In this document: positions 1-64,000 of the stretch, in pieces
How positions within the stretch are numbered: the first letter of the stretch is position 1
How the letters are laid out: every line of letters starts with the position of its first letter
Virus record (IMG/VR): IMGVR_UViG_3300009117_000047
Span: 19,877-83,876 of that record
Reading direction: 5' to 3' (one strand)
DNA from: a virus
Length of the DNA: 64,000 nt
Position numbers and translations under genes: made by a program
Notes under the pieces: generated by a model
What the model saw: only the letters and a program-made list of their open reading frames with translations
Told to the model about the DNA's origin: nothing
Databases searched by the model: none

Positions 1-10
1 TATCTTCCAA

Positions 11-619
11 TTAATTAATCTCCTTTGTTTTTGTAGTGATCCAATCTGCATTAGGAAGTGTTTCAATCCATTTGCAAAATGCTTTCCACTCTGGCAGTCT
101 ATGATTTTTACGTTGAGAGTAAATAGTTTTAAGTTGACAATAATTAGTAGTCATTCCTGCTGTCAATTTACAGCCACAAGGATTAGAATAAAGAATTTTT
201 AAATACTGTTCCGCAATTTCTTCTGATGGATATTTTTCTTTCACCATAAGATTATACAAATCAACTTTTTCTTTCATAATGTCAACAATCCTTGGGTCTA
301 CATATTCAATATAGCATTTATCCAAATCAAATTTAGTAATCTTGTGCATTGTTGATTGACTACTAATAATTTCAAACCAGTGATACCTTTCGGATTCTGT
401 CCAGCACTTCACCGTTAGGGTTAAATCAAACTGTACAATAATTCCATGAAGAAAATTATCGTGTGCTTCGCCTTTGGGACAAGTGGCTAGTTTGTTTGTC
501 ATGTCTGTAATAGTAGAAGTAACTTTAGATACGTCTACCGCCATAGGATATTTGCTTCGCCTGATGCTTTCTTCCATCCCATAAATCTTTACTTCACTTA
601 TAATCTCGTTAAACTCCAT
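11..619 (-). CDS. ThyX-like (flavin-dependent thymidylate synthase fold) phage protein
   Basis: HDNFLHGIIVQFD...ERYH...SSQSTMH and C-terminal QRKNHRLPEW resemble phage ThyX-like proteins; canonical RHR-x7-S motif is degenerate. Confidence 0.55.
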   Translation of the reverse strand: MEFNEIISEVKIYGMEESIRRSKYPMAVDVSKVTSTITDMTNKLATCPKGEAHDNFLHGIIVQFDLTLTVKCWTESERYHWFEIISSQSTMHKITKFDLDKCYIEYVDPRIVDIMKEKVDLYNLMVKEKYPSEEIAEQYLKILYSNPCGCKLTAGMTTNYCQLKTIYSQRKNHRLPEWKAFCKWIETLPNADWITTKTKEIN

Positions 620-693
620 TCATTTCCTCCTGTAAATACATTAAAAGTTTTGTCTATATGATTAACACAATTAAGTGCCAATGTTAATAAAAA

Positions 694-1236
694 TTACTTA
701 TAGCAAAAATAAATTGTTGTATCTAAAATCTCATCATAATATTGATAGTAAATTCCACTACCTTGCGGGAACTCAGCTTGATATACTACGCTATCTGGTA
801 AAACACTGCCATTTTCGATTAATTCTTTTGCAATTTTATAATGTCTTTCTGCTGGTTCTTTTTCAATGTTCCCATCCCAAGTACATTTATATTGTCCTTT
901 AGCATAAATTACATCGTATAAGCTATTTGGAAAATTATTATCTTTGATTCTATTTAGTACAACGCTTCCCGTATACTTAAGTAAATCATCTGAGAACCAA
1001 CTACAACCCATTTCAGCATTTATGACTCTTGCCAATAAATCAATATCCTTTTGTTTTTGTAATTCTTTTTGTCTTTTTAATTCGATTTCTTCTAATTGTT
1101 TTTCAATTTTTTCTTTCAAATTTAGGTTTATAGCGATTACGTTATTGTCTACATCACTTGCCTTTACTACAACAGGCAAAGATAAATTCAATATCATCGC
1201 TATAATCATAATTCTTTTGTAGTTTTTTAATTTCAT
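694..1236 (-). CDS. SleB/CwlJ-like cell wall hydrolase (Hydrolase_2) with N-terminal signal/anchor
   Basis: LLARVINAE, VVLNR, NSLYDVIYAKGQY motifs; hydrophobic N-terminus. Confidence 0.85.
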   Translation of the reverse strand: MKLKNYKRIMIIAMILNLSLPVVVKASDVDNNVIAINLNLKEKIEKQLEEIELKRQKELQKQKDIDLLARVINAEMGCSWFSDDLLKYTGSVVLNRIKDNNFPNSLYDVIYAKGQYKCTWDGNIEKEPAERHYKIAKELIENGSVLPDSVVYQAEFPQGSGIYYQYYDEILDTTIYFCYK

Positions 1237-1250
1237 CTAATGCTCCAATC

Positions 1251-1430
1251 TTATTTTTCCATTTCATCTTCTTCCTCAATATCAATAATTTCATCATAAT
1301 CGGTATCTAGGCAACATGGACATACTGCAAACCTTTCATATGGTGGCGTATCCAATCCATGTGATTCTTCAATAATCTTGGGATATTCAAACTCATATCC
1401 ACAATCGTTACATTTATATATGTAAATCAC
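1251..1430 (-). CDS. small zinc-ribbon protein (59 aa, not in ORF track)
   Basis: Translated by hand from GTG: MIYIYKCNDCGYEF...CPCC...EEEDEMEK; SD AGGAAG. Confidence 0.65.
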   Translation of the reverse strand: MIYIYKCNDCGYEFEYPKIIEESHGLDTPPYERFAVCPCCLDTDYDEIIDIEEEDEMEK

Positions 1431-1433
1431 TTC

Positions 1434-1913
1434 CTACTCTAAAATCTGTCGCAAATATTTAACATCGTTATTCTCTAAGTAATTGTCGATAAGTTTACTT
1501 TGTTCTCTTGTACTGGCAAAAGCCTGAACACATAATGTTTTATTCCAGTTTCTTGTATAGCTATCTGTGACGATATTTTTAATCTTATGTGACCGTAAAT
1601 ATTCAACCAGTTCAATTACTGATTCTTTAGAGGAACAAGTAATAATGTTGACATACATACTTTCTTTTGAAAATTTATTGTTTAGCTTCATAGCAAAATA
1701 TGCACCTATTGCACCTGAAACACCAACTGTAATATTCATAATAATGCTATTAGTAATTACAGCGTTTACGATAACAGTAAGAAAAAGAAAGTTTGAAAAT
1801 CCTACCATTAGTGATGCTAACAAAATTTTATTTTTATAGACAAGGATTGATTTTGTAGTTGTAACAAAGCTATCCAAAACCTTCATCCCAATGTTTAATG
1901 CAATTTGAATCAT
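1434..1913 (-). CDS. membrane protein, DUF5698/DUF2179 (UPF0316)-like
   Basis: Three hydrophobic segments followed by a small soluble C-terminal domain. Confidence 0.5.
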   Translation of the reverse strand: MIQIALNIGMKVLDSFVTTTKSILVYKNKILLASLMVGFSNFLFLTVIVNAVITNSIIMNITVGVSGAIGAYFAMKLNNKFSKESMYVNIITCSSKESVIELVEYLRSHKIKNIVTDSYTRNWNKTLCVQAFASTREQSKLIDNYLENNDVKYLRQILE

Positions 1914-2087
1914 TTTTACCTCACTTTTCTTTCTTAATTTCTACTACCCAACCATCACCATCACAAACTACGATCCAACCTTTGGAACGGTATTCTTCTG
2001 CTTTTTCCAATGTTAAATTTTTGTACTTGTCTTTAATAATCATATGTATTTATTAATCTCCTTTAAATTCTAATTCGAGTTATTGTG

Positions 2088-2417
2088 TTATTTTACTACA
2101 ATCAAATCGCCAACATAAAAATTCCAGCCAATTTCATCTTCTAATAAAGCTACAATATTAGGGTTATCTCCATAGTATTTTTCATATTTTACCGTAAAAA
2201 CCTTATCTTTGTTTTCATTTACCCAACTCTTATATTTACTTGTGAGTTTATTATAGTCTGGATGAGACTTGATTTTATCAATGTTTAGCTTAACTTTCGT
2301 TCCTTCTGGAATAGTTTCTGTTGATTTATTGATGTTTAAAAATGCGTCAACTTTTTCTTTTGAGTAACCTTTTGATTTTAGTTCTTTTGCAGTTTTACGT
2401 CTTTGTTCTCTGTTCAT
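2088..2417 (-). CDS. hypothetical protein
   Basis: ORF track, SD GGAGG. Confidence 0.7.
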   Translation of the reverse strand: MNREQRRKTAKELKSKGYSKEKVDAFLNINKSTETIPEGTKVKLNIDKIKSHPDYNKLTSKYKSWVNENKDKVFTVKYEKYYGDNPNIVALLEDEIGWNFYVGDLIVVK

Positions 2418-2814
2418 AGTTCCTCCATTTAAAATTTGTCATTTATTCAAATACTACATACATAACCAATCCATCATGTGAACCTTCTTCATTAATTATC
2501 AACCTATCTCCATTTTTTATATCTTTTAAGTTATCAAACTTTTCTTTATCTATAGAAACTATATATGTATTTCCTGTATTCAATATCTATATTCCTCCTC
2601 ATAAAACTCGCATTTTATTACTGGCTTTTTCTCTTGTCTTTGATATGTAAATACAATAATCCGCAAAATTGATTGATGATACAATATATAATTATTGGAA
2701 TGAATGAATCGCAAGTAGATGATAAATACATTCCTATTGCCAAAAATATAATCCAATATAGCTTTTCAAACTTACTCATATATTTCTTTTTCTCCTCCTA
2801 ATCAAAAATTAATT

Positions 2815-3180
2815 TTATTCCCAAATATCTAACAATTCATAGTCAACAGTTAGAATTTCTGTATCAAAAGTGTCAATACAATCAAACCCTTCTAAATCTT
2901 CAAATGTTCCATTTTTAATTGCATCAATAACAATTTCTTTAGATTCTGCTCCTGCTACACATCTTAAAATTTTAAAACCATGAGCCACTTCAAAAGCAAA
3001 TGTTTTCATAATGTTTTCTCCTTTACTTTCCGTCAATATCACTGCCGATGCAATATTCGTATCTTTGTTAAAACACTTAATCACCACAAAATCATCCATC
3101 ATTCTTCTATCTACTGCTATTTTCACTTGCATATCTTTTGGAAACCTTGCCAATTGATAAATCAAATCACTTACTTTCAC
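2815..3180 (-). CDS. hypothetical protein (internal SD+ATG at 3009)
   Basis: ORF track; GTG start with SD; second in-frame start. Confidence 0.6.
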   Translation of the reverse strand: MKVSDLIYQLARFPKDMQVKIAVDRRMMDDFVVIKCFNKDTNIASAVILTESKGENIMKTFAFEVAHGFKILRCVAGAESKEIVIDAIKNGTFEDLEGFDCIDTFDTEILTVDYELLDIWE

Positions 3181-3433
3181 CTAACCCCTCCTTAATTAAT
3201 ATCTTTTTTATGCTCGACTTCTAAAATCATCGTAGTCATAATATTCTTCGTCAGTTTTAAACAAATCTATAAATAATAGTTTGGCGGTCATATTTTCAAT
3301 CGGTAGATATTTTTTATCATCAATATAAACGTATCTATCATTTAAAAATCGTTCTATTCTTTGCAATGTTTCTTTTCTATTCATAACATACCTCGTTAAA
3401 ATTGGACTTTTATTTACATATTTACTCAGATAT

Positions 3434-3727
3434 CTATTCTTCTTTTAAGTAATCAAATGTTTCAAATCTATATTTTTGTTTAATGTCTGGATATTTTTCA
3501 TGATCAACTTTTTCCATAAACATATCATACGGTCTTGCGTAAATATCATGATCGACACCTAATTCTTCATTCTTATATAATGCTCTGTAAATAACTAATT
3601 TTTCTTTTGTTTCAGTATGAGTTGCAATTGCTTCGATTATATATAGATAGTCCATTGACTTTTCAGGCTCTCTAATTGTTTCTCGTTTAAAATGCTTTAC
3701 AATGTCGCAACATTCTAATCTTCCCAT
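3434..3727 (-). CDS. DUF1653 family protein
   Basis: VKHFK...HTET.E.LVIYRALY...YARPYDMF...KYRFE. Confidence 0.85.
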   Translation of the reverse strand: MGRLECCDIVKHFKRETIREPEKSMDYLYIIEAIATHTETKEKLVIYRALYKNEELGVDHDIYARPYDMFMEKVDHEKYPDIKQKYRFETFDYLKEE

Positions 3728-3763
3728 GCATATCTCCTTCCATCTTAAAACACTTATTTTATT

Positions 3764-3982
3764 TTATTTATCTTGTTGTCCATAGTAATAGTCTTTTATG
3801 TATGGGCTTAATTCAAAACCCTTACAACTACGTTTTTCATACATGTCGTAACTAGGAATTAACCAATGGTTTCCACAAAATCGCTTTGTCTTATTAAATT
3901 CAATTGCGCTAATAATATTTCCACAACCTTCAGCGGCTTTCATTGAATTAGAACAGTTATAGCAACATCTTTTAGGTTTCAT
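3764..3982 (-). CDS. hypothetical Cys-rich protein
   Basis: ORF track; flanked by two TAAAA-N6-TTTTA sites. Confidence 0.65.
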   Translation of the reverse strand: MKPKRCCYNCSNSMKAAEGCGNIISAIEFNKTKRFCGNHWLIPSYDMYEKRSCKGFELSPYIKDYYYGQQDK

Positions 3983-4029
3983 TCTTGCTCCTTTCCGATA
4001 ATGATAAAATCAACTTTTTATTTGTATCT

Positions 4030-4296
4030 TCACGCCATTACCAATCTGATATGCTCAGTCATATTCTCCAACTCTTCATCTGAATAAATAGATAATGTTG
4101 TCATGTCTGGAATAATAAGAATTCGCCTATCCTTGAATTGATGTTTGAGTATATTCATTACATTTTTTAACTCTCTTTGACTACAACTATTTTTACAATA
4201 TTCTAAAACAATAACATCTGAATCTCGTGGAGTAAGCGAATAGATACTCGTAAAAAGTTGTTGCTTAGATTTTTTCTTTCTAATTCGTTTATTCAT
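4030..4296 (-). CDS. hypothetical protein
   Basis: ORF track, SD. Confidence 0.7.
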   Translation of the reverse strand: MNKRIRKKKSKQQLFTSIYSLTPRDSDVIVLEYCKNSCSQRELKNVMNILKHQFKDRRILIIPDMTTLSIYSDEELENMTEHIRLVMA

Positions 4297-4315
4297 AATC
4301 TTAATCAGCCTCCTT

Positions 4316-4828
4316 TTATTTGTTCATAATCTTACACACTTCTTTGTCTTGAATGTTGTAATAACCCCATGCTAAATATGATTTATTGTCTGACGATGTT
4401 CTTGTAAATTCAATTTTTAATTCTTCTTTATTCATTGGTTGCCCACAAATTTCCTTGACGGCTTGTATGTATTCCTCTTTTTGATAATAATAAATATGAT
4501 TTAGTTTATTTTTAACTCTTTTATGTCCTCCACTCCAACCCCAAGAAATATTTTTTAATTCATAATACCCATAGCATCCACAATCTTCTGCATCTTGACC
4601 TACGGTATCTGAATATACAACATAAATATAATCTTCATCGCTTAAATGATAATCAATACAATACTGAACCAAGCCAAGAATTGCTTTATACGAGTATCTC
4701 TTATCTTTTCTATGTTTTTCATGTAAATTATAAATTGGAGTGCAAATACATTTAACTGGAAACAAAGCAATATTTAGCAATTTGTATTTTACATTCATTA
4801 ATTGTTTAGTTCTTTGATAGCTTTTCAT
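4316..4828 (-). CDS. hypothetical protein
   Basis: ORF track, SD. Confidence 0.7.
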   Translation of the reverse strand: MKSYQRTKQLMNVKYKLLNIALFPVKCICTPIYNLHEKHRKDKRYSYKAILGLVQYCIDYHLSDEDYIYVVYSDTVGQDAEDCGCYGYYELKNISWGWSGGHKRVKNKLNHIYYYQKEEYIQAVKEICGQPMNKEELKIEFTRTSSDNKSYLAWGYYNIQDKEVCKIMNK

Positions 4829-4862
4829 TATACCTCCTACTTAAAATCTAAATTTTAATGTT

Positions 4863-5165
4863 TTAATACTTGAATGTTTCTTGATTTTTAATCCACTCTT
4901 GAACTTCTGTATCCGTTGCATCTCGACAATCAGCTTTATTGAATTTTACGCCAAAGAGACCAAAACCTTCAGCATAATTTCCAATCCAATTTTCACTATC
5001 TTCATCTGAAACACAAATCAACTCTGCATCATATGTATTTCTTGATATATTACCTAACTTATGAATTGCTGTACCACCCTTTTTAATAAACATCAATTTG
5101 TGAAACTTCATATCGTTAATGTTGCCCGCTAAAAACTGCGGCTGATGTAATGGAATTATTCCCAT
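4863..5165 (-). CDS. hypothetical protein
   Basis: ORF track; start uncertain. Confidence 0.6.
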   Translation of the reverse strand: MGIIPLHQPQFLAGNINDMKFHKLMFIKKGGTAIHKLGNISRNTYDAELICVSDEDSENWIGNYAEGFGLFGVKFNKADCRDATDTEVQEWIKNQETFKY

Positions 5166-5183
5166 GAGAACCCTATCATTTCT

Positions 5184-5489
5184 TTACACATATTTTTTAA
5201 TATCACTATCAGTAAAAAATATGTTAAATTCTGGCAATTTATCTTTGACTTCTGTTCTATCTACTTGTTCCCAGTTTACAGACAGTACATTTGTCATTGG
5301 ATACATTGTCCCGTTGTCCTCTTCAATATAGCCATTTGACACTATATCAATCATTAAATATTCCCCTATGGTACAACATAAGCCAGATACTTTTGCCCAC
5401 TTAGATTCGCTTCCATAATGAACAATTCCATCTGTAGTTTTAAAAACTGGTCTCCACTTTTCTAGTTCAATATAATGTTTAGTGAACAT
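5184..5489 (-). CDS. hypothetical protein
   Basis: ORF track, SD. Confidence 0.7.
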   Translation of the reverse strand: MFTKHYIELEKWRPVFKTTDGIVHYGSESKWAKVSGLCCTIGEYLMIDIVSNGYIEEDNGTMYPMTNVLSVNWEQVDRTEVKDKLPEFNIFFTDSDIKKYV

Positions 5490-5656
5490 ATTTCCTCCTA
5501 TGAACTACTTAAAAGCCATGTTTTGTTAGCAATCTATCCATGTAACTCCTACTTGTTTACAAAATTCTAATGCTTTATCTTTATCAATAAATGTTCTGTA
5601 ATTACCACATCCGTAAAATACTATGTACATTTAAATCAACTCACTTCTATATACGT

Positions 5657-6271
5657 TCACTCCTCAACTTTATCATTAAAACTGTTTCTAAAATCATCCA
5701 ACCATTCATTTCTTTTTTGAACTCTATCTAATTCGCCATAATAAGATTTTGCTGCGTTTGATATTTGTTCTACACACCATTTAATATTATCCTCAACATA
5801 TTTTTCAGGAGAAACAACTGGTGTTCTATTTAACTCTTCTTCATAAAATTTATCATGGTCTGGAATGCTCATATCAATTTGTTCCATTGCAAATTTCTTT
5901 AAATTAATATGTTCTTCTGTTGGTGGTGTCCATTGTTCAATTTCATTTTTTATTACCAAGTATTTTTCTCTTTTAATCTTATCATTTTTAACACACTCAT
6001 TGATTTCTTTTACTTTATTCTCATATTTGGTTCTCATTTCATTCTCAGCTTCTTCAATTGTCATTCTTTTGGCTTCATCTAATTTATAAATTGCATCGTT
6101 TAATCTTTTTTCATAATAATCATCTGGAATGAATTTATTGGGGATTTTTTCACTTAAACCATCTTCTCTCATTCCAACGCAAACACCAAAAGCTCTGCAA
6201 CATAATTCTAAAAAATCTTTACCAGTATTAATTTTTCCATCTTCAATATAAGATGTGTATCCTGTTGGCAT
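5657..6271 (-). CDS. hypothetical phage protein (MPTGYT N-terminus, coiled coil)
   Basis: ORF track, SD. Confidence 0.75.
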   Translation of the reverse strand: MPTGYTSYIEDGKINTGKDFLELCCRAFGVCVGMREDGLSEKIPNKFIPDDYYEKRLNDAIYKLDEAKRMTIEEAENEMRTKYENKVKEINECVKNDKIKREKYLVIKNEIEQWTPPTEEHINLKKFAMEQIDMSIPDHDKFYEEELNRTPVVSPEKYVEDNIKWCVEQISNAAKSYYGELDRVQKRNEWLDDFRNSFNDKVEE

Positions 6272-6321
6272 ATTTATCTCCTTTTCTCCTTAAAATTTTT
6301 GTTTTAAATGTTTCTAAAATA

Positions 6322-6570
6322 TTATATCTTTGTTAACCACAATCGTAGTTGTTTGTATGATTTGATTGGATCTGTGATTCTTACATTTGAGTTACATATG
6401 TAACAAGATGTTCGTTGTAAATATAAGATATATGGGCTTGAAGATTTGTTTTTCATACAATAGAATTCATATATTCCCGCACATTCATCAAAAAACACAA
6501 AACCACACTCTCGGATTATTGAAATTATTTTGTCTTTGTCCCATTTATTAAAAGGATAATCATGTTTCAC
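6322..6570 (-). CDS. hypothetical protein
   Basis: ORF track. Confidence 0.6.
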   Translation of the reverse strand: MKHDYPFNKWDKDKIISIIRECGFVFFDECAGIYEFYCMKNKSSSPYILYLQRTSCYICNSNVRITDPIKSYKQLRLWLTKI

Positions 6571-6601
6571 AACAATTCACTCCCTAATTTTTTGTTTTAT
6601 C

Positions 6602-7732
6602 TTATAACTTACCCATGTTGATGTCGTCATACAATCTATCCAGTGCTTTTTCGAACGCTCCTATACCTGAAAAGAAGCTACTTAGTTTTAAATCATTAAA
6701 CAAATATGGCATAGCTTTATAAAGCTCAATATATATGTAATATAAAACATCTACTACAATTGAATTGCCAGCCTGTTTATATAATTTATTGTCACTTAAT
6801 GTATTCCTAATGGTGTTAAAATCATCATCTGCAAATCCCATAATTCTAAAACTTTCTTTAGGCGTTAATTTTCTAACCTTGCCATTTGAAAGCATATACC
6901 AGCCTGTTTTAGCTCCACCTCCACCAGCTTCACTTTTTAATGTTCTAGCACAATTATTGCTATAAATTCTATTTGCATCTCCGTTATATCCATTTATGTA
7001 TCCTATTTGTTTTAATCCAAAACAATTTGAAACATCCTGATAAGAAGGTAAAATAGTCATATTTTCAACTTTATCTCTAGATAAATAATACTTACTTTCT
7101 ACTTCGCTATTCATAAAATCTCGTAATCTAAGTCCATTATCAAATTCTGTTGGAAACTTAAATTTACCATTATCTAATTCTTTCTTGATTCCAATAAGAT
7201 AAATGCGCTCTCTGTTCTGTGGTACTCCGTAATCTTTTGCATTTAAAACTTTGTAATAGCAATTGTATCCATATTCGTTTAATTCATTGTAGAATAAATC
7301 AAATGTTCCTTTAAATTTTTTCCCAACAAGATTTTTAACATTTTCAAACATAATCACATTTGGTTTCTTTACCTGAATTATTCTTAAATATTCTACAATT
7401 AAAGATGATGTTGTTTTCTTGTCAATATTTTTACTTCCACATTTAGGGCAAGTATTTCTATTTGCATAATGTAATTTCAATGGATTATATTCTTCACCAC
7501 AATCTTTACACGCCCATTTTGCACCTTCTTGCTTACCAGCTATACTAAAACTCTGACAAGGCGATCCACCTACTATCCAGTTAAAATCTTCTAACTTTGT
7601 TTCGTCAACTTCTAAAATGTCTCCCAAATTTAAACCTGCATTTATATTATGTATAGTACAATAGCTTTGAGCTGTATCTTTATCAAATTCACAAAAGTTT
7701 ACCAATTCATAACTTTTATTTTCTTTGTTCAA
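6602..7732 (-). CDS. DNA (cytosine-5) methyltransferase, circularly permuted, with Zn-ribbon insertion
   Basis: GSPCQSFS (IV), FENVKNL (VI), PQNRER (VIII), YKQAGNSIV (X); motif I FSGIGAFE at the C-terminus; CKDC...CPKC insert. Confidence 0.9.
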   Translation of the reverse strand: MNKENKSYELVNFCEFDKDTAQSYCTIHNINAGLNLGDILEVDETKLEDFNWIVGGSPCQSFSIAGKQEGAKWACKDCGEEYNPLKLHYANRNTCPKCGSKNIDKKTTSSLIVEYLRIIQVKKPNVIMFENVKNLVGKKFKGTFDLFYNELNEYGYNCYYKVLNAKDYGVPQNRERIYLIGIKKELDNGKFKFPTEFDNGLRLRDFMNSEVESKYYLSRDKVENMTILPSYQDVSNCFGLKQIGYINGYNGDANRIYSNNCARTLKSEAGGGGAKTGWYMLSNGKVRKLTPKESFRIMGFADDDFNTIRNTLSDNKLYKQAGNSIVVDVLYYIYIELYKAMPYLFNDLKLSSFFSGIGAFEKALDRLYDDINMGKL

Positions 7733-7926
7733 TTTTATATTTTTTACAAGAGGAACGTTCCTAATTCACCTAGTATTACTTGCTAATTCCTTTCGTCTTT
7801 TTAGTTTTATGTATTTGTGATGTTTGCAACCACCACATAAAAATCACATTTTAATGCCAAAATCGGTTTCAGAAAGCCTTATAAATCAAGGTTTCTTAAT
7901 TTTTATATTTCGATTATTTTATATAA

Positions 7927-8964
7927 TCATTTAACTTTTACGTTCATAAAATCAAATATGGTCTTCATTCCTAATCCCCCATCACTCCAAGGTCTCATGC
8001 AATATTCCCACAACGCAGGATGAGTTAATTTTAATTGTTGAAATTTATTTGGTTCTTTTTGTAAATGACAACCAAACCCGCAAAAAATACATCCTGTCCT
8101 ATTAACTCCTGTAGTATAATAATTGTTTTTATCATCTTGCTTAATCTCTCCATAAACAGAAGGATAGGGGATTTCATATCTTACTATGTATTCTAATACG
8201 TTTTGTTCCAGCCAAAATCCCATCGGTTTAGAAGTTGCTCTTTCTTTGTCAAAAGCATTACATCCACTTTCTAAATAATGTTGTTTTCTTTCTTTACTAT
8301 CTTCAGCCATTTCCCCTATAATTGGATGTCTCCCAGAAGATTTTTCATATTCATGGGCTGGTTTCTTTTTCATGATTGAACAACATTTATTCGACACAGG
8401 GATATCTGATTCGAATACTTTCAAAGCAAGAAGCGAAGGTTTCATATATTGATATTCTTCTTTGGTTTTTGGATTAATTCTATATCCATACATATATCTG
8501 TTTAATTTTTTAACATCATTTTTCTCTTTAGCTTTTCTACCATAATATATATTTTTAGCAGTTTCTTTGCTTATTAATGGATAACCATATTGTTCTATTA
8601 CTTTTTTAAAAGTGATACGTTTACCATCTTTATCTTTTGGGTAATCAACAACTAAGTCAACTTCCACATCATATTTTTCTTTCAAATAATTAGGGAATAC
8701 TTTTACGTGCTCCTTTAATTCTGGGTATTCCAGTCCTGTGTCAGAAAACCATAAGACTAATTTACATTCAAATAATTTGCAAACTCTAGCTGCCATATCA
8801 GCCAATACAGTAGAATCTTTTCCTCCGCTGAATGATATATAAACCTGATTATTGAAATGATTCATATATTCCATAATTCTTGCCATTGTAATTTGTATTT
8901 TGTTATTTAAGTCGTAACTTTGTAATCGTTTTAAGTCTTCATCTGTAAAAACATTTTCACTCAT
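7927..8964 (-). CDS. phosphoadenosine phosphosulfate reductase family (PP-loop) protein
   Basis: SFSGGKDS PP-loop, DTGLEYPE, CC..MKK, RTGCIFC. Confidence 0.85.
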   Translation of the reverse strand: MSENVFTDEDLKRLQSYDLNNKIQITMARIMEYMNHFNNQVYISFSGGKDSTVLADMAARVCKLFECKLVLWFSDTGLEYPELKEHVKVFPNYLKEKYDVEVDLVVDYPKDKDGKRITFKKVIEQYGYPLISKETAKNIYYGRKAKEKNDVKKLNRYMYGYRINPKTKEEYQYMKPSLLALKVFESDIPVSNKCCSIMKKKPAHEYEKSSGRHPIIGEMAEDSKERKQHYLESGCNAFDKERATSKPMGFWLEQNVLEYIVRYEIPYPSVYGEIKQDDKNNYYTTGVNRTGCIFCGFGCHLQKEPNKFQQLKLTHPALWEYCMRPWSDGGLGMKTIFDFMNVKVK

Positions 8965-9030
8965 CTTTTTTATGGAGTAAACGCAGCGTTTAATTGGTCG
9001 ACCAAACCTCTTACTCCTTTTCTATATATT

Positions 9031-9330
9031 TCATTTTATTCTTATATGAATCAACCAATTTATAACGTTGTAAGTTATACTTAATATATAATATCCAGTT
9101 ACTAGAATGCAGTATATTGGATTAAGACAGATTAACCATAATGAATATAGAACACATCCCATCACATTTAAGCCAGTCCTTTTGTGAATATTTAATGGAC
9201 TAAAATAATATGGTAAATTCCAGTAAAGTTCTTGTTGTCTTGTTGCAAATATGCTATAAAAAATTGTTATAAAAGCCGCCACTATTCCATAAAATGCATA
9301 TACTTCAAGCGCAGTTATAAACTTTTCAAT
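9031..9330 (-). CDS. hypothetical membrane protein (probable ATT start)
   Basis: Frame open to ATT at 9330, 7 nt after GGAGG; hydrophobic. Confidence 0.55.
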   Translation of the reverse strand: MEKFITALEVYAFYGIVAAFITIFYSIFATRQQELYWNLPYYFSPLNIHKRTGLNVMGCVLYSLWLICLNPIYCILVTGYYILSITYNVINWLIHIRIK

Positions 9331-9361
9331 AGAAATTCCTCCTTTAAAATTACTATTTTAT

Positions 9362-9577
9362 TTATAAGTAAATTTCTTTTTTTGACACATCTACATCGTT
9401 AACCGAAAGAATTTTTGCAGTTTTATCTTTAAATATTTCAACTTCCATCTTAACTTCAGAACCTAGATAAACCATATTCCTCCCATCTTCGCTAAATGTC
9501 TCAGTGAATTTTTCTTCTATTTCCCAGTTATCTTCTTTTTCTCTGTGAAAATAAATTACCTCTTTAAAAGAATCCAC
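9362..9577 (-). CDS. hypothetical protein
   Basis: ORF track, SD; flanked by sites at 9345 and 9598. Confidence 0.65.
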   Translation of the reverse strand: MDSFKEVIYFHREKEDNWEIEEKFTETFSEDGRNMVYLGSEVKMEVEIFKDKTAKILSVNDVDVSKKEIYL

Positions 9578-9823
9578 TTTTGCTCCTCCTTTATACTTAA
9601 AATCACGTTTCTATTGCCTTAGTTGGCATTTGTAGTAAATCATGTAAACAATTACACTTATAACTACGAGCATTAGATATACTCCTATTCCATAACCAAT
9701 ATTGGTATTTGGAAATACTTTTTATAATTTTGGGTATAAATAAAACACCAATTTTATGTCCATTTTAATACTATATATTGTGTTTACTTTCTATTTATTT
9801 ACTATATGTAGTATATATTTTTG

Positions 9824-10072
9824 TTATTTTTCAATATAAATGCTAAAATCACATTCTGGACATTCAATACTGTACGTATCATTGCCTCCGCAACCACTGT
9901 GATAAAATAGATCTGATTTAGCGTATTCCAGCTTACTACTACATTTAGGGCACTCTACAATAAATTTTCTTTCACTACCCTTTTCTAATACTTTAATCAT
10001 CTTTTCACTCCTAACTTCTGCAATAATTCGTACCAAGTACAATAAATTCCTAACCACAATCTCTGATACCAA
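9824..10072 (-). CDS. zinc-ribbon hypothetical protein (true start probably near 10000)
   Basis: CPKC...CPEC. Confidence 0.55.
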   Translation of the reverse strand: MVSEIVVRNLLYLVRIIAEVRSEKMIKVLEKGSERKFIVECPKCSSKLEYAKSDLFYHSGCGGNDTYSIECPECDFSIYIEK

Positions 10073-10203
10073 TGTAGCTTAATATCATACATTCCTAAAA
10101 ATGCTCGTCTACCCCGTTTATTGTCTAGCCCAACATCAATACTCTGTATGCTAGAACCATTCTTAAATTCAATCTTCATAATACCTCCTGCTATAGAATT
10201 CAA
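9997..10203 (-). CDS. hypothetical protein
   Basis: ORF track; SD suggests start at MKIEF. Confidence 0.55.
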   Translation of the reverse strand: MNSIAGGIMKIEFKNGSSIQSIDVGLDNKRGRRAFLGMYDIKLHWYQRLWLGIYCTWYELLQKLGVKR

Positions 10204-10206
10204 GAT

Positions 10207-10743
10207 TTATCTGCTCAAAATTTCTTCAAGTGTTACTGGTTCATAATCCCACATCATTGTTCCGACATTGTACATTTCACAACGAATACCTTCGCCAATT
10301 AAAAACTGTCTAATTTCTTCCACATAATCATCTTCCCTAGAATTGTGAACGTGGCCATACAGCATAATTGCTCCATGATAATGATGATTATAAAAATGAA
10401 TTGGATAGTGTGACAAAATTAATTTTTTACCATCAACGTTGATTTCAGCATAATCTTTTACTGACTCAAAACAACTTCTAATAGAGCTATTTAGTTTGTC
10501 GTGATTGCCTTTAATTAATTTCTTGATGCCATTTAATTGATTATAAATTTCAACCGTTTTATTATCTTTGTGCCAAGAAATATCGCCTAATATGTAAACA
10601 ACATCCTTAGAATCAACCTTGTTATTCCATCTTTTAATTAACTCTGCGTCCATTTCCTCAATATTTTTAAATGGACGATTATCATATTGAATAATATTTT
10701 TATGTCCAAAATGTAAATCACTTGTAAAATAAATCTTGTTCAT
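10207..10743 (-). CDS. calcineurin-like metallophosphoesterase
   Basis: SDLHFGH, LGD, GNHD, SHYP, GHVH. Confidence 0.9.
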   Translation of the reverse strand: MNKIYFTSDLHFGHKNIIQYDNRPFKNIEEMDAELIKRWNNKVDSKDVVYILGDISWHKDNKTVEIYNQLNGIKKLIKGNHDKLNSSIRSCFESVKDYAEINVDGKKLILSHYPIHFYNHHYHGAIMLYGHVHNSREDDYVEEIRQFLIGEGIRCEMYNVGTMMWDYEPVTLEEILSR

Positions 10744-10771
10744 ATTAGTTTCTCCTTTTAAAATTTCGGTT

Positions 10772-11344
10772 TTATTTGCTCAATCTACCATCATTCCCAA
10801 TAACTCTATAACTCTTTAATACTTCCATTTCTTGTTCATATGTATCACAAGCCAATAACATTGTTTTGATTTCACGAATTGAATCACCGAGTTTCCTTGC
10901 TTTAGCATCTCTTTCTTCTTCTACTGATTTTAGTTGCTCCTTCGTTTCTGGTGTAATATATAATTCTTTATCAATATGAATAGAAAGGTCGTAGCTATCA
11001 TCTATATACAAATCTTTAATGGTTTCATTTGCTTCATTAATACTTTTCATTAATTTAGTTACTCTTTCATCTGCTTCAACCAGTTTATTAATCTTTTCGT
11101 AATATTCATTTTCTACTTCAATGAGTCTTTTCTTAAAACATAAATCAACAATTCCTTTTGTCTTAATCTCTTTCATATTATTATCCTCCTGTGTAATCTT
11201 ACGTGCCATTTCATATAGTTCATCTTCTAACTTTTCCAAGTTGTCATTTTTACATGTTAATTTTATATTTTTAATTTGCAGTGTTAATCTTTTAAATTCA
11301 ATAATTTCTTCAACAGTTTTTGGCTTATATTGATCTTCAAGCAC
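10772..11344 (-). CDS. coiled-coil hypothetical protein (internal SD+ATG at 11176)
   Basis: ORF track; flanked by sites at 10759 and 11361. Confidence 0.65.
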   Translation of the reverse strand: MLEDQYKPKTVEEIIEFKRLTLQIKNIKLTCKNDNLEKLEDELYEMARKITQEDNNMKEIKTKGIVDLCFKKRLIEVENEYYEKINKLVEADERVTKLMKSINEANETIKDLYIDDSYDLSIHIDKELYITPETKEQLKSVEEERDAKARKLGDSIREIKTMLLACDTYEQEMEVLKSYRVIGNDGRLSK

Positions 11345-11381
11345 TATAGTATTCTCCTCTTAAAATAAATGTTTTATCTTG

Positions 11382-12107
11382 TTAAATGTCTTTCCAATGT
11401 TTGTATTTATTTGTATATCCAATACACTTTTTGTAACCATTTTCAATAAACCACTCACGATATTTTTCATTAAATGGTTCAAAATAACACCCATTTTCAG
11501 GACACATTGATTCATTTGTGCAACCACAACATGCATTCAAGTTATCCCCTGCTTCAAAGTAAGTTTTACACCTAACACATACTTCATTGTACCCACTTGG
11601 ATGAATTTCTTCATACTGACTATACTTTTCATCTTTCCATTCTTCTTTATGTAAAATTTGAACAATTTCATCTCTTAACTTTTTATTTTTTAAATACTCA
11701 GCAAATATTTCTTCATATATTTCTTTAGTTGTTTTTGTGTCAATTATTCCTGTTCCATTACAATTTTTACATGTGTTCTCTTTGATTATTGTTTTATTCT
11801 CAACATGAGAAATTTCCTCAATATATCCTTTCCCATTGCATTTAGGACATTCCTCTGACATATCATAAAAATAATAAGAAGGTAAATCGTATTCATGCTT
11901 TAATAATTTCCAGTAATAATCAACCTTCCGTCTCGCCAAAATTAACTCATAAGTTAAGTAATGTTTTTTCTTAACCAAAATTCCTTTACCGTTACATCTC
12001 TCACACTTAGTTGTCTCAATAGTTCTTATTTTATTTTCAATATCATAGTGTGTTTTATCTTTTACACATGTACCTTTGCAATTATCACACGTTACAAGTA
12101 AATCCAT
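11382..12107 (-). CDS. protein with DnaJ-type CxxCxGxG zinc-finger repeats (no J domain)
   Basis: CDNCKGT, CERCNGKG, CPKCNGKG, CKNCNGTG. Confidence 0.65.
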   Translation of the reverse strand: MDLLVTCDNCKGTCVKDKTHYDIENKIRTIETTKCERCNGKGILVKKKHYLTYELILARRKVDYYWKLLKHEYDLPSYYFYDMSEECPKCNGKGYIEEISHVENKTIIKENTCKNCNGTGIIDTKTTKEIYEEIFAEYLKNKKLRDEIVQILHKEEWKDEKYSQYEEIHPSGYNEVCVRCKTYFEAGDNLNACCGCTNESMCPENGCYFEPFNEKYREWFIENGYKKCIGYTNKYKHWKDI

Positions 12108-12135
12108 TTATATTCCTCCACTTAAAATACCTGAT

Positions 12136-12336
12136 TTAACTATAATCTTCTTCCATGAAATCACTGATAAACTCATCTACTTCGTAGTCACATGGAACAA
12201 AGTGTTTTGCACTAACCCATCGCCATTGTCTATTTAGGTATGTTAAAAACTTTGGATAACCATTAGAATCTTGCTCTACAGCATAAATCTTGATTTTAAC
12301 ACCCCAAGGTTCTCTTTTATCGTAAGCTAGAAACAT
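12136..12336 (-). CDS. hypothetical protein
   Basis: ORF track, SD. Confidence 0.65.
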   Translation of the reverse strand: MFLAYDKREPWGVKIKIYAVEQDSNGYPKFLTYLNRQWRWVSAKHFVPCDYEVDEFISDFMEEDYS

Positions 12337-12465
12337 ATGTAATCACTTCCTTTATTTAATTTTCTTCCATTCTAATTTGCCACAGGGACTTAGAAATATT
12401 GCAAAATCTCCGTAAACTGAAACTAATTTACCACATATATTTCCCATTAATTATTTTTCCTTTCA

Positions 12466-12696
12466 TTAAATTGACTTAGACTTTAAAATCTTGTATGGTC
12501 TTGTACCAATAAACAATCCTTGAAAATAACTTACACAATCTGAAATAGAATTTCCTTTATATAAATATGTACATCCAGTCTTTAAATCTTCAATCTCAAC
12601 TTTTACTAACGCAGGTTCGCTTATTGCTAACATTTTAATTAACCCTCTTTCTATAAATATGACCACAATCGCATCTATAAATTTCATACTTTCCAT
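12466..12696 (-). CDS. hypothetical protein
   Basis: ORF track; start uncertain. Confidence 0.45.
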   Translation of the reverse strand: MESMKFIDAIVVIFIERGLIKMLAISEPALVKVEIEDLKTGCTYLYKGNSISDCVSYFQGLFIGTRPYKILKSKSI

Positions 12697-12789
12697 CTGC
12701 CGATTTGGTCATATTATGTATTCTGCAAAAGCACTTTCTACAAACATTATCACTCAATTTAATTTCCTCCATAAAAGTGTGAATTTATC

Positions 12790-13017
12790 TTATTCTATTC
12801 TCCAGTCATAATATTTTTTATCTGTTAAACTTCTTGTAGGGGTATTTATTTTACACAATGGACACTTAATGCTCCAATCGGTTGCTTGCCCTTCAAATGG
12901 AACATCTGCACAATATGTTATGGTTTCATCGTTTACTGTAAAGCTTAAGATAGAGCTACATCCAATACATCTTATTTTAAATATTTTTAACTTATTTTTC
13001 TCTATTATTTTAACCAT
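12790..13017 (-). CDS. zinc-ribbon hypothetical protein
   Basis: CIGC...CPLC. Confidence 0.65.
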   Translation of the reverse strand: MVKIIEKNKLKIFKIRCIGCSSILSFTVNDETITYCADVPFEGQATDWSIKCPLCKINTPTRSLTDKKYYDWRIE

Positions 13018-13040
13018 TTATGTAACGACTTCCTTTGTAG

Positions 13041-13598
13041 TTAATTTTGATTAATAAATCCTACGCTGTAATTATAATGATACTTTAAATTAAATTTCTT
13101 AATTGATAACTCTCCAAATTTTGCGTAATCTGAAAATATAGCATCAAAGAAATTAATCATCTTAGGGTGAATCTTAGCCGTTTTCTTTTTGTTTAACCAG
13201 TATTCAAGGGGCGATGTTTTAGTAAAAGATTTTCCTCCGTAAACCTTACCTGCACCAATATAATCACATACCATTTCTACTGCATATTTATAAGGCATAA
13301 TAATTGGTACTCCACCATCATCTAAATAATCAATCCAATATTCATAATGATGCGGATTATGTCCTTTATGATGTAACCATGCATTACAATATCCCTTTTC
13401 TTCTTTCGCTTGGTCAACTGGTGAGCGTTTACCATTGTAATATTTTGCATACTCGATAAATTCTGATGGGGTATATTTAGATAAATCATGAAATACTCCT
13501 TGTAATGGGATACCTGCTCTACAACATTCTTTAAATACTTCCCATTTATGTTTTGTGATAATGTTAAAATGTTTAACTGACTTATGTAAAATATTCAA
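13041..13598 (-). CDS. DUF5662 family HD-domain protein
   Basis: H...KH...FHDLSKY...WLHHKGHNPHHYEYW...EMVCD. Confidence 0.8.
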   Translation of the reverse strand: MNILHKSVKHFNIITKHKWEVFKECCRAGIPLQGVFHDLSKYTPSEFIEYAKYYNGKRSPVDQAKEEKGYCNAWLHHKGHNPHHYEYWIDYLDDGGVPIIMPYKYAVEMVCDYIGAGKVYGGKSFTKTSPLEYWLNKKKTAKIHPKMINFFDAIFSDYAKFGELSIKKFNLKYHYNYSVGFINQN

Positions 13599-13616
13599 TT
13601 ATTTATCCTCCTAAAT

Positions 13617-13970
13617 TTACTTGTTAAAATCACTCTCATGAAAATCATAGTTAAATCTGGTATGAGAATTCTTATTATGATAAAAATGAACTGTAATTAC
13701 GCTACTTTCGTAGTCCAAGCATTTACCAGTTACAGTTATTTTTGTTTTAAAAATACGATTGATTAATGGCAAATTTACTTTAATCATTTGTTCCAATTTT
13801 TCATTAGGTGTTTTATCAAACAAGACTTTTAATCTCTCATTATACTGTGTTTTATATTCTTTCCTTCCGTAGATTTCATAATAAATTTCTTTTCTCATAC
13901 TACTGTAAAGACTAATTAATTTGTCTTCAAAATCTTGGATAAATCCATTTAATTCACTTAGATTAGCCAT
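13617..13970 (-). CDS. hypothetical protein
   Basis: ORF track, SD. Confidence 0.7.
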   Translation of the reverse strand: MANLSELNGFIQDFEDKLISLYSSMRKEIYYEIYGRKEYKTQYNERLKVLFDKTPNEKLEQMIKVNLPLINRIFKTKITVTGKCLDYESSVITVHFYHNKNSHTRFNYDFHESDFNK

Positions 13971-14003
13971 ATTATTCCTCCTTAAAACTGTTCTTTTATG
14001 TTA

Positions 14004-14420
14004 TTAAAGAATGTTTGAGTTATCATAATCAGATAAATCAATAATTTGTGTTTCACCATCTTTTACTTGTAATATTGCCAAGAAAAGAATCATTTTTTCG
14101 GCTATAATTTCGTTGTAATCTTTTTTCCTTTCATAGAATAATGGTTGTCGGCAAACATAATCTTTCATAAAACATTTCAATTGCTCGGTATTAGAAAAAT
14201 GAATAAGTGTTGGTAAAAGACTAAAGTTAATTACATCAGAAATAGTTATATATTTTTTACAAACACCACATTTTATTTCTTGATATGCAATCAAAGCCTC
14301 TAAATCATTTTTATGTTTGTTCGTATCATAATGTTTCTTACATATCAATAAAACATCTTTCTCATGTGTCTTCATGCTTTCCTCCTTTGCGTCATTTAAG
14401 CCCATTCTTTTATCATACAA
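14004..14420 (-). CDS. hypothetical protein
   Basis: ORF track; start may be internal MKT. Confidence 0.65.
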   Translation of the reverse strand: MYDKRMGLNDAKEESMKTHEKDVLLICKKHYDTNKHKNDLEALIAYQEIKCGVCKKYITISDVINFSLLPTLIHFSNTEQLKCFMKDYVCRQPLFYERKKDYNEIIAEKMILFLAILQVKDGETQIIDLSDYDNSNIL

Positions 14421-14721
14421 TACTTTTCAAGTTTTTAATTTTTTCAAGTAACTCACAAACTTCTTCCTCAGTATCACATTCATAAGTACCATCTTTGTTT
14501 GCTCCAAATTGTTGCAATATGTTCCAATCAAAATATCCATCCCAATTACACGCTGCTACAGAATATCTTAATTTTTGATTTGCCCATGTATTTTTTGTTT
14601 TATCTATAATGCTCGCACACCAGCCATTAGTGAATACGATGCTTGAATCGGTAGTTGTTCTATACTCATTCATACTATTGGTGACTGAAATACCATGCTT
14701 TACAAAATCTTCAATTTTCAT
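14413..14721 (-). CDS. hypothetical protein
   Basis: Start reassigned to ATG 14721, which follows SD AAAGGAGG. Confidence 0.7.
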   Translation of the reverse strand: MKIEDFVKHGISVTNSMNEYRTTTDSSIVFTNGWCASIIDKTKNTWANQKLRYSVAACNWDGYFDWNILQQFGANKDGTYECDTEEEVCELLEKIKNLKSIV

Positions 14722-14761
14722 TATGTAATCCTCCTTTAAAATGCACATTTTAAGTCTAGTT

Positions 14762-15400
14762 TTACCCAATCATTTGCATAATTTCATCATAGAAACAAGT
14801 CCTACCTTTATATGGTACATATGTAACTTCTTTTAATTTCTCTTGGATTTTTTTAATGTCCCAATTATTTGTATGGGCATTTATCATAATGTCTATGTAT
14901 TGCATAGCTTGTTTTATATCCGTATGTATCTGTCTTAATTTTTGCTGTTTTCCATAAATGATTGTTCTTATATGAGCAGGAGGATTATACTTTTCTATAA
15001 TATGTATTAAATCAGATAATCCCAAGTCGTAAAACGATAGAGCTTTGTTTAGAATTTCATTTTTTTCAATTAATTCTTTTTGAGTGTAAGCATATAATCC
15101 CATTATGTTACTAGCTTCGTTTTTAATCTCGTTAACAATTGACATATCGAAACTAATATGTTTGTTCTCCACGATGGTTTTTGCTTCTGACTTATGCTTA
15201 TTAATGTCAAAAACTTCCCCTGTTTCTTTTTCTTCTAAATAATAATTTTTCATTGATTTAGATAGAGAATTGTTTAATATAGCCATTGCTTGTTTGTACG
15301 GAAACACATCTGACAATGCAGCGCAAGACGTTTCTTTGTATTTATATCCTTCTTTTTGGATATATTTATGTCCATTTGTTATGTAATACATTTTACCCAT
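14762..15400 (-). CDS. hypothetical coiled-coil protein, first gene of a sigma-A operon
   Basis: ORF track, SD GAGGAG, upstream promoter. Confidence 0.75.
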   Translation of the reverse strand: MGKMYYITNGHKYIQKEGYKYKETSCAALSDVFPYKQAMAILNNSLSKSMKNYYLEEKETGEVFDINKHKSEAKTIVENKHISFDMSIVNEIKNEASNIMGLYAYTQKELIEKNEILNKALSFYDLGLSDLIHIIEKYNPPAHIRTIIYGKQQKLRQIHTDIKQAMQYIDIMINAHTNNWDIKKIQEKLKEVTYVPYKGRTCFYDEIMQMIG

Positions 15401-15436
15401 TTTATCTCTCCTCTCGTTTTTGTTTGTTAATTACTA

Positions 15437-15484
15437 TGGGTCTTATCGGACTTGAACCAATTTTAACGCTACCTAGCAAAACCC
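15437..15484 (-). ncRNA. tRNA-like minihelix lacking anticodon arm (acceptor stem + mini D-hairpin + canonical T-arm)
   Basis: GGGTTTT/AAGACCC-A acceptor stem; GCTAGGTAGC hairpin; ATTGG-TTCAAGT-CCGAT T-arm; no encoded CCA. Confidence 0.5.
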
Positions 15485-15542
15485 TTGTTTTAAATTAGAG
15501 TTTATAGATTATGGGTTAAGCGGGTTTCAATTGCTTATATAC

Positions 15543-15571
15543 AATATATCACACCACCTAACCCATGTCAA
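15543..15571 (-). promoter_or_regulatory. sigma-A promoter TTGACA-17-TATATT (TGn)
   Basis: Consensus elements at 17 nt; flanked by two copies of the 20-mer motif. Confidence 0.8.
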
Positions 15572-15595
15572 CTGTTTTTAATTAGAGTTTATAAA

Positions 15596-15901
15596 TTATT
15601 TTAATTTAAAACAAACGGCAGATACCTCACATTCATCTGGCATTTCAAATACGTTGTTCTCATATGTAGCAGTTTCATTTTCAGCAATAGTATTTGTATA
15701 TGTCGGTTGCAAATAAGCAGTCTGAATCATATCTAAAACTTTAAGTGCTTGAGTTTGTGTTGAATAGCTACCCATTGTATGTTCAACTAAACTATTCGTA
15801 TAAAATACAATTCTATATTTATCATCTTGTCTACCAACATGTGTCGTTCCCACCGTATCAAAATCAATTAACAATTTTTTATTTTGGCTTCTTACTCGCA
15901 T
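15596..15901 (-). CDS. hypothetical protein
   Basis: ORF track, SD. Confidence 0.7.
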   Translation of the reverse strand: MRVRSQNKKLLIDFDTVGTTHVGRQDDKYRIVFYTNSLVEHTMGSYSTQTQALKVLDMIQTAYLQPTYTNTIAENETATYENNVFEMPDECEVSAVCFKLK

Positions 15902-15912
15902 ATTTTCTCCTT

Positions 15913-16179
15913 TTAGTCTTTAACTGGCGTTAAATAGTAAACGCTGTTTAATGTAATAATTATAATTCTATTTCCATCAAATCTAACATCTTTCATAGCA
16001 CTCGTTCTAAGTGTTCCTTGTTTTTCATTTCCATTAGCATCCTTATAATATTCAAAAAATATCACATTATCAATTCCACAACACATGATGTTTTTAACAA
16101 TACAATTTTTACGAAATGGGTATCTACCATCTAGTCTTTCTTCTCCATCTCTATCCGTAATTAGGTCTATTTTGTACAT
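15913..16179 (-). CDS. hypothetical protein
   Basis: ORF track, SD. Confidence 0.7.
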   Translation of the reverse strand: MYKIDLITDRDGEERLDGRYPFRKNCIVKNIMCCGIDNVIFFEYYKDANGNEKQGTLRTSAMKDVRFDGNRIIIITLNSVYYLTPVKD

Positions 16180-16411
16180 ATCTTCTCCTTATTTTGGTCA
16201 TAAAATTCCAGTTTTATCTAGTGGTCAATATTTTAATCTTTACCTAATGCCCTATACTTTTTGATAGGTTTTTAGCTCTATTTTGAGTTTAATTATTTGG
16301 GGTGATAAAAATATCATGTAATTTGTCTAAGTCGTAAATAGCGTCAGAAACGTGTGTAATTTCCGTTGTTATTTGCTACTTTTAATTTAATTTTAGTTAT
16401 AATTATTTACT

Positions 16412-16882
16412 TTATCGACTCGTCAACCTGTCACCATAAATTTGTAATTCGTTGTTTTTATCAATGTAAGCAACACTAATGTATGAACTACTCATTCCAC
16501 AACTACAAAATAAATCGTCGTCAACGTAGGTTTTATATCTCAAAACATACTCCTTACGATTATCAAGCATTTCTTTAATTTCTTCTACACACTCAAATAC
16601 TTGACCAGTTTCGTCATATTTAGTTACAATATCATAAATTTGTTCTTCAATATTTTCAGGTTCACTTATTTGAAGAATATTTTTTATCTCATTTATACTC
16701 TTATCTTTTAATTCATCTAAATCAACTGGAAAATATCTTAAGTATCCTTTTGTTTTAAGTTCACGTAAAAGGTTATCAATCTTACCGAAAAAATAACTTT
16801 GTAACTCTGTATCATTTGTTTTATAAAACAGTCTAATTAATTCTTTTAGATCTACCAATTTCATGCCTAAATTAATTGTCAT
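16412..16882 (-). CDS. hypothetical protein
   Basis: ORF track. Confidence 0.65.
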   Translation of the reverse strand: MTINLGMKLVDLKELIRLFYKTNDTELQSYFFGKIDNLLRELKTKGYLRYFPVDLDELKDKSINEIKNILQISEPENIEEQIYDIVTKYDETGQVFECVEEIKEMLDNRKEYVLRYKTYVDDDLFCSCGMSSSYISVAYIDKNNELQIYGDRLTSR

Positions 16883-17070
16883 TATTCATTCTCCGTTTCT
16901 ACTAATTTATTTAATTCTTTTACACAGTCGAAACATAAAGTACAACTGTAAACTTGCGATTTATGTGCAGAAAACCTTACTACCTTTTCATCGTTATATT
17001 TAATCTCTTTTCCACAACCAATACATTTACCATTTCTTGATAGTGTGGTTATTCTAAAATTACTACTCAT
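16882..17070 (-). CDS. small Cys-containing hypothetical protein
   Basis: CIGC...CFDC. Confidence 0.6.
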   Translation of the reverse strand: MSSNFRITTLSRNGKCIGCGKEIKYNDEKVVRFSAHKSQVYSCTLCFDCVKELNKLVETENE

Positions 17071-17078
17071 CTCCTTAT

Positions 17079-19049
17079 TTATTCTCCTTTTAAAATTGTT
17101 AATAATTCTTTCTCTGTGATAATCTTGATTCCTAATTCTTTTGCTTTTTTGTTTTTACCACTGTTAGATGTGTTATCATTATTTACAAGATAACTTGTTT
17201 TATTAGATACTGAACCACTAACTTTGCCACCCAATTCTTCAATTTTTTCTTTCGCTACATCTCTATTTTCAAAATATTCAAGGCTACCCGTAATTACAAA
17301 TGTTAATCCAGTTAAATCTACACTACTTTTTTCTTTTACTTCTGGTTTCTGAAATTCTAAAACTTCTAATAATTCAGGAATATTTTCTTGTTTATATCTA
17401 TTTTCATACCAATCATAAATATTAAAATGTAAAACAGAACCGAATCCATCTAGGTTAGTAAACATATAAAATTTATCTAAAGCTTTCTTAAATTTGTTCC
17501 AATCATAATCAAAATGTTTTGCTAAAATCTTAGATTGTGACCTACCAATTCCTTCAATTCCTAAAGAATACAGAAAATTATCAAGTTTGACTTTTGCACT
17601 ATGCTCTATACTTTTTAATAGTTTTCCGACTGATTTTGACCCGAAACCGTCTAGCTTGACAATTTCATCGCAGTGATTTTTCAAGGCGTAAATATCCTTA
17701 AAATCATGTAAAATATCTAAGGCTATTAGCTTATTCAAAGTTTCTTCTGACAATCCATCAATGTTCATTCCAGCCTTACAAACAAAATTATTCAGCTTTC
17801 CTAAAAGTTTTCCTTTACATTCTGGATTAGCACAATACAAAACTTTTGATACATTATCTTGTTTTACTTTTGTATAGCCACCACAGATGGGACATGTTTC
17901 GGGGATTTCTAATGTATCACTTTTAGTTAAGTTTTCTTTGACTTGAGGAATAATTTGATTAGCTTTATAAACTGTAATTTCATCTCCAATTCCAAGTTTC
18001 AAATCTCTAAGAATACTAATATTATGAAGAGAGGCTCTACTAACTTCTGTCCCATCAATATCGACCGAATCAAATATTGCAACTGGTGTTAAATTCCCTG
18101 TCTTACCCATAGACCATTCTATATCTCTGAGTTTGGTTACAACTTCTTCATCGTAGAATTTAAAAGCTAGCTGTGAACGTAAATGATGTCCAGTAGCCCC
18201 TAATGACTCTCCGTAAGCAATATCATCATACCCAATTACTAATCCATCAATAGGATAATCACAAATCTCTGCTGATAATTTTAATTCTTCTATTATTTTT
18301 TCTAAGTATTCGCTAGAAGAATGTTTTAATATAAATCTATTCGGCACAACATCAAAGCCAAAATAAAGCAATTGATGTAGCTGCTCTGAAAAGCTATTTT
18401 CTTCTAAACCTTTAACACATTTCCAAGCTACAAATTCTATATTTCTGTCTTTAGAAACTTTACTATCAAGTTGGCGTACAGATCCAGCAGCTAAATTTCT
18501 AGGAGTTTTATATTTTTCTTTATCGGGAGGAAGGCTGCTGTTGATATTATTAAAATTTTCGTATGTAATAATTGCTTCCCCATCTACAATAAATTCTCCT
18601 AAATACGGAATTGTTAGTGGAATATTAGAAAATACTTTTGCGTTATGAGTAATATCTTCACCTTCAATACCATTTCCTCTAGTCTCAGCAGAAATTAATC
18701 TACCATCTAAATATTTAAGGGAACAAGTAAGACCATCTAATTTCAACATCAGCAAGCAATCTTTATCGCCTATGAACTTCTCTAAATCTCCAACTGATTT
18801 TGTTTTATCTAATGACAACATGGAATGGTTGTGGGTCACTTTTTCTAATTTACTTTTTACTTCATATCCTACTGTTTGAGTTGGCGAATTACTCATAACA
18901 AAATCGTTTTCTTGTTCTAATCGTTTAAGCTCTGTAAACCAAGTATCATATTGGTAGTCAGTCATAACACTGGTTGAATTATTGTAGTAACTATCTCTTG
19001 CTTTATTTAACAAAGAAGTTAATTCTTTAATTCTTGAAATTTGATCCAT
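17079..19049 (-). CDS. ligA: NAD-dependent DNA ligase
   Basis: KLDG adenylation motif, OB fold, CPIC..C..C Zn finger, HhH repeats, C-terminal BRCT (TFVITGSL...VSGSVS). Confidence 0.95.
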   Translation of the reverse strand: MDQISRIKELTSLLNKARDSYYNNSTSVMTDYQYDTWFTELKRLEQENDFVMSNSPTQTVGYEVKSKLEKVTHNHSMLSLDKTKSVGDLEKFIGDKDCLLMLKLDGLTCSLKYLDGRLISAETRGNGIEGEDITHNAKVFSNIPLTIPYLGEFIVDGEAIITYENFNNINSSLPPDKEKYKTPRNLAAGSVRQLDSKVSKDRNIEFVAWKCVKGLEENSFSEQLHQLLYFGFDVVPNRFILKHSSSEYLEKIIEELKLSAEICDYPIDGLVIGYDDIAYGESLGATGHHLRSQLAFKFYDEEVVTKLRDIEWSMGKTGNLTPVAIFDSVDIDGTEVSRASLHNISILRDLKLGIGDEITVYKANQIIPQVKENLTKSDTLEIPETCPICGGYTKVKQDNVSKVLYCANPECKGKLLGKLNNFVCKAGMNIDGLSEETLNKLIALDILHDFKDIYALKNHCDEIVKLDGFGSKSVGKLLKSIEHSAKVKLDNFLYSLGIEGIGRSQSKILAKHFDYDWNKFKKALDKFYMFTNLDGFGSVLHFNIYDWYENRYKQENIPELLEVLEFQKPEVKEKSSVDLTGLTFVITGSLEYFENRDVAKEKIEELGGKVSGSVSNKTSYLVNNDNTSNSGKNKKAKELGIKIITEKELLTILKGE

Positions 19050-19094
19050 TAAATTCCTCCGTATTTTTTATTGTTAACTAAATTGCCGATTCTT

Positions 19095-19361
19095 TTAATC
19101 CTCTTCAAACGTAGTATCTAGTTCAATATGTTCCATTACCGCTCTCATTTCCATGATTGACATATAATCTCTCATTGACCTAAGTTGCAAGTCATATGTA
19201 CTTCTAGGGCAACTAGGTTCAAAAGTTAATTTGTCGTCATTCCACTCATAAAGCATATTCATAAGTCCGCAAAATCTAATTTTCAACTGGTAATATTCTG
19301 CTTTAAATCTTTCTTTATAGTCAGCACTATTCATCATTGTAACTGTTTCATTTAATTTCAT
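19095..19361 (-). CDS. conserved phage protein (crAss001_48-related type)
   Basis: YKERFKAEYYQLKIR...QL..M..Y pattern recognised by eye. Confidence 0.55.
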   Translation of the reverse strand: MKLNETVTMMNSADYKERFKAEYYQLKIRFCGLMNMLYEWNDDKLTFEPSCPRSTYDLQLRSMRDYMSIMEMRAVMEHIELDTTFEED

Positions 19362-19393
19362 ATTTAAATCCTCCTAATAAAATCTGTATTTAA

Positions 19394-19629
19394 TCACCTA
19401 GTAAGTGTCTTTAAGAACCATTTTTTACAGCTAATACTAATATCAACTAATTCATTATGTTTTTCGTTAATTGAAATAATATTACTGAACACTTCTTGCA
19501 TATCATTTTTAAATGAACAAACATCTTCTTTAACACAGTGCTGCATAAATTCCCTTTTGGGTTACTATTTTTTAAATTAGAAATAGGTATATCATACTCT
19601 GAAGCTACTCCATTTATAATTCTGCTCAT
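19394..19629 (-). pseudogene. frameshifted small Cys-rich gene
   Basis: Restoring one base near 19537 gives ...LCSTCVKEDVCSF...KTLTR* with the stop abutting the site at 19378-19393. Confidence 0.5.
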
Positions 19630-19664
19630 ATAATCCATCCTTTCATATAGTTAAAACATTTCTT

Positions 19665-20003
19665 TTAACTGATTATTTTTTCAAAATGATATCCGTCACA
19701 ATGGTCACAAGTATTGTTCCATCCATAATGTTCAAGACTACAGCCTTGACACCCATAAATTTTAACATATTCTTCTTCATTCTCTTTAACGTTGTTCATC
19801 AATAAGTCCATAAATATTTTTACAATAGTACAGTTACACGGGCTACAATATTCCGTTTCTATTTTCAAAATACTTGCATCCATAATTCTATCACCCATAT
19901 AAGCGAAACCAGACGGATAAGAAGAACAGTGCCCATAGTCTTTGTAATGTAACTGAGTTTCTTGATTTGATGGTAATAAGTCCAAAAATTCTTTTACTTT
20001 CAT
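19665..20003 (-). CDS. hypothetical Cys-rich protein
   Basis: ORF track; stop inside site 19652. Confidence 0.7.
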   Translation of the reverse strand: MKVKEFLDLLPSNQETQLHYKDYGHCSSYPSGFAYMGDRIMDASILKIETEYCSPCNCTIVKIFMDLLMNNVKENEEEYVKIYGCQGCSLEHYGWNNTCDHCDGYHFEKIIS

Positions 20004-20048
20004 TGTTTCATCTCCTCCTTACACCCAATAAAAAGTAAGTTTTAAGTA

Positions 20049-20474
20049 TTAGCTTTTTACTTCATGTGGGCTGATATAATACATTTTTGGTAAATAATCA
20101 GCATATGTTACACGTTTCTGTTGATAATAAATTTTAATATCACTCTTATCCTTTGCTGTATACCAATGATATTTTACATTCTTTGAATATCTTTCATCAT
20201 TAATTCTATATTCTTGCCCTTCCTTTACTTTATAATTTTCATCTGCTGCTTGTTCTTTTGTATACTCAATAAAAGCTCCGTAATCACCAATAACAATTCT
20301 GGTATAGCCTTTACAAATTAACGTCCCATTGAGGGAATACAGCGGCTTGTCATCGCCGTTAATATATAGAAACTCTGGAATATTATCGTTATAAAGCCCT
20401 CTGTATTTAGCAGATAATTCCTTGTTAAGTGGCTTATATTTATATTTGTCTGCCAATTGTTTTTCTATGTTCAA
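20049..20474 (-). CDS. hypothetical phage protein
   Basis: ORF track. Confidence 0.7.
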   Translation of the reverse strand: MNIEKQLADKYKYKPLNKELSAKYRGLYNDNIPEFLYINGDDKPLYSLNGTLICKGYTRIVIGDYGAFIEYTKEQAADENYKVKEGQEYRINDERYSKNVKYHWYTAKDKSDIKIYYQQKRVTYADYLPKMYYISPHEVKS

Positions 20475-20512
20475 TGTATTAATATTATCGCCTCATTCTT
20501 AAAATATCTCTT

Positions 20513-20737
20513 CTATCTAGTTTCGTAGTCTAATACTTTTCGCAAATTATCTCGTTCAGTTTTAAATTTAAACATTAAATATGTAATGACTAAAATAGGA
20601 ATAGAAATAATATCATCAACAGTTCTCAATTGAACTTCACCATAGATAATTTTTTCTAAGCCTTGCCATACTAAACATAGAGCTAAATACATATATCCCG
20701 TATTTCCTAGGCAATATAATTTTTGAGTTTTGCTCAT
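20513..20737 (-). CDS. small membrane protein
   Basis: Two hydrophobic segments. Confidence 0.65.
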   Translation of the reverse strand: MSKTQKLYCLGNTGYMYLALCLVWQGLEKIIYGEVQLRTVDDIISIPILVITYLMFKFKTERDNLRKVLDYETR

Positions 20738-20787
20738 ACTTCTTTCCTTTCACTTTTACTTTGTTTCATATTTAGATCCATCACTCT

Positions 20788-21042
20788 TTATCTTAGACTC
20801 ATTAGCCACATTTCTCTTTGAATTTGTCTATTTTCTCGTCTTAATTCATCGTTTAAATATTCTGCAAGTTTTAATCGTGTTTCTAATTTTTCAATTTGTT
20901 TTAATAATTCCTTACACTCTTGACATTGATGGTCTTCTGTCTCATTGAAAAACCGATCAAAAACTTCGTCGGACACCTCTGCTATTGCTTCTCCTGTTTT
21001 CCCATCATATATTCCACACAACAATGTTTTACATCTTTTCAT
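20788..21042 (-). CDS. hypothetical protein
   Basis: ORF track, SD. Confidence 0.65.
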   Translation of the reverse strand: MKRCKTLLCGIYDGKTGEAIAEVSDEVFDRFFNETEDHQCQECKELLKQIEKLETRLKLAEYLNDELRRENRQIQREMWLMSLR

Positions 21043-21135
21043 ATATCATTTACCCTTCCCGTTTAGATACGATATATAGTAAATAATTAAATATAAAAAC
21101 TATATATTGTATCTAATACTAATTAAAATTCGATT

Positions 21136-21324
21136 TTATCTTATTTCTTTAATTTCTTTTTCGATTTGCTCAATATATTTTATTTTGTCTAAAAGCTTAT
21201 CTTTGTATTTTAAAAGATTATTATGGTAATCAGATATAGCTTCTTCTTCTGTTGACCCTGAACCCCAAATGTCAATAATATTCCAATCGCTTACACTATA
21301 ATATTCTTGTTTCTCAACTTTCAT
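21136..21324 (-). CDS. hypothetical protein
   Basis: ORF track, SD. Confidence 0.65.
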   Translation of the reverse strand: MKVEKQEYYSVSDWNIIDIWGSGSTEEEAISDYHNNLLKYKDKLLDKIKYIEQIEKEIKEIR

Positions 21325-21336
21325 TTTTAGACTCTC

Positions 21337-22119
21337 CTACTTTAATAATTCGATCACGAAAGTTTTAAGGGGCTCTTTGAGTTCCATATTTTTATTCATC
21401 CATTCAATATAATCTTTATGGTCTTTGAAAACATCTTTAATCAATAATCCTTTATGTTTACCAAACGTCAATTTATATGTATTAATATCTGGTTTAGGTA
21501 GCGATTCATCTTCTATATTTGCATCTCCTAATACCTCTTTTAGCTCTTTTGGAATAATCATGTCAATATCATTTCGTGAACTTAAAATATCACACTCATG
21601 TATAAAAAATTCCATATCATTTCTTGGTTCTGGCATGATTTCTTTTCCTGCTCTACTTTTATTCCATTCTCCAGAATGAGACTCGCACATGCAAGCAATC
21701 ATTTCCTTATGCTCATCGGAGATATTATGATTAACTTTTGTTGTTCTGACCCATTCAGCGGCTAACATAGGATGGTCTTGAACTGTATATTTTGAGCCGT
21801 TTAATCCGCACTTAATCGCATCGTGAAAAAATGGAACACACCTCATGCAGTCTCTAATTTCTGGTGTAGGATATTTTTCTCTATTACTTTTCAGTCTTAA
21901 ACGATGTTCCATAATTGAAGCAAACATATATTCATGATATAATTGTCCAAATTTCTGACATTGCGTAGCATTATGGTATTTCATTGATGTACTAGCTGGA
22001 ATTAGAAAAATATAATCAGGAATTTCTTCGCACATGTCTAAAAAATAATTTTTAATGTTATCTGTTTCAAAATTATTTGCTGCAATTTCAAAAATTTTTC
22101 GTTTATCTTGTTTATCCAT
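21337..22119 (-). CDS. HD-domain phosphohydrolase with C-terminal FGKHKG motif
   Basis: PASTSMKYH, FHDAIK, H.G.W, IHECD; LTFGKHKG. Confidence 0.75.
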   Translation of the reverse strand: MDKQDKRKIFEIAANNFETDNIKNYFLDMCEEIPDYIFLIPASTSMKYHNATQCQKFGQLYHEYMFASIMEHRLRLKSNREKYPTPEIRDCMRCVPFFHDAIKCGLNGSKYTVQDHPMLAAEWVRTTKVNHNISDEHKEMIACMCESHSGEWNKSRAGKEIMPEPRNDMEFFIHECDILSSRNDIDMIIPKELKEVLGDANIEDESLPKPDINTYKLTFGKHKGLLIKDVFKDHKDYIEWMNKNMELKEPLKTFVIELLK

Positions 22120-22131
22120 TTATTAATCTCC

Positions 22132-22668
22132 TTATTTTAAAATGTAATTATCCAAACAGTTTTTGCAAATCTCGTAAATAAACTTTCCCATATTTTCTTT
22201 CTTCACAAAATTCAAATAAAAATCACTTCGTTTTTGCCATGTTAATAATGTTCTTAGGAATGATAATTCGTTATAGTCTGTATCGTAATTATGCTCCATG
22301 ATGTCGTCTAATCTATCGTTCTCTATCACGATATAAACATTTTTAACATTAATCATTCTGTTTAACTCTTTCATAAATCTATCATCTTTTTGATTATTAG
22401 AAAGATTTCCTGCTAATTCTTTGACTCCATTTTTTCTTTCAATGATTAATTCATCTGTAAAATATGTATCAACTAAAAACCCAAGTTCAGGGCAAGCAGT
22501 AATCATCATAGAATAATCTCCCGTCTTAAGAGATTTCTTTTTATGGCTAATACTTGCCTTGTCAAAATATTCTAAAATATGATCGTTGCATTGTTCTTTG
22601 GAATCGTGCAGAATAATAAGGTGGTTCAATAATTCTTTGTATGTTTTATCAGTATAATAGTGCTTCAA
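22132..22668 (-). CDS. ERCC4-domain nuclease (probable resolvase)
   Basis: DSKEQ...GDY...IERK ERCC4 signature. Confidence 0.85.
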   Translation of the reverse strand: MKHYYTDKTYKELLNHLIILHDSKEQCNDHILEYFDKASISHKKKSLKTGDYSMMITACPELGFLVDTYFTDELIIERKNGVKELAGNLSNNQKDDRFMKELNRMINVKNVYIVIENDRLDDIMEHNYDTDYNELSFLRTLLTWQKRSDFYLNFVKKENMGKFIYEICKNCLDNYILK

Positions 22669-22682
22669 TATTTGTCCTCCAT

Positions 22683-25600
22683 TTAATCTATTTTCTTATA
22701 ATCTTTAATCCACCATTCAAATGTATCTGGTACAACCTCCCAGTCATCGCCAACCTTCCTTTTCTTTGGTTGTTTTTTATAATCTTTAATATAAATAACG
22801 TCTCCATCTTGAAACGGGACTTCACTAAAACTTGTTACAATTTGTTTATCTCGTTTATTAATTTTACTATGAACTTTCATTTCTGTTATTTTGCCCTTTT
22901 TAATACAATAGGCATTAAATTTAGGAGAGTATTGTGTGTTTAAATCTGTAATAACCACATAATTCCACTCAAGATTTTCATCTATATAATCAACATAATT
23001 CAAAACTTCATACTGAAACTTGGCTAACTGACAAGAATGGTACTCTTCTTCTGATAGGTTTAAACACAGCTCTTTTACTATCCCAACCCAATTTACATTT
23101 GTAAACTGCTTGTCGCTTACCTTGCCAGACTTGGTAATGTCCGTAGCATATTTATAAATATCAATATCATCTAACCCCAGCTCCGAAATATTTGATTTTG
23201 AAATAGTTTTTCTACCTTCTCCGTTAGACCCTTTCCATTCATCATAAATTTCAACACACTTTAACAGTTTTTTAATTGATCCAAAACGCTTAAAATATCC
23301 TATCTTAACCAGTTTTGTGAATACTGACGCATTTATTTTTGTTCCTTTAATTGAATGGTAAATATTAATAAAATCATCTACTCCGCTAAAATAAATCTCC
23401 ATCATGCTATTTACTGCTTTATCTCCAATGCCCTTAACACTTGACAAATTTGGATAAATAGTTTTTGTTTCATCTTCTACGGTGAACTTAGAATTGTCTT
23501 TACCATATTCAAATGTACCCATTTTATATCCAAAAACATTCATCGCTTCTTTTGTTAACGCAGCTACTTTATTTTTATCTCCTTTATCTTGATAGTGATT
23601 TAAGGTAACTTCATAAAATTTCGATGTGTGATGAGCTTTAACCCACGCTTCATAAAGAGAGTCGTTTGCCATCGCAAGAGCATGGGGAGCGTTAAATGAA
23701 TATCTTGCACTATCTTTAATTACTTGATATACTGGCTCGAAATTGTCTAAGTTTCCAATATTTTTAAGCCAATGTTCTTTTAACGTGTCTTCGACATGTT
23801 TTAAAGCTTCACCCTTTAATTTCTTCTTGCTAATTTTTTTAATAGTGTCATAGCTATCTTTCATTAAAATACCAAGCCAAGAAAAGATTTTCATAACAGC
23901 TTCTTGATACAGCATATAATGGAAGCAATCTTTCAATAAATCATCAATTGTTTTTTCTCCGTTGGTATACTCAACCCTATTTAAAAATCCTTCTAATAGC
24001 GATTTAAAACCGGGACGAATACCAGCGATAAAAGCTGCTAATTCCTTAATTTCTTTTGGCTTATACTTCATTACTCTTTTTGTGGTGGCAGGTTTTTCAC
24101 ATTGGTTAAGACTACAAGTCGCTCCGATTTCGTACATCTTCCATGTAGCTTCATCATTTTGAACCATCTTTCTTAATTCTGACACTGTAGGCACTTTCAT
24201 TCCAATGCTTTCATAAAGTTTATAAATAATGCCTACAACGTCAACAATAAGAAAATCATCTTTTACATACCCGTAAGCATCTAATAATCCACCTTCAATA
24301 TTGGCAACTATTGTGGATTTTCCCGTACTTTCAGAATAGCATCTAATCAAACCAATTTCATATCGTATATCTCCATACCCTACTACGTCATCTTGTCTCG
24401 GATTCCCATTGAACAACATAAATCCACAAGCATGACATTTAGCTTGTTCAATAATTCCTTGATATGATTTACTATCATTAAATATTTTTAAGTGTTCAAT
24501 ATCGGTAATATAATCTTTGATATGAATATCTTTTTTATCTTCTTCATCATCTACTTGTTTTAAAGCTTCGTTATATTGGTCGATGCACTTAGAAATCTCA
24601 TTTGCAACACTAGGTTCAATCCCTCTAATGTCTGCATATAATTTAAAACCTGATTTTTCTCCTAACTTTCCTACTGCTAATAAAGGATAGCAACCATGTT
24701 CTCCAAAAATTTCTTTACCTGCATTAACAAAAGGTTCTTGGCTTGAAACATTGAAATCTATATCGGGCATTTGATGGGAACTTAAAATACGATCTTTTGT
24801 AACAAAACGCTCTGGATAAATTGGAACTTCTGCTTCAAACCTATCCATAGTGGTAAACCCAAGTAATTTACTGGAATAATAAGAACTTGCGCTACCTCTT
24901 GACGTAGGAGTTAGTTGTCCTCCATATTTATTAATAGCAAGGTCAACTAAAGCATAGTTATCTAAAAAATAATCAGCAGTTTTACTTCCATCTATTTCTC
25001 CATATTCATATTCCATCCCATCAAACCTATCTTGTGTATGGTGTTCTTCATCTTCTTGATGGAATTTTTCATGTAGTATTTTTTTTAATAATTGAGAACG
25101 CTCTTCGTAATTATAATTTCGATAATCAGGATGAATTGGTATTTTAAATCCTGTGTCATATGAAATATCTTCGCATCCATCAATAAACACATGAGTATTC
25201 ATCATTGAGTATAGTATTTCTTCATCAGGTAAACATCCTTGTTCCTTCATTCTCTGAAAAACGGTATTACCATCAGGAAAATCCATGTACCAACCATCTT
25301 CTTCAGGATAACAAATACCTTTTCGTAGCAAAAGATTCTCTCTTTTTACCTTGTCTTCATCATTTATGTAGTGAGTGTCCAATCCAATAATTGTTTGAAT
25401 TCCAAAAGTCTTAGATATTTCATAAATCCGATTATTTATTTCTTTCTGTTTGGTGGTGTTGTTAGTTTGATATTCGAGAAAAAAACTATCCCCAAAATGT
25501 TTCCATATGTTTAGCCAAATTTCAGTAGCGTCTTCATATTTCCAGCCCGCAACACATGCTGAAGTTATATAAACATCATCTTTGCTTAAAGTAAATAAAG

Positions 25601-26150
25601 CAGCTAAATCAATTCGTGGTTTATGGTAAAATCCTTCTTCGTGAGCGCAAGACAATATGTAGTTCAGCTTTCTCATAGCTTGATAATTCCTAGCTACAAT
25701 TACCATATGGCAATTTGTATTATCTTTTTTTTCTCTTGTTTTTGTTTCTCCTGTTTTCTTATCAATGTATTGTTCTTGAAAAACTGTAATTGCATCCTTA
25801 ACCCAATAAGCTTCTACTGAGTATCTAAACTTAATCGGATTTTTAATCTTAAGGTTTTTTCTTCCATCCTCTGTATCAGTTTTTTTACATACGTCATATA
25901 CATGTAGCCATTCACCTGCGTACCCATGTTCTCCAGAAAAATAACATTGACATCCATAATCGTCGGATAATTTAATAAAATCATCAATACTTGTAGCAGA
26001 GTCTATTTGAACTAAATCTGACCAAGTGGTGTGTTTGTGATAATTTTCCATCATCATGTTCATATCATTTGCCCAAGTTTTTAAATCATACGGGAAGTTG
26101 AAGTTTAATCTATCATTTGCCTTTGTCAAGAGTGATAAGTCAACGGTCAC
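22683..26150 (-). CDS. dnaE: DNA polymerase III alpha subunit (C-family, PHP domain)
   Basis: N-terminal PHP, RGSASS, MPDIDF, KDDFL, YSFNAPHA, VKGIG HhH. Confidence 0.95.
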   Translation of the reverse strand: MTVDLSLLTKANDRLNFNFPYDLKTWANDMNMMMENYHKHTTWSDLVQIDSATSIDDFIKLSDDYGCQCYFSGEHGYAGEWLHVYDVCKKTDTEDGRKNLKIKNPIKFRYSVEAYWVKDAITVFQEQYIDKKTGETKTREKKDNTNCHMVIVARNYQAMRKLNYILSCAHEEGFYHKPRIDLAALFTLSKDDVYITSACVAGWKYEDATEIWLNIWKHFGDSFFLEYQTNNTTKQKEINNRIYEISKTFGIQTIIGLDTHYINDEDKVKRENLLLRKGICYPEEDGWYMDFPDGNTVFQRMKEQGCLPDEEILYSMMNTHVFIDGCEDISYDTGFKIPIHPDYRNYNYEERSQLLKKILHEKFHQEDEEHHTQDRFDGMEYEYGEIDGSKTADYFLDNYALVDLAINKYGGQLTPTSRGSASSYYSSKLLGFTTMDRFEAEVPIYPERFVTKDRILSSHQMPDIDFNVSSQEPFVNAGKEIFGEHGCYPLLAVGKLGEKSGFKLYADIRGIEPSVANEISKCIDQYNEALKQVDDEEDKKDIHIKDYITDIEHLKIFNDSKSYQGIIEQAKCHACGFMLFNGNPRQDDVVGYGDIRYEIGLIRCYSESTGKSTIVANIEGGLLDAYGYVKDDFLIVDVVGIIYKLYESIGMKVPTVSELRKMVQNDEATWKMYEIGATCSLNQCEKPATTKRVMKYKPKEIKELAAFIAGIRPGFKSLLEGFLNRVEYTNGEKTIDDLLKDCFHYMLYQEAVMKIFSWLGILMKDSYDTIKKISKKKLKGEALKHVEDTLKEHWLKNIGNLDNFEPVYQVIKDSARYSFNAPHALAMANDSLYEAWVKAHHTSKFYEVTLNHYQDKGDKNKVAALTKEAMNVFGYKMGTFEYGKDNSKFTVEDETKTIYPNLSSVKGIGDKAVNSMMEIYFSGVDDFINIYHSIKGTKINASVFTKLVKIGYFKRFGSIKKLLKCVEIYDEWKGSNGEGRKTISKSNISELGLDDIDIYKYATDITKSGKVSDKQFTNVNWVGIVKELCLNLSEEEYHSCQLAKFQYEVLNYVDYIDENLEWNYVVITDLNTQYSPKFNAYCIKKGKITEMKVHSKINKRDKQIVTSFSEVPFQDGDVIYIKDYKKQPKKRKVGDDWEVVPDTFEWWIKDYKKID

Positions 26151-26151
26151 A

Positions 26152-26943
26152 TTACTCTCCTCCCATCAACTTATAATCACAGACATTTCTAAACCCACAC
26201 AAATTGTTACAGTAGAAATAACTTAAATTAGGAAGAAAATTTTCGTCATTATGTATTTCACCGATTAATTCTACCGCCCATTTTTTCGCTTCTTCGTATT
26301 CTTCTTTAATAAAAGGCAATTTAAGCCACTTTTGATCTTTGAAATAATTCCAGCAAATATGGCTTGGATACACTCCGTACTCTTTATAAACTTGCTCACA
26401 GTATAAATATAGTTGTTTTTTATAATTATCATAATCATCTTGCTTCTTTTTTAAAACCTTACCTTTTTTCCCAATGGGGTACTCACTAGATTTATGGTCG
26501 ATTACGATAATTTCTTTTGTTTCCTTGTGTTGAACCAATAAGTCAATAAATCCAATAAATTTAATCTTGTTGATTGTAAATAAGCACTTCTTTTCTATTC
26601 CTAAAATCTCGTAATCATCTAACCATCCTAAATCTAAATTTTCAAAATAATCTAAGCCTAAATAAAAATTCTTTTCAACGGTACTTTCTGCTGTTCCATA
26701 ATCATTTACCTCCTCATAAAATTTTTCATTATAATAGTCAATCGCTTCATTTAACGTAATTTCTTTTTTAAATATCTTTTCTAAAATTTCATGACAAAAC
26801 TTACCGAAAGCTGCATAAAAATTTTGTTCATCAGATTCCTTTTCAATATATTTTAAATAAAATGCATAATTACAATTTTCATAGCTATGACACCTACTAA
26901 AACTCCAAGTCATAGCATTCAACTCTTTTGTATAATCACCCAA
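26152..26943 (-). CDS. PD-(D/E)XK nuclease (AddB/Cas4-like, Fe-S cysteines)
   Basis: WSFSR..C, GFIDL, IIDHKS, QLYLY, C-terminal C...C.....C. Confidence 0.85.
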   Translation of the reverse strand: MGDYTKELNAMTWSFSRCHSYENCNYAFYLKYIEKESDEQNFYAAFGKFCHEILEKIFKKEITLNEAIDYYNEKFYEEVNDYGTAESTVEKNFYLGLDYFENLDLGWLDDYEILGIEKKCLFTINKIKFIGFIDLLVQHKETKEIIVIDHKSSEYPIGKKGKVLKKKQDDYDNYKKQLYLYCEQVYKEYGVYPSHICWNYFKDQKWLKLPFIKEEYEEAKKWAVELIGEIHNDENFLPNLSYFYCNNLCGFRNVCDYKLMGGE

Positions 26944-26954
26944 TTAATCACTCC

Positions 26955-27962
26955 TCATGTTATCTTTTTTCTATTGGCATATAATTCATTCCAAATTTCT
27001 ATTCCACAATCTATTGGAGAATTTTTTGCTTCCTTGCCACCCAATAACGTTTTAGGGTCTTCTATGATATAAACATTCAAAAACCTTTTTAATGTTTCGA
27101 TATTTTTTCTCACTTCTCTGTCTTTATAGGAAACGTCTGAGTCATAACACAAAACAACGTCTGCTCCTATTCTGATAAGTAGCTTTATTTGTTCTATTGT
27201 AAGAGTATGTTTTTCGGCAGATGCAGAATCTTTGATACCGTATTTCATTAACTTCATACCACTTTTTATACTCTCAAATATCTTTATTTCACTTGTTTCT
27301 TTTATAAATGGCAAAGTTATATTTAGCCCCTGAAAATAATCCATCTCTCCAACTTTGAAATAGTTAATGTATTTGCTTATTCCCATTGCCTTATAGTTCT
27401 CATATCTGGTTCTACCCTTTATGTTAATTAGGTTGCCTTGTAAATCATAAACTGGATACACTATTCTATTGCTTCTATGGTCGACTCTTATATCAAATAA
27501 ATCCATCTCTTCTTGTCCAATACCTTCATCTAACCATTCTGGGATTTTTTCTTTTGTATATTTTTCAAGTTCTTTTTTATCAAGAATTTCATGTGTGATG
27601 ATATTGGGTTTTTGTTTGCATTTTCTAATTGTCTTATTTATCTTTACTGTTTCAGATTGACACATTTTACTTATATCAATACTGGCAAGTTGTGAAGCTT
27701 TTAAAACTGCATCATCATAACTAAGGGATTCATATTCAATCAAAAATTGTATGATTCCACCACCTCGCCCGCACCCAAAACAGAAAAAGTTATTTTTTTC
27801 GGGAGTAACTGAGAATGATGGCGTTTTATCTATATGTAAGGGACAATTTCCAAAATAATCTCTTCCTTTTGGCTTAATATCTATTGATTGCTCAACATAT
27901 TCGAGTAAATTAACATTATCGCTAATTTCCTTAATCATGTCTTCATCATACGTACCAATCAT
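26955..27962 (-). CDS. dnaG: DNA primase (CHC2 Zn finger + TOPRIM)
   Basis: CPLHIDKTPSF...CFGC; IFES; YDSD; start placed at ATG after AAGGGGGTG. Confidence 0.9.
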   Translation of the reverse strand: MIGTYDEDMIKEISDNVNLLEYVEQSIDIKPKGRDYFGNCPLHIDKTPSFSVTPEKNNFFCFGCGRGGGIIQFLIEYESLSYDDAVLKASQLASIDISKMCQSETVKINKTIRKCKQKPNIITHEILDKKELEKYTKEKIPEWLDEGIGQEEMDLFDIRVDHRSNRIVYPVYDLQGNLINIKGRTRYENYKAMGISKYINYFKVGEMDYFQGLNITLPFIKETSEIKIFESIKSGMKLMKYGIKDSASAEKHTLTIEQIKLLIRIGADVVLCYDSDVSYKDREVRKNIETLKRFLNVYIIEDPKTLLGGKEAKNSPIDCGIEIWNELYANRKKIT

Positions 27963-27978
27963 TCTCACCCCCCTTATT

Positions 27979-29325
27979 TTAATCAAACGGTGTCTTTGCT
28001 TCATGTTGTTTTGCTTCAATAATCCCAACTTTTTCTTTTGTAAACATCATGTCAATATATTCATTTTCTCTATCGTGCTGTAACCCTAATCTGTTTAACT
28101 TAACTTTTAACTTATGAGTACCACAATCTGACCCATCACGGATAATTTCTTCTTCTGTTTTTTCTTCCCATTTCACAGCAACGGAACAATATTTTTCGAT
28201 ACCATCAGATTCAGCAACTTCATTCAATCTGTTTAGTTGGCAAAAAGCTAATACAGATAAATTTAATTCTCCCGCAATCGTATTTTTTAACCAATTTGTT
28301 CTACCAGCCATGTAAGCACTTCTTTTTGATGACTCAAGAATCGAATCATCACACTTGATGTAATCCCAAACAATAAATTTTAAACCCATTTCTATTTTCT
28401 TTTGTGCGCATATAGAGTAAAATCTTTCATTGGTAATATAAGGATCATACAAGTGATAAAGCGGAAGTGATTTAAATAAGACATTAGCTTTAGATATTTT
28501 AGCGATTTCATCAGTTGTTTTATTATTGCTTTTAATCCTATTAACTGAAACGCCCGATATATAAGACAACGCTCTAATATAAAAATTAAAATCTGACATT
28601 TCACTATCATATAACATGGTAGGAACACCATTCATTGCTTTATGTAGAGCTTCAATTAAAGCTAACCAACTCTTACCTTTTTTCATTCTGGCTTCAATTA
28701 TTATCAATTCTGTTTCTTCGTAAGAAAAATAGTTGCTAACTGTCGGAAAAAATGATGGAAGCCCAAATAGTCCATTACTTTGCAAGCTATCATTTAACTT
28801 TTGGTATAAATCATCAATTTGCTCTCCAAATAATTTGACTTCTCCATCTGTTACATACTTAATCGTAAGTTCATTAATTTCCTTATAGACTTTATTGTTC
28901 ATAGTATCTAACGAAGTTTCTTTGTTGAAACACATTCTTTGCCAATCTAATGTCTTTTTATAAAAGTCTCTTTTGAAAGATAATCCTACAATTCTACTGA
29001 CTAACATCATATATTCTTCAACAGTATCTCTTTTGGATTCCACGCATAAATCTATGTATTCTTGAATGCTTGGCAAATTATATTTTTCAATTGTTTTTTG
29101 AACTCCAGCGTGAGAATTTAGCATGTTTTGAATATTAAAAGCATCAATGTTAGTAATCTTTTTCCTATACAATTCTTTTATCGCCCAATAAATACAAGCA
29201 TTATCTTGATTGTAAAAATATCTTTCATGTAAAAAATTGCTATGCAGTATAAACTCTGGATGGTAAACCAGTGTAGCTACTACCCCTGCTTCTGCTTGGT
29301 AGTCTGTAATTTCCGAAATCTCCAC
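27979..29325 (-). CDS. dnaB: DnaB-like replicative helicase
   Basis: DnaB-like N-terminus AEAGVVATL; Walker A ARMKKGKS; DSEM; WDY; CQLNR. Confidence 0.85.
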   Translation of the reverse strand: MEISEITDYQAEAGVVATLVYHPEFILHSNFLHERYFYNQDNACIYWAIKELYRKKITNIDAFNIQNMLNSHAGVQKTIEKYNLPSIQEYIDLCVESKRDTVEEYMMLVSRIVGLSFKRDFYKKTLDWQRMCFNKETSLDTMNNKVYKEINELTIKYVTDGEVKLFGEQIDDLYQKLNDSLQSNGLFGLPSFFPTVSNYFSYEETELIIIEARMKKGKSWLALIEALHKAMNGVPTMLYDSEMSDFNFYIRALSYISGVSVNRIKSNNKTTDEIAKISKANVLFKSLPLYHLYDPYITNERFYSICAQKKIEMGLKFIVWDYIKCDDSILESSKRSAYMAGRTNWLKNTIAGELNLSVLAFCQLNRLNEVAESDGIEKYCSVAVKWEEKTEEEIIRDGSDCGTHKLKVKLNRLGLQHDRENEYIDMMFTKEKVGIIEAKQHEAKTPFD

Positions 29326-29807
29326 TAAATACCTCCCAATAAATTGCCAAACCCCTTATCCTTTTCTGCGTTATATGTAAATTTAACTTCTTGCGTTTCG
29401 TATTCTTGATTTTGTGATTTTTCCTTCATTTCTTCTACGATTTTTTGCGCCATTTTCTTTTCCCATAACTGTTTAATACGTTGATTATCAATTAAATAAT
29501 GTAATCCGTATGGGCTTTTTACAGATATTTTTGCAGAAATAGCATGATTTAAGGCAAATAATAAATATCCTGAATCTACGTTTTTCTTAAATACAATGTT
29601 GTTAATAGTATTTATAAGTTGAGACATTACAACTGTTTTACTAATTTTTTCGTAATATAAATCTCTAATTTTTGTAAGGTTTCCACTTGTTTCTGCACAA
29701 TCTTTGTGCATATATCTATTACCAATTTTTACAGCTTCGCCCTGCGATAATTCGCAGGACTCATGCTGGCAATGTTTAAAACTACACTTATATGTTTTTT
29801 CTTTCAT
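29325..29807 (-). CDS. hypothetical replication-associated protein
   Basis: Coupled to helicase; N-terminal Cys/His motif. Confidence 0.65.
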   Translation of the reverse strand: MKEKTYKCSFKHCQHESCELSQGEAVKIGNRYMHKDCAETSGNLTKIRDLYYEKISKTVVMSQLINTINNIVFKKNVDSGYLLFALNHAISAKISVKSPYGLHYLIDNQRIKQLWEKKMAQKIVEEMKEKSQNQEYETQEVKFTYNAEKDKGFGNLLGGI

Positions 29808-29819
29808 TTAAACGCTCCT

Positions 29820-30218
29820 TTAAAATGGAAGGTCGTCATCTTCAACACTCTCGTTTATTGGATAATAACCATCTGTTTTTGCTGACGGATCTGGCTTTGG
29901 TGTTGTATTTTTTGTCCCATTTTCTTTTTTATCATTTTCTTCAAAACCAAAAACTACATAGTTTGTATAAGTCGTATTTTTATCTTTGTCGTATTTGTTG
30001 GTTACTTCACACGCACCAATTTTTACATTATGAGTAATATCCAGTTTATCTGCCTGATTGTGAGCAGTTCCTACAAGTCTAACAAATTTATTAGACCAAT
30101 CTGTTTCATACTGGTCTGTATTTTTATTTTTCTTGCTAGTAGACATTTCTGCCACATGATAATTTCCCTTATTTTCTAATTTCCAAATTTTAGCGAATCC
30201 ACCTTGTTTAAATCCCAT
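29820..30218 (-). CDS. ssb: single-stranded DNA-binding protein
   Basis: OB-fold-sized, acidic tail DDDLPF. Confidence 0.75.
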   Translation of the reverse strand: MGFKQGGFAKIWKLENKGNYHVAEMSTSKKNKNTDQYETDWSNKFVRLVGTAHNQADKLDITHNVKIGACEVTNKYDKDKNTTYTNYVVFGFEENDKKENGTKNTTPKPDPSAKTDGYYPINESVEDDDLPF

Positions 30219-30247
30219 GTTATTATCTCCTTTAATATGTAGTATTT

Positions 30248-30841
30248 TTAGTTTACTTTTCTAATTGCCATCAATGATTTTTTCAATGTTTCTAACGTAT
30301 CTAAATCATCAATAAGTCTTGGGTTTCCATTTGCTTCTTTATCCGCAGATTTACAAACTTCTTCTACTTTTTTCTGTGTATTTTCAGATATTGCAGACTT
30401 CGTTTTAAGCAAATCTACACATTCTTGCTGTAATTTGAGAACCTTTTTGATTTCCTCTGGCAAATCCTCACCTTCGTAAATATACAAACCTAAACCATGT
30501 CTTGCACATGCTTTTGTTAATGAACGCTGTATTGCTTTGTTTGCATCTGTTGACATAATGCTTTCAGCGGAAATAGACTTGTTTTTAAAATCCATAATAG
30601 GAAGAGTTTCAATGTGTTCAATATCGTTAATTGTAACGCTAGTTTCTACCCATCCAGATTTACCATCATCAAACCAAGGTCTATTATTTTCGTTTTTATA
30701 AGTTTTGTAATTTGCATCTGGATGCATTTTTTTAACCTCTGCCCATGCTGCTGCCCAAGACAAATAACTTAATCCGTTTTTTGTTTTTACTTTTTCTCTT
30801 ACATCAATGTCATACAGTTCCTTAAAATAATTTGTTTCCAA
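30248..30841 (-). CDS. Sak3/DUF1071-like single-strand annealing recombinase
   Basis: LSYLSWAAAW, LPIMDFKNK, NKAIQRSLTKACARHGLGLYIY.GEDLP; TTG start after AGGAGG. Confidence 0.85.
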   Translation of the reverse strand: METNYFKELYDIDVREKVKTKNGLSYLSWAAAWAEVKKMHPDANYKTYKNENNRPWFDDGKSGWVETSVTINDIEHIETLPIMDFKNKSISAESIMSTDANKAIQRSLTKACARHGLGLYIYEGEDLPEEIKKVLKLQQECVDLLKTKSAISENTQKKVEEVCKSADKEANGNPRLIDDLDTLETLKKSLMAIRKVN

Positions 30842-30854
30842 TGAATAATCCTCC

Positions 30855-31289
30855 TTAGAATGGCAATTTATCGTTTGATAATGGTAATTCAATTTCATCA
30901 TTTTTGCCTAAAAATTTAATTCCATTAGTAAACTTTCCCTTAACAACAGGAATGCCTTGAATCATTTCTATTCCTAATTCTGAATCTCTTGCTATATGTA
31001 GAATATCTAAAATCCTAAATTCGTTCTTCCCTAACAAGATAACCTCTGGTTGATACTTTAATATATTTTCGTTAATTTTTTGTTTTAGTTCGATTCCAGC
31101 TTTTAAAACTGGCTTAATTGCTTCAAGAGCAAGATATCCCCAGTCATTATCCCCACAAAGATGAAACCATCCGTCGTCTGTCTGAATTGTCAAGTCAATA
31201 GCTGGCGTTGTCGTATAATCATTGAATGGTTTAATTAAATCATTACTACAAGAAACTTTGTTAATTTTGAGCCCTATTTCTCCACCCAT
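30855..31289 (-). CDS. hypothetical protein
   Basis: ORF track, SD. Confidence 0.7.
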   Translation of the reverse strand: MGGEIGLKINKVSCSNDLIKPFNDYTTTPAIDLTIQTDDGWFHLCGDNDWGYLALEAIKPVLKAGIELKQKINENILKYQPEVILLGKNEFRILDILHIARDSELGIEMIQGIPVVKGKFTNGIKFLGKNDEIELPLSNDKLPF

Positions 31290-31562
31290 AATTTCCTCCT
31301 ATTTTATTTTCATTATCTATCCAAACGCTTTCAGCGATTACATAAAATAACTCTATGTGAAATCTATATAAACACTCTTCCGAGTGATTTTAAGATATAC
31401 GATAAAAAATCACTTTTATTGCTATTTCTATTCACAATTAATGGAATTTTATGCAAATTTCACTTATATTTGTTCATAATCTATGGTATTTACTCTCGTT
31501 TTCTGTATAAAACATATGTATTGTTTACATTTTTGTTTTAAATTAGAGTTTATTAGTTATGT

Positions 31563-31994
31563 TTATAAAGATTTAATAGAAATTTCCTCATGTTCTGGAA
31601 TAACTTGCTCTGGCACAACTTCAATTTCAATTCTTTTTAATTCTGGCTTATCATATTCGTAATACCAATCTGAAAAATAAGAACCTGATCTACCAAACCC
31701 CACATAAACCAGTAAGTCATATTCATTGGTAATACTTTTCCCACATGGATAACTCTCAATCGCCTTATCAAATTCCACTAACTGATATGTAGTACCGCCA
31801 CTCTCCCATTTGCCTTCACTAATAATATCGTCTTCTTCTACTTCGCATAAAACATACCATCTGCCATTTAATTCAACATCAAAATCCTCCATACCTCTTG
31901 TGTCGCATTCCTTTGGCAAATTTTCTTTTACCAAAGTAATTAATTCCTCTGGTGTTTCTTTAAAACTTTTAGCATTTTCTAAACTACAAAACAT
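31563..31994 (-). CDS. acidic hypothetical phage protein
   Basis: ORF track, SD. Confidence 0.7.
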   Translation of the reverse strand: MFCSLENAKSFKETPEELITLVKENLPKECDTRGMEDFDVELNGRWYVLCEVEEDDIISEGKWESGGTTYQLVEFDKAIESYPCGKSITNEYDLLVYVGFGRSGSYFSDWYYEYDKPELKRIEIEVVPEQVIPEHEEISIKSL

Positions 31995-32039
31995 TTTATT
32001 TTCCTCCTTATAATTTTGTTTTTAATTAGAGTTTATAAC

Positions 32040-32234
32040 CTATTCTTTTACCACTTCCCAATCATTTCTCCAAACCGTTGCATTGATCCATATTATATTA
32101 TCCTGTTCAATTTCTGTCCCGTCTTGTAAATGAACCCAAAGCTTGCCGTTCTTTCTAAACCAATAACCTTCCCATTCTGGCAATCTTACTTTATGACCAA
32201 AAAACATTAAATCAAATGCATTCCCGCCTGTCAT
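32040..32234 (-). CDS. DUF2829-like small protein
   Basis: KVRLPEWEGYW...NDWEVV. Confidence 0.55.
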   Translation of the reverse strand: MTGGNAFDLMFFGHKVRLPEWEGYWFRKNGKLWVHLQDGTEIEQDNIIWINATVWRNDWEVVKE

Positions 32235-32292
32235 TGATTATCCTCCTTATATTCATTATTGTTTTTAATTAGAGTTTATAACTTGCTTTTTA

Positions 32293-32321
32293 ATATTAAC
32301 ATTGACTGTCTATATTGTCAA
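32293..32321 (-). promoter_or_regulatory. sigma-A promoter TTGACA-17-TAATAT
   Basis: Consensus -35; flanked by 20-mer copies at 32261 and 32327. Confidence 0.7.
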
Positions 32322-32348
32322 TAGCTATTTTAAATTAGAGTTATAGAT

Positions 32349-32651
32349 TTATTTTTCTACACTCTCATACATCTGTTCAAATTTATCTTTTTTATATGGA
32401 GAAATTTCTCCATTATTACGCATAACAACATAATCACCTACATTAATCAGTTTTCTACCTTTTGCTGTCTTAACGAACAATAAAACTGGTGGTTCATCAT
32501 TAATTAAACCTTCGTATCCGTAAAACAATTTGCCCGTCTTGTACGCTAGTTCTGCCCATTCTGGAACACAGAACTCCCCTTTAGAATTAATTAAATCACC
32601 GTCGTATTGAAACGCATCAATCAATACTGGTCTCTTTCTATATTTACTCAT
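32349..32651 (-). CDS. conserved phage protein (YRKRPV-I-A-Q / GDY type)
   Basis: KYRKRPVLIDAFQY...VGDYVV...F...YE. Confidence 0.7.
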   Translation of the reverse strand: MSKYRKRPVLIDAFQYDGDLINSKGEFCVPEWAELAYKTGKLFYGYEGLINDEPPVLLFVKTAKGRKLINVGDYVVMRNNGEISPYKKDKFEQMYESVEK

Positions 32652-32708
32652 GTTTAACATCCTTTCTTATAATTTAAAACATCGGTTTTATTGGTTAATC
32701 TTTTAAAT

Positions 32709-33257
32709 TTAAATATCATATCTTTTTGTGTCTCCGTATTCATCTCCTACATCTAACATATCAAAATGAAGGTCAATTATATCAGTATCATTGATTTCAT
32801 CGTAATCGAAAAAGTCTTCAATTTTCTGTTTTTCGCTTATAACAATATACAAATTTCCTTCATCGCTAATATATGATTTTTGCGATTCGTTGTTTTCGTC
32901 GCTATCTCCAATCCAACTGACATAATAATCATAATGCTCCACCGTTAGAGATTGATTTTCTTCATAATAAGTATTAATCAAATCAAAACTTATTGATGTT
33001 ATGTCATTATACTTAACCAATCTATCAAATACATTCTCTTTGGAATCTAATTGTTCAAATGGTCTATGAGGACTATTGGCATCTTTATGTATCTCAATAA
33101 TAAATTTATTACAAACATCCATTTTACCAATTGCATTACAAGCAATTCTACGTATAGATGTTGTGATATCCCCTACTAAAAAATTCCCTATATATTTCCC
33201 GTCTATTGTAATGTAATCACAATTTTCCAATCCAAACGTTATAGTTTTTAATTTCAT
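32709..33257 (-). CDS. hypothetical phage protein
   Basis: ORF track, SD. Confidence 0.7.
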   Translation of the reverse strand: MKLKTITFGLENCDYITIDGKYIGNFLVGDITTSIRRIACNAIGKMDVCNKFIIEIHKDANSPHRPFEQLDSKENVFDRLVKYNDITSISFDLINTYYEENQSLTVEHYDYYVSWIGDSDENNESQKSYISDEGNLYIVISEKQKIEDFFDYDEINDTDIIDLHFDMLDVGDEYGDTKRYDI

Positions 33258-33272
33258 TTGTTTCCTCCCTAT

Positions 33273-33545
33273 TTACTCATCAAATTTCTCTAACATCTCT
33301 TCGTAATATGTAATTTCATCTTCGATATGTTCTCTTATTTTATCTTCAAGTTGCTTTTTCGCATCATTTATTGAAATCGCATTAATATAATTATCTCCAC
33401 CTCGTAAAATATCAGAAAGATACCAGAACGTGCCTTCTGCTCCCTGTACAAAAGTTAGAATAATTTCATCGTCATCATAAAAATGTATAAAATGCAATTC
33501 ATAACTTCCATCCCTATAAGTCCAATATTTGTTTTTATTCATCAC
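33273..33545 (-). CDS. hypothetical protein
   Basis: ORF track, SD. Confidence 0.65.
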   Translation of the reverse strand: MMNKNKYWTYRDGSYELHFIHFYDDDEIILTFVQGAEGTFWYLSDILRGGDNYINAISINDAKKQLEDKIREHIEDEITYYEEMLEKFDE

Positions 33546-33639
33546 GTAACCTCCTTACAACTTAAAATGAAAATTTTATTCGGTTATCAATACTATGTAT
33601 AGTATATTTATTTAATTGATACTACTATATGTAGTTGTC

Positions 33640-34483
33640 TTATTCGCCTACGTAAATTAATCTTTCAATATACTCTCTATCTTCGCCTTTAAAAATAGGA
33701 ATATCCTTATCAATAAGCCATCTTGTTGTATTTTTTGGGAGAATACATCAAAAACCCTTCAACCCAACAATGTTTAGTGACACAAGTTCCACGCTTTTGA
33801 TACGTCGGAAGGTCGTTCCAGTTAATTTCTTTTTGTATCATCAACATATCTTGAATCATATTACAAGATTTATTATGCAATTCTTTATGGCTAAAGTTTG
33901 CTTGACCAACCATCTGAATACTATTTCTAGTAGCGTCTAATTGTCTCCAATAGATATAATTTGCAACTTCTTCTTTTGGAATATTAAAGCAACGAGTATC
34001 AAACATAGCACAATTCATTTTTTTAAAATACACATCAAACATTGCATTTGCTTTTTCTGAATTGCCTGTGTTATTCTTACATAGTTCTTTTCTGACTTTA
34101 TATTCACTTTCCACAATGTTATTAAAAAATTTATTAAAAGCCATTGTTGCCATACTAGCAGCTACACTGCACATTTTTTGAACTTCATAATCAAACCATG
34201 CGTCCGTTGTTAATCTCTGATAGTCAATCAAGACAAGACTGATTTCGTCAGATTGAGTATAGCCCAGTACACACCCCTGAATATTCTCACAAAGATATTT
34301 TGTTGTTTCCTGCATAGTCTTAATCAGAATATCATCAAATGGCCTATTCATTCCTTTTGTAAAAGTATGAAACGCTTTACCGTCAATACGAATAATAACA
34401 GGTGTTCTTCTCATTAATTTTGTTTTTGGAATTTGTTCATAATATTCTTTCATTCTCTTGTCTAATTCGTCGTTTACTGGCAT
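33640..34483 (-). CDS. thg1: tRNA(His) guanylyltransferase Thg1-like 3'-5' polymerase; C-terminus frameshifted (in-frame stop at 33710)
   Basis: RIDGKAFHTFT, GYTQSDEIS, FDTR, WRQLDATRNS, KRGT; +1 frame continues RWLIDKDIPIFKGEDREYIERLIYVGE. Confidence 0.9.
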
Positions 34484-34485
34484 AA

Positions 34486-34896
34486 CTAAACCTCCATCAT
34501 TTTTCTTAACTCTTGTTCTCTGTCAAATACTAATTCGCTGTAATTATTAAACCCTAAATCCTCTTGTAAATCTTTTATTGATGGATTTTCTACTTTTTTA
34601 TAAGTGTGTTCTATGGTTAATTTAACTAATTCATCTCTATATATTCTTTTACGGGCGATATCGTAATCATTAATGTAAATTCTATTTTTAAACTTAGTTT
34701 TATATCCTTCAAATCCGTCGATATAATTGTTTATCTTTGAAAGTTTTTCCCACGCAGTATCAGTAAATTCTTCATATGTATCTTCTGGCATAATTCCGTA
34801 TTTATAACGCCATCCACCAATATCATTAACTATCGTTTTACCGTTACTTAAAAATAATTTAACTTCTAATTTTCCTGTTTTATAAACACATTTCAA
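34486..34896 (-). CDS. hypothetical protein
   Basis: ORF track, SD+TTG. Confidence 0.7.
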   Translation of the reverse strand: MKCVYKTGKLEVKLFLSNGKTIVNDIGGWRYKYGIMPEDTYEEFTDTAWEKLSKINNYIDGFEGYKTKFKNRIYINDYDIARKRIYRDELVKLTIEHTYKKVENPSIKDLQEDLGFNNYSELVFDREQELRKMMEV

Positions 34897-34928
34897 TAGT
34901 TTACCTCCTTTAAAATTACTCTTTTATT

Positions 34929-35606
34929 TTAATCAATAATTTCTGTTTCAAGTTTAATCACTCTAATTGATGCAATCATGCTCATAAGTTCGTTCATGGA
35001 TTCTATTTCTAAATCTGTTCCATAACCCGTACCATCATAAAACTCAGCAGTCAAACATCCATCTTTTTTCGCAAAGCCATTTTCACCATCTTCAAACATC
35101 CCTTGTAAATCATCTCTAAGAGATTCTACTTGGTCAAAGAAGCAAGAAGACCAATGCCCTTTAGTAGTATATTCAACTGTCAAATACTTTCTAAAATCAT
35201 CTTCTGCTACAAATAGCACTTCATATGCAACTTTGTATTCTGCATTACTACAATGATCAACATATGAATCAGTAACCGTTGGTAGTTGTGAGCTGTGATC
35301 TTTAACAAAATAAGGAATATAATAATCTGTGGCAAATTTTAAATCTTTGCCGTCTGCATATGTCCTACTCCTCTGACAAAGTTGAACATCTTCTCGTAGC
35401 TTATCAAAAATATATGTATTGTTATTTTCTTTGTCTTTTTTAAAATATGAAATAACTTCTCCGTTAGATTCAATTCTGCCTACAAATGTTCCATGCCTAT
35501 CACCATTCCACTTATAACCATCTTCAACTGTGATGAAGGTATTGTTTTTTAACTCTGTATAATCAGGAATATCAAAGTATGAACACACTTCAATTTGATT
35601 TTTCAT
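34929..35606 (-). CDS. hypothetical protein
   Basis: ORF track, SD. Confidence 0.75.
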   Translation of the reverse strand: MKNQIEVCSYFDIPDYTELKNNTFITVEDGYKWNGDRHGTFVGRIESNGEVISYFKKDKENNNTYIFDKLREDVQLCQRSRTYADGKDLKFATDYYIPYFVKDHSSQLPTVTDSYVDHCSNAEYKVAYEVLFVAEDDFRKYLTVEYTTKGHWSSCFFDQVESLRDDLQGMFEDGENGFAKKDGCLTAEFYDGTGYGTDLEIESMNELMSMIASIRVIKLETEIID

Positions 35607-35621
35607 ATACTAATCCTCCTT

Positions 35622-35918
35622 TTATTCTTCTTCTAAATAACAATCAATGTCATCATCAATAAAACTATCTAGAATATTTGATATATGTTCAATAAATTTT
35701 TCTGAAAATACTGAGATAAAATCTTCTAAGTCACAAATACTATCATCTCCCCACACTATATTGCATTCATCTGGTGATACTAAATCATTATCAGAACTTG
35801 GCATTTTTAGGACTCCTGTTTCGTAAACAATGTCACTAATTACTTCATTCATATCATAACCTTCTGGTTCTGTTATATATCTTTTTACAGCCATTAAAGT
35901 TTTCTTATGCGCTTTCAA
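35622..35918 (-). CDS. hypothetical protein
   Basis: ORF track, SD+TTG. Confidence 0.7.
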   Translation of the reverse strand: MKAHKKTLMAVKRYITEPEGYDMNEVISDIVYETGVLKMPSSDNDLVSPDECNIVWGDDSICDLEDFISVFSEKFIEHISNILDSFIDDDIDCYLEEE

Positions 35919-35931
35919 AATAGTCCTCCTA

Positions 35932-36141
35932 TCAGTCTACCAAATCAAAATATTTTCTTATTTCTCCAATGTTATCCAAAACTGATACTAAATTTCCATT
36001 ACCAAAATCAACCTTAATTCCATCATTCATTGGGACACATTCAAATTCATCACCAACGTTTATATTCTTAAATACATCTGAATACTCACCAACATTAATT
36101 TCAATCTCTTGTTTCGCTTTTAATCTCATATTAACCTCCAA
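35932..36141 (-). CDS. hypothetical protein (start probably MRLK)
   Basis: ORF track. Confidence 0.6.
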   Translation of the reverse strand: MEVNMRLKAKQEIEINVGEYSDVFKNINVGDEFECVPMNDGIKVDFGNGNLVSVLDNIGEIRKYFDLVD

Positions 36142-36169
36142 TTTTCAACTTAAAATGTTCGTTTTATCT

Positions 36170-36541
36170 TTATTTAGTTTTATTTGTATTTGAAGTCTTT
36201 ACTTTTATTGTGAATGTACCCATCACAACAAACAATATGATATATGTCCATGTTCCTACAATGTTGAATCCACCAATAAACCTGTCCATTAATAATAATT
36301 CAACTAAATTTAATACTGGGGCTAAAAATACGCACATTATTAATGGCAAACATCCTACAAGTAAAGGTGTTGTCAATGTAGAAATCATTAATAACCAACC
36401 ATACAAAAAATTTAATACAAATGGAATAATAGATACGATTAACAATGTTTGCATTCCATCAATTTGTACGTTGTTTGGAAAGTAAGTCATACCAATCCAA
36501 AACATAGCGAAAATTATAACTAGATTTAGTATTCTTCTCAT
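36170..36541 (-). CDS. 4-TM membrane protein, phage holin superfamily IV (YvlD-like)
   Basis: Four hydrophobic helices with ...GGF.I.G.W pattern. Confidence 0.6.
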   Translation of the reverse strand: MRRILNLVIIFAMFWIGMTYFPNNVQIDGMQTLLIVSIIPFVLNFLYGWLLMISTLTTPLLVGCLPLIMCVFLAPVLNLVELLLMDRFIGGFNIVGTWTYIILFVVMGTFTIKVKTSNTNKTK

Positions 36542-36575
36542 TTGATTCCTCCTTAAATTCGTGTTTTTAAGTTAA

Positions 36576-36914
36576 TTATTCTACATTTTCACATTCAACA
36601 ATGTTAGGATATAATGACAACAAAGGCACTCTATATCCTCTTGTTTCAAATTTATATGTTTCTCCAATTTCAATTTGTGCATATACATCTGAAGAATTAA
36701 ATTTTGTCAAAAGTAAACTATCTACATTTTCAAACACTTGGGAATTTCCATTTGCATCTTTTGTAAAAATCAAATACTTGCTTTCGTCCTTACTATTCTT
36801 AACTACTTTATCAGTTACCGTTCCCACAATCTCTTGTTTGTTAGAGACTCTTTGAAAAACACTACCAGTAATTAACGCTACTACGCATACACACATAACA
36901 ATAAATTTTTTCAT
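36576..36914 (-). CDS. secreted/anchored DUF1523-like protein
   Basis: N-terminal TM; VFENVDSLL..KFNSSD...GYRVP.LS.YPNI. Confidence 0.6.
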   Translation of the reverse strand: MKKFIVMCVCVVALITGSVFQRVSNKQEIVGTVTDKVVKNSKDESKYLIFTKDANGNSQVFENVDSLLLTKFNSSDVYAQIEIGETYKFETRGYRVPLLSLYPNIVECENVE

Positions 36915-37172
36915 TTTTTATCCTCCTAAATTAATCTTCAATTTTTGAAATTGCAATATCTTCCATAACATATCCAAGTTCTGACTTAATTTCTTTAACC
37001 TTTTCATATGTTTCATCTGACATTTCAATTTCAAATTCATATTCACTTGTTAAATCTTCAATTTTATATTTACTCATATTATCCTTCTCCTTAAAATTCA
37101 TATTTTATGTACTTTTATATACTATATATTGTGTTTATTTTGTTCGTTAATACTATATTTTGTGGTATAAAT

Positions 37173-37859
37173 TTATTTTTCTTTATAATCCCATAAATAT
37201 AATGCTTCATATACTTTTAGCGGTATTTTATCCTTATATTCTTCAGCAATTTTTCTAATGTGTTCAATTTGCTTACAACCATGTGCATCAACAGCGTCTT
37301 CTAATTTGTTAAATACTCCAATGTTATTCCCGTTATATTTTGCTAAATATTTGCCATTTTTAATTAAAGTAATTCCGTTTGGTAAATTACGACTGTTCCT
37401 CTTTTGCATAAATAACATATTTATTCTTTGCGGTACTATTAAGCATGTGTCTGGTGAGTATATTTTATTGTTTTTAATTAAAATATCTTTATCCAAATGC
37501 ATCCTCTCATTATCTACCTGATAATAATTTTTAAAATACCACTCTGCAAAATTTTGATAGTTGTGCCACTCCTTACATACTGTACAAATGTTATAATATG
37601 ATTTGTATTTTATGCAGCTTTTTTCTGAATAACATCTTTCTAATATTCCTCTCCATATATAATAAATGTTAATTGGATTGCTTTTAATTGAAGACCATTC
37701 GCCTTCTCCTAAATAACCAATATTATAGGTTGTTTTATCATAAGGATTTAATACACTACCTCGTTTAAAATTTGAATATGTAGTTTTAGTTATAAAATTA
37801 TTATCATCTAAGAACATTATTTTAATATCATTAATTCCGTGTGACTCAATAATTTCCAT
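37173..37859 (-). CDS. HNH homing endonuclease
   Basis: W..IL.RCY, CKEWHNYQNFAEW, LDKDIL, YSPDTCLIVP..IN, AP2-like C-terminus. Confidence 0.8.
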   Translation of the reverse strand: MEIIESHGINDIKIMFLDDNNFITKTTYSNFKRGSVLNPYDKTTYNIGYLGEGEWSSIKSNPINIYYIWRGILERCYSEKSCIKYKSYYNICTVCKEWHNYQNFAEWYFKNYYQVDNERMHLDKDILIKNNKIYSPDTCLIVPQRINMLFMQKRNSRNLPNGITLIKNGKYLAKYNGNNIGVFNKLEDAVDAHGCKQIEHIRKIAEEYKDKIPLKVYEALYLWDYKEK

Positions 37860-37943
37860 TACAGTGCCATATGTGTTTTTATTTGTTTCTCCAATTTTTA
37901 TTATTCATCATCCTTTATTATTATATTATTTAAATCATTTTTT

Positions 37944-38273
37944 TTATTTTGTAATCCCAACCGCATTAATAATAAATTCGTCAATAACTAAAACACCATC
38001 TTCATTTTTATGTGTTTTAAGTACACTACAATCTGTTCCACCAAATCTTAAAATACCATCTACATTAACTGTAGAATCCTTTTTTGAATATTTTGCATTA
38101 GTTACCACACCAATCACAATATCTTCGTCACCAGTTTTATCAATAATTGCTGCACCTTTATATGTACTTTCAGCATTAATAATTGCTTCTTCTGTGTAAA
38201 TATTTCCGTTACAATCTGGTCTATTAACTGGCATAGGTAATTCAAGCCTGACTTTTACGTTCTCACATCTCAT
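37944..38273 (-). CDS. hypothetical protein
   Basis: ORF track, SD. Confidence 0.7.
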   Translation of the reverse strand: MRCENVKVRLELPMPVNRPDCNGNIYTEEAIINAESTYKGAAIIDKTGDEDIVIGVVTNAKYSKKDSTVNVDGILRFGGTDCSVLKTHKNEDGVLVIDEFIINAVGITK

Positions 38274-38464
38274 GATTTATCCTCCTTAATTTTATTGTTC
38301 TGGTATTCCGTTGCGATTTCTTCTAATGTTTTATAAGTACCATCTTCGTTTTGTACATCAACTTCAGACATTTTCTTTATAAACATAGTCCATGCTATTA
38401 GACTTTCCTTTTCCGTATAACACTTTTCAATATTTATTATGTCCATCATTTCTTTATCTGTCAT
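38270..38464 (-). CDS. hypothetical protein
   Basis: ORF track, SD. Confidence 0.6.
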   Translation of the reverse strand: MTDKEMMDIINIEKCYTEKESLIAWTMFIKKMSEVDVQNEDGTYKTLEEIATEYQNNKIKEDKS

Positions 38465-38491
38465 TTTTCACCTCCACTTAAAAGAAACATT

Positions 38492-38764
38492 TTATTGTCC
38501 ATAAAATACATTTTTATGCTTTCTAAAATATCCTACCATAAAGTTAATGGTGTCTTTATGCTCTTCATATGTTCCATAGTTTTCTAATTCATCTTCTAAA
38601 ATATCTGCAAATAAAATACATTTATCAATAGTATGTTTAGGAATTCTCAGACCACCAAAATTAAACTCTTGACTATGTATATTTGTATCTTCTTTATTTA
38701 TAATGCATCCATTCATTTTTTGTTCTTTAATAGTATCTTGAATTATTTCACCTAACGTTTTCAT
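38492..38764 (-). CDS. hypothetical protein
   Basis: ORF track. Confidence 0.65.
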   Translation of the reverse strand: MKTLGEIIQDTIKEQKMNGCIINKEDTNIHSQEFNFGGLRIPKHTIDKCILFADILEDELENYGTYEEHKDTINFMVGYFRKHKNVFYGQ

Positions 38765-38768
38765 TCCC

Positions 38769-39095
38769 TCATCTCATTTCTGTAATTTTAATTCCTGTTA
38801 GCTCTGATAAAAATTCAAATCCTTCATCTGATACAAAGTACTCCTGTGGGTTACTACCCACACCATTTTCAAATTTTCTTTTAATCATTAATCCTTGTTC
38901 AACTAAGTTATCTAAAGTATCTACGTTATCTGATGTGGTAAAATAATTTCTGTACGCTTCCATTTTTCTATGTTTTGTTCCAGTTACTTTGCTATCAGAA
39001 AACCCTATACAGTGTTTCATGTGCCTAATTTGTTCATATGTAAAATTATAGTTTTTCATTAACCGACTCCTTAATCTTTTTCTTCTTAACTGCAA
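38769..39095 (-). CDS. hypothetical phage protein (start probably MKNY)
   Basis: HMKHCIGF...YRNYF...L..L...GLM pattern. Confidence 0.65.
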   Translation of the reverse strand: MQLRRKRLRSRLMKNYNFTYEQIRHMKHCIGFSDSKVTGTKHRKMEAYRNYFTTSDNVDTLDNLVEQGLMIKRKFENGVGSNPQEYFVSDEGFEFLSELTGIKITEMR

Positions 39096-39624
39096 TTGGT
39101 TTAATATTTTCTACGATAGCATCTTCCAAGCATTCTTTAACATCTTCTTTACTAATTGTTTTCTTAGAAATTTCTTTAATACATTCATCAAATTTTTCAT
39201 CTGTCGATGCAGTCATAACCTCGATGTGTTGTTTAGAAATATCCTCTATTCTTTTAGTTTTCTCATCAATGTTTTTATTAACTTCTAAAAGTAATTTTGT
39301 ATTATCAATCAAAACGTTCCCTAAACAATCACCCAAATTAATATCTTTCATAATAGACTCTAATTGTTTTAGTTCCATAATTTTAGTTTTAATTGCTGTC
39401 TGTAATCCGATTGTAAATATTTCTTTAGCTATTTTATGACTTTCGTTGCTTAATGAAAAAGGAATAATGCTACTCAACCAAGAGGAAGAAAACTTTATAT
39501 CTCCATTCTCGATATAAACATAATTTGCATCGCTTTTGCTTTCTAAATTATCAATTCTTACCGCAAATATTGGCTTTCCGTTTTTAGCTATCATTATTTC
39601 CCTTGTATTTATTAAATCATCCAT
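39046..39624 (-). CDS. hypothetical protein
   Basis: ORF track. Confidence 0.65.
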   Translation of the reverse strand: MDDLINTREIMIAKNGKPIFAVRIDNLESKSDANYVYIENGDIKFSSSWLSSIIPFSLSNESHKIAKEIFTIGLQTAIKTKIMELKQLESIMKDINLGDCLGNVLIDNTKLLLEVNKNIDEKTKRIEDISKQHIEVMTASTDEKFDECIKEISKKTISKEDVKECLEDAIVENIKPIAVKKKKIKESVNEKL

Positions 39625-39895
39625 TATTTTCTTCCTTTCTAATCATCTTCAATATAAATGGTTGCTCTTTATATGTAACTGAATACTCTTCGTTTTCTAC
39701 TCTTTCTCCATCTTTGAACTCGCTCATATGTTGCATAAACCATTGAAACACTGCTGAAATTGCATCCTTAGTAAAATCTTGTTTATCTCCAGTCATTTCC
39801 CATAAACTAGGGTCTGCTTTACACTGCTTTGCGTTTGCTAAATAAATCGTGTCACTTACATCTGATACCAGTAATTTCTTCATTAAGTTAATCAC
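39617..39895 (-). CDS. hypothetical phage protein
   Basis: ORF track. Confidence 0.65.
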   Translation of the reverse strand: MINLMKKLLVSDVSDTIYLANAKQCKADPSLWEMTGDKQDFTKDAISAVFQWFMQHMSEFKDGERVENEEYSVTYKEQPFILKMIRKEENNG

Positions 39896-40314
39896 ATTTC
39901 CTTTCTATGTCCACAGCATGGCTGACAATAACAGCATGGTAAATTTGTAGCCCCACAAATAGCAGAATCATTTTCATTAATTGCCTTACTTTCCATTAAA
40001 CCTTCAGCTTTTACAACTCTGTCTGATAATTCTTGGTTACTATTTTCTAAATCAGCAATAATACTCGACTGCAATTTAAAACCAAAATCTAATTCTTTTA
40101 TTCTGATGCTCAAAGTTTCATTTTCTTTTTGTAATTGTTGAATAATATCAATCCAATTATTTATGTAATCTAAAGAATTTCCGTCAAAATCATCAAATAA
40201 CTCACATCTGTTACAATTATTATTTGTTTTACAATTGTCTAAATATTGTTGCTTTAAACAGTTTAACGATTTTAAAGTATTATTAATTAAAATATTGTCC
40301 AATTTAGATACCAC
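39892..40314 (-). CDS. hypothetical coiled-coil/Cys-rich protein
   Basis: ORF track. Confidence 0.65.
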   Translation of the reverse strand: MVSKLDNILINNTLKSLNCLKQQYLDNCKTNNNCNRCELFDDFDGNSLDYINNWIDIIQQLQKENETLSIRIKELDFGFKLQSSIIADLENSNQELSDRVVKAEGLMESKAINENDSAICGATNLPCCYCQPCCGHRKEM

Positions 40315-40486
40315 CCTCCTTTCACCCTATAAAATCACAGATTTATTTATTATCCATACATAAAAAGTATAATTAACCCAAATATCATAATTATCGGCTC
40401 TGGAGCTATTTTCCGCATAATCACAAAATATAATATTTCTATGATAGAAAAAGCAGTTATGTAAAACACACTAAACAATTGATTTG

Positions 40487-40768
40487 TCATAAGTCACCAC
40501 CTGTTTTAATTTCTTTCATTAATTCATTATATTTATCAACAAATTCTTGTGGCATACAATAACCAAATTGATTATTCACATATTTCGCAAAGTCTACCGC
40601 CTTCTCCAATCCCGCTTTAAACATAACATTTTCAGATTCTAATTGGCGAATATATTCCTGCTCTTCTTCATATTTTTCTCTTTGATATTCTTCTTCTCTG
40701 TTTTGTATTTCGCAAAATTCTGCATATTGGTACTCTTCGTCACTATCATAATCAATTCTTTCTGCCAC
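40487..40768 (-). CDS. acidic hypothetical protein
   Basis: ORF track. Confidence 0.65.
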   Translation of the reverse strand: MAERIDYDSDEEYQYAEFCEIQNREEEYQREKYEEEQEYIRQLESENVMFKAGLEKAVDFAKYVNNQFGYCMPQEFVDKYNELMKEIKTGGDL

Positions 40769-40770
40769 AC

Positions 40771-41016
40771 TTATTCATCCCTCTCACAAATTCTTTCTGG
40801 TTCAATATCAAAATACTCACAAATTGGAACTAAATCGACTGCAATAATTCCATTTTCCAACAACACAACTTTTTCACCTGTGCTTAAATACTGACCACAC
40901 ATTTCAGCAAATTTTTGAATATGAAACGGATAAATCCAAGTCACTAATTCCTCGCCACGCCAACCAATTTCTTGTGTGCAGTCTGTAAGAAATTTGTATA
41001 GGTCTAATTCATTCAT
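40771..41016 (-). CDS. hypothetical protein
   Basis: ORF track. Confidence 0.65.
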   Translation of the reverse strand: MNELDLYKFLTDCTQEIGWRGEELVTWIYPFHIQKFAEMCGQYLSTGEKVVLLENGIIAVDLVPICEYFDIEPERICERDE

Positions 41017-41270
41017 TATCCAACCACCACTTTCTCAATATCTGTGTGATTGAAAAAATACATATTTGAATTTTCATACGGGTGTTCTTGTTTGTTATCC
41101 ATTTTATATCCTTCGTTAATAGGAACACCTATGTAATCCCAACTTTTCCCACTGTACGGATTATAAGCTCTCTTTCCAATTATAAGATAGTTTTGGAATT
41201 CATCTTCTGCTTCTGTTTCAACTCTTACAATAATCCCTACGTCTAAGAGAACATCATTAAATTTACTCAT
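41016..41270 (-). CDS. DUF4176-like small protein
   Basis: YLIIGKR...WDYIGVP..EG...YFFNH.DI.KV. Confidence 0.55.
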   Translation of the reverse strand: MSKFNDVLLDVGIIVRVETEAEDEFQNYLIIGKRAYNPYSGKSWDYIGVPINEGYKMDNKQEHPYENSNMYFFNHTDIEKVVVG

Positions 41271-41569
41271 TCCTCCACCAACTTTCTACCACACTTCGGG
41301 CAATATTGAGCATAATTTTCTTTAGGAAATTCACTATTGCCACCAATAAAACACAATTCGTTTTCTTTATTAAAATTTTTTATTAAAAGTTTATCTATCT
41401 CAGCAGTATTGCAAATTCCGCATCCTCTTTTTCTCTCTGTGTGTTCTTGGAGAGCTTGAATTGCGTTGTCGATTGCTGAATTTCTTTCTTTACACTCTTT
41501 TACAGTTAGACATTTTGACACAACTGTTTTTAAACCTTTTAAAATTTCAATGTCGTTCACTAACATCAC
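41267..41569 (-). CDS. hypothetical protein with C-terminal CPKCGRKL
   Basis: ORF track. Confidence 0.6.
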   Translation of the reverse strand: MMLVNDIEILKGLKTVVSKCLTVKECKERNSAIDNAIQALQEHTERKRGCGICNTAEIDKLLIKNFNKENELCFIGGNSEFPKENYAQYCPKCGRKLVEE

Positions 41570-41975
41570 TCCAATCTAATTTTTGTCCACATATAGAACA
41601 ATGTTCTGGATTCATTCTTTTATCATACGAAGCATACATTTTGTGTCCACATGAACACATATATTCTGGTTCAGCTAACTGCATCATCATTGGTTTAGTA
41701 GGAATTTGTTTCTCTAACAATTTGATAGCCGTATCTAACGCTGTGTAATACTTAATAGCTAGTTCATTTCCAACGGCAACATCACCCATTAAATTTGTTG
41801 CCATATAATCTAAATTTTTAATTACATCTTTAACATTGTCCATTGTTTCACCCACAATCACACTCTCTCCCGCTGGAATCCCTTCTATATTCTCACAATA
41901 AATCTTTCCGTCTTTGACGTAAAATTTTATTTTCTTTTCTCTAACCCACTTCTTTAATAAAACAATATCAACCAT
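41547..41975 (-). CDS. hypothetical protein with C-terminal zinc ribbon
   Basis: ALDTAIKLLEKQIP.KP...CSCG...CSICGQKLDW. Confidence 0.7.
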   Translation of the reverse strand: MVDIVLLKKWVREKKIKFYVKDGKIYCENIEGIPAGESVIVGETMDNVKDVIKNLDYMATNLMGDVAVGNELAIKYYTALDTAIKLLEKQIPTKPMMMQLAEPEYMCSCGHKMYASYDKRMNPEHCSICGQKLDWSDVSERH

Positions 41976-42004
41976 GAGATTCTCCCTTGCTTAAAATAGT
42001 TCTT

Positions 42005-42718
42005 TTAACTAGCCTTATCTATGTAATCATTTTCTTCCAGTAAACCAATAATCCATTCTCTACCTTTTTCACTAAATTTCAACGTTTGACCATGTTCATT
42101 AATTGTATAATCTGCGTATTCTGGAATTCTGTTTTCATGTTCGGCATATAAGTACCATGTTCCACTCTGTTTGTAGACAATATGTAAATCGTGCAAAATC
42201 TTATTAAGTTTCTGTGCTGACATTTTCAAGTCTTTTGCAATAGCTGTTACTGTGACATATTTTACATATCCTTGCTGTTCAGCTTCAGCATTTGGATTCA
42301 ATACCTTTTGGTAATATTCTACTTGTGGCTGCATTAACGCCTTTTCTTCTTCAGACTGAACTAACGCTTTGAGAGCTGACAAGTAATCTTGTGGCAATTG
42401 TTGCATTGTAACTTCTTTCAACTTATTTTCACAAGCAATAAAATATTGTCTTGCCTGTCTACCTTTTTCGTTGTTCTCAACCATAGACAATTCTTTTGCC
42501 ATATCAATAGTTAAAGCATAATCATACTCATTTTGACCTCTATTGCACTGTACTAAAATTTTAGTATAGTCAAAATCTTCTTTGAACTCGTATTTTTTAA
42601 CACGATTTAAAATCCAATCATTGAATCTACTTTTGACTTCCAAAAACTCATGTAATTCTCTACCACTTACTAATCTTCTTCCGCTGTTATCTGTTGTAAT
42701 TTTAATTAAATCGTTTAT
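42005..42718 (-). CDS. phage antirepressor (AntA/AntB N-terminal + KilAC C-terminal), ATA start
   Basis: VSGRELHEFLEVKSRFNDW...DYALTIDMAKELSMV...GRQARQYFI; TAIAKDL.MSAQKLN..L. Confidence 0.85.
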   Translation of the reverse strand: MNDLIKITTDNSGRRLVSGRELHEFLEVKSRFNDWILNRVKKYEFKEDFDYTKILVQCNRGQNEYDYALTIDMAKELSMVENNEKGRQARQYFIACENKLKEVTMQQLPQDYLSALKALVQSEEEKALMQPQVEYYQKVLNPNAEAEQQGYVKYVTVTAIAKDLKMSAQKLNKILHDLHIVYKQSGTWYLYAEHENRIPEYADYTINEHGQTLKFSEKGREWIIGLLEENDYIDKAS

Positions 42719-42894
42719 ATTAATCTCTCCTTTGATTTTGTAATTCTCTCAATATTTTATCAACATATGGTTGTAATTCTTCAATTGGCGTTCCTAGAAT
42801 CGTATTATTCTTAATGTCTTCTAACCCAAACCACATAGTTCCCTCCTTCTCACACCACATAAAAGTTACTTTTTATTTTGTATAAAACAAATTG

Positions 42895-43698
42895 TCAAAC
42901 CTTAAGTTCTACGGAATAATCCCTTAAATTATTGTACATATGTATGATTCGATTTTTCTTTCTGTTACCATTATATATATTTACAAATAAGTCTCTTTTC
43001 ATTTTTGCATTTCCACTTACTGGGATTTTATTCCTTAAATTTTTATTAAATTCAATTTCAATTCCTTGCTCAAAATATTCTGGAATGAACCAGCTTTTAC
43101 AATAAAAATCTCTATACAATAAATCAACATCAAAATCTGCTGATATTCCAAGTTTATTTTTTGGCAACGTCTTATACCATTTAAAAAATGAAATTACTTT
43201 TTCTTTATTTTCTATTTTTAAAGTACCTTGTTCTAATAATTTAGACATATTACCCAACACTCTTCCCTTCATTCCTAGTTTACACACAAGAGAAGGTGAC
43301 ACATTTAATTGATTTGCAATAGAATAAATTTCTATACAATTCTTATCTCCCGCTCTTGCGTACATTTGAATGAGTGCATTATTTCCTTTTTTATTAACTA
43401 CCGTATTTGTTTGTTTTAAGTCATCAATTTCGCTTATATTCTTATTAATAGTAAATAAGTAACTAATAGGAAATTTCTTTCCTTCATTTTGCAATAATTC
43501 TAAAGCTTTTAATCTATGATGCCCATCTCTAATAGTAAAGTCTTCATCAATTCTAATTGGCATTGTAATACCACCATATTGTAAAATACTTTCTTTTAAT
43601 TTATTAACATGAGACATTTTTAAATCTGAATTCATTTTGTTGCTTTTAAAAATACTTAAATCATATGTACTATAAATCTTACCCACTACTTCATTCAT
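42895..43698 (-). CDS. ParB/Sulfiredoxin-like N-terminal domain protein
   Basis: LKESI...PI.IDE..TIRDGHHRLKAL. Confidence 0.75.
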   Translation of the reverse strand: MNEVVGKIYSTYDLSIFKSNKMNSDLKMSHVNKLKESILQYGGITMPIRIDEDFTIRDGHHRLKALELLQNEGKKFPISYLFTINKNISEIDDLKQTNTVVNKKGNNALIQMYARAGDKNCIEIYSIANQLNVSPSLVCKLGMKGRVLGNMSKLLEQGTLKIENKEKVISFFKWYKTLPKNKLGISADFDVDLLYRDFYCKSWFIPEYFEQGIEIEFNKNLRNKIPVSGNAKMKRDLFVNIYNGNRKKNRIIHMYNNLRDYSVELKV

Positions 43699-43736
43699 TT
43701 TTTATTTCCTCCTTAAATTAACTTAAAGTTTCCGTT

Positions 43737-44123
43737 TTATCTGTTTAGTGATTCTGAATTGTCGTGAATTGAGCCGATAATCTCGCACTTTTCATCCCAA
43801 ATATCAGATAGAAATTCACAACATCCTTCATCGTTTATAGCCATCCACGCAAGATCACCTTCGCTCCAAACTATTGTAAATTCTTGCTCGTAATCGTCGT
43901 CCCAGAACTTATCCCATTCGAAAGCCTTAATGTTGTTTTTATCAGTTTTCCCCGTCCACTCCCCAACGGTTTTAGGGATAACAGCTATTGTGGTTCCAAT
44001 GTAATTTCCATCCATAAGTCTGATCCATTTTTGACCGTTCTGGCTTCTTACTCCGCTGTAGATTTCTCCCTCTACCCACTCGCCACTGTCTACTCTTTTC
44101 CCTCTGTCTAATCTATCTCTCAT
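43737..44123 (-). CDS. yopX: YopX family protein
   Basis: RGKRVDSGEWVEG...TVGEWTGKTDKN...EIIGSIHDN. Confidence 0.85.
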   Translation of the reverse strand: MRDRLDRGKRVDSGEWVEGEIYSGVRSQNGQKWIRLMDGNYIGTTIAVIPKTVGEWTGKTDKNNIKAFEWDKFWDDDYEQEFTIVWSEGDLAWMAINDEGCCEFLSDIWDEKCEIIGSIHDNSESLNR

Positions 44124-44160
44124 TACAATCCTCCTTTTTATCGACTTTAAAACTTCTATT

Positions 44161-44637
44161 CTATGGTAAGATTCTTATAATTTCTTTTCCAACCTTATCA
44201 GCGTATTTTACACAATTTCCAGTTCCACCTTTACTACCATCCCATACAGCAATCACTTTATCAGCCAAATCAACCATATATTCATTTCGTTTCTGCATTA
44301 GCCAAGGTTTATACTCTTCCTCAGAAACAAGCTTTACAATATCTGCTTTAGATAATATTTCTTCATATAAGTCTTGGCTCTCTTTAATCCATTTACACGA
44401 ATGATTCTTACACGGAATTGCACAATGTAATTTAATTGGATATCCTTCATTCTTTAGCTCTAAAACTGCTAACGCAAATACCGTATCTACACCAAGAGCC
44501 ATTCCGCTAATTGCTTCCTCACATTCGTTTTCTTTCAACAATTGCTTGAATTGATTTTTTAATTTAATCCATCTTGAATCTTTTAAATTGTATCCGTAAA
44601 GTTTGTTAGGTCTATGTCCTGTTACACTAATTATCAA
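44161..44637 (-). CDS. SLOG superfamily protein (DUF1273/YspA-like)
   Basis: SVTGHRP, GMALGVD, RNEYMVD, AVWDGSKGGT. Confidence 0.85.
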   Translation of the reverse strand: MIISVTGHRPNKLYGYNLKDSRWIKLKNQFKQLLKENECEEAISGMALGVDTVFALAVLELKNEGYPIKLHCAIPCKNHSCKWIKESQDLYEEILSKADIVKLVSEEEYKPWLMQKRNEYMVDLADKVIAVWDGSKGGTGNCVKYADKVGKEIIRILP

Positions 44638-44884
44638 TGTTTTACCTCCTGTTAAAAATTCTCTTTTATCTGGTTTTACCTATTTGTTATTGTTTTTATA
44701 AATTCTCTATGTTTGATTCTACTTTCAGTTTCTTTCATTAAAGCGTCAATTTGAGCCTGTAATTTAGGCTTTTTATAGACCACTCTTTTGCATCTTATGT
44801 AAAATCTATAATCTTGTCTTAATTCAGCGATTTTCTTATCAATTGCCATTTTACCTCCCGATAAAACAATAGTTTTATGTCTAT

Positions 44885-45139
44885 TTAAGCCGTTTTCATA
44901 TCAAACATTGATGGTAAGATAGCGTATTTAGTCATTAACTTAGAATAATATGTAGTGTCTCCAAAGTTATGGCAAACTCTTTTTAGTTTGTCGTCCCAAA
45001 CAACCACAGTTTCTTTCCCGTCAATTTTCATAATGTCAATCAAAAATCTATTTGGATTATCAATATACTTTTCATAATCCCTAAATACTAAATTTAAAGC
45101 TGCCATATCTCTTTCAACTTCTTTTTTTGTTTTACTCAT
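44885..45139 (-). CDS. hypothetical protein
   Basis: ORF track, SD. Confidence 0.65.
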   Translation of the reverse strand: MSKTKKEVERDMAALNLVFRDYEKYIDNPNRFLIDIMKIDGKETVVVWDDKLKRVCHNFGDTTYYSKLMTKYAILPSMFDMKTA

Positions 45140-45211
45140 ACCATTTTCCTCCTCATATTTGTTATAATGTTAATATTAGTTTTAAATTAGAGTTTATACA
45201 TTATGTTGATT

Positions 45212-45457
45212 TTATGTAATCTTAATGTTTTTAAGCGCTTCTTTGATTAAATCCCAAACTCCTCTACCTTCATTCCAAGGTAGTTCTATGTTCCCACTGG
45301 CAGAACATCCCAACATTTCTTTCGCTATGTAATCATATTTTAAATTGTACTTTTTCTTTTTGTATATTAAGTTTGCGTATATGATTCCTTCCACATGTTT
45401 AAGTGTTCTAATATTAGTAATTTTAATTCTTTCGTTAATTATGATATCTTCCATCAT
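45212..45457 (-). CDS. hypothetical protein
   Basis: ORF track; upstream promoter. Confidence 0.65.
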   Translation of the reverse strand: MMEDIIINERIKITNIRTLKHVEGIIYANLIYKKKKYNLKYDYIAKEMLGCSASGNIELPWNEGRGVWDLIKEALKNIKIT

Positions 45458-45499
45458 TTGCCCTCCAGACTATTATCATGATTGTTTGTTCGCATAATC

Positions 45500-45528
45500 A
45501 TTATATATCAGAACATATGTTTCGTCAA
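45500..45528 (-). promoter_or_regulatory. sigma-A promoter TTGACG-17-TATAAT
   Basis: Near-consensus at 17 nt. Confidence 0.75.
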
Positions 45529-45623
45529 TTGATTTTACCTAAATTGTTATAAAATAGTCATATTTCCACAAATTAAATAACTTTGTCATTTTGTTTTAAA
45601 TTAGAGTTTATGCTCTATCTTTA

Positions 45624-45646
45624 GAACCCCAATATTTATGGGGTTC
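45624..45646. terminator. GC-rich hairpin after the inactive recombinase gene (possible terminator)
   Basis: GAACCCC-9-GGGGTTC; U-tract weak on minus strand. Confidence 0.45.
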
Positions 45647-45656
45647 AATTATTTAT

Positions 45657-46652
45657 TTAATTATTTAAAAAATACGGAATTAATCGCCTTCTAACATCAT
45701 TTGCCCGATATTGACAATTTGTTCTCGCCATGATGATATCGATATTTACATTGGCAGATACGATATTATCTTCTTTAATTAAGTTTCTAATTTTTTCAAT
45801 ATCACCACCCATGTAATCAAATAAAATCTTGAATAAATAACTATTTCTCAATATTTCTTCATTGATTTCGCTACCAATTATTCTTTCAATCTCTGAGAAT
45901 CTTGATGAGTGTATTGATTTCGCTATCGTGTAATAAGTGTTTCTATCGTTTTTCCAGACATTTTTGTTAGGCTTCGTTGGAAATTTATATAAAGAGCCAT
46001 ATAAATCCTCTAATCTATATTTTATTTCTCTTACACCAGACGCCCCTAGTATAGTAACACTTTGCATTTCATGGACACCTACTAAAATATCTTTTAATTC
46101 ATTTGAAATTGGTAGCTTATAATCACCCAAATCTAAAATATTTTTACGAATGTCCAAGTCAGTATATTTTAATTCTATAAACTTCATAACGCTTGGTACT
46201 CCTTCGTACAAAGCTCTTATTATTCCCTCCAAATAGATTAGATAAAATGATCCTCTCAAACGCACAAAGATGTCATTCATTTCATCGGGAGTATATAATA
46301 TTTTATTGTCGGGTTTAATATAGCTCAATATAGCCATATCTGATAATAATTTATTGTTTTCAGCAATTGGATTTCTGTCTGAATATCCATTTTTAATACA
46401 CCAATCAAAGAAATTATTATATTTACTTTTTATTACACTAATTTGAGCCATATTTCTCATATTTTCTCCATTTATTTTTAACAATGAAAAAAACTTAAGC
46501 AAATCATCTGCATTAAAATTAAATATAGTTTTGTTAAACTCATTCTCGCAATCATAGAGTTCTTCCTTAAATAAAGAATTCCAAATGGAGCTATTATTTT
46601 TTTTACTCAAAAACTCATCAACGATTTGTTTCGTTTCCACAAGATACCACAA
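45657..46652 (-). CDS. tyrosine-recombinase-fold protein lacking catalytic residues (SPbeta YopR/SroF-like repressor candidate)
   Basis: Core-binding N-domain (FFDWCIKNG..RNP); box I reads ALYEG (no TGxR); box II reads EEILRNS (no HxxR). Confidence 0.65.
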   Translation of the reverse strand: MWYLVETKQIVDEFLSKKNNSSIWNSLFKEELYDCENEFNKTIFNFNADDLLKFFSLLKINGENMRNMAQISVIKSKYNNFFDWCIKNGYSDRNPIAENNKLLSDMAILSYIKPDNKILYTPDEMNDIFVRLRGSFYLIYLEGIIRALYEGVPSVMKFIELKYTDLDIRKNILDLGDYKLPISNELKDILVGVHEMQSVTILGASGVREIKYRLEDLYGSLYKFPTKPNKNVWKNDRNTYYTIAKSIHSSRFSEIERIIGSEINEEILRNSYLFKILFDYMGGDIEKIRNLIKEDNIVSANVNIDIIMARTNCQYRANDVRRRLIPYFLNN

Positions 46653-46682
46653 CCTTTCTAATATGTTTTTGTATCTATCGGA

Positions 46683-46711
46683 ATTATAATTTTAAAAATA
46701 TAAAATGTCAA
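46683..46711 (-). promoter_or_regulatory. sigma-A promoter TTGACA-17-TATAAT
   Basis: Perfect consensus; 20-mer copy just upstream. Confidence 0.85.
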
Positions 46712-46724
46712 GAACTATTTTAAA

Positions 46725-47189
46725 TTAGAGTTTAATCCCTATCATGGAAAACAATGGGATTTGAATTAATAAAGCCTTAACAATTCTCATAATATCAATA
46801 AACTTAGATACTTCACCAATACATTCTTTAACCTTACATTTTTGTACTGTAAGTATCTGTTCGCATAGTAAGGTACTATCTTTAGGCAAACCGCACTCTT
46901 CCTCATAAAAGTCTACATGGACAGGCAAATCATTTTTTGTTTTAGATGTAAAAGGAATGACTAAAACAGTGGGGCTATACTTATTGTTTTTATTGTTGCT
47001 AATTACTATACAAGGTCTTACTCCACTCTGAATACTACCTTCTGGATTGCCCAAATCTACAAAATAAATACCTAAGCATCTCACTCTTGGTGTTTTTTCA
47101 ATAAAATCCAATGTTCTGTTTTTATATTCCATTATCCCCTTGAAGAGCGGTTCTCTGGGCTGCTCAAGCACTGCTGTCATATTTGTCAT
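46725..47189 (-). CDS. mazF: MazF/PemK-family endoribonuclease, no adjacent MazE
   Basis: YFVDL..P.GS.Q.GVRP..VISN..N..SPTV..P.TS...LPVHV...DS.LLCEQI.T; catalytic Arg and Thr retained. Confidence 0.9.
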   Translation of the reverse strand: MTNMTAVLEQPREPLFKGIMEYKNRTLDFIEKTPRVRCLGIYFVDLGNPEGSIQSGVRPCIVISNNKNNKYSPTVLVIPFTSKTKNDLPVHVDFYEEECGLPKDSTLLCEQILTVQKCKVKECIGEVSKFIDIMRIVKALLIQIPLFSMIGIKL

Positions 47190-47283
47190 AGTTATTCCTC
47201 CTTCTTAAAACGAATGTAAATTTTAAATTTGAATTATAATTAGAGCTTATCAATGATGTACCCGCAATATAAATGTTCTTCAT
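47164..47283 (-). CDS. 39-aa upstream ORF overlapping the mazF RBS and start
   Basis: AAAGGAG-7-ATG; MKNIYIAGTSLISSNYNSNLKFTFVLRRRNNYDKYDSSA. Confidence 0.45.
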   Translation of the reverse strand: MKNIYIAGTSLISSNYNSNLKFTFVLRRRNNYDKYDSSA

Positions 47284-47307
47284 GTGCATTCTCCTTTGCG
47301 TATTTCT

Positions 47308-47336
47308 ACTATAACACGATAGTTATAGTGTGTCAA
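47308..47336 (-). promoter_or_regulatory. sigma-A promoter TTGACA-17-TATAGT with palindrome ACTATAAC-N6-GTTATAGT
   Basis: Consensus spacing; inverted repeat 47308-47329. Confidence 0.8.
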
Positions 47337-47400
47337 TAGTTATTTTTAATTAGAGTTTCTTTTTTTTGTATTTTTTCTTTTTTATCAAATGCAAATTTTA

Positions 47401-47763
47401 TTAGCTATCTTCCTCGAAGTATACTATTTCATTTTCTTCTAATGGCAACCAATTTTTTATACTGTTATAAACCATCTTCGTCATTGTTTCTTCGCTGCGA
47501 TCAATTCCAAATTTTTCAATATCTATTTTGTTTTTAAGCCACTCAATCATTTCTAACAATGTCTTTTCTGATACAATATTATATTCTTCATAAGTCCAAT
47601 GTAATTCGTCATGATCTTGGTAAAAATCTCTTAATACAGGATAGTAACTGCTTACCTCGTCAATAGTCGCTTTATCCACATCTTCGTAAAATGGATACTC
47701 GACTTTCTTTAATTTTCTTTTATCCGCTTTAATTAAGTACATATCGTAACCCATAATGTTCAC
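47401..47763 (-). CDS. hypothetical protein
   Basis: ORF track, SD. Confidence 0.7.
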   Translation of the reverse strand: MNIMGYDMYLIKADKRKLKKVEYPFYEDVDKATIDEVSSYYPVLRDFYQDHDELHWTYEEYNIVSEKTLLEMIEWLKNKIDIEKFGIDRSEETMTKMVYNSIKNWLPLEENEIVYFEEDS

Positions 47764-47768
47764 TCCTT

Positions 47769-48074
47769 TTAAAACATAATTCCCACTTCGCCCTTACTCT
47801 TCAATAATATATAAATTGTACTTTCGCTATGCTTGATTTTATAATTTTCCAATTCCCATTTGTAAACATCAATTTCAACACCCGTTGCTCTTGACTTTAA
47901 ATGAAGCATATCTGGATTAGCTGTATCAATGTATCCTTTCATATCTTCTACATCTTTAAAGTCGTTAAATCCGATAGTAGAAACTGCACCATATAAAAGT
48001 CCTACTAGTTGATTATTCTGTTGTTTTAATTCGTATGCATCTGTTATTAATTTTTTAAATAAGCAATCTTCCAT
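47769..48074 (-). CDS. hypothetical protein
   Basis: ORF track, SD. Confidence 0.7.
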   Translation of the reverse strand: MEDCLFKKLITDAYELKQQNNQLVGLLYGAVSTIGFNDFKDVEDMKGYIDTANPDMLHLKSRATGVEIDVYKWELENYKIKHSESTIYILLKSKGEVGIMF

Positions 48075-48078
48075 GTTC

Positions 48079-48318
48079 TCACTCCTTAATCACGTTTAAA
48101 TCTTCATCTACTTTGAATAATCTTTTACCGCAGTCTGTACAAATTGCATACTTACTTCTATTTTTGTATCTTAAACTACCATGTAGTTCTGATGCTTCTG
48201 TTTCTCCTGTTTTAAGGTCAACATAATATTCACCATGACCACTTATATTTTGTTTTATTGTGATTGAGCCGCCGCCACAATAAGGACATTCTTTTATTGG
48301 AAAATTATATTTGTTCAT
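48079..48318 (-). CDS. zinc-ribbon hypothetical protein
   Basis: CPYC...CTDC. Confidence 0.7.
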   Translation of the reverse strand: MNKYNFPIKECPYCGGGSITIKQNISGHGEYYVDLKTGETEASELHGSLRYKNRSKYAICTDCGKRLFKVDEDLNVIKE

Positions 48319-48330
48319 ATCTACCCCTCC

Positions 48331-48681
48331 TTATTTCGCCATTCTATCTCTAATTGGTTTAAGATAAACTAATTCTTTATACGTCATAGGCTTTTCACAT
48401 TCTTCCAATGGTCTTACCTTAGTAGTCTGAAATGGTTTTGACCAATCTGTTTGAACATCAATTTTATAGTTCAACATGCATCTAAATTTTGTAATATCAT
48501 ATTGTAGTGCTTTACAACCATAACAAGTCCTCTTAATATGTATCCTCCTCCTTATAATATTTACTATGTAACTGCACCATATTACCACAAATGCATTTAA
48601 CATGAGGTAATATTTTTGTTCTATCAATATCTTCTCTGTTAAATTGTAACAAAGCATTACATTCACTACAAACACACACAT
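48331..48681 (-). CDS. hypothetical protein (true start probably near 48541)
   Basis: ORF track; internal SD AGGAGGAGG. Confidence 0.5.
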   Translation of the reverse strand: MCVFVVNVMLCYNLTEKILIEQKYYLMLNAFVVIWCSYIVNIIRRRIHIKRTCYGCKALQYDITKFRCMLNYKIDVQTDWSKPFQTTKVRPLEECEKPMTYKELVYLKPIRDRMAK

Positions 48682-48772
48682 TTACTAAATCTTTCATCCT
48701 AAACTTCATATCATCTTTCTGCTCTTTGTCTAAAGTTGCAATAATATTAACCATTTCACTACTCCTCTCCAT
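48533..48772 (-). CDS. zinc-ribbon hypothetical protein
   Basis: CSEC...CIC. Confidence 0.6.
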   Translation of the reverse strand: MERSSEMVNIIATLDKEQKDDMKFRMKDLVNVCVCSECNALLQFNREDIDRTKILPHVKCICGNMVQLHSKYYKEEDTY

Positions 48773-48795
48773 TTAAAATCAAACTTTTATTTGTT

Positions 48796-49035
48796 TTAAT
48801 AACAATCATCGTTAGCCAATATCATTTTAACTGTTCTACATTTTGGGCAAGCATATAAATTGACCGCTAATTCGTCTTCGTAGTAATAGTCACCATGTTC
48901 TGGTGGCGTTGAATTTTCAATTTTAAATTTATGATCTGTAAAAATTTGATGAAATTTTTCATCGCCTATCATATGCTTATAACCATTTTCAGTCCATTCT
49001 CCAAAATGCTCATATCCACAAGCTTGACATTTCAT
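48796..49035 (-). CDS. zinc-ribbon hypothetical protein
   Basis: CQAC...ACPKC. Confidence 0.7.
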   Translation of the reverse strand: MKCQACGYEHFGEWTENGYKHMIGDEKFHQIFTDHKFKIENSTPPEHGDYYYEDELAVNLYACPKCRTVKMILANDDCY

Positions 49036-49233
49036 AACTAATCCTCCTTTATATTTTATTCTACTTTATATTTTTCTTTATATAGTTCTAAAGCTTCTGA
49101 TATGACTTCAAATGCACCTTCGTCACCACTATGATTGCAAATATCTATATACCCATTATCCATCTGAAGCTCTAAATATTTTATTGCGTGAAATCTGTCT
49201 TTTTCATCCATATTAAACCTCCTTATTTTATAA

Positions 49234-49461
49234 TCAAGCCCACGGGCTTCTGCTGTACTTTATCTTGTTTTCTTTCGCTGGAATCTTTTTAAGTGCTTCA
49301 TCTTTACTTTTATACAGCCTACTTTTTCTCACACGAATCACCGTATCAGTATCCACAAATTTTATCGTGTAAAACTCACCAGAAACCCGAATAACTTTTA
49401 CTTCTTTGACTTGAGAATTATTCGTTATAATATATCGGATGATTTCTTTGCTGTTGTCCAT
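49234..49461 (-). CDS. hypothetical protein
   Basis: Start reassigned to MDNS after GAAGGTG. Confidence 0.6.
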   Translation of the reverse strand: MDNSKEIIRYIITNNSQVKEVKVIRVSGEFYTIKFVDTDTVIRVRKSRLYKSKDEALKKIPAKENKIKYSRSPWA

Positions 49462-49489
49462 ACTATCACCTTCTTCATATCTCAAACTT

Positions 49490-49684
49490 TTATTGCATAA
49501 TTTTTATTCCGCAACCTTCACATATAGCGTGTAAATGACCATTAGTTTCAGCTTTAATACCCATAGCATTTCCTCCGCAAACAGGACACTCAAAATTGTA
49601 AGCCTTGCCTCTGTCTACTATTACTTCGTTGGCTATTGAAATAAACTTAAAAAGAATTTCTAAAGCTTTATCATCTTTGCTCAT
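49490..49684 (-). CDS. zinc-ribbon hypothetical protein
   Basis: CPVC...CEGC. Confidence 0.65.
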   Translation of the reverse strand: MSKDDKALEILFKFISIANEVIVDRGKAYNFECPVCGGNAMGIKAETNGHLHAICEGCGIKIMQ

Positions 49685-49844
49685 GATTTATTCTCCTTTA
49701 CTTTAACGCTATGAATTATATATGATTCCATGTTCTTCGCTTCATCTAAATCCTCTTCAAAACAGTATCTTAATGTTTCTTCTGTATTTTCTTTGTCATC
49801 TGCAAAATCTGTTTCTATGTCAATAATTAATTGTGTTCTAACTT

Positions 49845-50093
49845 TCATTCTAACACCTCCCCTACTTTACTATGTTTAGTCAACCAATAATAAATTTCAT
49901 GATTACAAATTCTATCTGTACAGTTTTCTGGATTACCACAAACAGCTTCACAAACACTTTCTGAAAATTTATCCATACCAATATAATTAACGATTTCATC
50001 ATTAGACATATCCTTTAATTTTTCATCAGAATGCAGTCCTAATTTACTCAAAATATTCTTATCAAGACATCTAATTTTATCAGCATTTGTCAT
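49845..50093 (-). CDS. hypothetical protein (MTNADKIR type)
   Basis: ORF track, SD. Confidence 0.65.
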   Translation of the reverse strand: MTNADKIRCLDKNILSKLGLHSDEKLKDMSNDEIVNYIGMDKFSESVCEAVCGNPENCTDRICNHEIYYWLTKHSKVGEVLE

Positions 50094-50320
50094 TTTGCCC
50101 CTCCTTAACTTTTATGTACTATATATTGTATTATTAAATGTAAATTGTTACAATATATAGTGTTAATACCCCAATAAAATTGCCATTCTATTGCTTGTTA
50201 GCATTCGTAGCAAATCGCACAATTGCTTGTGCTTATGACTACAGGCATTAGATATGCCTCTATCCCATAACCATTAATAGTATTTGGGGAATACTTTAGT
50301 GTTACTCAATTCAGTATCAA

Positions 50321-51337
50321 TCACGCTGTTACCAGTTCATCAAAAGTCTTACCAAACTCTTTATCAACTCGTTTCAACACCTCGAAAAAATCTTCTTCGT
50401 GTTCTACCGAAATATACATCTTAACGGTAGTCTCATAGCTTTTATGATTCAACATTTTCTGAATTGTCACCAAATCTGTTCCCTTGGCATACATATCACT
50501 AGCAAACATATGTCTCATCATATGAGGATAAACGCCGTCTCCATATCTATCAAATTCATTCTTTAGCGACCTATAAGACAATCTATTCATTCTTACAGAC
50601 AAGAATAAAGCATTGTCATTCACCTTTATTTTCTTTCTCATTTCTACATATGGTCGGATATATTTAATTGCTTCTGTTCTTATTTTAATTCTCTTCCTTA
50701 CTTCCGTGTATCCTTTACGCATGGTCAGAACATAGGGTGATTCCTCGTCCAAATATATTCCATCAATGTCAATCCCAATCAATTCTTCTGATCTCATTCC
50801 AGTTGCAGCAAGCAATGTTATCATTGCCACATTTCTAACTTGCTTAAAATTATCGAGTATGTTATACAAATTACTCATAAAAGTGTTAATCTGAGTAGCA
50901 GTAGGGATTTCAACACTGTCAAACTCTCCATCCTCAACGCCTTCATCTTTATATTTTTGTCTAGCAATTGTTTTTGCTATATTATCATCTGCAATTTTAT
51001 AAATTTTGAAGTAATCCCAAAGAGAAGAAATAACTTTCTTTTTAGTTATTATTGTACTCATTGAGTTTTCGTTTTTTAAAGAATCAAGATAATTTGTAAT
51101 GTGTAAATCGTTAATTGGTTTCATATCATCTGGTTCAATTTTATCTATGCTATGTTTATTTATGATATTATTATTGATAAACCACTCAAACATATTGTTT
51201 ATAATACTAAAGTTAGTAATCTTTGTTGAGTTAGCTGGCAATCTTTCAAAATATTTTTGAAGGAACTCTGGATAATCTTTGATTTTTTCTTCAATTCTGA
51301 GGCTATCTTTCAACTCTCGTTCCTGTTTATAGCACAT
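50321..51337 (-). CDS. tyrosine recombinase/integrase (XerC/D-like) with intact catalytic set
   Basis: RNVAMITLLAATGMRSEEL (R), TMRKG (K), PHMMRH (HxxR), LNH, TTVKMY (Y). Confidence 0.9.
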   Translation of the reverse strand: MCYKQERELKDSLRIEEKIKDYPEFLQKYFERLPANSTKITNFSIINNMFEWFINNNIINKHSIDKIEPDDMKPINDLHITNYLDSLKNENSMSTIITKKKVISSLWDYFKIYKIADDNIAKTIARQKYKDEGVEDGEFDSVEIPTATQINTFMSNLYNILDNFKQVRNVAMITLLAATGMRSEELIGIDIDGIYLDEESPYVLTMRKGYTEVRKRIKIRTEAIKYIRPYVEMRKKIKVNDNALFLSVRMNRLSYRSLKNEFDRYGDGVYPHMMRHMFASDMYAKGTDLVTIQKMLNHKSYETTVKMYISVEHEEDFFEVLKRVDKEFGKTFDELVTA

Positions 51338-51356
51338 TTAATCACTTCCTTTTAGA

Positions 51357-51554
51357 TTATCTCTTCATGTCATTTTTAATAAATCTAATTTGCTCTTCTA
51401 ATACATACATGATAGATTCTTTGAACGTATCTAACCTATCAGCACTAATTCCTTTTCTTAATACCTCTTCAGATAATAATGCTGTAAACCTGTTATTTAC
51501 TTCTTGTTGTAGATATACAACTCTTTTTGCTACTTTTGCTTGCTTTTCATCCAA
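51357..51554 (-). CDS. hypothetical protein
   Basis: ORF track, SD+TTG. Confidence 0.65.
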   Translation of the reverse strand: MDEKQAKVAKRVVYLQQEVNNRFTALLSEEVLRKGISADRLDTFKESIMYVLEEQIRFIKNDMKR

Positions 51555-51592
51555 ACTAAACCCTCCTTAAAATAAACCTTTTATTCACCCGT

Positions 51593-51871
51593 CTACTTAT
51601 CATATTGTGACTCAATCATCATTCGATAAATCACCTCTAAATCTTCAGTGCACTCGTCTCTATTAATACACCAGTTACATTCAGTGCATTTAAATCCATG
51701 AAGGTCGCTAGGCTGAGGTTTGGTTTTAGTTATCCTACCAAACTTTCCAGTCTTAGGATTAATTTTTCGTCTTTCCTCTAAATAAAATTCGTACCAATAT
51801 TCAATTTTTTCTCCACACTCAGGACAAACATATTTATCACACATATAGATCATCTCTCCGTTTTCAATCAT
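51593..51871 (-). CDS. zinc-ribbon hypothetical protein
   Basis: CPEC...CTEC. Confidence 0.65.
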   Translation of the reverse strand: MIENGEMIYMCDKYVCPECGEKIEYWYEFYLEERRKINPKTGKFGRITKTKPQPSDLHGFKCTECNWCINRDECTEDLEVIYRMMIESQYDK

Positions 51872-52085
51872 CCTCTAATAAATTTACGCCATAAACATCT
51901 TCCACTGTCTCTAATAAAAGATATCCATACCCTCCTAAAAGACCATTCCAAATACAATATGCATTAAAAGCGTCCTCTTTCTTCATTGTCATTATTTTTT
52001 TATCATCGCTAGTATCGTTCTTACCAAGTCCTCTTGATTGTCTTATCGCTTCCATTGTGTTTCTGCTATATGTTTTAGCTTTCAT
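51864..52085 (-). CDS. hypothetical protein
   Basis: ORF track, SD. Confidence 0.65.
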   Translation of the reverse strand: MKAKTYSRNTMEAIRQSRGLGKNDTSDDKKIMTMKKEDAFNAYCIWNGLLGGYGYLLLETVEDVYGVNLLEDD

Positions 52086-52150
52086 TTTCTTTCACCTCAT
52101 AATTAATTGTATAATTTTAAATTAATGCATAAAATGTTGTATTTATCCTT

Positions 52151-52504
52151 CTATTCTTTAAACATTGTCCAATCTCCACCAGAGTATTTCTCTTTTAGTT
52201 CTTTTAATTTAATTCTTAATTCTGATATTTTTTCAAAAATATATCTTTCGTCTCTCTGTGTGCCGTCTGGATATCTTTTTATCAACAAAATTATTTTATT
52301 TTTGCCGTCTCTTCTAACTCCTCCCAACAATTTAAAATCATTTTCATTTTCATATTTCTCAATTTGTTTAATTCTTGACTTAGAACTAAGAACAAAATCA
52401 TCTAAATTTTTCTGCATTATTTCTATTTCTTTTTCAAAAATATTTTTATACATGTCAAGTTCCCTTTGACAAAATACATTCTTTACTTTATCATTAAAGT
52501 CCAT
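52151..52504 (-). CDS. hypothetical protein
   Basis: ORF track, SD. Confidence 0.7.
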   Translation of the reverse strand: MDFNDKVKNVFCQRELDMYKNIFEKEIEIMQKNLDDFVLSSKSRIKQIEKYENENDFKLLGGVRRDGKNKIILLIKRYPDGTQRDERYIFEKISELRIKLKELKEKYSGGDWTMFKE

Positions 52505-52532
52505 ATTAACTCCTCCATAAAATCTTTTGCGT

Positions 52533-52982
52533 TTATTTGTCTTTGATAATTACTACACCACCAAATTTTTCATAAACATCTTTCATTGTCGCTCTAATAA
52601 CCATTGGCACATCTTGCTCAGGATTAGTTGGTATATAATAAAATCCTTCGTCATCACAATCATTTTCATCAACATATCCTCCGAAATGATTGATGATTTT
52701 TTTCATAATATCTATACTGTCTCCCCTGTAGCCAAGTGAAAGCCAAACATAATTTTTATCATCATCTGTAAAATCTAATCCTTTATACTCGTTTCTTTCG
52801 CTGTCATGGTCACAAATAATAGACATGGTTCTATTTTGAAAATATATTCTGTCAACCGCAATTCTTCCACCAAAATCATCTTTATTAAATTCTGCGGATG
52901 AATCTATTTTTGTATAAATAAAGTTATAAACTTCTTCAGATGATACCTTCTTATTGATAATGCCTTTAGTATCGGTACTCAT
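52533..52982 (-). CDS. hypothetical protein
   Basis: ORF track, SD. Confidence 0.7.
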   Translation of the reverse strand: MSTDTKGIINKKVSSEEVYNFIYTKIDSSAEFNKDDFGGRIAVDRIYFQNRTMSIICDHDSERNEYKGLDFTDDDKNYVWLSLGYRGDSIDIMKKIINHFGGYVDENDCDDEGFYYIPTNPEQDVPMVIRATMKDVYEKFGGVVIIKDK

Positions 52983-53022
52983 ATCAAACCCTCCTCATAA
53001 AATCTGCTTTTTAACTATACGT

Positions 53023-53214
53023 TTAAGCTGCTACTACTTCACATTTTAACACACTTCTCATTTCTCCTACAACGGTTTCTATACTATCATCAGCCCAATT
53101 GTACAATTCTATTTTGATTTTGTGATATAGACTAATTACTTCTTGTTCTGGTTTATCTGTAAAGAAAATTGTTTTTAATTGTTTAATCTTAACCCCTGTG
53201 TTCATGTTGTTCAT
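53023..53214 (-). CDS. hypothetical protein
   Basis: ORF track. Confidence 0.6.
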   Translation of the reverse strand: MNNMNTGVKIKQLKTIFFTDKPEQEVISLYHKIKIELYNWADDSIETVVGEMRSVLKCEVVAA

Positions 53215-53403
53215 ATTATCATCCTTTCATTATGTTATCTTCCGAGTCTAATTTTTTCTTCAATCAACTTATAAATCACATATAAAACGCATAATATTTC
53301 CATCTCAAAGTCCTCCTTATAGTTTTATTGTTAATTGTAATTCTAAAACTCAATCGGATGCACCAGAGTTGATACATCCTGTTCAGCTTACGAATGGTAA
53401 AAT

Positions 53404-53433
53404 AAAAAAGACTGAATAATTTATCAGTCTTTT
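53404..53433 (-). terminator. intrinsic terminator (possibly bidirectional)
   Basis: AAAAGACTGA-8-TCAGTCTTTT with U6 on minus strand. Confidence 0.8.
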
Positions 53434-53455
53434 AACAGTGTATTTATTCCAGTGT

Positions 53456-53707
53456 TCATAATTTTTCAATGCCGTAAACATAATCAAATGGGACGTTTTC
53501 GTTTTCATCATCGCCACCTAAAGCAATTTCAATTTCATTAAAATCCAGTCCAACAATTTTACCATCAAAGGTGCAATCTGAAAGATGAAGTTTTACATTA
53601 TCATTAATACTTAATTGTACCGTTTTCCCTTCAAATCCGTAATCTGTCCCCGTATATTCAATTGATAATATTTTTACATTGCTCATAATTAAACCTCCTT
53701 TATACAT
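53456..53707 (-). CDS. hypothetical protein
   Basis: ORF track; start probably MSNV. Confidence 0.6.
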   Translation of the reverse strand: MYKGGLIMSNVKILSIEYTGTDYGFEGKTVQLSINDNVKLHLSDCTFDGKIVGLDFNEIEIALGGDDENENVPFDYVYGIEKL

Positions 53708-53719
53708 AAATTAAGTATT

Positions 53720-54034
53720 TTATCTAATATGTGATATCGCATCATTTACCCTTTTTAATGTTTCTCTTCTACCATCAAATTCGCCTGATGAATAACCTTC
53801 CAGATAGCCATCAACAAACGCCTGAATAACCTTTAGGGTATTTTCTTCTTGATCCTCACCAAACTCTATGGAGCAAAATACCCTCTGTAATTTATTCTTA
53901 TAATTTTGTTGATCTGATTCATAAACATCAATATATGGAAGTTCTTTATCTGTCCAAGTATTTATTCTTGCATAAAAATTAGTATTTCCAAATCTAATTA
54001 TGTCATTTGACACCCAACTTAATTTAGTTTCCAT
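53720..54034 (-). CDS. hypothetical protein
   Basis: ORF track, SD. Confidence 0.7.
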   Translation of the reverse strand: METKLSWVSNDIIRFGNTNFYARINTWTDKELPYIDVYESDQQNYKNKLQRVFCSIEFGEDQEENTLKVIQAFVDGYLEGYSSGEFDGRRETLKRVNDAISHIR

Positions 54035-54062
54035 TATTAGTCCTCCTCTTAAAATCTACAAT

Positions 54063-54362
54063 TTATTCCCACTCGTTTCCGTTACATTCACCAATTTTAT
54101 AAGATACCAATTCAACATTATTTTTGACTAGAAATTTTTTCAAATTTTCTTTTCTTCTGTTATCAAAAATGCTTTTAATAATACCTTGCGCCATCTCGTA
54201 ACCATATACAAAAATCTCTGTAATCTTTGATTGTTCATCATATGCATGTTTAATATTTGTCACTTCAATATCGTTACTCCACAAATAATCTACTAGGCTG
54301 ACATCTGGTTTATTTAATATTTCGTTTGTGTTCCCTTTGCATTTTAAAGTAATTGTATCCAT
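54063..54362 (-). CDS. hypothetical protein
   Basis: ORF track, SD. Confidence 0.7.
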   Translation of the reverse strand: MDTITLKCKGNTNEILNKPDVSLVDYLWSNDIEVTNIKHAYDEQSKITEIFVYGYEMAQGIIKSIFDNRRKENLKKFLVKNNVELVSYKIGECNGNEWE

Positions 54363-54592
54363 AATAATTTAACCTCCAATTTTATAATATATCTATTGTT
54401 ATATTATACCTCAGCATACCTTCCAAAGATAGCCTTTTTCTTATTTCCCTTGGTATGATATGTAAAAATTTTCTTGCCCATGAATTCTAATATATCTCCG
54501 TGTCTTGGGCTTTCTTCTAACTCAATAGTTCCTATTGGACTACCGCCAACAACTAGTTTATATTTGTTCATGTAAACTCCTCCTGTTCTATA

Positions 54593-54997
54593 TCAAATGT
54601 TAATTTTGCTTTCTAATAACTCCCATTCATTTGCACTAATTCCACCGCAGTCACGCTTTTCTTGTAGATTGTAGTAACACTGCTTTAAATATCTATCGTT
54701 GTGCCAACCGTCAAATAAAAGGTCATATTCAATATAATTTCTATTATCGCATAAAGAATATACTTTATTTAATACTATATCCGAAGCTCTCATCCCTCTT
54801 CGTTTTCTTTCGTCGTAAATTAGTTTTGCGTATGTTGCTAAATGGTCAAATGAGTATAGTAAAGTTTTATTTACTAATAAATGATTTGGAGTTCCGTTTT
54901 TTAAAATACTTCCAGCTATTGCAGACAACTCACTCCATTGTCCTTTTAATTGTTGAATTGGTAGAACTGAAATTAAATCCTTGTGCCACAATCTCAT
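54593..54997 (-). CDS. pyrimidine-dimer DNA glycosylase (T4 endonuclease V-like)
   Basis: MRLWH..LI..LP.QQL.GQW.E...H.LV...E...RG. Confidence 0.8.
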   Translation of the reverse strand: MRLWHKDLISVLPIQQLKGQWSELSAIAGSILKNGTPNHLLVNKTLLYSFDHLATYAKLIYDERKRRGMRASDIVLNKVYSLCDNRNYIEYDLLFDGWHNDRYLKQCYYNLQEKRDCGGISANEWELLESKINI

Positions 54998-55043
54998 ATT
55001 ACATTACCCCCCTTATGTCAACTTAAAATTGCACTTTTATCGT

Positions 55044-55316
55044 TTAACCTAATTTTGTTAGTTCGTCTATCATCTGTTCTGCCTTATTTGCATCTACTGT
55101 TGCACGAAAATCATAAGTAATTACTGAAATGATTTCCCTTTCTTCATCCAACCCAATATACATTTTTTCATCGGTTAAAATACTTTTTATGACCATATAA
55201 TTATTAAAACAGAATGCTGGAAGCCTATCTAACAACAAATCTTCAGTCTGTTCTACAATTTGTATCAACTCTTCGTGCGTCATTCCAATTCTAATATCAA
55301 TTTCATCCAGTTTCAT
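55044..55316 (-). CDS. hypothetical protein
   Basis: ORF track, SD. Confidence 0.65.
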   Translation of the reverse strand: MKLDEIDIRIGMTHEELIQIVEQTEDLLLDRLPAFCFNNYMVIKSILTDEKMYIGLDEEREIISVITYDFRATVDANKAEQMIDELTKLG

Positions 55317-55326
55317 ATAAACCTCC

Positions 55327-55536
55327 CTACGAATGAATACTTAAAATCTCGTTCTTGTTTTCGTCAAATAGTGTACTACAAATTTTTGTGTGGTAACTAT
55401 GTAGTATATCCAGCATCTTGCTATGCACAATTAAAAGCTTGTCACCTGCCTGTTCTACGTTTTTACAAGTGTTTTCTATAACTGTTACCTTTACATCGTC
55501 ATTTTCGATACTTGATATTACAAATGTAAATGTCAT
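55327..55536 (-). CDS. hypothetical protein
   Basis: ORF track, SD. Confidence 0.6.
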   Translation of the reverse strand: MTFTFVISSIENDDVKVTVIENTCKNVEQAGDKLLIVHSKMLDILHSYHTKICSTLFDENKNEILSIHS

Positions 55537-55565
55537 CTCTTTTCCCCTCCTGCTGTCCTGTTATA

Positions 55566-55769
55566 TCATTCTAATACTAATCTTTTTGTTACGATGAAAT
55601 ATCCACCAATTAAGACAAAGGTAATTCCAATCAATGCGTCAAGTGTGATTGTGCAGGTAGCACCAATAAATAAAGCTGCTAGTCCCCATAAATTCTGTTT
55701 TCTTCTCAATCTGTTCTCATATTCTTTTTGCCTTAACTCATGTGTCGTTGGTCGCTGTGGATATTTCAT
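55566..55769 (-). CDS. small membrane protein
   Basis: Two C-terminal TM segments. Confidence 0.65.
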   Translation of the reverse strand: MKYPQRPTTHELRQKEYENRLRRKQNLWGLAALFIGATCTITLDALIGITFVLIGGYFIVTKRLVLE

Positions 55770-55989
55770 ATAAATTCTCCTCTCATAATCAAATGTAAAA
55801 TGTGTACTGTTTATAATGTTTCTGTTGCTACCTACCGCCTATATAAGACGGTAACGCTCATAGCTTAAAAGCCTATTATATACACGCTATGACGTGTTTT
55901 GTTGCTTGACTGCTTTCTTTTATACTAGGAAGCATAGACTAGCCTTAAACGCTTCATATCAGCGTTAAAATGCGACTTTTATTTAGATC

Positions 55990-56214
55990 CTAAAATGACG
56001 GACTGTCAAACATATAAGTACCATTTTGCTTATATATTTCATTCCACATATTGGCCACTCTATATGCTTCTGTTTTGTTCCATATGTTAGCTGTTACAAT
56101 TCCTTTAATGTCTAACACGGACAAAAGGCTAGTGTTGTCTGTTGTTTTAACAACGTAAGCATAATTTTTTTCGTTTTCTTTTATCTGTACTGCAATGTAA
56201 ATATTTTTATTCAT
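55990..56214 (-). CDS. hypothetical protein
   Basis: ORF track, SD. Confidence 0.65.
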   Translation of the reverse strand: MNKNIYIAVQIKENEKNYAYVVKTTDNTSLLSVLDIKGIVTANIWNKTEAYRVANMWNEIYKQNGTYMFDSPSF

Positions 56215-56259
56215 ATATATCTGCCCTCCTGTTATACTTAAAATCTATTTTTTATCGTG

Positions 56260-56442
56260 TTAATTGATGTTTAATCCTATTTTGCCTTCGTTAATTTCCC
56301 AACTTGAAAATTCACACATCAATAATTCATCTGGAATACTATCAAGTGATCCGTTATATACTTCTTCTTCTTTTTCATTATCCCATATATAGCAATCATA
56401 ATAGTTGTCAATTGATAAGTCGATAAAGTCTTGTAATGTCAT
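56260..56442 (-). CDS. hypothetical protein
   Basis: ORF track. Confidence 0.6.
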   Translation of the reverse strand: MTLQDFIDLSIDNYYDCYIWDNEKEEEVYNGSLDSIPDELLMCEFSSWEINEGKIGLNIN

Positions 56443-56443
56443 A

Positions 56444-56632
56444 TTAATACACCTCTTTCATTTTGTGTTCATAATCATATTCTTTTTTAATTTCTTCATT
56501 ATTGTATGCTACATCATGGTCAACTTTTGCGTTGTCTTCATCAACTATTAAAACTTCTATGTCTTCATCAAAAATATTTGTATAAACATTTTCAACCATT
56601 CCGCCACTTACTGTTATAATTATTTGTTTCAT
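56444..56632 (-). CDS. hypothetical protein
   Basis: ORF track. Confidence 0.6.
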   Translation of the reverse strand: MKQIIITVSGGMVENVYTNIFDEDIEVLIVDEDNAKVDHDVAYNNEEIKKEYDYEHKMKEVY

Positions 56633-56700
56633 ATTATCCTTCTTTCTAACGGTTTAGGCATACCGATAGCCACAAATAAGTTAAATTTACAATTTTATTA

Positions 56701-56970
56701 TCAATCTTCAATCATGTGTTCAATATGTTCCTTTTCCGTTATCCCTGAGGGTGTTTGACATGTCCCCATACAATAATCATATTCGTACCACTCAGCATCG
56801 TCATTCTGTAACGCTTCTAAAATGTGAATTGCAACTAGAAGACTATCTTCCTCGATTTTTTCTTTCGCAAAATCTTTTAATGTTTCATATGTTGTAATAT
56901 CGTCCCGTTCTTCGTTTAATTGTTCCATAATATCTTGGAAATTTTTATTGTTATATTCTTCTCTTGTCAT
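56701..56970 (-). CDS. acidic hypothetical protein
   Basis: ORF track, SD. Confidence 0.7.
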   Translation of the reverse strand: MTREEYNNKNFQDIMEQLNEERDDITTYETLKDFAKEKIEEDSLLVAIHILEALQNDDAEWYEYDYCMGTCQTPSGITEKEHIEHMIED

Positions 56971-57038
56971 GAGCTTACATCTCCTTTTTTATAGTTGATA
57001 TGGTTTAAAATAATAGTTTTATGGTAAAACAAGGCTGG

Positions 57039-58199
57039 TTATGCAGCCCTGTTCTGTTCAATCTTTTCAATAACTTTATTCCAATCTTCTTTAAATCTGA
57101 CAGGCAGTATCAAAAATGAATACTGTTCTCCATAAACCATCATAGGATGGAATTCACCATTTGCTTTAATTTCAATTTGTTCAGCATCAACAATTTTCAA
57201 TGCCTCACTTAAATATTGTGCATTAAACGCAAGCTTAAATTCCTTAGTAACTTGCAAATTTTTTGTTTCAATTTTATCAATAGTTTCAAATTTTTGTGTA
57301 GCACAATGAGAATAAATCCCTTCATTATTTCCGTACAAAACCATAAGCGTTATAGGTTTTTTAATTGTTTTGTCAGCTTTTAAAATGTCAAGGTTATACT
57401 TCACAACCTGCTCAAATTCTTTTGAGTCTGTTGTAAAAGAATGATCGTTTGTCATTGGTATAGTTTTTTCTACATCAATATATTCGCCTTCTACTTGCCT
57501 GTTATAGAAAGTAAAATCTTCCCCTTTTACACATACATATTTTTTATTAATACTTACTGCAATATCGCCTGTATTCTTTTCACTAATAGTCTTTTTAAGA
57601 CGGTTGTACGCTTCATTTTGTAATGTCACGTTGTTTTTATCATTGTCAATAATATTAAGGCTTACAAGTGATTTTAAGCCTATTCTATAACCATCTAGTG
57701 CTTCAGCTCTGTTGTGTTTCAAGTTGAAATTATAGCAAGTTAAAATAGGTTTTGTATCTCCTTGCATTGTCCATGAATATAAATTTTTCAATGCTTCTGC
57801 AAATTCTGACTCTTTCATTTTGAAAACTTCTGTCAATTCTTCCTCTGGAAAAGATGGAAAGCTTTCTGTGTCTTGCAAATTCATTTTCAAGGTTTTGTTA
57901 CCGTTTTTTACAATTAACTTTCCTTCTTGCTCTGTTAATTCAATTTCATTTTTCATTTTGAGTAATAAAGAAAAATCTTCGTTATTAATGCAAATTGTAC
58001 CGTCATTGACTGCTGTATATTCGCTTGTGGTTACTGTCAAAAACTGCTCTAGCGTAGTTGTATGAAAGCTTAAAATCTCGTTGATAGAGTTTAATTTAAT
58101 ACATTTCAAAGTTTCAATTTTTGATCTGTTGTCAATATTACAAAGTACCTTTTCTGTGATTGTTTTTAATTCTTTTGCGTCAATTTTGATTTTTAACAT
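57039..58199 (-). CDS. dnaN: DNA polymerase III beta sliding clamp
   Basis: 386 aa; ALDGYRI, GEYIDVEKTIP, LAFNAQYLSEAL, FLILPVR. Confidence 0.85.
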   Translation of the reverse strand: MLKIKIDAKELKTITEKVLCNIDNRSKIETLKCIKLNSINEILSFHTTTLEQFLTVTTSEYTAVNDGTICINNEDFSLLLKMKNEIELTEQEGKLIVKNGNKTLKMNLQDTESFPSFPEEELTEVFKMKESEFAEALKNLYSWTMQGDTKPILTCYNFNLKHNRAEALDGYRIGLKSLVSLNIIDNDKNNVTLQNEAYNRLKKTISEKNTGDIAVSINKKYVCVKGEDFTFYNRQVEGEYIDVEKTIPMTNDHSFTTDSKEFEQVVKYNLDILKADKTIKKPITLMVLYGNNEGIYSHCATQKFETIDKIETKNLQVTKEFKLAFNAQYLSEALKIVDAEQIEIKANGEFHPMMVYGEQYSFLILPVRFKEDWNKVIEKIEQNRAA

Positions 58200-58257
58200 G
58201 GTATTATCTCCTTTTCGTGTTCTAATGTTAATCTGAATAAAACCCTTCTTTTAACTG

Positions 58258-58506
58258 TTAAAATCCTCTTATTGCTCTCAACTCTGCCATCATCATATCA
58301 TCATATTTTTTGTAGCTTTCTTTATTAATAAATAACGGAAGATTTACTTCAGGTGACAATTTTCCACCATGAATGTCATATGCTAGACTACCAATTCTAA
58401 ACTTAATATTATTTTTAGTTAGCTTTTCCACTTCTTTATCTTTCATCATTGTAGAAATATTACCTACAAATACTTCGTTAACATTGCACTTTTCATAATA
58501 AGCCAT
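58258..58506 (-). CDS. hypothetical protein
   Basis: ORF track, SD. Confidence 0.7.
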   Translation of the reverse strand: MAYYEKCNVNEVFVGNISTMMKDKEVEKLTKNNIKFRIGSLAYDIHGGKLSPEVNLPLFINKESYKKYDDMMMAELRAIRGF

Positions 58507-58558
58507 TTTTATTCCTCCTTTTTTAACCTTAAAATTCTGCCTTTAAACGTTAAATTAA

Positions 58559-58768
58559 TTACTCGCATTTATATAAATAATCTGTTCCTTGTACATACAT
58601 AATGTGTTTAGGATGTTTACCATTCTCCAACTCACTAAGGATAAGTTTAGCAATTTGAGACAACTGCTTATATTGTTTAGAGTCTTTTCTTGCGGAATAT
58701 AATGTTTTTTCGGCTATAACTGAATGGTATCTATCCATAATTTCAAGGAGTTTTTCGCTTTTTGTCAT
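58559..58768 (-). CDS. hypothetical protein
   Basis: ORF track, SD. Confidence 0.65.
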   Translation of the reverse strand: MTKSEKLLEIMDRYHSVIAEKTLYSARKDSKQYKQLSQIAKLILSELENGKHPKHIMYVQGTDYLYKCE

Positions 58769-58781
58769 TGTTTACACCTCC

Positions 58782-59036
58782 TTAAATAATTTTTATAAAA
58801 TTCGCAGACAATAATTTTCCTTCAATTTCTTTTGCATTCTTACATCTTTGTAAAATCACGTTTCTCGTCCAGTTAGGGCGATTCAAGTTGTTTCTAAAAA
58901 ATTCCTTTTGAAATACTTTTATTCCTCCTGCATTCTCAAATATTGCTATTTTACAAGGCGTATTGCACATAGTAGGAATAGTCCCAGCGTATAAGGCAAT
59001 TAAATTTTTCATACTGTTATACCTCCAAGAATTCAA
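58782..59036 (-). CDS. hypothetical protein (start probably MKNL)
   Basis: ORF track. Confidence 0.6.
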   Translation of the reverse strand: MNSWRYNSMKNLIALYAGTIPTMCNTPCKIAIFENAGGIKVFQKEFFRNNLNRPNWTRNVILQRCKNAKEIEGKLLSANFIKII

Positions 59037-59448
59037 TATTTTTCTTTGTCATATCAATTACATTGTTTAAATAATCAATTATCCATGTGTCGCAGGTTTT
59101 CTTTTCCTGTTCAATCTTCTTGATATACAATTTCATTCTAGGAATTGCAACACTTAAATCAATTTTGTTTTGAGAAATAATATTTGTTAATTCCTTGATG
59201 TCATCTTTAAAAATATTGCAACCGTATGATCCTTGTAACCTTTCGGCTACTTTCAAAGGTTCTGTTATAGTATTCCCTGTAAAGTTATGACAACCGTCAC
59301 CAATACCGCAAGTAACGGCTATTACGTTAGCCATATACATTCCGTCACACAATCCAGTAATTGAAAAACGTATCATAATTTTTGATACAATTTCCTTTAT
59401 ATTTTCTGGTACAGTGTAACCCTCAAATTGTTTTTCATATATTTTCAT
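59017..59448 (-). CDS. hypothetical protein
   Basis: ORF track, SD. Confidence 0.7.
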   Translation of the reverse strand: MKIYEKQFEGYTVPENIKEIVSKIMIRFSITGLCDGMYMANVIAVTCGIGDGCHNFTGNTITEPLKVAERLQGSYGCNIFKDDIKELTNIISQNKIDLSVAIPRMKLYIKKIEQEKKTCDTWIIDYLNNVIDMTKKNIEFLEV

Positions 59449-59462
59449 AGTGTTATGCCTCC

Positions 59463-59867
59463 TTAAAATCCCATTTCATACTCATAGTTACCAACAATTA
59501 CATTATATGCGTCACAGTAATTCATACCATATATAGCTAATTTTTGAATTACATCGTCAAAATCGGTGCTACTTACTCTGTTATGATTTTTGATTCTGAT
59601 TACACCCAACTCAATAAGACCATTTCTTTCGCTTTCTCTTTGCTCCTTGTAACTGATTTCTTCACCTAACAAATTTCTTTCTTTCAAAGTAAAAAATGCT
59701 TCTTTTACAGAATGATAGCCCATATCTGAAAAGGTTGTTTTGTACGGATTTCCAAAAGGGAAACCGTGTTCTGAATCTACCGTATATTGTAAAAATGTGT
59801 TATTGTCTTCATCAAAAATTCTGATATAGTTCCAGCCTTCTTTTGTTACTTGTTTAAATGTTTTCAT
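59463..59867 (-). CDS. hypothetical protein
   Basis: ORF track, SD. Confidence 0.7.
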   Translation of the reverse strand: MKTFKQVTKEGWNYIRIFDEDNNTFLQYTVDSEHGFPFGNPYKTTFSDMGYHSVKEAFFTLKERNLLGEEISYKEQRESERNGLIELGVIRIKNHNRVSSTDFDDVIQKLAIYGMNYCDAYNVIVGNYEYEMGF

Positions 59868-60096
59868 GTTTATCTCTCCTTTTCTTGACTGGAAAAGGCT
59901 CAGTATGCTAATATAGCATTAACTAAGCCTTTTGGTTATAGTTGTATTGTTTAGGGTGCAGACGTTTTAGAGGACTGCTACACCCTATTTTTTATTTGTT
60001 GCAATGTGTTGCATAAATGGGCAACTGGATTATGAATCCGTAGGCTAAACCGTTACCCTGTTATAGATATGAAAACCTCCTTTTATTTGATTAAAA

Positions 60097-60318
60097 TTAA
60101 ATTGTATCTGTATAGTGAGCTGGACAATTTAAAACATTTTGAATTTGCTTTACAAAATAGTCTTGTATTGCTTGCATTACTTTTCTCCATTCGTCACGGT
60201 TTATTATTCCGTTCTGCAATAATCTGCCACAAAATACCTTATTATCAATTGTCTTTTGTTGTAATATGCCTAAATTACCATTATAAGAAAATTCAATATT
60301 AATTAATTCATTTACCAT
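60097..60318 (-). CDS. hypothetical protein
   Basis: ORF track, SD. Confidence 0.65.
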   Translation of the reverse strand: MVNELINIEFSYNGNLGILQQKTIDNKVFCGRLLQNGIINRDEWRKVMQAIQDYFVKQIQNVLNCPAHYTDTI

Positions 60319-60439
60319 TGTTATTTCCTCCCCATATTTTCAAATGTTAATAGTGTTCAATGCTTGCGGACTTGTGACCGTTTGACGTGTGTCAAGTGCA
60401 TTAAAACGGCTGTGTAGCCGTTTCACTCTGCAAGAAATA

Positions 60440-60913
60440 TTAATATCCTCTATTTGCTCTAAATGTTGCTGTATAATGATTTCTTTTAATCTCATAATTA
60501 CTAGGAAATCTATATTGTAAAAATTGAGGAATAACAACTTTTGTAAAATGTTCTACAAAAGCATCTATTGTAGATATACCACAATCAAACATGTAATTAA
60601 CAGCATCATCAATTTCCTTATTTGCTTTGTCAAGTTCACTCTTATCATAAGAAGTCATTCCTTCTCCGTTCCTATGTGTTATACTGTCAGAAAAAGAAAT
60701 GTTTTCGCCTCCCATTCTATCAGAAAACCATCTAAAATTGAGTCTCCATGTATTATCTTTTCCCTCCACTTCTTTAGAAATCTTGTACCCTTTTCTTTCT
60801 GTTCCTTCGATAAGTCCATGAATTAAAGAAATATATTCATTTCTCATATTTTCCTGTTCCTTTGTTTCTTCTAAAACTGCATTGAGTAATTCATCAAGTT
60901 TTTTCATATTCAT
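60440..60913 (-). CDS. hypothetical protein
   Basis: ORF track, SD. Confidence 0.7.
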   Translation of the reverse strand: MNMKKLDELLNAVLEETKEQENMRNEYISLIHGLIEGTERKGYKISKEVEGKDNTWRLNFRWFSDRMGGENISFSDSITHRNGEGMTSYDKSELDKANKEIDDAVNYMFDCGISTIDAFVEHFTKVVIPQFLQYRFPSNYEIKRNHYTATFRANRGY

Positions 60914-61409
60914 TTATCCTCCTATAGCTAAAATATTGATTTGAAGTTGTGTTAATATTTTGCGTTATGCCATTCCCCATCGAAAGCTGATAAAACTGTT
61001 ACCCCAAAAGCTCTTTGTTCTTGTGTCATATATTTAAACTTTATCCCAAACATTTTTTGTAATTCTGCTATTGCACATATATTCTTACCTGCTGCAATTT
61101 CTATAGCTAATTCTTTTGGTGTTTTCATATTTAAAACCTCCTTAAGTTTGTGTTATTGCTTTTTATTACTTTATTCCAGCCTAAAATATTGAGCGGTAAT
61201 AATACCAACTTTTAAATTTATAGTCCTGTAATATTCTTAATACTAAGCGTATAGCCTGTATTAGTAAGTAGAATTTGCAGTGTTCACCTTAAAAGATTTT
61301 AAGCTGAGTATAAAACAATAAAACTTTGTTATTCTTCGCTTATATCACATTCCTTTTTGAATTGCAGTTGACCGCAATTTGTTGCTGTTATTGCTATTTT
61401 GTTTCAAGT

Positions 61410-61435
61410 AAAAAAGCCAACTATGGAAAGCTGAC
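61410..61435 (-). terminator. intrinsic terminator/attenuator
   Basis: GTCAGCT-TTCCAT-AGTTGGC followed by T6. Confidence 0.65.
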
Positions 61436-61755
61436 TGGTTGTTTCTGTTTTGTGTTTTCTGGTTTCGTGTTGTTATTCTAAAGCTGCAACAAGCCTTAAA
61501 TTTTACAGGGCTACTTTTTCAGGTTGCGAGTGAACCACCCAACAAATAAATTGTTAGATTGCGTCACGCTCGGAGAACCGTTTCACTATCCTGTGATTCT
61601 ATCTCGTGAGTTATTTCCAGATTGAGTCATTATATTCCAGCGTATAATGAGTTTGATTAAATTGTGAGATAACTCTATCTGCATTTATAGAGGCTTTAGA
61701 CTCTTACCTTTTAGGTAGCTGCATTAAGTTTTTCTTTGTATTTCCCTTACCTTGT
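61410..61755 (-). ncRNA. candidate ~345-nt sRNA or attenuated leader
   Basis: Perfect promoter upstream, no ORF longer than ~15 codons seen, intrinsic terminator at the 3' end. Confidence 0.45.
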
Positions 61756-61761
61756 AATTAC

Positions 61762-61790
61762 ATTATACAGGATTTCCTGTAGTGTGTCAA
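61762..61790 (-). promoter_or_regulatory. sigma-A promoter TTGACA-17-TATAAT (extended -10) with palindrome TACAGG-N4-CCTGTA
   Basis: Perfect consensus; shares AACTATTGACACACTA with the 47308 promoter. Confidence 0.9.
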
Positions 61791-61837
61791 TAGTTTTTTC
61801 TGTATTTTCTAAAGTTTTTTCTGCATTCAATGGCAAA

Positions 61838-61870
61838 ATAAAAAGCCATCAACTTATATAGTTAATAGCT
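61838..61870 (-). terminator. intrinsic terminator after the HTH gene
   Basis: AGCTATTAAC-7-GTTGATGGCT then TTTTATTTT. Confidence 0.7.
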
Positions 61871-62079
61871 TAAAATTGCTTACCATCGGGAAATTGAAAG
61901 AATGAAATGTAATTACACCCTAATGCTTCAGACATTTTTTTAAAGTCGTCGTCTGAAAACTTACCTGTCTTTAGTCTTTGCGAAAATGCGTTTATATTGC
62001 TTCCTAACCGTCTTGCAAGCTCTGCTTTACTTATTCCTGCATAAGTACATGCAAGCTCTATTTTTTGCTGTATTGTCAA
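61870..62079 (-). CDS. XRE/Cro-family HTH regulator
   Basis: AGISKAELARRLG.N.NAFSQRL. Confidence 0.85.
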   Translation of the reverse strand: MTIQQKIELACTYAGISKAELARRLGSNINAFSQRLKTGKFSDDDFKKMSEALGCNYISFFQFPDGKQF

Positions 62080-62109
62080 TGAATCACCTTCTTATTATTG
62101 GATGGAAAT

Positions 62110-62138
62110 ATTATACCAATAGAAAGATAATAAGTCAA
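62110..62138 (-). promoter_or_regulatory. sigma-A promoter TTGACT-17-TATAAT for the HTH gene
   Basis: Near-consensus. Confidence 0.75.
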
Positions 62139-62178
62139 TCTAAGACCATTAACTATATGAAGTTATCAAAGTGCAGTA

Positions 62179-62207
62179 TTGCCAATAGATCAAAGAGTTG
62201 CTATAAT
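62179..62207 (+). promoter_or_regulatory. sigma-A promoter TTGCCA-17-TATAAT, antisense to the 34-aa gene
   Basis: Near-consensus, TGn extended -10. Confidence 0.7.
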
Positions 62208-62258
62208 AATATGAATAGGAGAGGACTTATACCAACCTTTAGTTGGATGCCTCTTGGG

Positions 62259-62363
62259 TTATGTTATGTAGTCGATATAATCGTTTTCGGTGCTAAACAA
62301 AATATATTTGCTTAACGCTGGTACATAACCCATGTAACCGTTTGAAATTGAATACCCTTTCAT
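62259..62363 (-). CDS. 34-aa small protein MKGYSISNGYMGYVPALSKYILFSTENDYIDYIT
   Basis: AGGAGG SD, own promoter at 62448-62476, downstream hairpin. Confidence 0.7.
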   Translation of the reverse strand: MKGYSISNGYMGYVPALSKYILFSTENDYIDYIT

Positions 62364-62447
62364 GGTTACAACCTCCTATTTAATTATTTAAGAATGGAGC
62401 AAGGTTTAAGTGTGTGGCTTATTTCTTTGCTCTTTTCTTATGTATTA

Positions 62448-62476
62448 AGTATAACCCGTAATACGCATATTATCAA
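62448..62476 (-). promoter_or_regulatory. sigma-A promoter TTGATA-17-TATACT
   Basis: Near-consensus; contains a CGTAATAC repeat. Confidence 0.65.
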
Positions 62477-62547
62477 GAAATATTTATTAAAATAGCATAC
62501 TAATATATTACCGTAATACTTATATATTTTATGCATATTGTATATAA

Positions 62548-62576
62548 TTGACTATATCAGTAATACGTTGTATAAT
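62548..62576 (+). promoter_or_regulatory. sigma-A promoter TTGACT-17-TATAAT (extended -10)
   Basis: Near-consensus, upstream of the RHH gene. Confidence 0.8.
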
Positions 62577-62621
62577 GGCATTTATAGCCCATCTAAGGCG
62601 ATTATAGAAAGGCGTGATTAA

Positions 62622-62885
62622 ATGGTTGACAATGCTAATAAACAAGCTAAGAACATAGATTATAAGGCAAGACAAAGACAATATAATGCTAAGTATGACG
62701 CTTTGAATATGAAGACATTTAGTGTCAAGATACGGTTAGAATTAAACGAAAAATTAGAGCAACATATTGAGTATTTAAAGTTGAATGATTCTAATGCCAA
62801 TAGAAACAAATTTGTCACTGATGCAATTCGTGAAAAGTTAGAGCGTGATACCATAAATAATATAGAGAACATAACAGAACGATAG
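62622..62885 (+). CDS. ribbon-helix-helix (CopG/Arc-like) DNA-binding protein
   Basis: KTFSVKIR beta strand + ELNEKLEQH helix + NKFVTDAIREKL helix; only convincing plus-strand gene. Confidence 0.7.
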   Translation: MVDNANKQAKNIDYKARQRQYNAKYDALNMKTFSVKIRLELNEKLEQHIEYLKLNDSNANRNKFVTDAIREKLERDTINNIENITER

Positions 62886-63060
62886 AGAGAACATTCGTTT
62901 GCTTATATGGTAAATTATAGAACTGGTGAGTGGGATTGTCAATAAGAGAATATAATGGGAAATATGGAAATGAATGGATAATATATGAATATTATGTGTA
63001 TACTATGCATTGAGTGATTAAGCGGAATATAAATGATAGTAGTTATTATTTGATACAAGT

Positions 63061-63694
63061 TGTGGTTAATGATAATGGTGTATGAGTGGAGCTAATGGTG
63101 GTAACTATTCAAGCGCAGGTTAGAGAATAATATATGTGATAATAGTTATTATATTGGTATGATTATTGGATAAACTTTAGTATTGATTAAGTATGTATAG
63201 TTAATAGATATTAATATCATATGATAATAGTTGTGGATAATTATGTGGATAACTAGGTTAGATTGTGGATAACTTTTAAGTTGTGTGGACAAATAGGAAT
63301 ATAGTATGTAGATATGATGGTATTTTCCACTTTGGATTATATAGTGATAGTATTATGGGATTGGTAACCAGTTTATATTATAGCATACAATTGTATGAGA
63401 TGATAGAGCGGAAGTTGGTATTAAACTTATACTTAGTATAGAATATATATTAGGTATAAAAAATATACTTAGTATCTTTTAGATAGTATAAGATTTTTAT
63501 ATAATATAGCGAAACTTTCCATTAAGCGAACAATAGTATATTATCCTACATTATCATACTTCATCCTATTTTATCCTACTTTTTCCCCAGTATTTTCCAT
63601 TTATTATACTCATATTTCTATCATTCTACCTGCATCATTTAACCATCAATAATTACCATTTATTACCATAGTTTGGTATAATCCATGTGGATAA
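63061..63694 (+). promoter_or_regulatory. oriC-like replication origin: DnaA-box cluster plus AT-rich unwinding-type region
   Basis: TGTGGATAA at 63232, 63244, 63264, 63686; one-mismatch at 63061 and 63284; AT-rich TAGTAT repeats 63420-63510; no ORFs. Confidence 0.7.
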
Positions 63695-64000
63695 TGCCAT
63701 AAGTTAGCCACTTTAAACTATGAGAAAATCCTTATTTTTCAAGGGTTTATCCTTAATTGTATCCATATGATAGGGGGCATGGTTTACATTTTGAAAACAC
63801 TTCCATTTTGCTAAAAAGCCCCTATCTATTCCATCCACACCTCACTTCCAATTTTCACGTCCGAAACTATTCCTAAATTTTCCATCATCACTCAATTTTC
63901 ACCCAAAATCACCCTAAAATACTTCGGTACGTCTTTCGGTAGAATTCCCTATTTATCTACACTTTCTCTACTTCACCATTACAACTCAAACTTTCCTATT

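Follow-up and report, generated by a model that had tools for sequence, protein, structure and literature searches.

The window, which is the whole stretch of 64,000 nucleotides analyzed here from a record of 135,850 bp, carries an array of a 16-bp palindrome with constant 5-bp inverted arms and a variable 6-bp core. Comparison of related phages suggests that these sites are probably, if far from certainly, conserved joints between gene cassettes that allow in-register exchange between related phages. The array itself is a real feature, far above chance. We counted 36 perfect copies of TAAAA-N6-TTTTA in the 64-kb window, compared to 1.94 ± 1.35 (maximum 7) in dinucleotide shuffles. In a scan of spacers from 0 to 14 every spacer other than N6 gave 0–4 copies, and the spacer of the sites is invariant at 6 bp. 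The excess over dinucleotide-shuffled controls (36 against about 2 expected) and a spacer peak at N6 only are in line with what the initial annotation had put forward. In the full record 43 perfect copies are found, 36 of which lie within the early cluster on the minus strand. The perfect copies in the window start at positions 2602, 3397, 3746, 4005, 4842, 6291, 7838, 9345, 9741, 10759, 11361, 13983, 14737, 16201, 19652, 20029, 22039, 31403, 32675, 33563, 34911, 36151, 37092, 38479, 41992, 42860, 44653, 44862, 48774, 51568, 52998, 55024, 55966, 56239, 57006, and 58238.

When a single mismatch is allowed, the co-oriented early cluster contains 59 intergenic sites (33 of them perfect), which form an array on the minus strand from position 2430 to 60944, and each of the 59 cores differs from all others. 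Perfect sites located wholly within open reading frames (ORFs) are scarce (6 of 43 in the record), though the record is 85% coding, and 28 of the 33 early-cluster gaps of 31–60 nt contain a perfect or one-mismatch site. The sites are closely fitted to the adjacent genes. In 13 of 59 cases the upstream ORF ends in the site itself, its stop codon taking up the initial three bases (including the TAG of TAGAA arms), and in another 17 this stop codon lies at most 6 nt upstream of the site. An SD-like tetramer starts 0–3 nt past 29 of the sites; for 47 of the 59 the distance is at most 13 nt. For example, the first three coding-strand bases of the site at 10759–10774 (minus strand) form the TAA stop codon of the upstream ORF, with an SD 2 nt past the site. 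The site at 41992–42007 (minus strand) overlaps the stop codon of a 212-aa ORF (42005–42643), and the one-mismatch site at 44148–44163 (minus strand) has a TAGAA arm, of which the TAG is the upstream stop codon. The earlier tallies of 35 perfect copies, about 20 near-perfect copies and about 15 stop codon overlaps come close to the 36, 59 intergenic and 13 of 59 reported here. The median unit between sites is 716 nt long; 23 units contain one called gene and 19 contain two.

Most sites lie inside operons, abutting an SD and away from the strong promoters, and a −35/−10 pair is absent within or beside most sites of the window. Transcription of the early array starts from several internal sigma-A promoters. 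Strong sigma-A promoters are few in the window, and carry another repeated element rather than the 16-bp site. A repeated promoter/box element (family D6) lies approximately 10 nt upstream of the site at 9741–9756 (minus strand), an arrangement seen again at 37092. A replication module of 10.3 kb (21139–31402, minus strand), encoding DnaE, a PD-(D/E)XK nuclease, a primase, DnaB and others, has no intergenic sites. Homologues in relatives were found for 8 of its 9 called genes, compared to approximately 15% of the genes in site-delimited units.

The phage is SPbeta-like, with a YonO-type RNA polymerase and DnaE, and has hosts among the Lachnospiraceae/Clostridia. SPbeta has 34 copies of TAAAA-N6-TTTTA, likewise at N6 only and mostly within the early cluster; some of these sit at the end of an operon or between two convergent genes and are not followed by an SD. 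Closer relatives of our phage have GAAA-N6-TTTC in the same position between stop codon and SD (38 copies in G002 and 32 in G004, compared to 4–13 at other spacers), and the change from the TAAAA type to the GAAA type, from A-T to G-C on both arms, preserves base pairing. Searches of viral, genome and metagenome collections, together with an exact protein look-up, found no relative above 79% DnaE identity. A single landfill metagenome run among the public reads contains parts of the window (6% of the sampled words), in short contigs whose joints have 21-nt sides only and are unreliable, and this run was left out. Distant relatives share no more cores with this phage than chance would give. We rejected the 16-mers identical between G000 and G019 or G008 as shared joints, as their flanks are unrelated and non-syntenic and their number approximates chance.

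The breakpoint evidence is drawn from the SPbeta group and from the GAAA-type relatives. Among seven SPbeta-group phages, the left ends of homology blocks cluster at offsets −2 to 0 relative to the site and the right ends at 13 to 17. With repeats collapsed, the SPbeta group has 108 intergenic block ends, of which 22 fall at the edges of perfect sites, compared to 1.6% expected; as this is only about a fifth, the sites are not the sole breakpoints. Block ends around DnaE in the relatives lie in a region with few sites. In the SPbeta group we identified 121 pairs of identical 16-mers, of which 20 have homologous sequence on both flanks and 43 on neither, and the order of the cores is collinear across all seven phages. 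The intervals between identical cores are 0% alignable in many pairs (for instance 796 nt vs. 2238 nt), and sites persist as islands where the genes on both sides have been replaced. For the GAAA lineage, comparison of G001 and G002 yielded 9 identical 14-mers (0.48 expected), which are collinear and have homology on both flanks in only 2 cases. The proposal of the initial annotation that breakpoints of gene gain and loss fall at the sites therefore holds for the SPbeta group, which has the same motif, and holds more weakly for the GAAA-type relatives, in which the block-end signal is weaker. Hybrid cores, or one cassette at two addresses, were not seen in the compared relatives.

Junctions that arose in the laboratory point in the same direction. 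In an evolution experiment with phi3Ts and SPbeta (junctions in Supplementary Table 1; bioRxiv 10.1101/2020.05.06.055103), only two of the published junctions have under 400 bp of homology; these fall at SPbeta positions 69417 and 116416, each of them on a site. We found identical runs of 21 and 18 nt in phi3Ts at or near the partner coordinates of these two junctions, with unrelated flanks. Among these laboratory junctions, identities of 16–21 bp rival homologies of kilobases, and one junction that was published as non-homologous can now be read as site-associated. The exact crossover of junction N1 is uncertain, because in phi3Ts the identical run lies 14 nt downstream of the coordinate that was published, and this junction may join two non-equivalent sites through their shared arm.

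In this reading, all sites share a common pair of 5-bp arms, and each genome position has its own 6-bp core. Arms and core together make up a stretch of 16–21 bp that co-resident related phages would have in common only at equivalent positions, and exchange would therefore be in register. The DNA between two joints could give way to unrelated sequence without disturbing the order of genes, and both the stop codon before the joint (often the arm's own TAA, TAG or TGA) and the ribosome-binding site after it would survive the exchange. Distinct cores in one genome would stop its own joints from recombining together. Since the arm sequence and the spacing are strictly fixed and the core is free, we infer that a dimeric phage protein binds the arms. 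As a putative mode of working, cassette shuffling is supported by sequence comparison of the relatives and not of this phage, which would work in the same way by extension.

The window encodes an apparently intact Xer-like tyrosine recombinase of 338 aa (50321–51337, minus strand) with the R, HxxR, H, and Y residues all present, which the initial annotation had named as the plausible acting enzyme. This assignment is not upheld: BLAST detects homologues in only 2 of 6 compared genomes, by the same kind of search the protein is lacking in most motif-bearing relatives, and no recombinase clade tracks the motif type. A tree built from 23 tyrosine recombinases places TAAAA and GAAA phages together in the YomM-like clade, and its clade of the 338-aa protein is not universal; both were rejected as the motif enzyme. 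The YonV homologue (L002:1296–2531), the protein best conserved with SPbeta, was likewise rejected as a binder, as just 3 of the 20 relatives have it and both motif types are represented among them. When every G000 ORF was profiled phyletically across six genomes, none of the encoded proteins tracked the motif type. At least one protein with the Pfam Phage_integrase domain is encoded in each of the 20 relatives, and in SPbeta YomM and YopP a lysine replaces the second catalytic arginine. A protein with the tyrosine recombinase fold is the leading but unproven candidate for arm binder or enzyme, with annealing by the phage's own recombination proteins as an alternative. The window also encodes a degenerate integrase-like protein of 331 aa (45657–46652, minus strand), which matches a PHROG integrase family only and has no Pfam match; it is the candidate counterpart of the SPbeta repressor MrpR/YopR and belongs to a separate motif system.

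Less probably, the sites are instead operators for a dimeric DNA-binding protein of phage or host that blocks, silences or times early transcription. Recombination would then be a side product of short conserved identity, as proposed for other phage linkers. Constant arms, a free core and strict 6-bp spacing place half-sites 11 bp apart, which is the geometry of operators for helix-turn-helix dimers. The one-mismatch variants on the coding strand (19 A>G and 15 mirror T>C changes) show no bias for G-U tolerance, and in this phage and SPbeta alike the sites are mostly in the early cluster. In addition, because nearly every gap has a site, a direct, first-order function, for instance in expression, is suggested. 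However, no protein was found to be co-distributed with the motif type, most sites are within operons against an SD and not at the few strong sigma-A promoters, and operator function alone leaves unexplained why identities of 16–21 bp compete with homologies of kilobases in the laboratory junctions.

A function in RNA appears less probable still. In that case a nuclease or a regulator of translation would recognize a short AU hairpin just 5′ of the ribosome-binding site and so process or tune the long transcripts of the early genes. The position of the site between stop codon and next SD on the transcribed strand, and the pairing retained in relatives when both arms change from A-T to G-C, are consistent with this reading. 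Two self-cleaving ribozymes are present in intergenic gaps of the same site-bearing early transcripts; together with a beta-CASP RNA-type nuclease encoded by the phage, they make early RNA processing plausible. The hairpins are barely stable, however, with energies of 0 to −0.4 kcal/mol for most and −3.9 kcal/mol at best. Moreover, a conserved stem sequence with a free loop is the opposite of most protein-bound RNA hairpins, the loop length is constant, the G-U asymmetry is absent, and an SD is missing after some SPbeta sites, which end operons or separate convergent genes. We regard a true integron-like system as improbable. Here, the 338-aa recombinase would excise single cassettes as circles and insert them at other sites, tolerating different cores. 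Its catalytic residues are present, the site-SD-ORF-stop-site units with stop codons inside the arm recall integron cassettes, and junction N1 may unite two non-equivalent sites via the common arm. The collinear rather than shuffled order of cores between phages argues against it, as do the lack of hybrid cores and of cassettes at two addresses in the compared relatives, the absence of the recombinase from most motif-bearing relatives at the BLAST level, and a window without attC-like structure, attI or Pc.

The reading of the sites as addressed joints between cassettes bears on an old question regarding the mosaicism of tailed phages, namely whether it reflects linker-guided exchange or random illegitimate recombination and selection. 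A short fixed-frame joint with a position-specific address, found both in the genetically tractable model of SPbeta and phi3T and in distant phages of gut Clostridia, would stand as a clear example of exchange that is guided. The variable, site-bearing region of SPbetaL phages has the known anti-defence genes Gad1 and Gad2 annotated in it; as variable units of the SPbeta group include these genes, the joints may be a route for trading counter-defence genes. The motif also provides an easy way to mark out accessory cassettes in genomes of this kind. More speculatively, SPbeta-type phages could possess an array of some 40–60 heterospecific recombination sites, a natural multi-lox scaffold on which a phage protein occupies the arms and the 6-bp core is the overlap, so that only equivalent joints of co-resident genomes recombine and the arm type (TAAAA or GAAA) sets the exchange partners. 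This is a tentative possibility; if true, it would allow for frequent in-register swaps of unrelated accessory and anti-defence cassettes with no deletions within one genome.

Variants of lox and FRT and the Xer-dif sites have inverted arms around an overlap of 6–8 bp; exchange requires identical overlaps, and different spacers do not cross-react. The sites described here share this core-site geometry, with 5-bp inverted arms around a strict 6-bp spacer, and an identical-overlap rule of the lox/FRT type would explain both the unique cores within a genome and the in-register exchange between genomes. They differ in that the known arms are 11–13 bp, with one or few sites per replicon, whereas here 5 bp per arm are conserved and sites are many. 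Integron attC sites are long imperfect palindromes (R″-L″...L′-R′) that are recombined by IntI as folded single strands at attI beside Pc, and integron cassettes move between positions. The units of our phage resemble these cassettes in being mostly promoterless, co-oriented, often single-gene and bounded by sites, often with the stop codon in the site. But attC sites are several times longer, and those of the window are simple 16-bp duplex palindromes in fixed order. With no attC-like folded site, no attI/Pc platform seen and no IntI signature (the 338-aa protein scores 31 bits against a cut-off of 265 and 17 against 435 for NCBIfam integron integrases), the integron label of the initial annotation was dropped.

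Within the same phage family, SPBRE is a dispersed repeat and the operator of the SPbeta master repressor MrpR/YopR/SroF, a protein with a tyrosine recombinase fold that binds as a monomer (PMC10516654; bioRxiv 10.1101/2025.11.27.690993). It is likewise a repeated short element, and sets a precedent for this fold reading short repeats, but has a AAATACAAAAAATATGTAT type sequence in about ten copies, all at promoters. We rejected the identification of our site as SPBRE, as the SPBRE upstream of aimR, yonT, yonX, yopV, yopM, yorE, and yonP differs and both motifs co-exist in SPbeta; the counterpart of SPBRE in the window is likely the AAACTCTAATTTAAAA element at strong promoters. A YonO promoter was rejected as well, since YonO uses a single promoter, that of the late operon (PMC5467207), and the sites are in the early cluster. 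Among known systems, the sites come closest to the PeSL (promoter-early stem-loop) cassettes of T4-type phages, in which short conserved intergenic motifs surround small variable genes in hyperplastic regions (PMC2839356, PMC4122927). PeSLs combine a sigma-70 early promoter with a terminator-like stem-loop and are alike along their full length; they coincide with boundaries of insertion, deletion and replacement between close relatives and were proposed to mediate modular shuffling (PMC2839356, PMC4122927). The sites similarly coincide with indel and replacement boundaries in SPbeta-group phages and in G001–G003. PeSLs are several times longer, whereas the sites of the window are 16-bp palindromes without a promoter, and lack the host-type early promoter with stem-loop. 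PeSLs have no address, whereas the core gives each joint here one.

The minus-strand early gene cluster of this phage carries a dispersed 16-bp junction site, TAAAA-N6-TTTTA, in which 5-bp inverted arms enclose a 6-bp core. We identified 36 perfect matches in the 64-kb window, against 1.94 expected from dinucleotide-preserving shuffles of the same sequence (sd 1.35, maximum 7); the other spacers from 0 to 14 gave 0–4 matches each. The whole 135,850-bp virus record, of which the window represents bases 19877–83876, contains 43 copies, 36 of them in the minus-strand cluster of approximately 125 co-oriented genes. Allowing one mismatch, 59 intergenic sites are present in the window, and no two of them share a core. 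The gaps of the early cluster form two classes: short or overlapping junctions lack a site, and 28 of the 33 gaps of 31–60 nt contain one (≤1 mismatch). On the coding strand, the upstream stop codon is followed by the 16-bp site and then by an SD-like tetramer. In 13 of the 59 cases the site opens with the stop codon of the upstream ORF, which supplies its first three bases; in 17 more, this codon ends ≤6 nt upstream of the site. The tetramer begins 0–3 nt past the site in 29 cases and no more than 13 nt past it in 47. Inter-site units measure 716 nt (median), most of them comprising one or two genes; the replication module (21139–31402, 10.3 kb) is free of intergenic sites. The array as described in the initial annotation, with its excess over chance, N6 spacing, differing cores, overlapping stop codons and closely following SD sequences, is thereby confirmed. 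Elsewhere in the record, two sites with similar cores lie 6 nt apart (L003:7341–7378, record 111217–111254) and 49–71 nt ahead of the gene for the conserved YomM-like recombinase; a terminator-like hairpin follows them.

The genome layout parallels that of Bacillus phage SPbeta. The record encodes a YonO-type single-chain RNA polymerase of 972 aa (L002:4442–7360; Pfam RdRP, 1.8e-15), a beta-CASP/metallo-beta-lactamase RNA-type nuclease approximately 1.4 kb downstream of it (L002:8771–10216), DnaE, DnaB, an NAD-dependent ligase, a beta clamp, a C5 methyltransferase and three tyrosine-recombinase proteins (Pfam). Its DnaE relatives are found in genomes of Lachnospiraceae and other Clostridia. 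Record positions 1–10000 (L001:1–10000) differ in [G + C] content (38–44%, vs ~30% elsewhere), encode PolA-like and helicase fragments, precede a 408-aa integrase (11486–12712), and may derive from host flank or from an adjacent element. With 43% identity over 417 aa (E 8e-98), the YonV homologue encoded at L002:1296–2531 (record 85172–86407; phrog_2467) is far closer to its SPbeta counterpart than are DnaE (22%) and the YonO-like polymerase (25%). It was considered as a partner of the motif and rejected, as the two are not co-distributed.

SPbeta itself contains 34 TAAAA-N6-TTTTA sites, compared to 0–4 at any other spacer, mostly following stop codons in its early cluster. The motif is not described in the SPbeta review, the YonO paper, or the MrpR and SroF papers, and a full-text literature search did not retrieve it. 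SPBRE, a dispersed SPbeta element to which MrpR, a repressor with a recombinase fold, binds (PMC10516654), was discarded as the identity of the motif, since the SPbeta promoters show a different sequence. Among relatives with DnaE 67–78% identical, the TAAAA motif is mostly absent and GAAA-N6-TTTC takes its place, G002 containing 38 copies and G004 32 (4–13 at other spacers). This variant reaches 20–38 copies in 6 of 20 relatives' records (G001–G004, G007, G015; controls 5–9), in the same position between stop codon and SD. As this phage has TAAAA in common with SPbeta, a very distant relative, and nearer relatives have GAAA, motif type does not track phylogeny.

No close relative of this phage was found in the collections searched, and breakpoints were therefore analyzed in other phages with the same motif, comparing SPbeta 82–98 kb with the matching regions of phi3T, Goe11, Goe13, BUCT082, SPbetaL4 and SPbetaL8. 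Across these seven phages, 137 of 278 BLAST homology-block ends fall between -40 and +55 nt from a site. Left ends cluster at offsets -2 to 0 and right ends at 13 to 17, the site occupying offsets 0–15, and in alignments identity begins or ends exactly at the 16-mer, core included. With identical events collapsed, the edges of perfect sites hold 22 of 108 intergenic block ends, where 1.6% would be expected if ends were spread evenly over intergenic bases. Right ends halt with the site's final base despite a further 5–25 nt of non-coding spacer, so that coding constraint alone is insufficient to explain their precision. Identical 16-mers occur in 121 phage-pair comparisons (~0.5 chance matches expected in all), with homologous 40-nt flanks on both sides in 20, on one side in 58 and on neither in 43. 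The cores TGTAAG, GATGCA, GTAAAA, AGACTG, GATAGT, TATTTA, ACGATA and GTAATT follow in this order in all seven phages, and the stretch from one core to the next often cannot be aligned at all; in 8 of 15 pairs, the GATGCA–GTAAAA interval measures 796 nt in one phage and 2238 nt in the other. Gad1 and Gad2, annotated anti-defence genes, are located in the compared inter-site region of SPbetaL8 (L068) and SPbetaL4 (L069). In the GAAA lineage, G001 and G002 share nine collinear identical 14-mers (0.48 expected), both flanks being homologous at only two. The earlier proposal that gene gain and loss break at the sites thus holds for the SPbeta group, and the block-end test is weaker in the GAAA lineage.

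Laboratory recombinants between phi3Ts and SPbeta provide a second line of evidence. Dragos et al. reported 16 junctions as homologous and one as non-homologous; in 15 of the 16 the homology spanned 400 bp to 19.8 kb, junction 7 (chromosome position 2217032) had 30 bp, and N1 (2170033) had zero by the authors' count (bioRxiv 10.1101/2020.05.06.055103). Because the SPbeta review places yomD-bhlB at 2,262,437–2,265,169, we converted coordinates as record = 2,286,449 minus chromosome, which puts junction 7 at SPbeta 69417 and N1 at 116416, with junction sites at 69424–69439 and 116415–116430, respectively. In phi3Ts the same 16-mers (62423–62438 for junction 7, 107397–107412 for N1) lie within identical runs of 21 and 18 nt, respectively, between unrelated flanks. 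The assignment of junction 7 is unambiguous. The phi3Ts coordinate published for N1, 107382, corresponds to a stop codon plus AA and precedes the identical run by 14 nt; crossing over may alternatively have taken place at the shared TAAAA arm of an adjacent, degenerate site. Under either placement N1 is at the junction motif. As identities of 18–21 nt compete here with kilobase homologies, this argues for exchange at the sites by an assisted mechanism.

The recombinase at 50321–51337, initially put forward as the shuffling enzyme, is a 338-aa protein in which R, HxxR, H and Y are conserved on alignment to Xer recombinases; its BLAST homologues occur in only 2 of 6 compared genomes, leaving the link unsupported. 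A YomM-like recombinase is encoded in 6 of 7 other genomes compared, missing only from the partial record G020. In a tree, the YomM-like proteins of G004 (GAAA) and this phage (TAAAA) are sisters (63% identity), so site specificity does not track this clade, and in SPbeta YomM and YopP a Lys replaces the second Arg. Annealing by the phage's Sak4-like system, instead of a recombinase, is a fair alternative.

A less likely alternative is that the site acts in RNA. Transcripts of the early cluster are indeed processed, since two of its intergenic gaps contain minus-strand ribozymes above the Rfam gathering score: a pistol ribozyme at 55826–55897 (56.3 bits), just downstream of the site at 55966–55981, and a type-P5 twister at 60366–60432 (47.5 bits). 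Against an RNA role, predicted hairpins at the sites are marginal (mostly 0 to -0.4 kcal/mol, best -3.9), the loop never varies in length, the stem is fixed in sequence and the loop free, and G-U-compatible changes are not preferred among coding-strand one-mismatch variants (19 vs 15). Together this favours, without proving, recognition as duplex DNA by a symmetric protein. A primarily regulatory function is a further, less likely reading.

Other repeats are present in the window. The element AAACTCTAATTTAAAA (coding strand; 15488–15519, 15575–15606, 31536–31567, 32019–32050, 32328–32359, 45180–45211 and 45594–45625, also 46682–46732 and 47307–47357) immediately precedes consensus TTGACA-17-TATAAT promoters, and is likely the SPBRE counterpart, serving as operator for the MrpR-like protein of 331 aa. 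A structured-looking element of ~100 nt is found twice (9598–9720 and 50175–50300), each copy ending in a TAGAA-type junction site and adjoining repeated ACAATATATAGTAT boxes.

Judged from these comparisons, the sites appear to serve the SPbeta-like phage family as addressed joints at which cassettes are exchanged, and from their identical anatomy we infer that they would have the same role in this phage. The array is not an integron, the system to which it had initially been likened. The closest described analogue is the promoter-early stem-loop (PeSL) cassette of T4-type phages, from which the sites described here differ in being small and palindromic, with a position-specific core.

What the first reader, a model, noticed from the sequence alone, without database searches (positions are those of the whole stretch)
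9741..50190. Tandem NrdR-box-like pairs sit 11 nt from a junction site at five loci, in both orientations
Seen: site 9741-9756 then boxes 9768/9799; site 33563-33578 then 33590/33622; site 37092-37107 then 37119/37150; boxes 50116/50148 then site 50175; boxes 21067/21097 then site 21123/4. The gap is 11 nt (10-11 at the degenerate 21123 site) and the boxes are 30-32 bp apart. Known: the NrdR box consensus is acaCwAtATaTwGtgt, it occurs as pairs about 31 bp apart, and NrdR is an ATP/dATP-sensing oligomer that normally represses ribonucleotide reductase genes. No RNR gene is in this window and I see no consensus -35 positioned with these boxes. Inference: one-helical-turn phasing kept on either side suggests a composite nucleoprotein site (core plus accessory boxes, like Xer cer/psi or integron attI). 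Host NrdR or a phage mimic could then gate recombination or transcription on dNTP status. The geometry also argues that the TAAAA-N6-TTTTA site works at the DNA level.
Basis: partly seen in the sequence, partly recalled or inferred. Interest (0 to 1): 0.8.

Follow-up and report, generated by a model that had tools for sequence, protein, structure and literature searches.

The report
Phage NrdR operators beside inverted repeat
A large gut-bacterial prophage carries six pairs of binding sites for the host's DNA-precursor sensor NrdR in front of non-reductase genes, each exactly 11 bp from a phage-specific inverted repeat; dozens of related phages share the layout, so it is a real regulatory cassette that I did not find described in the papers searched.

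Summary
All five loci exist as described, although two of the "sites" are degenerate. A sixth pair lies outside the window. Simulated genomes give no such pairs. All 12 boxes keep the positions that published mutagenesis found critical for NrdR binding (C4, A6, T11, G13), with linkers of 14-16 bp. A matrix built only from these boxes finds the operator pair upstream of nrdD in 20 of 30 Lachnospiraceae loci. The phages encode no NrdR, so the host protein is the likely binder.

The spacing rule holds across relatives. In an unbiased sample of phage contigs, 36 of 41 repeat-flanked box pairs have a gap of exactly 11 or 16 bp, in either orientation, and the gap sequences are diverse.

"One helical turn" is wrong: centre-to-centre distances are 27 or 32 bp, and one orthologous locus has 11 bp here and 16 bp in relatives.

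The repeat's arms are genome-specific, and its edge is a mosaic breakpoint.

Best reading (about 0.5): promoter cassettes repressible by NrdR, with a phage-specific operator or leader element starting near +1. Recombination gating is not excluded (about 0.15).

This scan had already noted NrdR boxes before phage reductase genes on other DNA.

The parts
9741..9756 (.). Inverted repeat TAAAA-N6-TTTTA (perfect). On the gene (minus) strand it lies downstream of the box pair.
9757..9767 (-). 11-nt gap. On the gene strand it reads TAAAATGGACA and begins with a -10-like TAAAAT.
9768..9783 (.). NrdR-type box next to the repeat (12.5 of 13 points; C4, A6, T11, G13 present)
9799..9814 (.). Second NrdR-type box of the pair, 15-bp linker
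21067..21082 (.). NrdR-type box next to the ribosome-binding site of gene 20788-21042 (minus strand)
21097..21112 (.). Second NrdR-type box of the pair, 14-bp linker
21124..21138 (.). Degenerate repeat TAAAA-N5-TTTTA, 11 nt from the box. On the gene strand it lies upstream of the pair (type II layout), just after the stop codon of gene 21136-21324.
33563..33578 (.). Inverted repeat (perfect), followed on the minus strand by AAGGAGG and the GTG start of gene 33273-33545
33590..33605 (.). NrdR-type box next to the repeat; 11-nt gap (TGATAACCGAA on the gene strand)
33622..33637 (.). Second NrdR-type box, 16-bp linker, downstream of the Thg1-like gene 33710-34483
37092..37107 (.). Inverted repeat (perfect), followed on the minus strand by AGGAGAAGG and an ATG at 37076
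37119..37134 (.). NrdR-type box next to the repeat; 11-nt gap (ATAAAAGTACA on the gene strand)
37150..37165 (.). Second NrdR-type box, 15-bp linker, 7 nt after the stop codon of an HNH endonuclease gene (37173-37859)
50116..50131 (.). NrdR-type box next to the ribosome-binding site of gene 49845-50093 (minus strand)
50148..50163 (.). Second NrdR-type box, 16-bp linker. On the gene strand TTGTAA-17-TACAAT (9 of 12 promoter matches) is embedded in the pair.
50175..50190 (.). Degenerate repeat (one arm mismatch), 11 nt from the box. On the gene strand it lies upstream of the pair (type II layout), downstream of the tyrosine recombinase gene 50321-51337.

Best explanation
Each locus is a conserved three-part regulatory cassette of a large temperate phage of Lachnospiraceae.

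The parts are:
- two (in relatives up to three) operator boxes of the NrdR type;
- a spacer of fixed length, 11 bp here and 11 or 16 bp in relatives, that usually begins with a -10-like TAAAAT abutting the box;
- the phage's own 16-bp inverted repeat, which also precedes the ribosome-binding site of about 60 early genes.

Proposed mechanism (inferred):
- This blocks initiation at the weak promoter that overlaps or abuts the boxes, and probably also blocks read-through from upstream.
- The downstream early genes are then expressed only when dATP is low.
- The inverted repeat starts at about +1 of that promoter.
- It is the target of a second, phage-specific factor: a dimeric DNA-binding regulator (operator or 'stoperator'-like) or a 5'-leader-binding or processing factor.
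- The fixed gap is a property of this cassette, not a one-turn phasing to a recombination core.

Shown: the existence, statistics and conservation of the layout; the NrdR-type sequence of the boxes; the absence of a phage NrdR.

Inferred: NrdR binding, the promoter and start-site position, and the nature of the factor that reads the repeat.
For: Boxes:
- All 12 keep C4, A6, T11 and G13, with at least 7 of 8 A/T bases between C4 and G13. Linkers are 14-16 bp.
- These are the requirements found by mutagenesis and binding assays (PMC13584703; PMC12051234).
- A matrix built only from the phage boxes finds a tandem pair 30-33 bp apart just upstream of host nrdD in 20 of 30 sampled Lachnospiraceae loci. 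One example is Lacrimispora, which carries a related prophage.
- NrdR is present in 31 of 31 sampled Lachnospiraceae genomes. No full-length NrdR or NrdR zinc ribbon was found in three phage genomes.

Cassette:
- There are six pairs in this genome and none in 60 simulations.
- Two complete relatives have five arrays each, and every array is flanked by the repeat at 11 or 16 bp.
- Among 52 arrays in relatives, all 41 with a perfect-core repeat within 40 nt have it at 11, 12 or 16 nt.
- An unbiased pattern scan of phage contigs gave gap 11 in 23 cases, gap 16 in 13, and other values in 5.
- The 11-nt gaps comprise 27 different sequences with consensus TAAAAT...cA, so length rather than sequence is what is conserved.
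- 42 of 48 arrays that could be oriented have the order boxes, gap, repeat, ribosome-binding site, gene.
- Known NrdR promoters can have the -10 just downstream of box 2 (PMC12051234).

Repeat:
- Its arms are uniform within a genome but differ between relatives: TAAAA/TTTTA here, and AGAAA or TGAAA with TTTCT or TTTCA elsewhere.
- Its RNA hairpin would be unstable here, at +1.4 kcal/mol when forced.
- Half-site centres are 11 bp apart.
- These three points favour a sequence-specific dimeric protein.
Against: - No convincing -35 accompanies the boxes, whereas the phage has textbook TTGACA-17-TATAAT promoters elsewhere. That these are promoters at all is an inference.
- No terminator precedes the cassettes.
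- The minority layout (repeat, 11-12 nt, boxes, ribosome-binding site) is not explained by a start site at the repeat. It occurs at two loci here and in at least six relatives' arrays.
- The two spacing classes differ by 5 bp, which neither promoter geometry nor simple protein-protein contact predicts cleanly.
- The genes immediately downstream are small and of unknown function. A link to DNA-precursor supply is visible only loosely: an NAD-dependent ligase lies downstream of the 21067 pair. The phage nrdD/nrdG genes lie 10.7 kb downstream of the 9768 pair and have no boxes of their own.
- No transcript data could be obtained.
Confidence: 0.5

Rival explanations
1. Composite recombination site. 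The inverted repeat is the core site of a phage tyrosine recombinase, with two arms around a 6-bp centre. The NrdR boxes act as accessory sites at fixed distance, so that cassette exchange or integration is gated by the dNTP-sensing repressor.
For: - The spacing is quantised and occurs in both orientations relative to the gene, as expected for a DNA-level assembly. One locus (L231) has a repeat 11 nt from each end of the pair.
- The right edge of the repeat is a mosaic breakpoint. The 150 nt upstream are about 80% identical among relatives, but at least 7 unrelated genes follow each of two modules.
- Two relatives are 98% identical for 3.95 kb up to the last base of the repeat.
- Orthologous repeats keep the same 6-bp centre across phages.
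- Every relative encodes 2-4 tyrosine recombinases. One such gene abuts the 50116 locus. Two tandem repeats precede another recombinase gene in the late region.
Against: - The arms are only 5 bp, against 11-13 bp in dif, lox or FRT.
- The 43 centres in this genome all differ, so the sites cannot recombine with each other in the usual tyrosine-recombinase way.
- Only 6 of about 60 repeats carry boxes.
- Recombinase adjacency is not conserved in the two complete relatives.
- Other boundaries of swapped genes do not lie at repeats.
- Breakpoints at short conserved regulatory motifs are known to arise by homologous recombination, as with PeSLs in T4-like phages (PMC4122927). This phage encodes a Sak-like annealing protein.
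Confidence: 0.15
2. The inverted repeat acts on RNA. It would be a 5'-leader or intercistronic element read by a phage RNA-binding protein or nuclease (translation control, processing or stabilisation). It must sit at the very 5' end of transcripts made from the NrdR-controlled promoters, and that requirement fixes the gap.
For: - The repeat lies 0-12 nt upstream of the Shine-Dalgarno sequence of about 60 genes, nearly all on the gene strand of one early block.
- Relatives have longer arms (CAAGAAA/TTTCTTG) that would fold at about -5.5 kcal/mol.
- The same operons carry two self-cleaving ribozymes, pistol and twister, so RNA processing does occur here.
- With a -10 at gap positions 1-6, the start falls on the purine at repeat position 2.
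Against: - The hairpin in this phage is unstable.
- The arms are conserved in sequence rather than by compensatory change.
- Hybrid arms occur in both senses: AGAAA..TTTTA and TAAAA..TTTCA.
- The type II layout places the repeat outside the downstream transcript yet still at 11-12 nt.
- One-mismatch variants show no clear bias towards G-U wobble on the sense strand.
Confidence: 0.2
3. NrdR decoy. The arrays are not promoters. They are titration sites: as the phage genome replicates, they soak up the scarce host NrdR and so derepress host and phage ribonucleotide reductase genes.
For: - There are 5-6 arrays per genome, some with three boxes, at non-reductase genes, with no clear promoter.
- The function would be independent of orientation.
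- The phage's own nrdD/nrdG genes have no boxes.
- The idea was raised by an earlier unchecked note of this scan on another phage.
Against: - It does not explain the fixed distance to the inverted repeat.
- It does not explain the strict intergenic placement just upstream of genes.
- It does not explain the conservation of particular arrays at orthologous loci.
Confidence: 0.1
4. The boxes are read not by NrdR but by a phage-encoded protein, and the likeness to NrdR operators is convergent in an AT-rich palindrome.
For: - The genes controlled are not reductase genes.
- The constant partnership with a phage-specific repeat hints at a phage-specific system.
- Small zinc-ribbon proteins are encoded nearby, for example 9824-10072.
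Against: - All four critical NrdR positions are kept in 12 of 12 boxes.
- The 14-16-bp linker rule is obeyed.
- The phage-derived matrix retrieves host nrdD operators.
- No NrdR-like zinc ribbon is detectable in three phage genomes.
Confidence: 0.08

Closest known systems
Bacterial NrdR operators at nrd promoters (PMC9110341, PMC12051234, PMC13584703)
   Same: - 16-bp partly palindromic boxes with C4, A6, T11 and G13 and an AT-rich centre.
- Two boxes with a 14-16-bp linker.
- Boxes overlapping or abutting promoter elements.
- More than two boxes also occur in bacteria: three in S. pneumoniae nrdHEF and four in L. monocytogenes nrdAB.
   Different: - Here the boxes are in a phage, ahead of small non-reductase genes.
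- There are 5-6 arrays per genome.
- Each array is coupled at 11 or 16 bp to a second, phage-specific inverted repeat that host nrd operators lack.
NrdR boxes in front of phage ribonucleotide reductase genes
   Same: A phage borrows the host's dNTP sensor.
   Different: Those sites sit at or near phage nrd genes. In this phage nrdD has no boxes of its own, and the arrays sit elsewhere with a partner motif.
Stoperators of mycobacteriophage L5 and Cluster A phages (my own knowledge, Brown et al. 1997; mentioned in PMC3203893)
   Same: There are dozens of copies of one short, genome-specific protein-binding site in the short gaps between genes of a temperate phage, plus copies at promoters.
   Different: L5 sites are asymmetric 13-mers that depend on orientation, and their repressor is known. 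Here the site is a palindrome with a free 6-bp centre, lies just before ribosome-binding sites, and no binder has been identified.
PeSL promoter/stem-loop cassettes of T4-like phages (PMC2839356, PMC4122927)
   Same: These are small composite regulatory motifs repeated between early genes that coincide with the breakpoints of gene swaps.
   Different: PeSLs are an early promoter plus a terminator hairpin, and they carry no host-repressor operator. Exchange there is by homologous recombination.
Start-associated sequences (SAS/ESAS) of Cluster K mycobacteriophages (PMC3203893)
   Same: A repeated motif lies a few bases upstream of many start codons. Some copies have an inverted repeat with a variable spacer. 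Its function is unknown, and it is conserved while the downstream genes differ.
   Different: The sequence, host phylum and size differ (13-bp SAS, 17-bp arms). There is no link to a host repressor's operator.
Xer cer/psi and integron attI/attC sites (my own knowledge)
   Same: Inverted arms lie around a 6-8-bp centre. Accessory protein sites lie at a defined distance. In integrons, the sites lie between a stop codon and the next ribosome-binding site.
   Different: The arms here are much shorter. The centres differ between copies. No recombinase has been linked to the site, and accessory boxes are present at only a tenth of the sites.

Membership tests
NrdR operator (NrdR box pair) | 16-bp box with the critical C4 and G13 (8 bp between them), A6 and T11, and at least 63% A/T between C4 and G13 (PMC13584703) | tested here: met
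   12 of 12 boxes have all four positions and 7-8 of 8 A/T
NrdR operator (NrdR box pair) | Two boxes are required, with a 15-16-bp linker (14-17 tolerated) | tested here: met
   Linkers are 15, 14, 16, 15, 16 and 15 bp. Relatives have start-to-start distances of 30-33 bp.
NrdR operator (NrdR box pair) | Same motif as the nrd operators of the host group | tested here: met
   A matrix from the phage boxes finds tandem pairs upstream of nrdD in 20 of 30 Lachnospiraceae loci. The exact host species is unknown.
NrdR operator (NrdR box pair) | Lies in the promoter region of a ribonucleotide reductase operon | tested here: not met
   The downstream genes are small unknowns. The phage nrdD/nrdG genes have no boxes of their own.
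NrdR operator (NrdR box pair) | An NrdR protein is available in the cell | tested here: met
   NrdR found in 31 of 31 sampled Lachnospiraceae genomes. None found in the phages.
NrdR operator (NrdR box pair) | Bound by NrdR loaded with dATP and ATP, and released with ATP alone | not testable with these tools
   Needs a gel-shift or thermophoresis assay
Tyrosine-recombinase core with accessory sites (cer/psi, attI-like) | Two inverted recombinase-binding arms around a 6-8-bp crossover region | tested here: inconclusive
   The 5+6+5 layout fits in form, but only 5 bp (plus one weakly conserved flanking base) are conserved per arm
Tyrosine-recombinase core with accessory sites (cer/psi, attI-like) | Partner sites share the crossover sequence | tested here: not met
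   All centres within the genome differ. Only orthologous sites of different phages share them.
Tyrosine-recombinase core with accessory sites (cer/psi, attI-like) | Accessory protein sites at a fixed distance from the core | tested here: inconclusive
   The distance is fixed at 11 or 16 bp, but boxes accompany only about a tenth of the repeats and lie on either side
Tyrosine-recombinase core with accessory sites (cer/psi, attI-like) | A cognate recombinase acts on the site | not testable with these tools
   Recombinase genes are present, but adjacency is not conserved
Operator or stoperator of a phage repressor | Many genome-specific copies in intergenic gaps of a temperate phage, some overlapping promoters | tested here: met
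   - 43 perfect copies plus about 17 with one mismatch, nearly all intergenic.
- The arm type is genome-specific.
- The record is an integrated prophage with a host flank.
- Copies overlap TTGACA-type promoters at 42860 and 16201.
Operator or stoperator of a phage repressor | An identified cognate repressor | tested here: not met
   The one candidate tried, a 70-residue XRE-type protein, is not conserved in the family

The most novel reading that the evidence does not exclude
The NrdR box array and the phage inverted repeat together form one nucleoprotein switch. Host NrdR, reporting dATP/ATP status, and a phage protein bound 11 or 16 bp away would jointly decide either expression of, or site-specific exchange at, a landing pad behind which related phages carry different cargo genes. 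That would make it a metabolite-gated cassette system in phages.
Probability: 0.15. Interest if true: 0.85.

Novelty: new variant of a known kind. Interest (0 to 1): 0.68.

Why it matters
NrdR is regarded as a repressor dedicated to ribonucleotide reductase genes. Here a whole family of 100-220-kb phages of gut Clostridia places 5-6 NrdR operator arrays in front of other early genes. Each array lies at a fixed distance from a second, phage-specific motif.

If NrdR binds these arrays, the phages read the host's dATP/ATP sensor to time or license parts of their programme. That would be a new input for phage decision-making and an expansion of the NrdR regulon.

The cassette is simple, with two known boxes, a fixed gap and a 16-bp palindrome. 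The natural 11- and 16-bp variants make spacing experiments straightforward. The motif's position at gene-swap breakpoints also bears on how mosaic phage genomes exchange cargo.

Tried and rejected
- **Repeat as a sigma-70 -10 element.** A -35-like hexamer 16-18 nt upstream is no commoner than at random TAAAA positions.
- **Repeat as a stable RNA hairpin in this phage.** The forced 5-bp stem costs +1.4 kcal/mol.
- **Phage-encoded NrdR or NrdR-like zinc ribbon.** None was found.
- **Boxes upstream of the phage nrdD.** There are none; the preceding gene overlaps the nrdD start.
- **Known RNA families in the leaders after the 9741 repeat and in the hairpin region 50190-50320.** Nothing was found.
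- **A 70-residue XRE-type protein next to a recombinase gene as the repeat binder.** It is not conserved in relatives.
- **Control of the replication genes by the 33590 pair.** A terminator-like hairpin at 31386 lies between them, so this cannot be claimed.
- **Near-identical phage records.** The megablast search found nothing.
- **Public sequencing runs.** None was listed for 30000-38000, so no transcript ends could be examined.
- **Naming the host from a flank protein.** The protein is not on record.
- **One script timed out and was rerun**.

Full report
**What the DNA is.** The window is bases 19877-83876 of a 135,850-bp virus record of 31% G+C. The first 11 kb have 40-46% G+C and are followed by an integrase gene, so the record is an integrated prophage with a host flank. 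The window is an almost unbroken block of minus-strand early genes. These include a DnaE-type polymerase, primase, DnaB-like helicase, exonuclease, NAD-dependent ligase, a Sak-like annealing protein, a Thg1-like enzyme, methyltransferase, an HNH endonuclease and two integrase-like genes. The polymerase is distantly related to those of Clostridium phage c-st, phiCD211 and Bacillus phage Tsamsa. Closer relatives number in the hundreds among 80-220-kb gut and rumen phage contigs. They also occur as prophages or contigs in Lacrimispora, Robinsoniella, Blautia, Agathobacter, Coprococcus and other Clostridia, mostly Lachnospiraceae.

**The observation.** All five loci are as described.
- A scan weighted on the published consensus gives 12 hits of at least 11 of 13 points in the whole genome. 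Ten of them lie in six tandem pairs 30-32 bp apart. These are the five reported pairs plus one at genome 130785/130816, outside the window.
- Sixty second-order Markov simulations gave no pair.
- TAAAA-N6-TTTTA occurs 36 times in the window against 1.9 expected.
- Three loci (9741, 33563, 37092) have a perfect repeat 11 nt from a box.
- The sixth locus has a TAAAA-N5-TTTTA at 11 nt.
- The loci at 21124 (N5) and 50175 (one mismatch) have degenerate repeats, also at 11 nt, but on the other side of the pair.

**Are the boxes NrdR boxes?**
- Published work defines the site as two 16-bp boxes with a 15-16-bp linker, with 14-17 bp tolerated. C4 and G13 are essential, A6 and T11 are critical, and the centre is AT-rich. 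A single box is not bound (PMC12051234; PMC13584703).
- All 12 phage boxes meet every point, and the linkers are 14-16 bp.
- A position matrix built only from the phage boxes finds a tandem pair 30-33 bp apart directly upstream of nrdD in 20 of 30 sampled Lachnospiraceae loci. In Lacrimispora the nrdD pair lies between a TATAAT and the ribosome-binding site.
- NrdR is present in 31 of 31 sampled genomes of that family.
- In the phages the only ATP-cone belongs to NrdD. A profile of the NrdR zinc ribbon finds nothing significant in three phage genomes.
- The likely binder is therefore host NrdR. Binding itself is untested.

**What lies downstream.** The genes just behind the pairs are small and without known families. 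The NAD-dependent ligase lies in the run of genes behind the 21067 pair. A terminator-like hairpin at 31386 separates the 33590 pair from the replication genes, so control of those genes cannot be claimed. The phage has nrdD (split by an HNH/NUMOD4 gene), nrdG and a FocA-like channel 10.7 kb downstream of the 9768 pair. These genes have no boxes of their own.

**The inverted repeat.**
- In this genome there are 43 perfect copies and about 17 copies with one mismatch. Almost all lie in the early block, after a stop codon and 0-12 nt before a Shine-Dalgarno sequence.
- Conservation covers the two 5-bp arms plus a weak A/T on each side. The 6-bp centre is free.
- No -35 is enriched upstream, and the RNA stem would be unstable.
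- Relatives use either the same arms (10-25 perfect copies per record) or AGAAA/TGAAA with TTTCT/TTTCA, often extended to CAAGAAA/TTTCTTG (25-31 relaxed copies).
- Arms that are uniform within a genome and differ between genomes, with half-site centres 11 bp apart, point to a sequence-specific dimeric factor encoded by the phage. This is an inference.

**The spacing rule.**
- Two complete relatives (155 and 161 kb, with terminal repeats) have five arrays each, of two or three boxes 31-32 bp apart. Every array has the repeat at 11 or 16 nt.
- Among 52 distinct arrays in the relatives' loci, 41 have a perfect-core repeat within 40 nt. All 41 are at 11, 12 or 16 nt. The background density of such repeats is 3.6 per 10,000 nt.
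- A pattern scan of the whole phage-contig collection that asked only for two boxes returned 83 pairs. Of these, 41 have a repeat within 40 nt: gap 11 in 23, gap 16 in 13, gap 9-10 in 3, and other values in 2 loci.
- The 11-nt gaps comprise 27 different sequences, so the length is under selection and the rule is not a by-product of recent copying.
- Of 108 arrays, 42 have the order boxes, gap, repeat, ribosome-binding site, gene. Six have the order repeat, gap, boxes, ribosome-binding site, gene. Sixteen could not be oriented, and 45 have no repeat.

**What the geometry does and does not say.** The 11 nt is an edge-to-edge distance. Box and repeat centres are 27 bp apart (about 2.6 turns), or 32 bp in the second class. 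The locus behind the Thg1-like gene has 11 nt in this phage and 16 nt in its relatives, with the last five gap bases (CCGAA) conserved. That is a natural +5 shift. "One helical turn" is therefore not the right description, although the quantised spacing is real.

In the 11-nt class the gap begins with a -10-like TAAAAT that abuts the box. About half the boxes end in TGA, which would give an extended -10. A start 6-7 nt further on would fall on the purine at repeat position 2. Known NrdR promoters can have the -10 just after box 2.

This supports reading the common layout as a promoter with boxes over the -35 and spacer region, the -10 in the gap, and the repeat from about +1. It does not explain the minority layout or the 16-nt class cleanly.

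**Mosaic junctions.** For two orthologous modules, the 150 nt ending with the repeat are about 80% identical among relatives. The 150 nt after it fall into at least seven unrelated classes, each beginning with its own ribosome-binding site. Two relatives are 98% identical for 3.95 kb up to the last base of the repeat and unrelated after it. Other ends of swapped segments do not lie at repeats. This pattern fits site-specific exchange. It fits equally well homologous exchange at a short conserved regulatory motif, as documented for PeSLs in T4-like phages. All relatives carry 2-4 tyrosine recombinases, but adjacency to a module is not conserved.

**Verdict.** The boxes are NrdR-type operators recruited by a phage family to non-reductase early genes. 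They are locked at 11 or 16 bp to a phage-specific palindrome.
- I rate an NrdR-repressible promoter cassette with a phage-specific operator or leader element at about 0.5.
- I rate a recombination composite at about 0.15.
- I rate an RNA-level role for the repeat at about 0.2.
- I rate a decoy role at about 0.1.
- I rate a non-NrdR binder at about 0.08.

I found no paper describing NrdR boxes at non-reductase phage genes or this composite. Earlier unchecked notes of this scan report NrdR boxes at or near phage reductase genes on other genomes.

Noticed in passing
window 55826-55897 (-) and 60366-60432 (-): Both matches lie on the gene strand inside the early operons. One is a pistol ribozyme (56.3 bits against a gathering score of 34.5). 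The other is a type-P5 twister ribozyme (47.5 bits against 37.6). The pistol follows the inverted repeat at 55966-55981, which is one of the few repeats not followed by a ribosome-binding site.
   Followed up: no
L012 15870-18911 (genome coordinates, minus strand; outside the window): The phage nrdD is split. The ATP-cone and N-terminal part lies at 18255-18911 and the C-terminal part at 15870-17327. Between them lies a 186-residue NUMOD4/HNH homing-endonuclease gene (17481-18041), which suggests an intron or similar insertion.
   Followed up: partly
L012 14387-15507 (minus strand): Directly after nrdD come the NrdG activase and a 205-residue formate/nitrite-transporter-family (FocA-like) protein. 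Formate is the reductant of class III reductases, so this may be an auxiliary gene for precursor supply.
   Followed up: no
window 47336, 46711 and 15571 (minus strand; positions of the -35 hexamer): Three textbook TTGACA-17-TATAAT-type promoters are each preceded, about 10 nt upstream of the -35, by the motif AAACTCTAATTWAAAA. A further copy lies downstream of the 15571 promoter. This is probably the 'second dispersed motif' of another first-stage note.
   Followed up: partly
window 45528-45500 (minus strand): The promoter TTGACG-17-TATAAT carries in its spacer a near-consensus Firmicute LexA (Cheo) box. On the other strand it reads AGAACATATGTTTC. This suggests an SOS-controlled gene.
   Followed up: no
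L014 7341-7378 (genome 111217-111254, + strand): Two inverted repeats 22 bp apart, with similar centres (GCAAGA and GCAGTA), lie between a stop codon and a strong terminator. A 343-residue tyrosine recombinase gene follows directly. A 70-residue XRE-type gene follows that recombinase.
   Followed up: partly
L012 1-12712: About 11 kb of 40-46% G+C DNA is followed by a 408-residue integrase gene (11486-12712). This marks the left prophage end, so the record contains host flank.
   Followed up: partly
L231 (IMG/VR contig 3300038805_000216), about 5770-5817: One box pair is flanked on both sides, at 11 nt each, by perfect TAAAA-N6-TTTTA repeats.
   Followed up: no
L049 3925-4142: A 190-nt segment lies between two AGAAA-type or TGAAA-type repeats. 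Both repeats are followed by TTGGCTT. It looks like a small cassette inserted at a repeat.
   Followed up: no
window 9577-9740 (minus strand): The repeat at 9741 is followed by about 160 nt with no ribosome-binding site close by. This stretch holds only a 20-codon hydrophobic ORF before the next gene. It could be a leader or a small RNA. No Rfam family matches it.
   Followed up: partly
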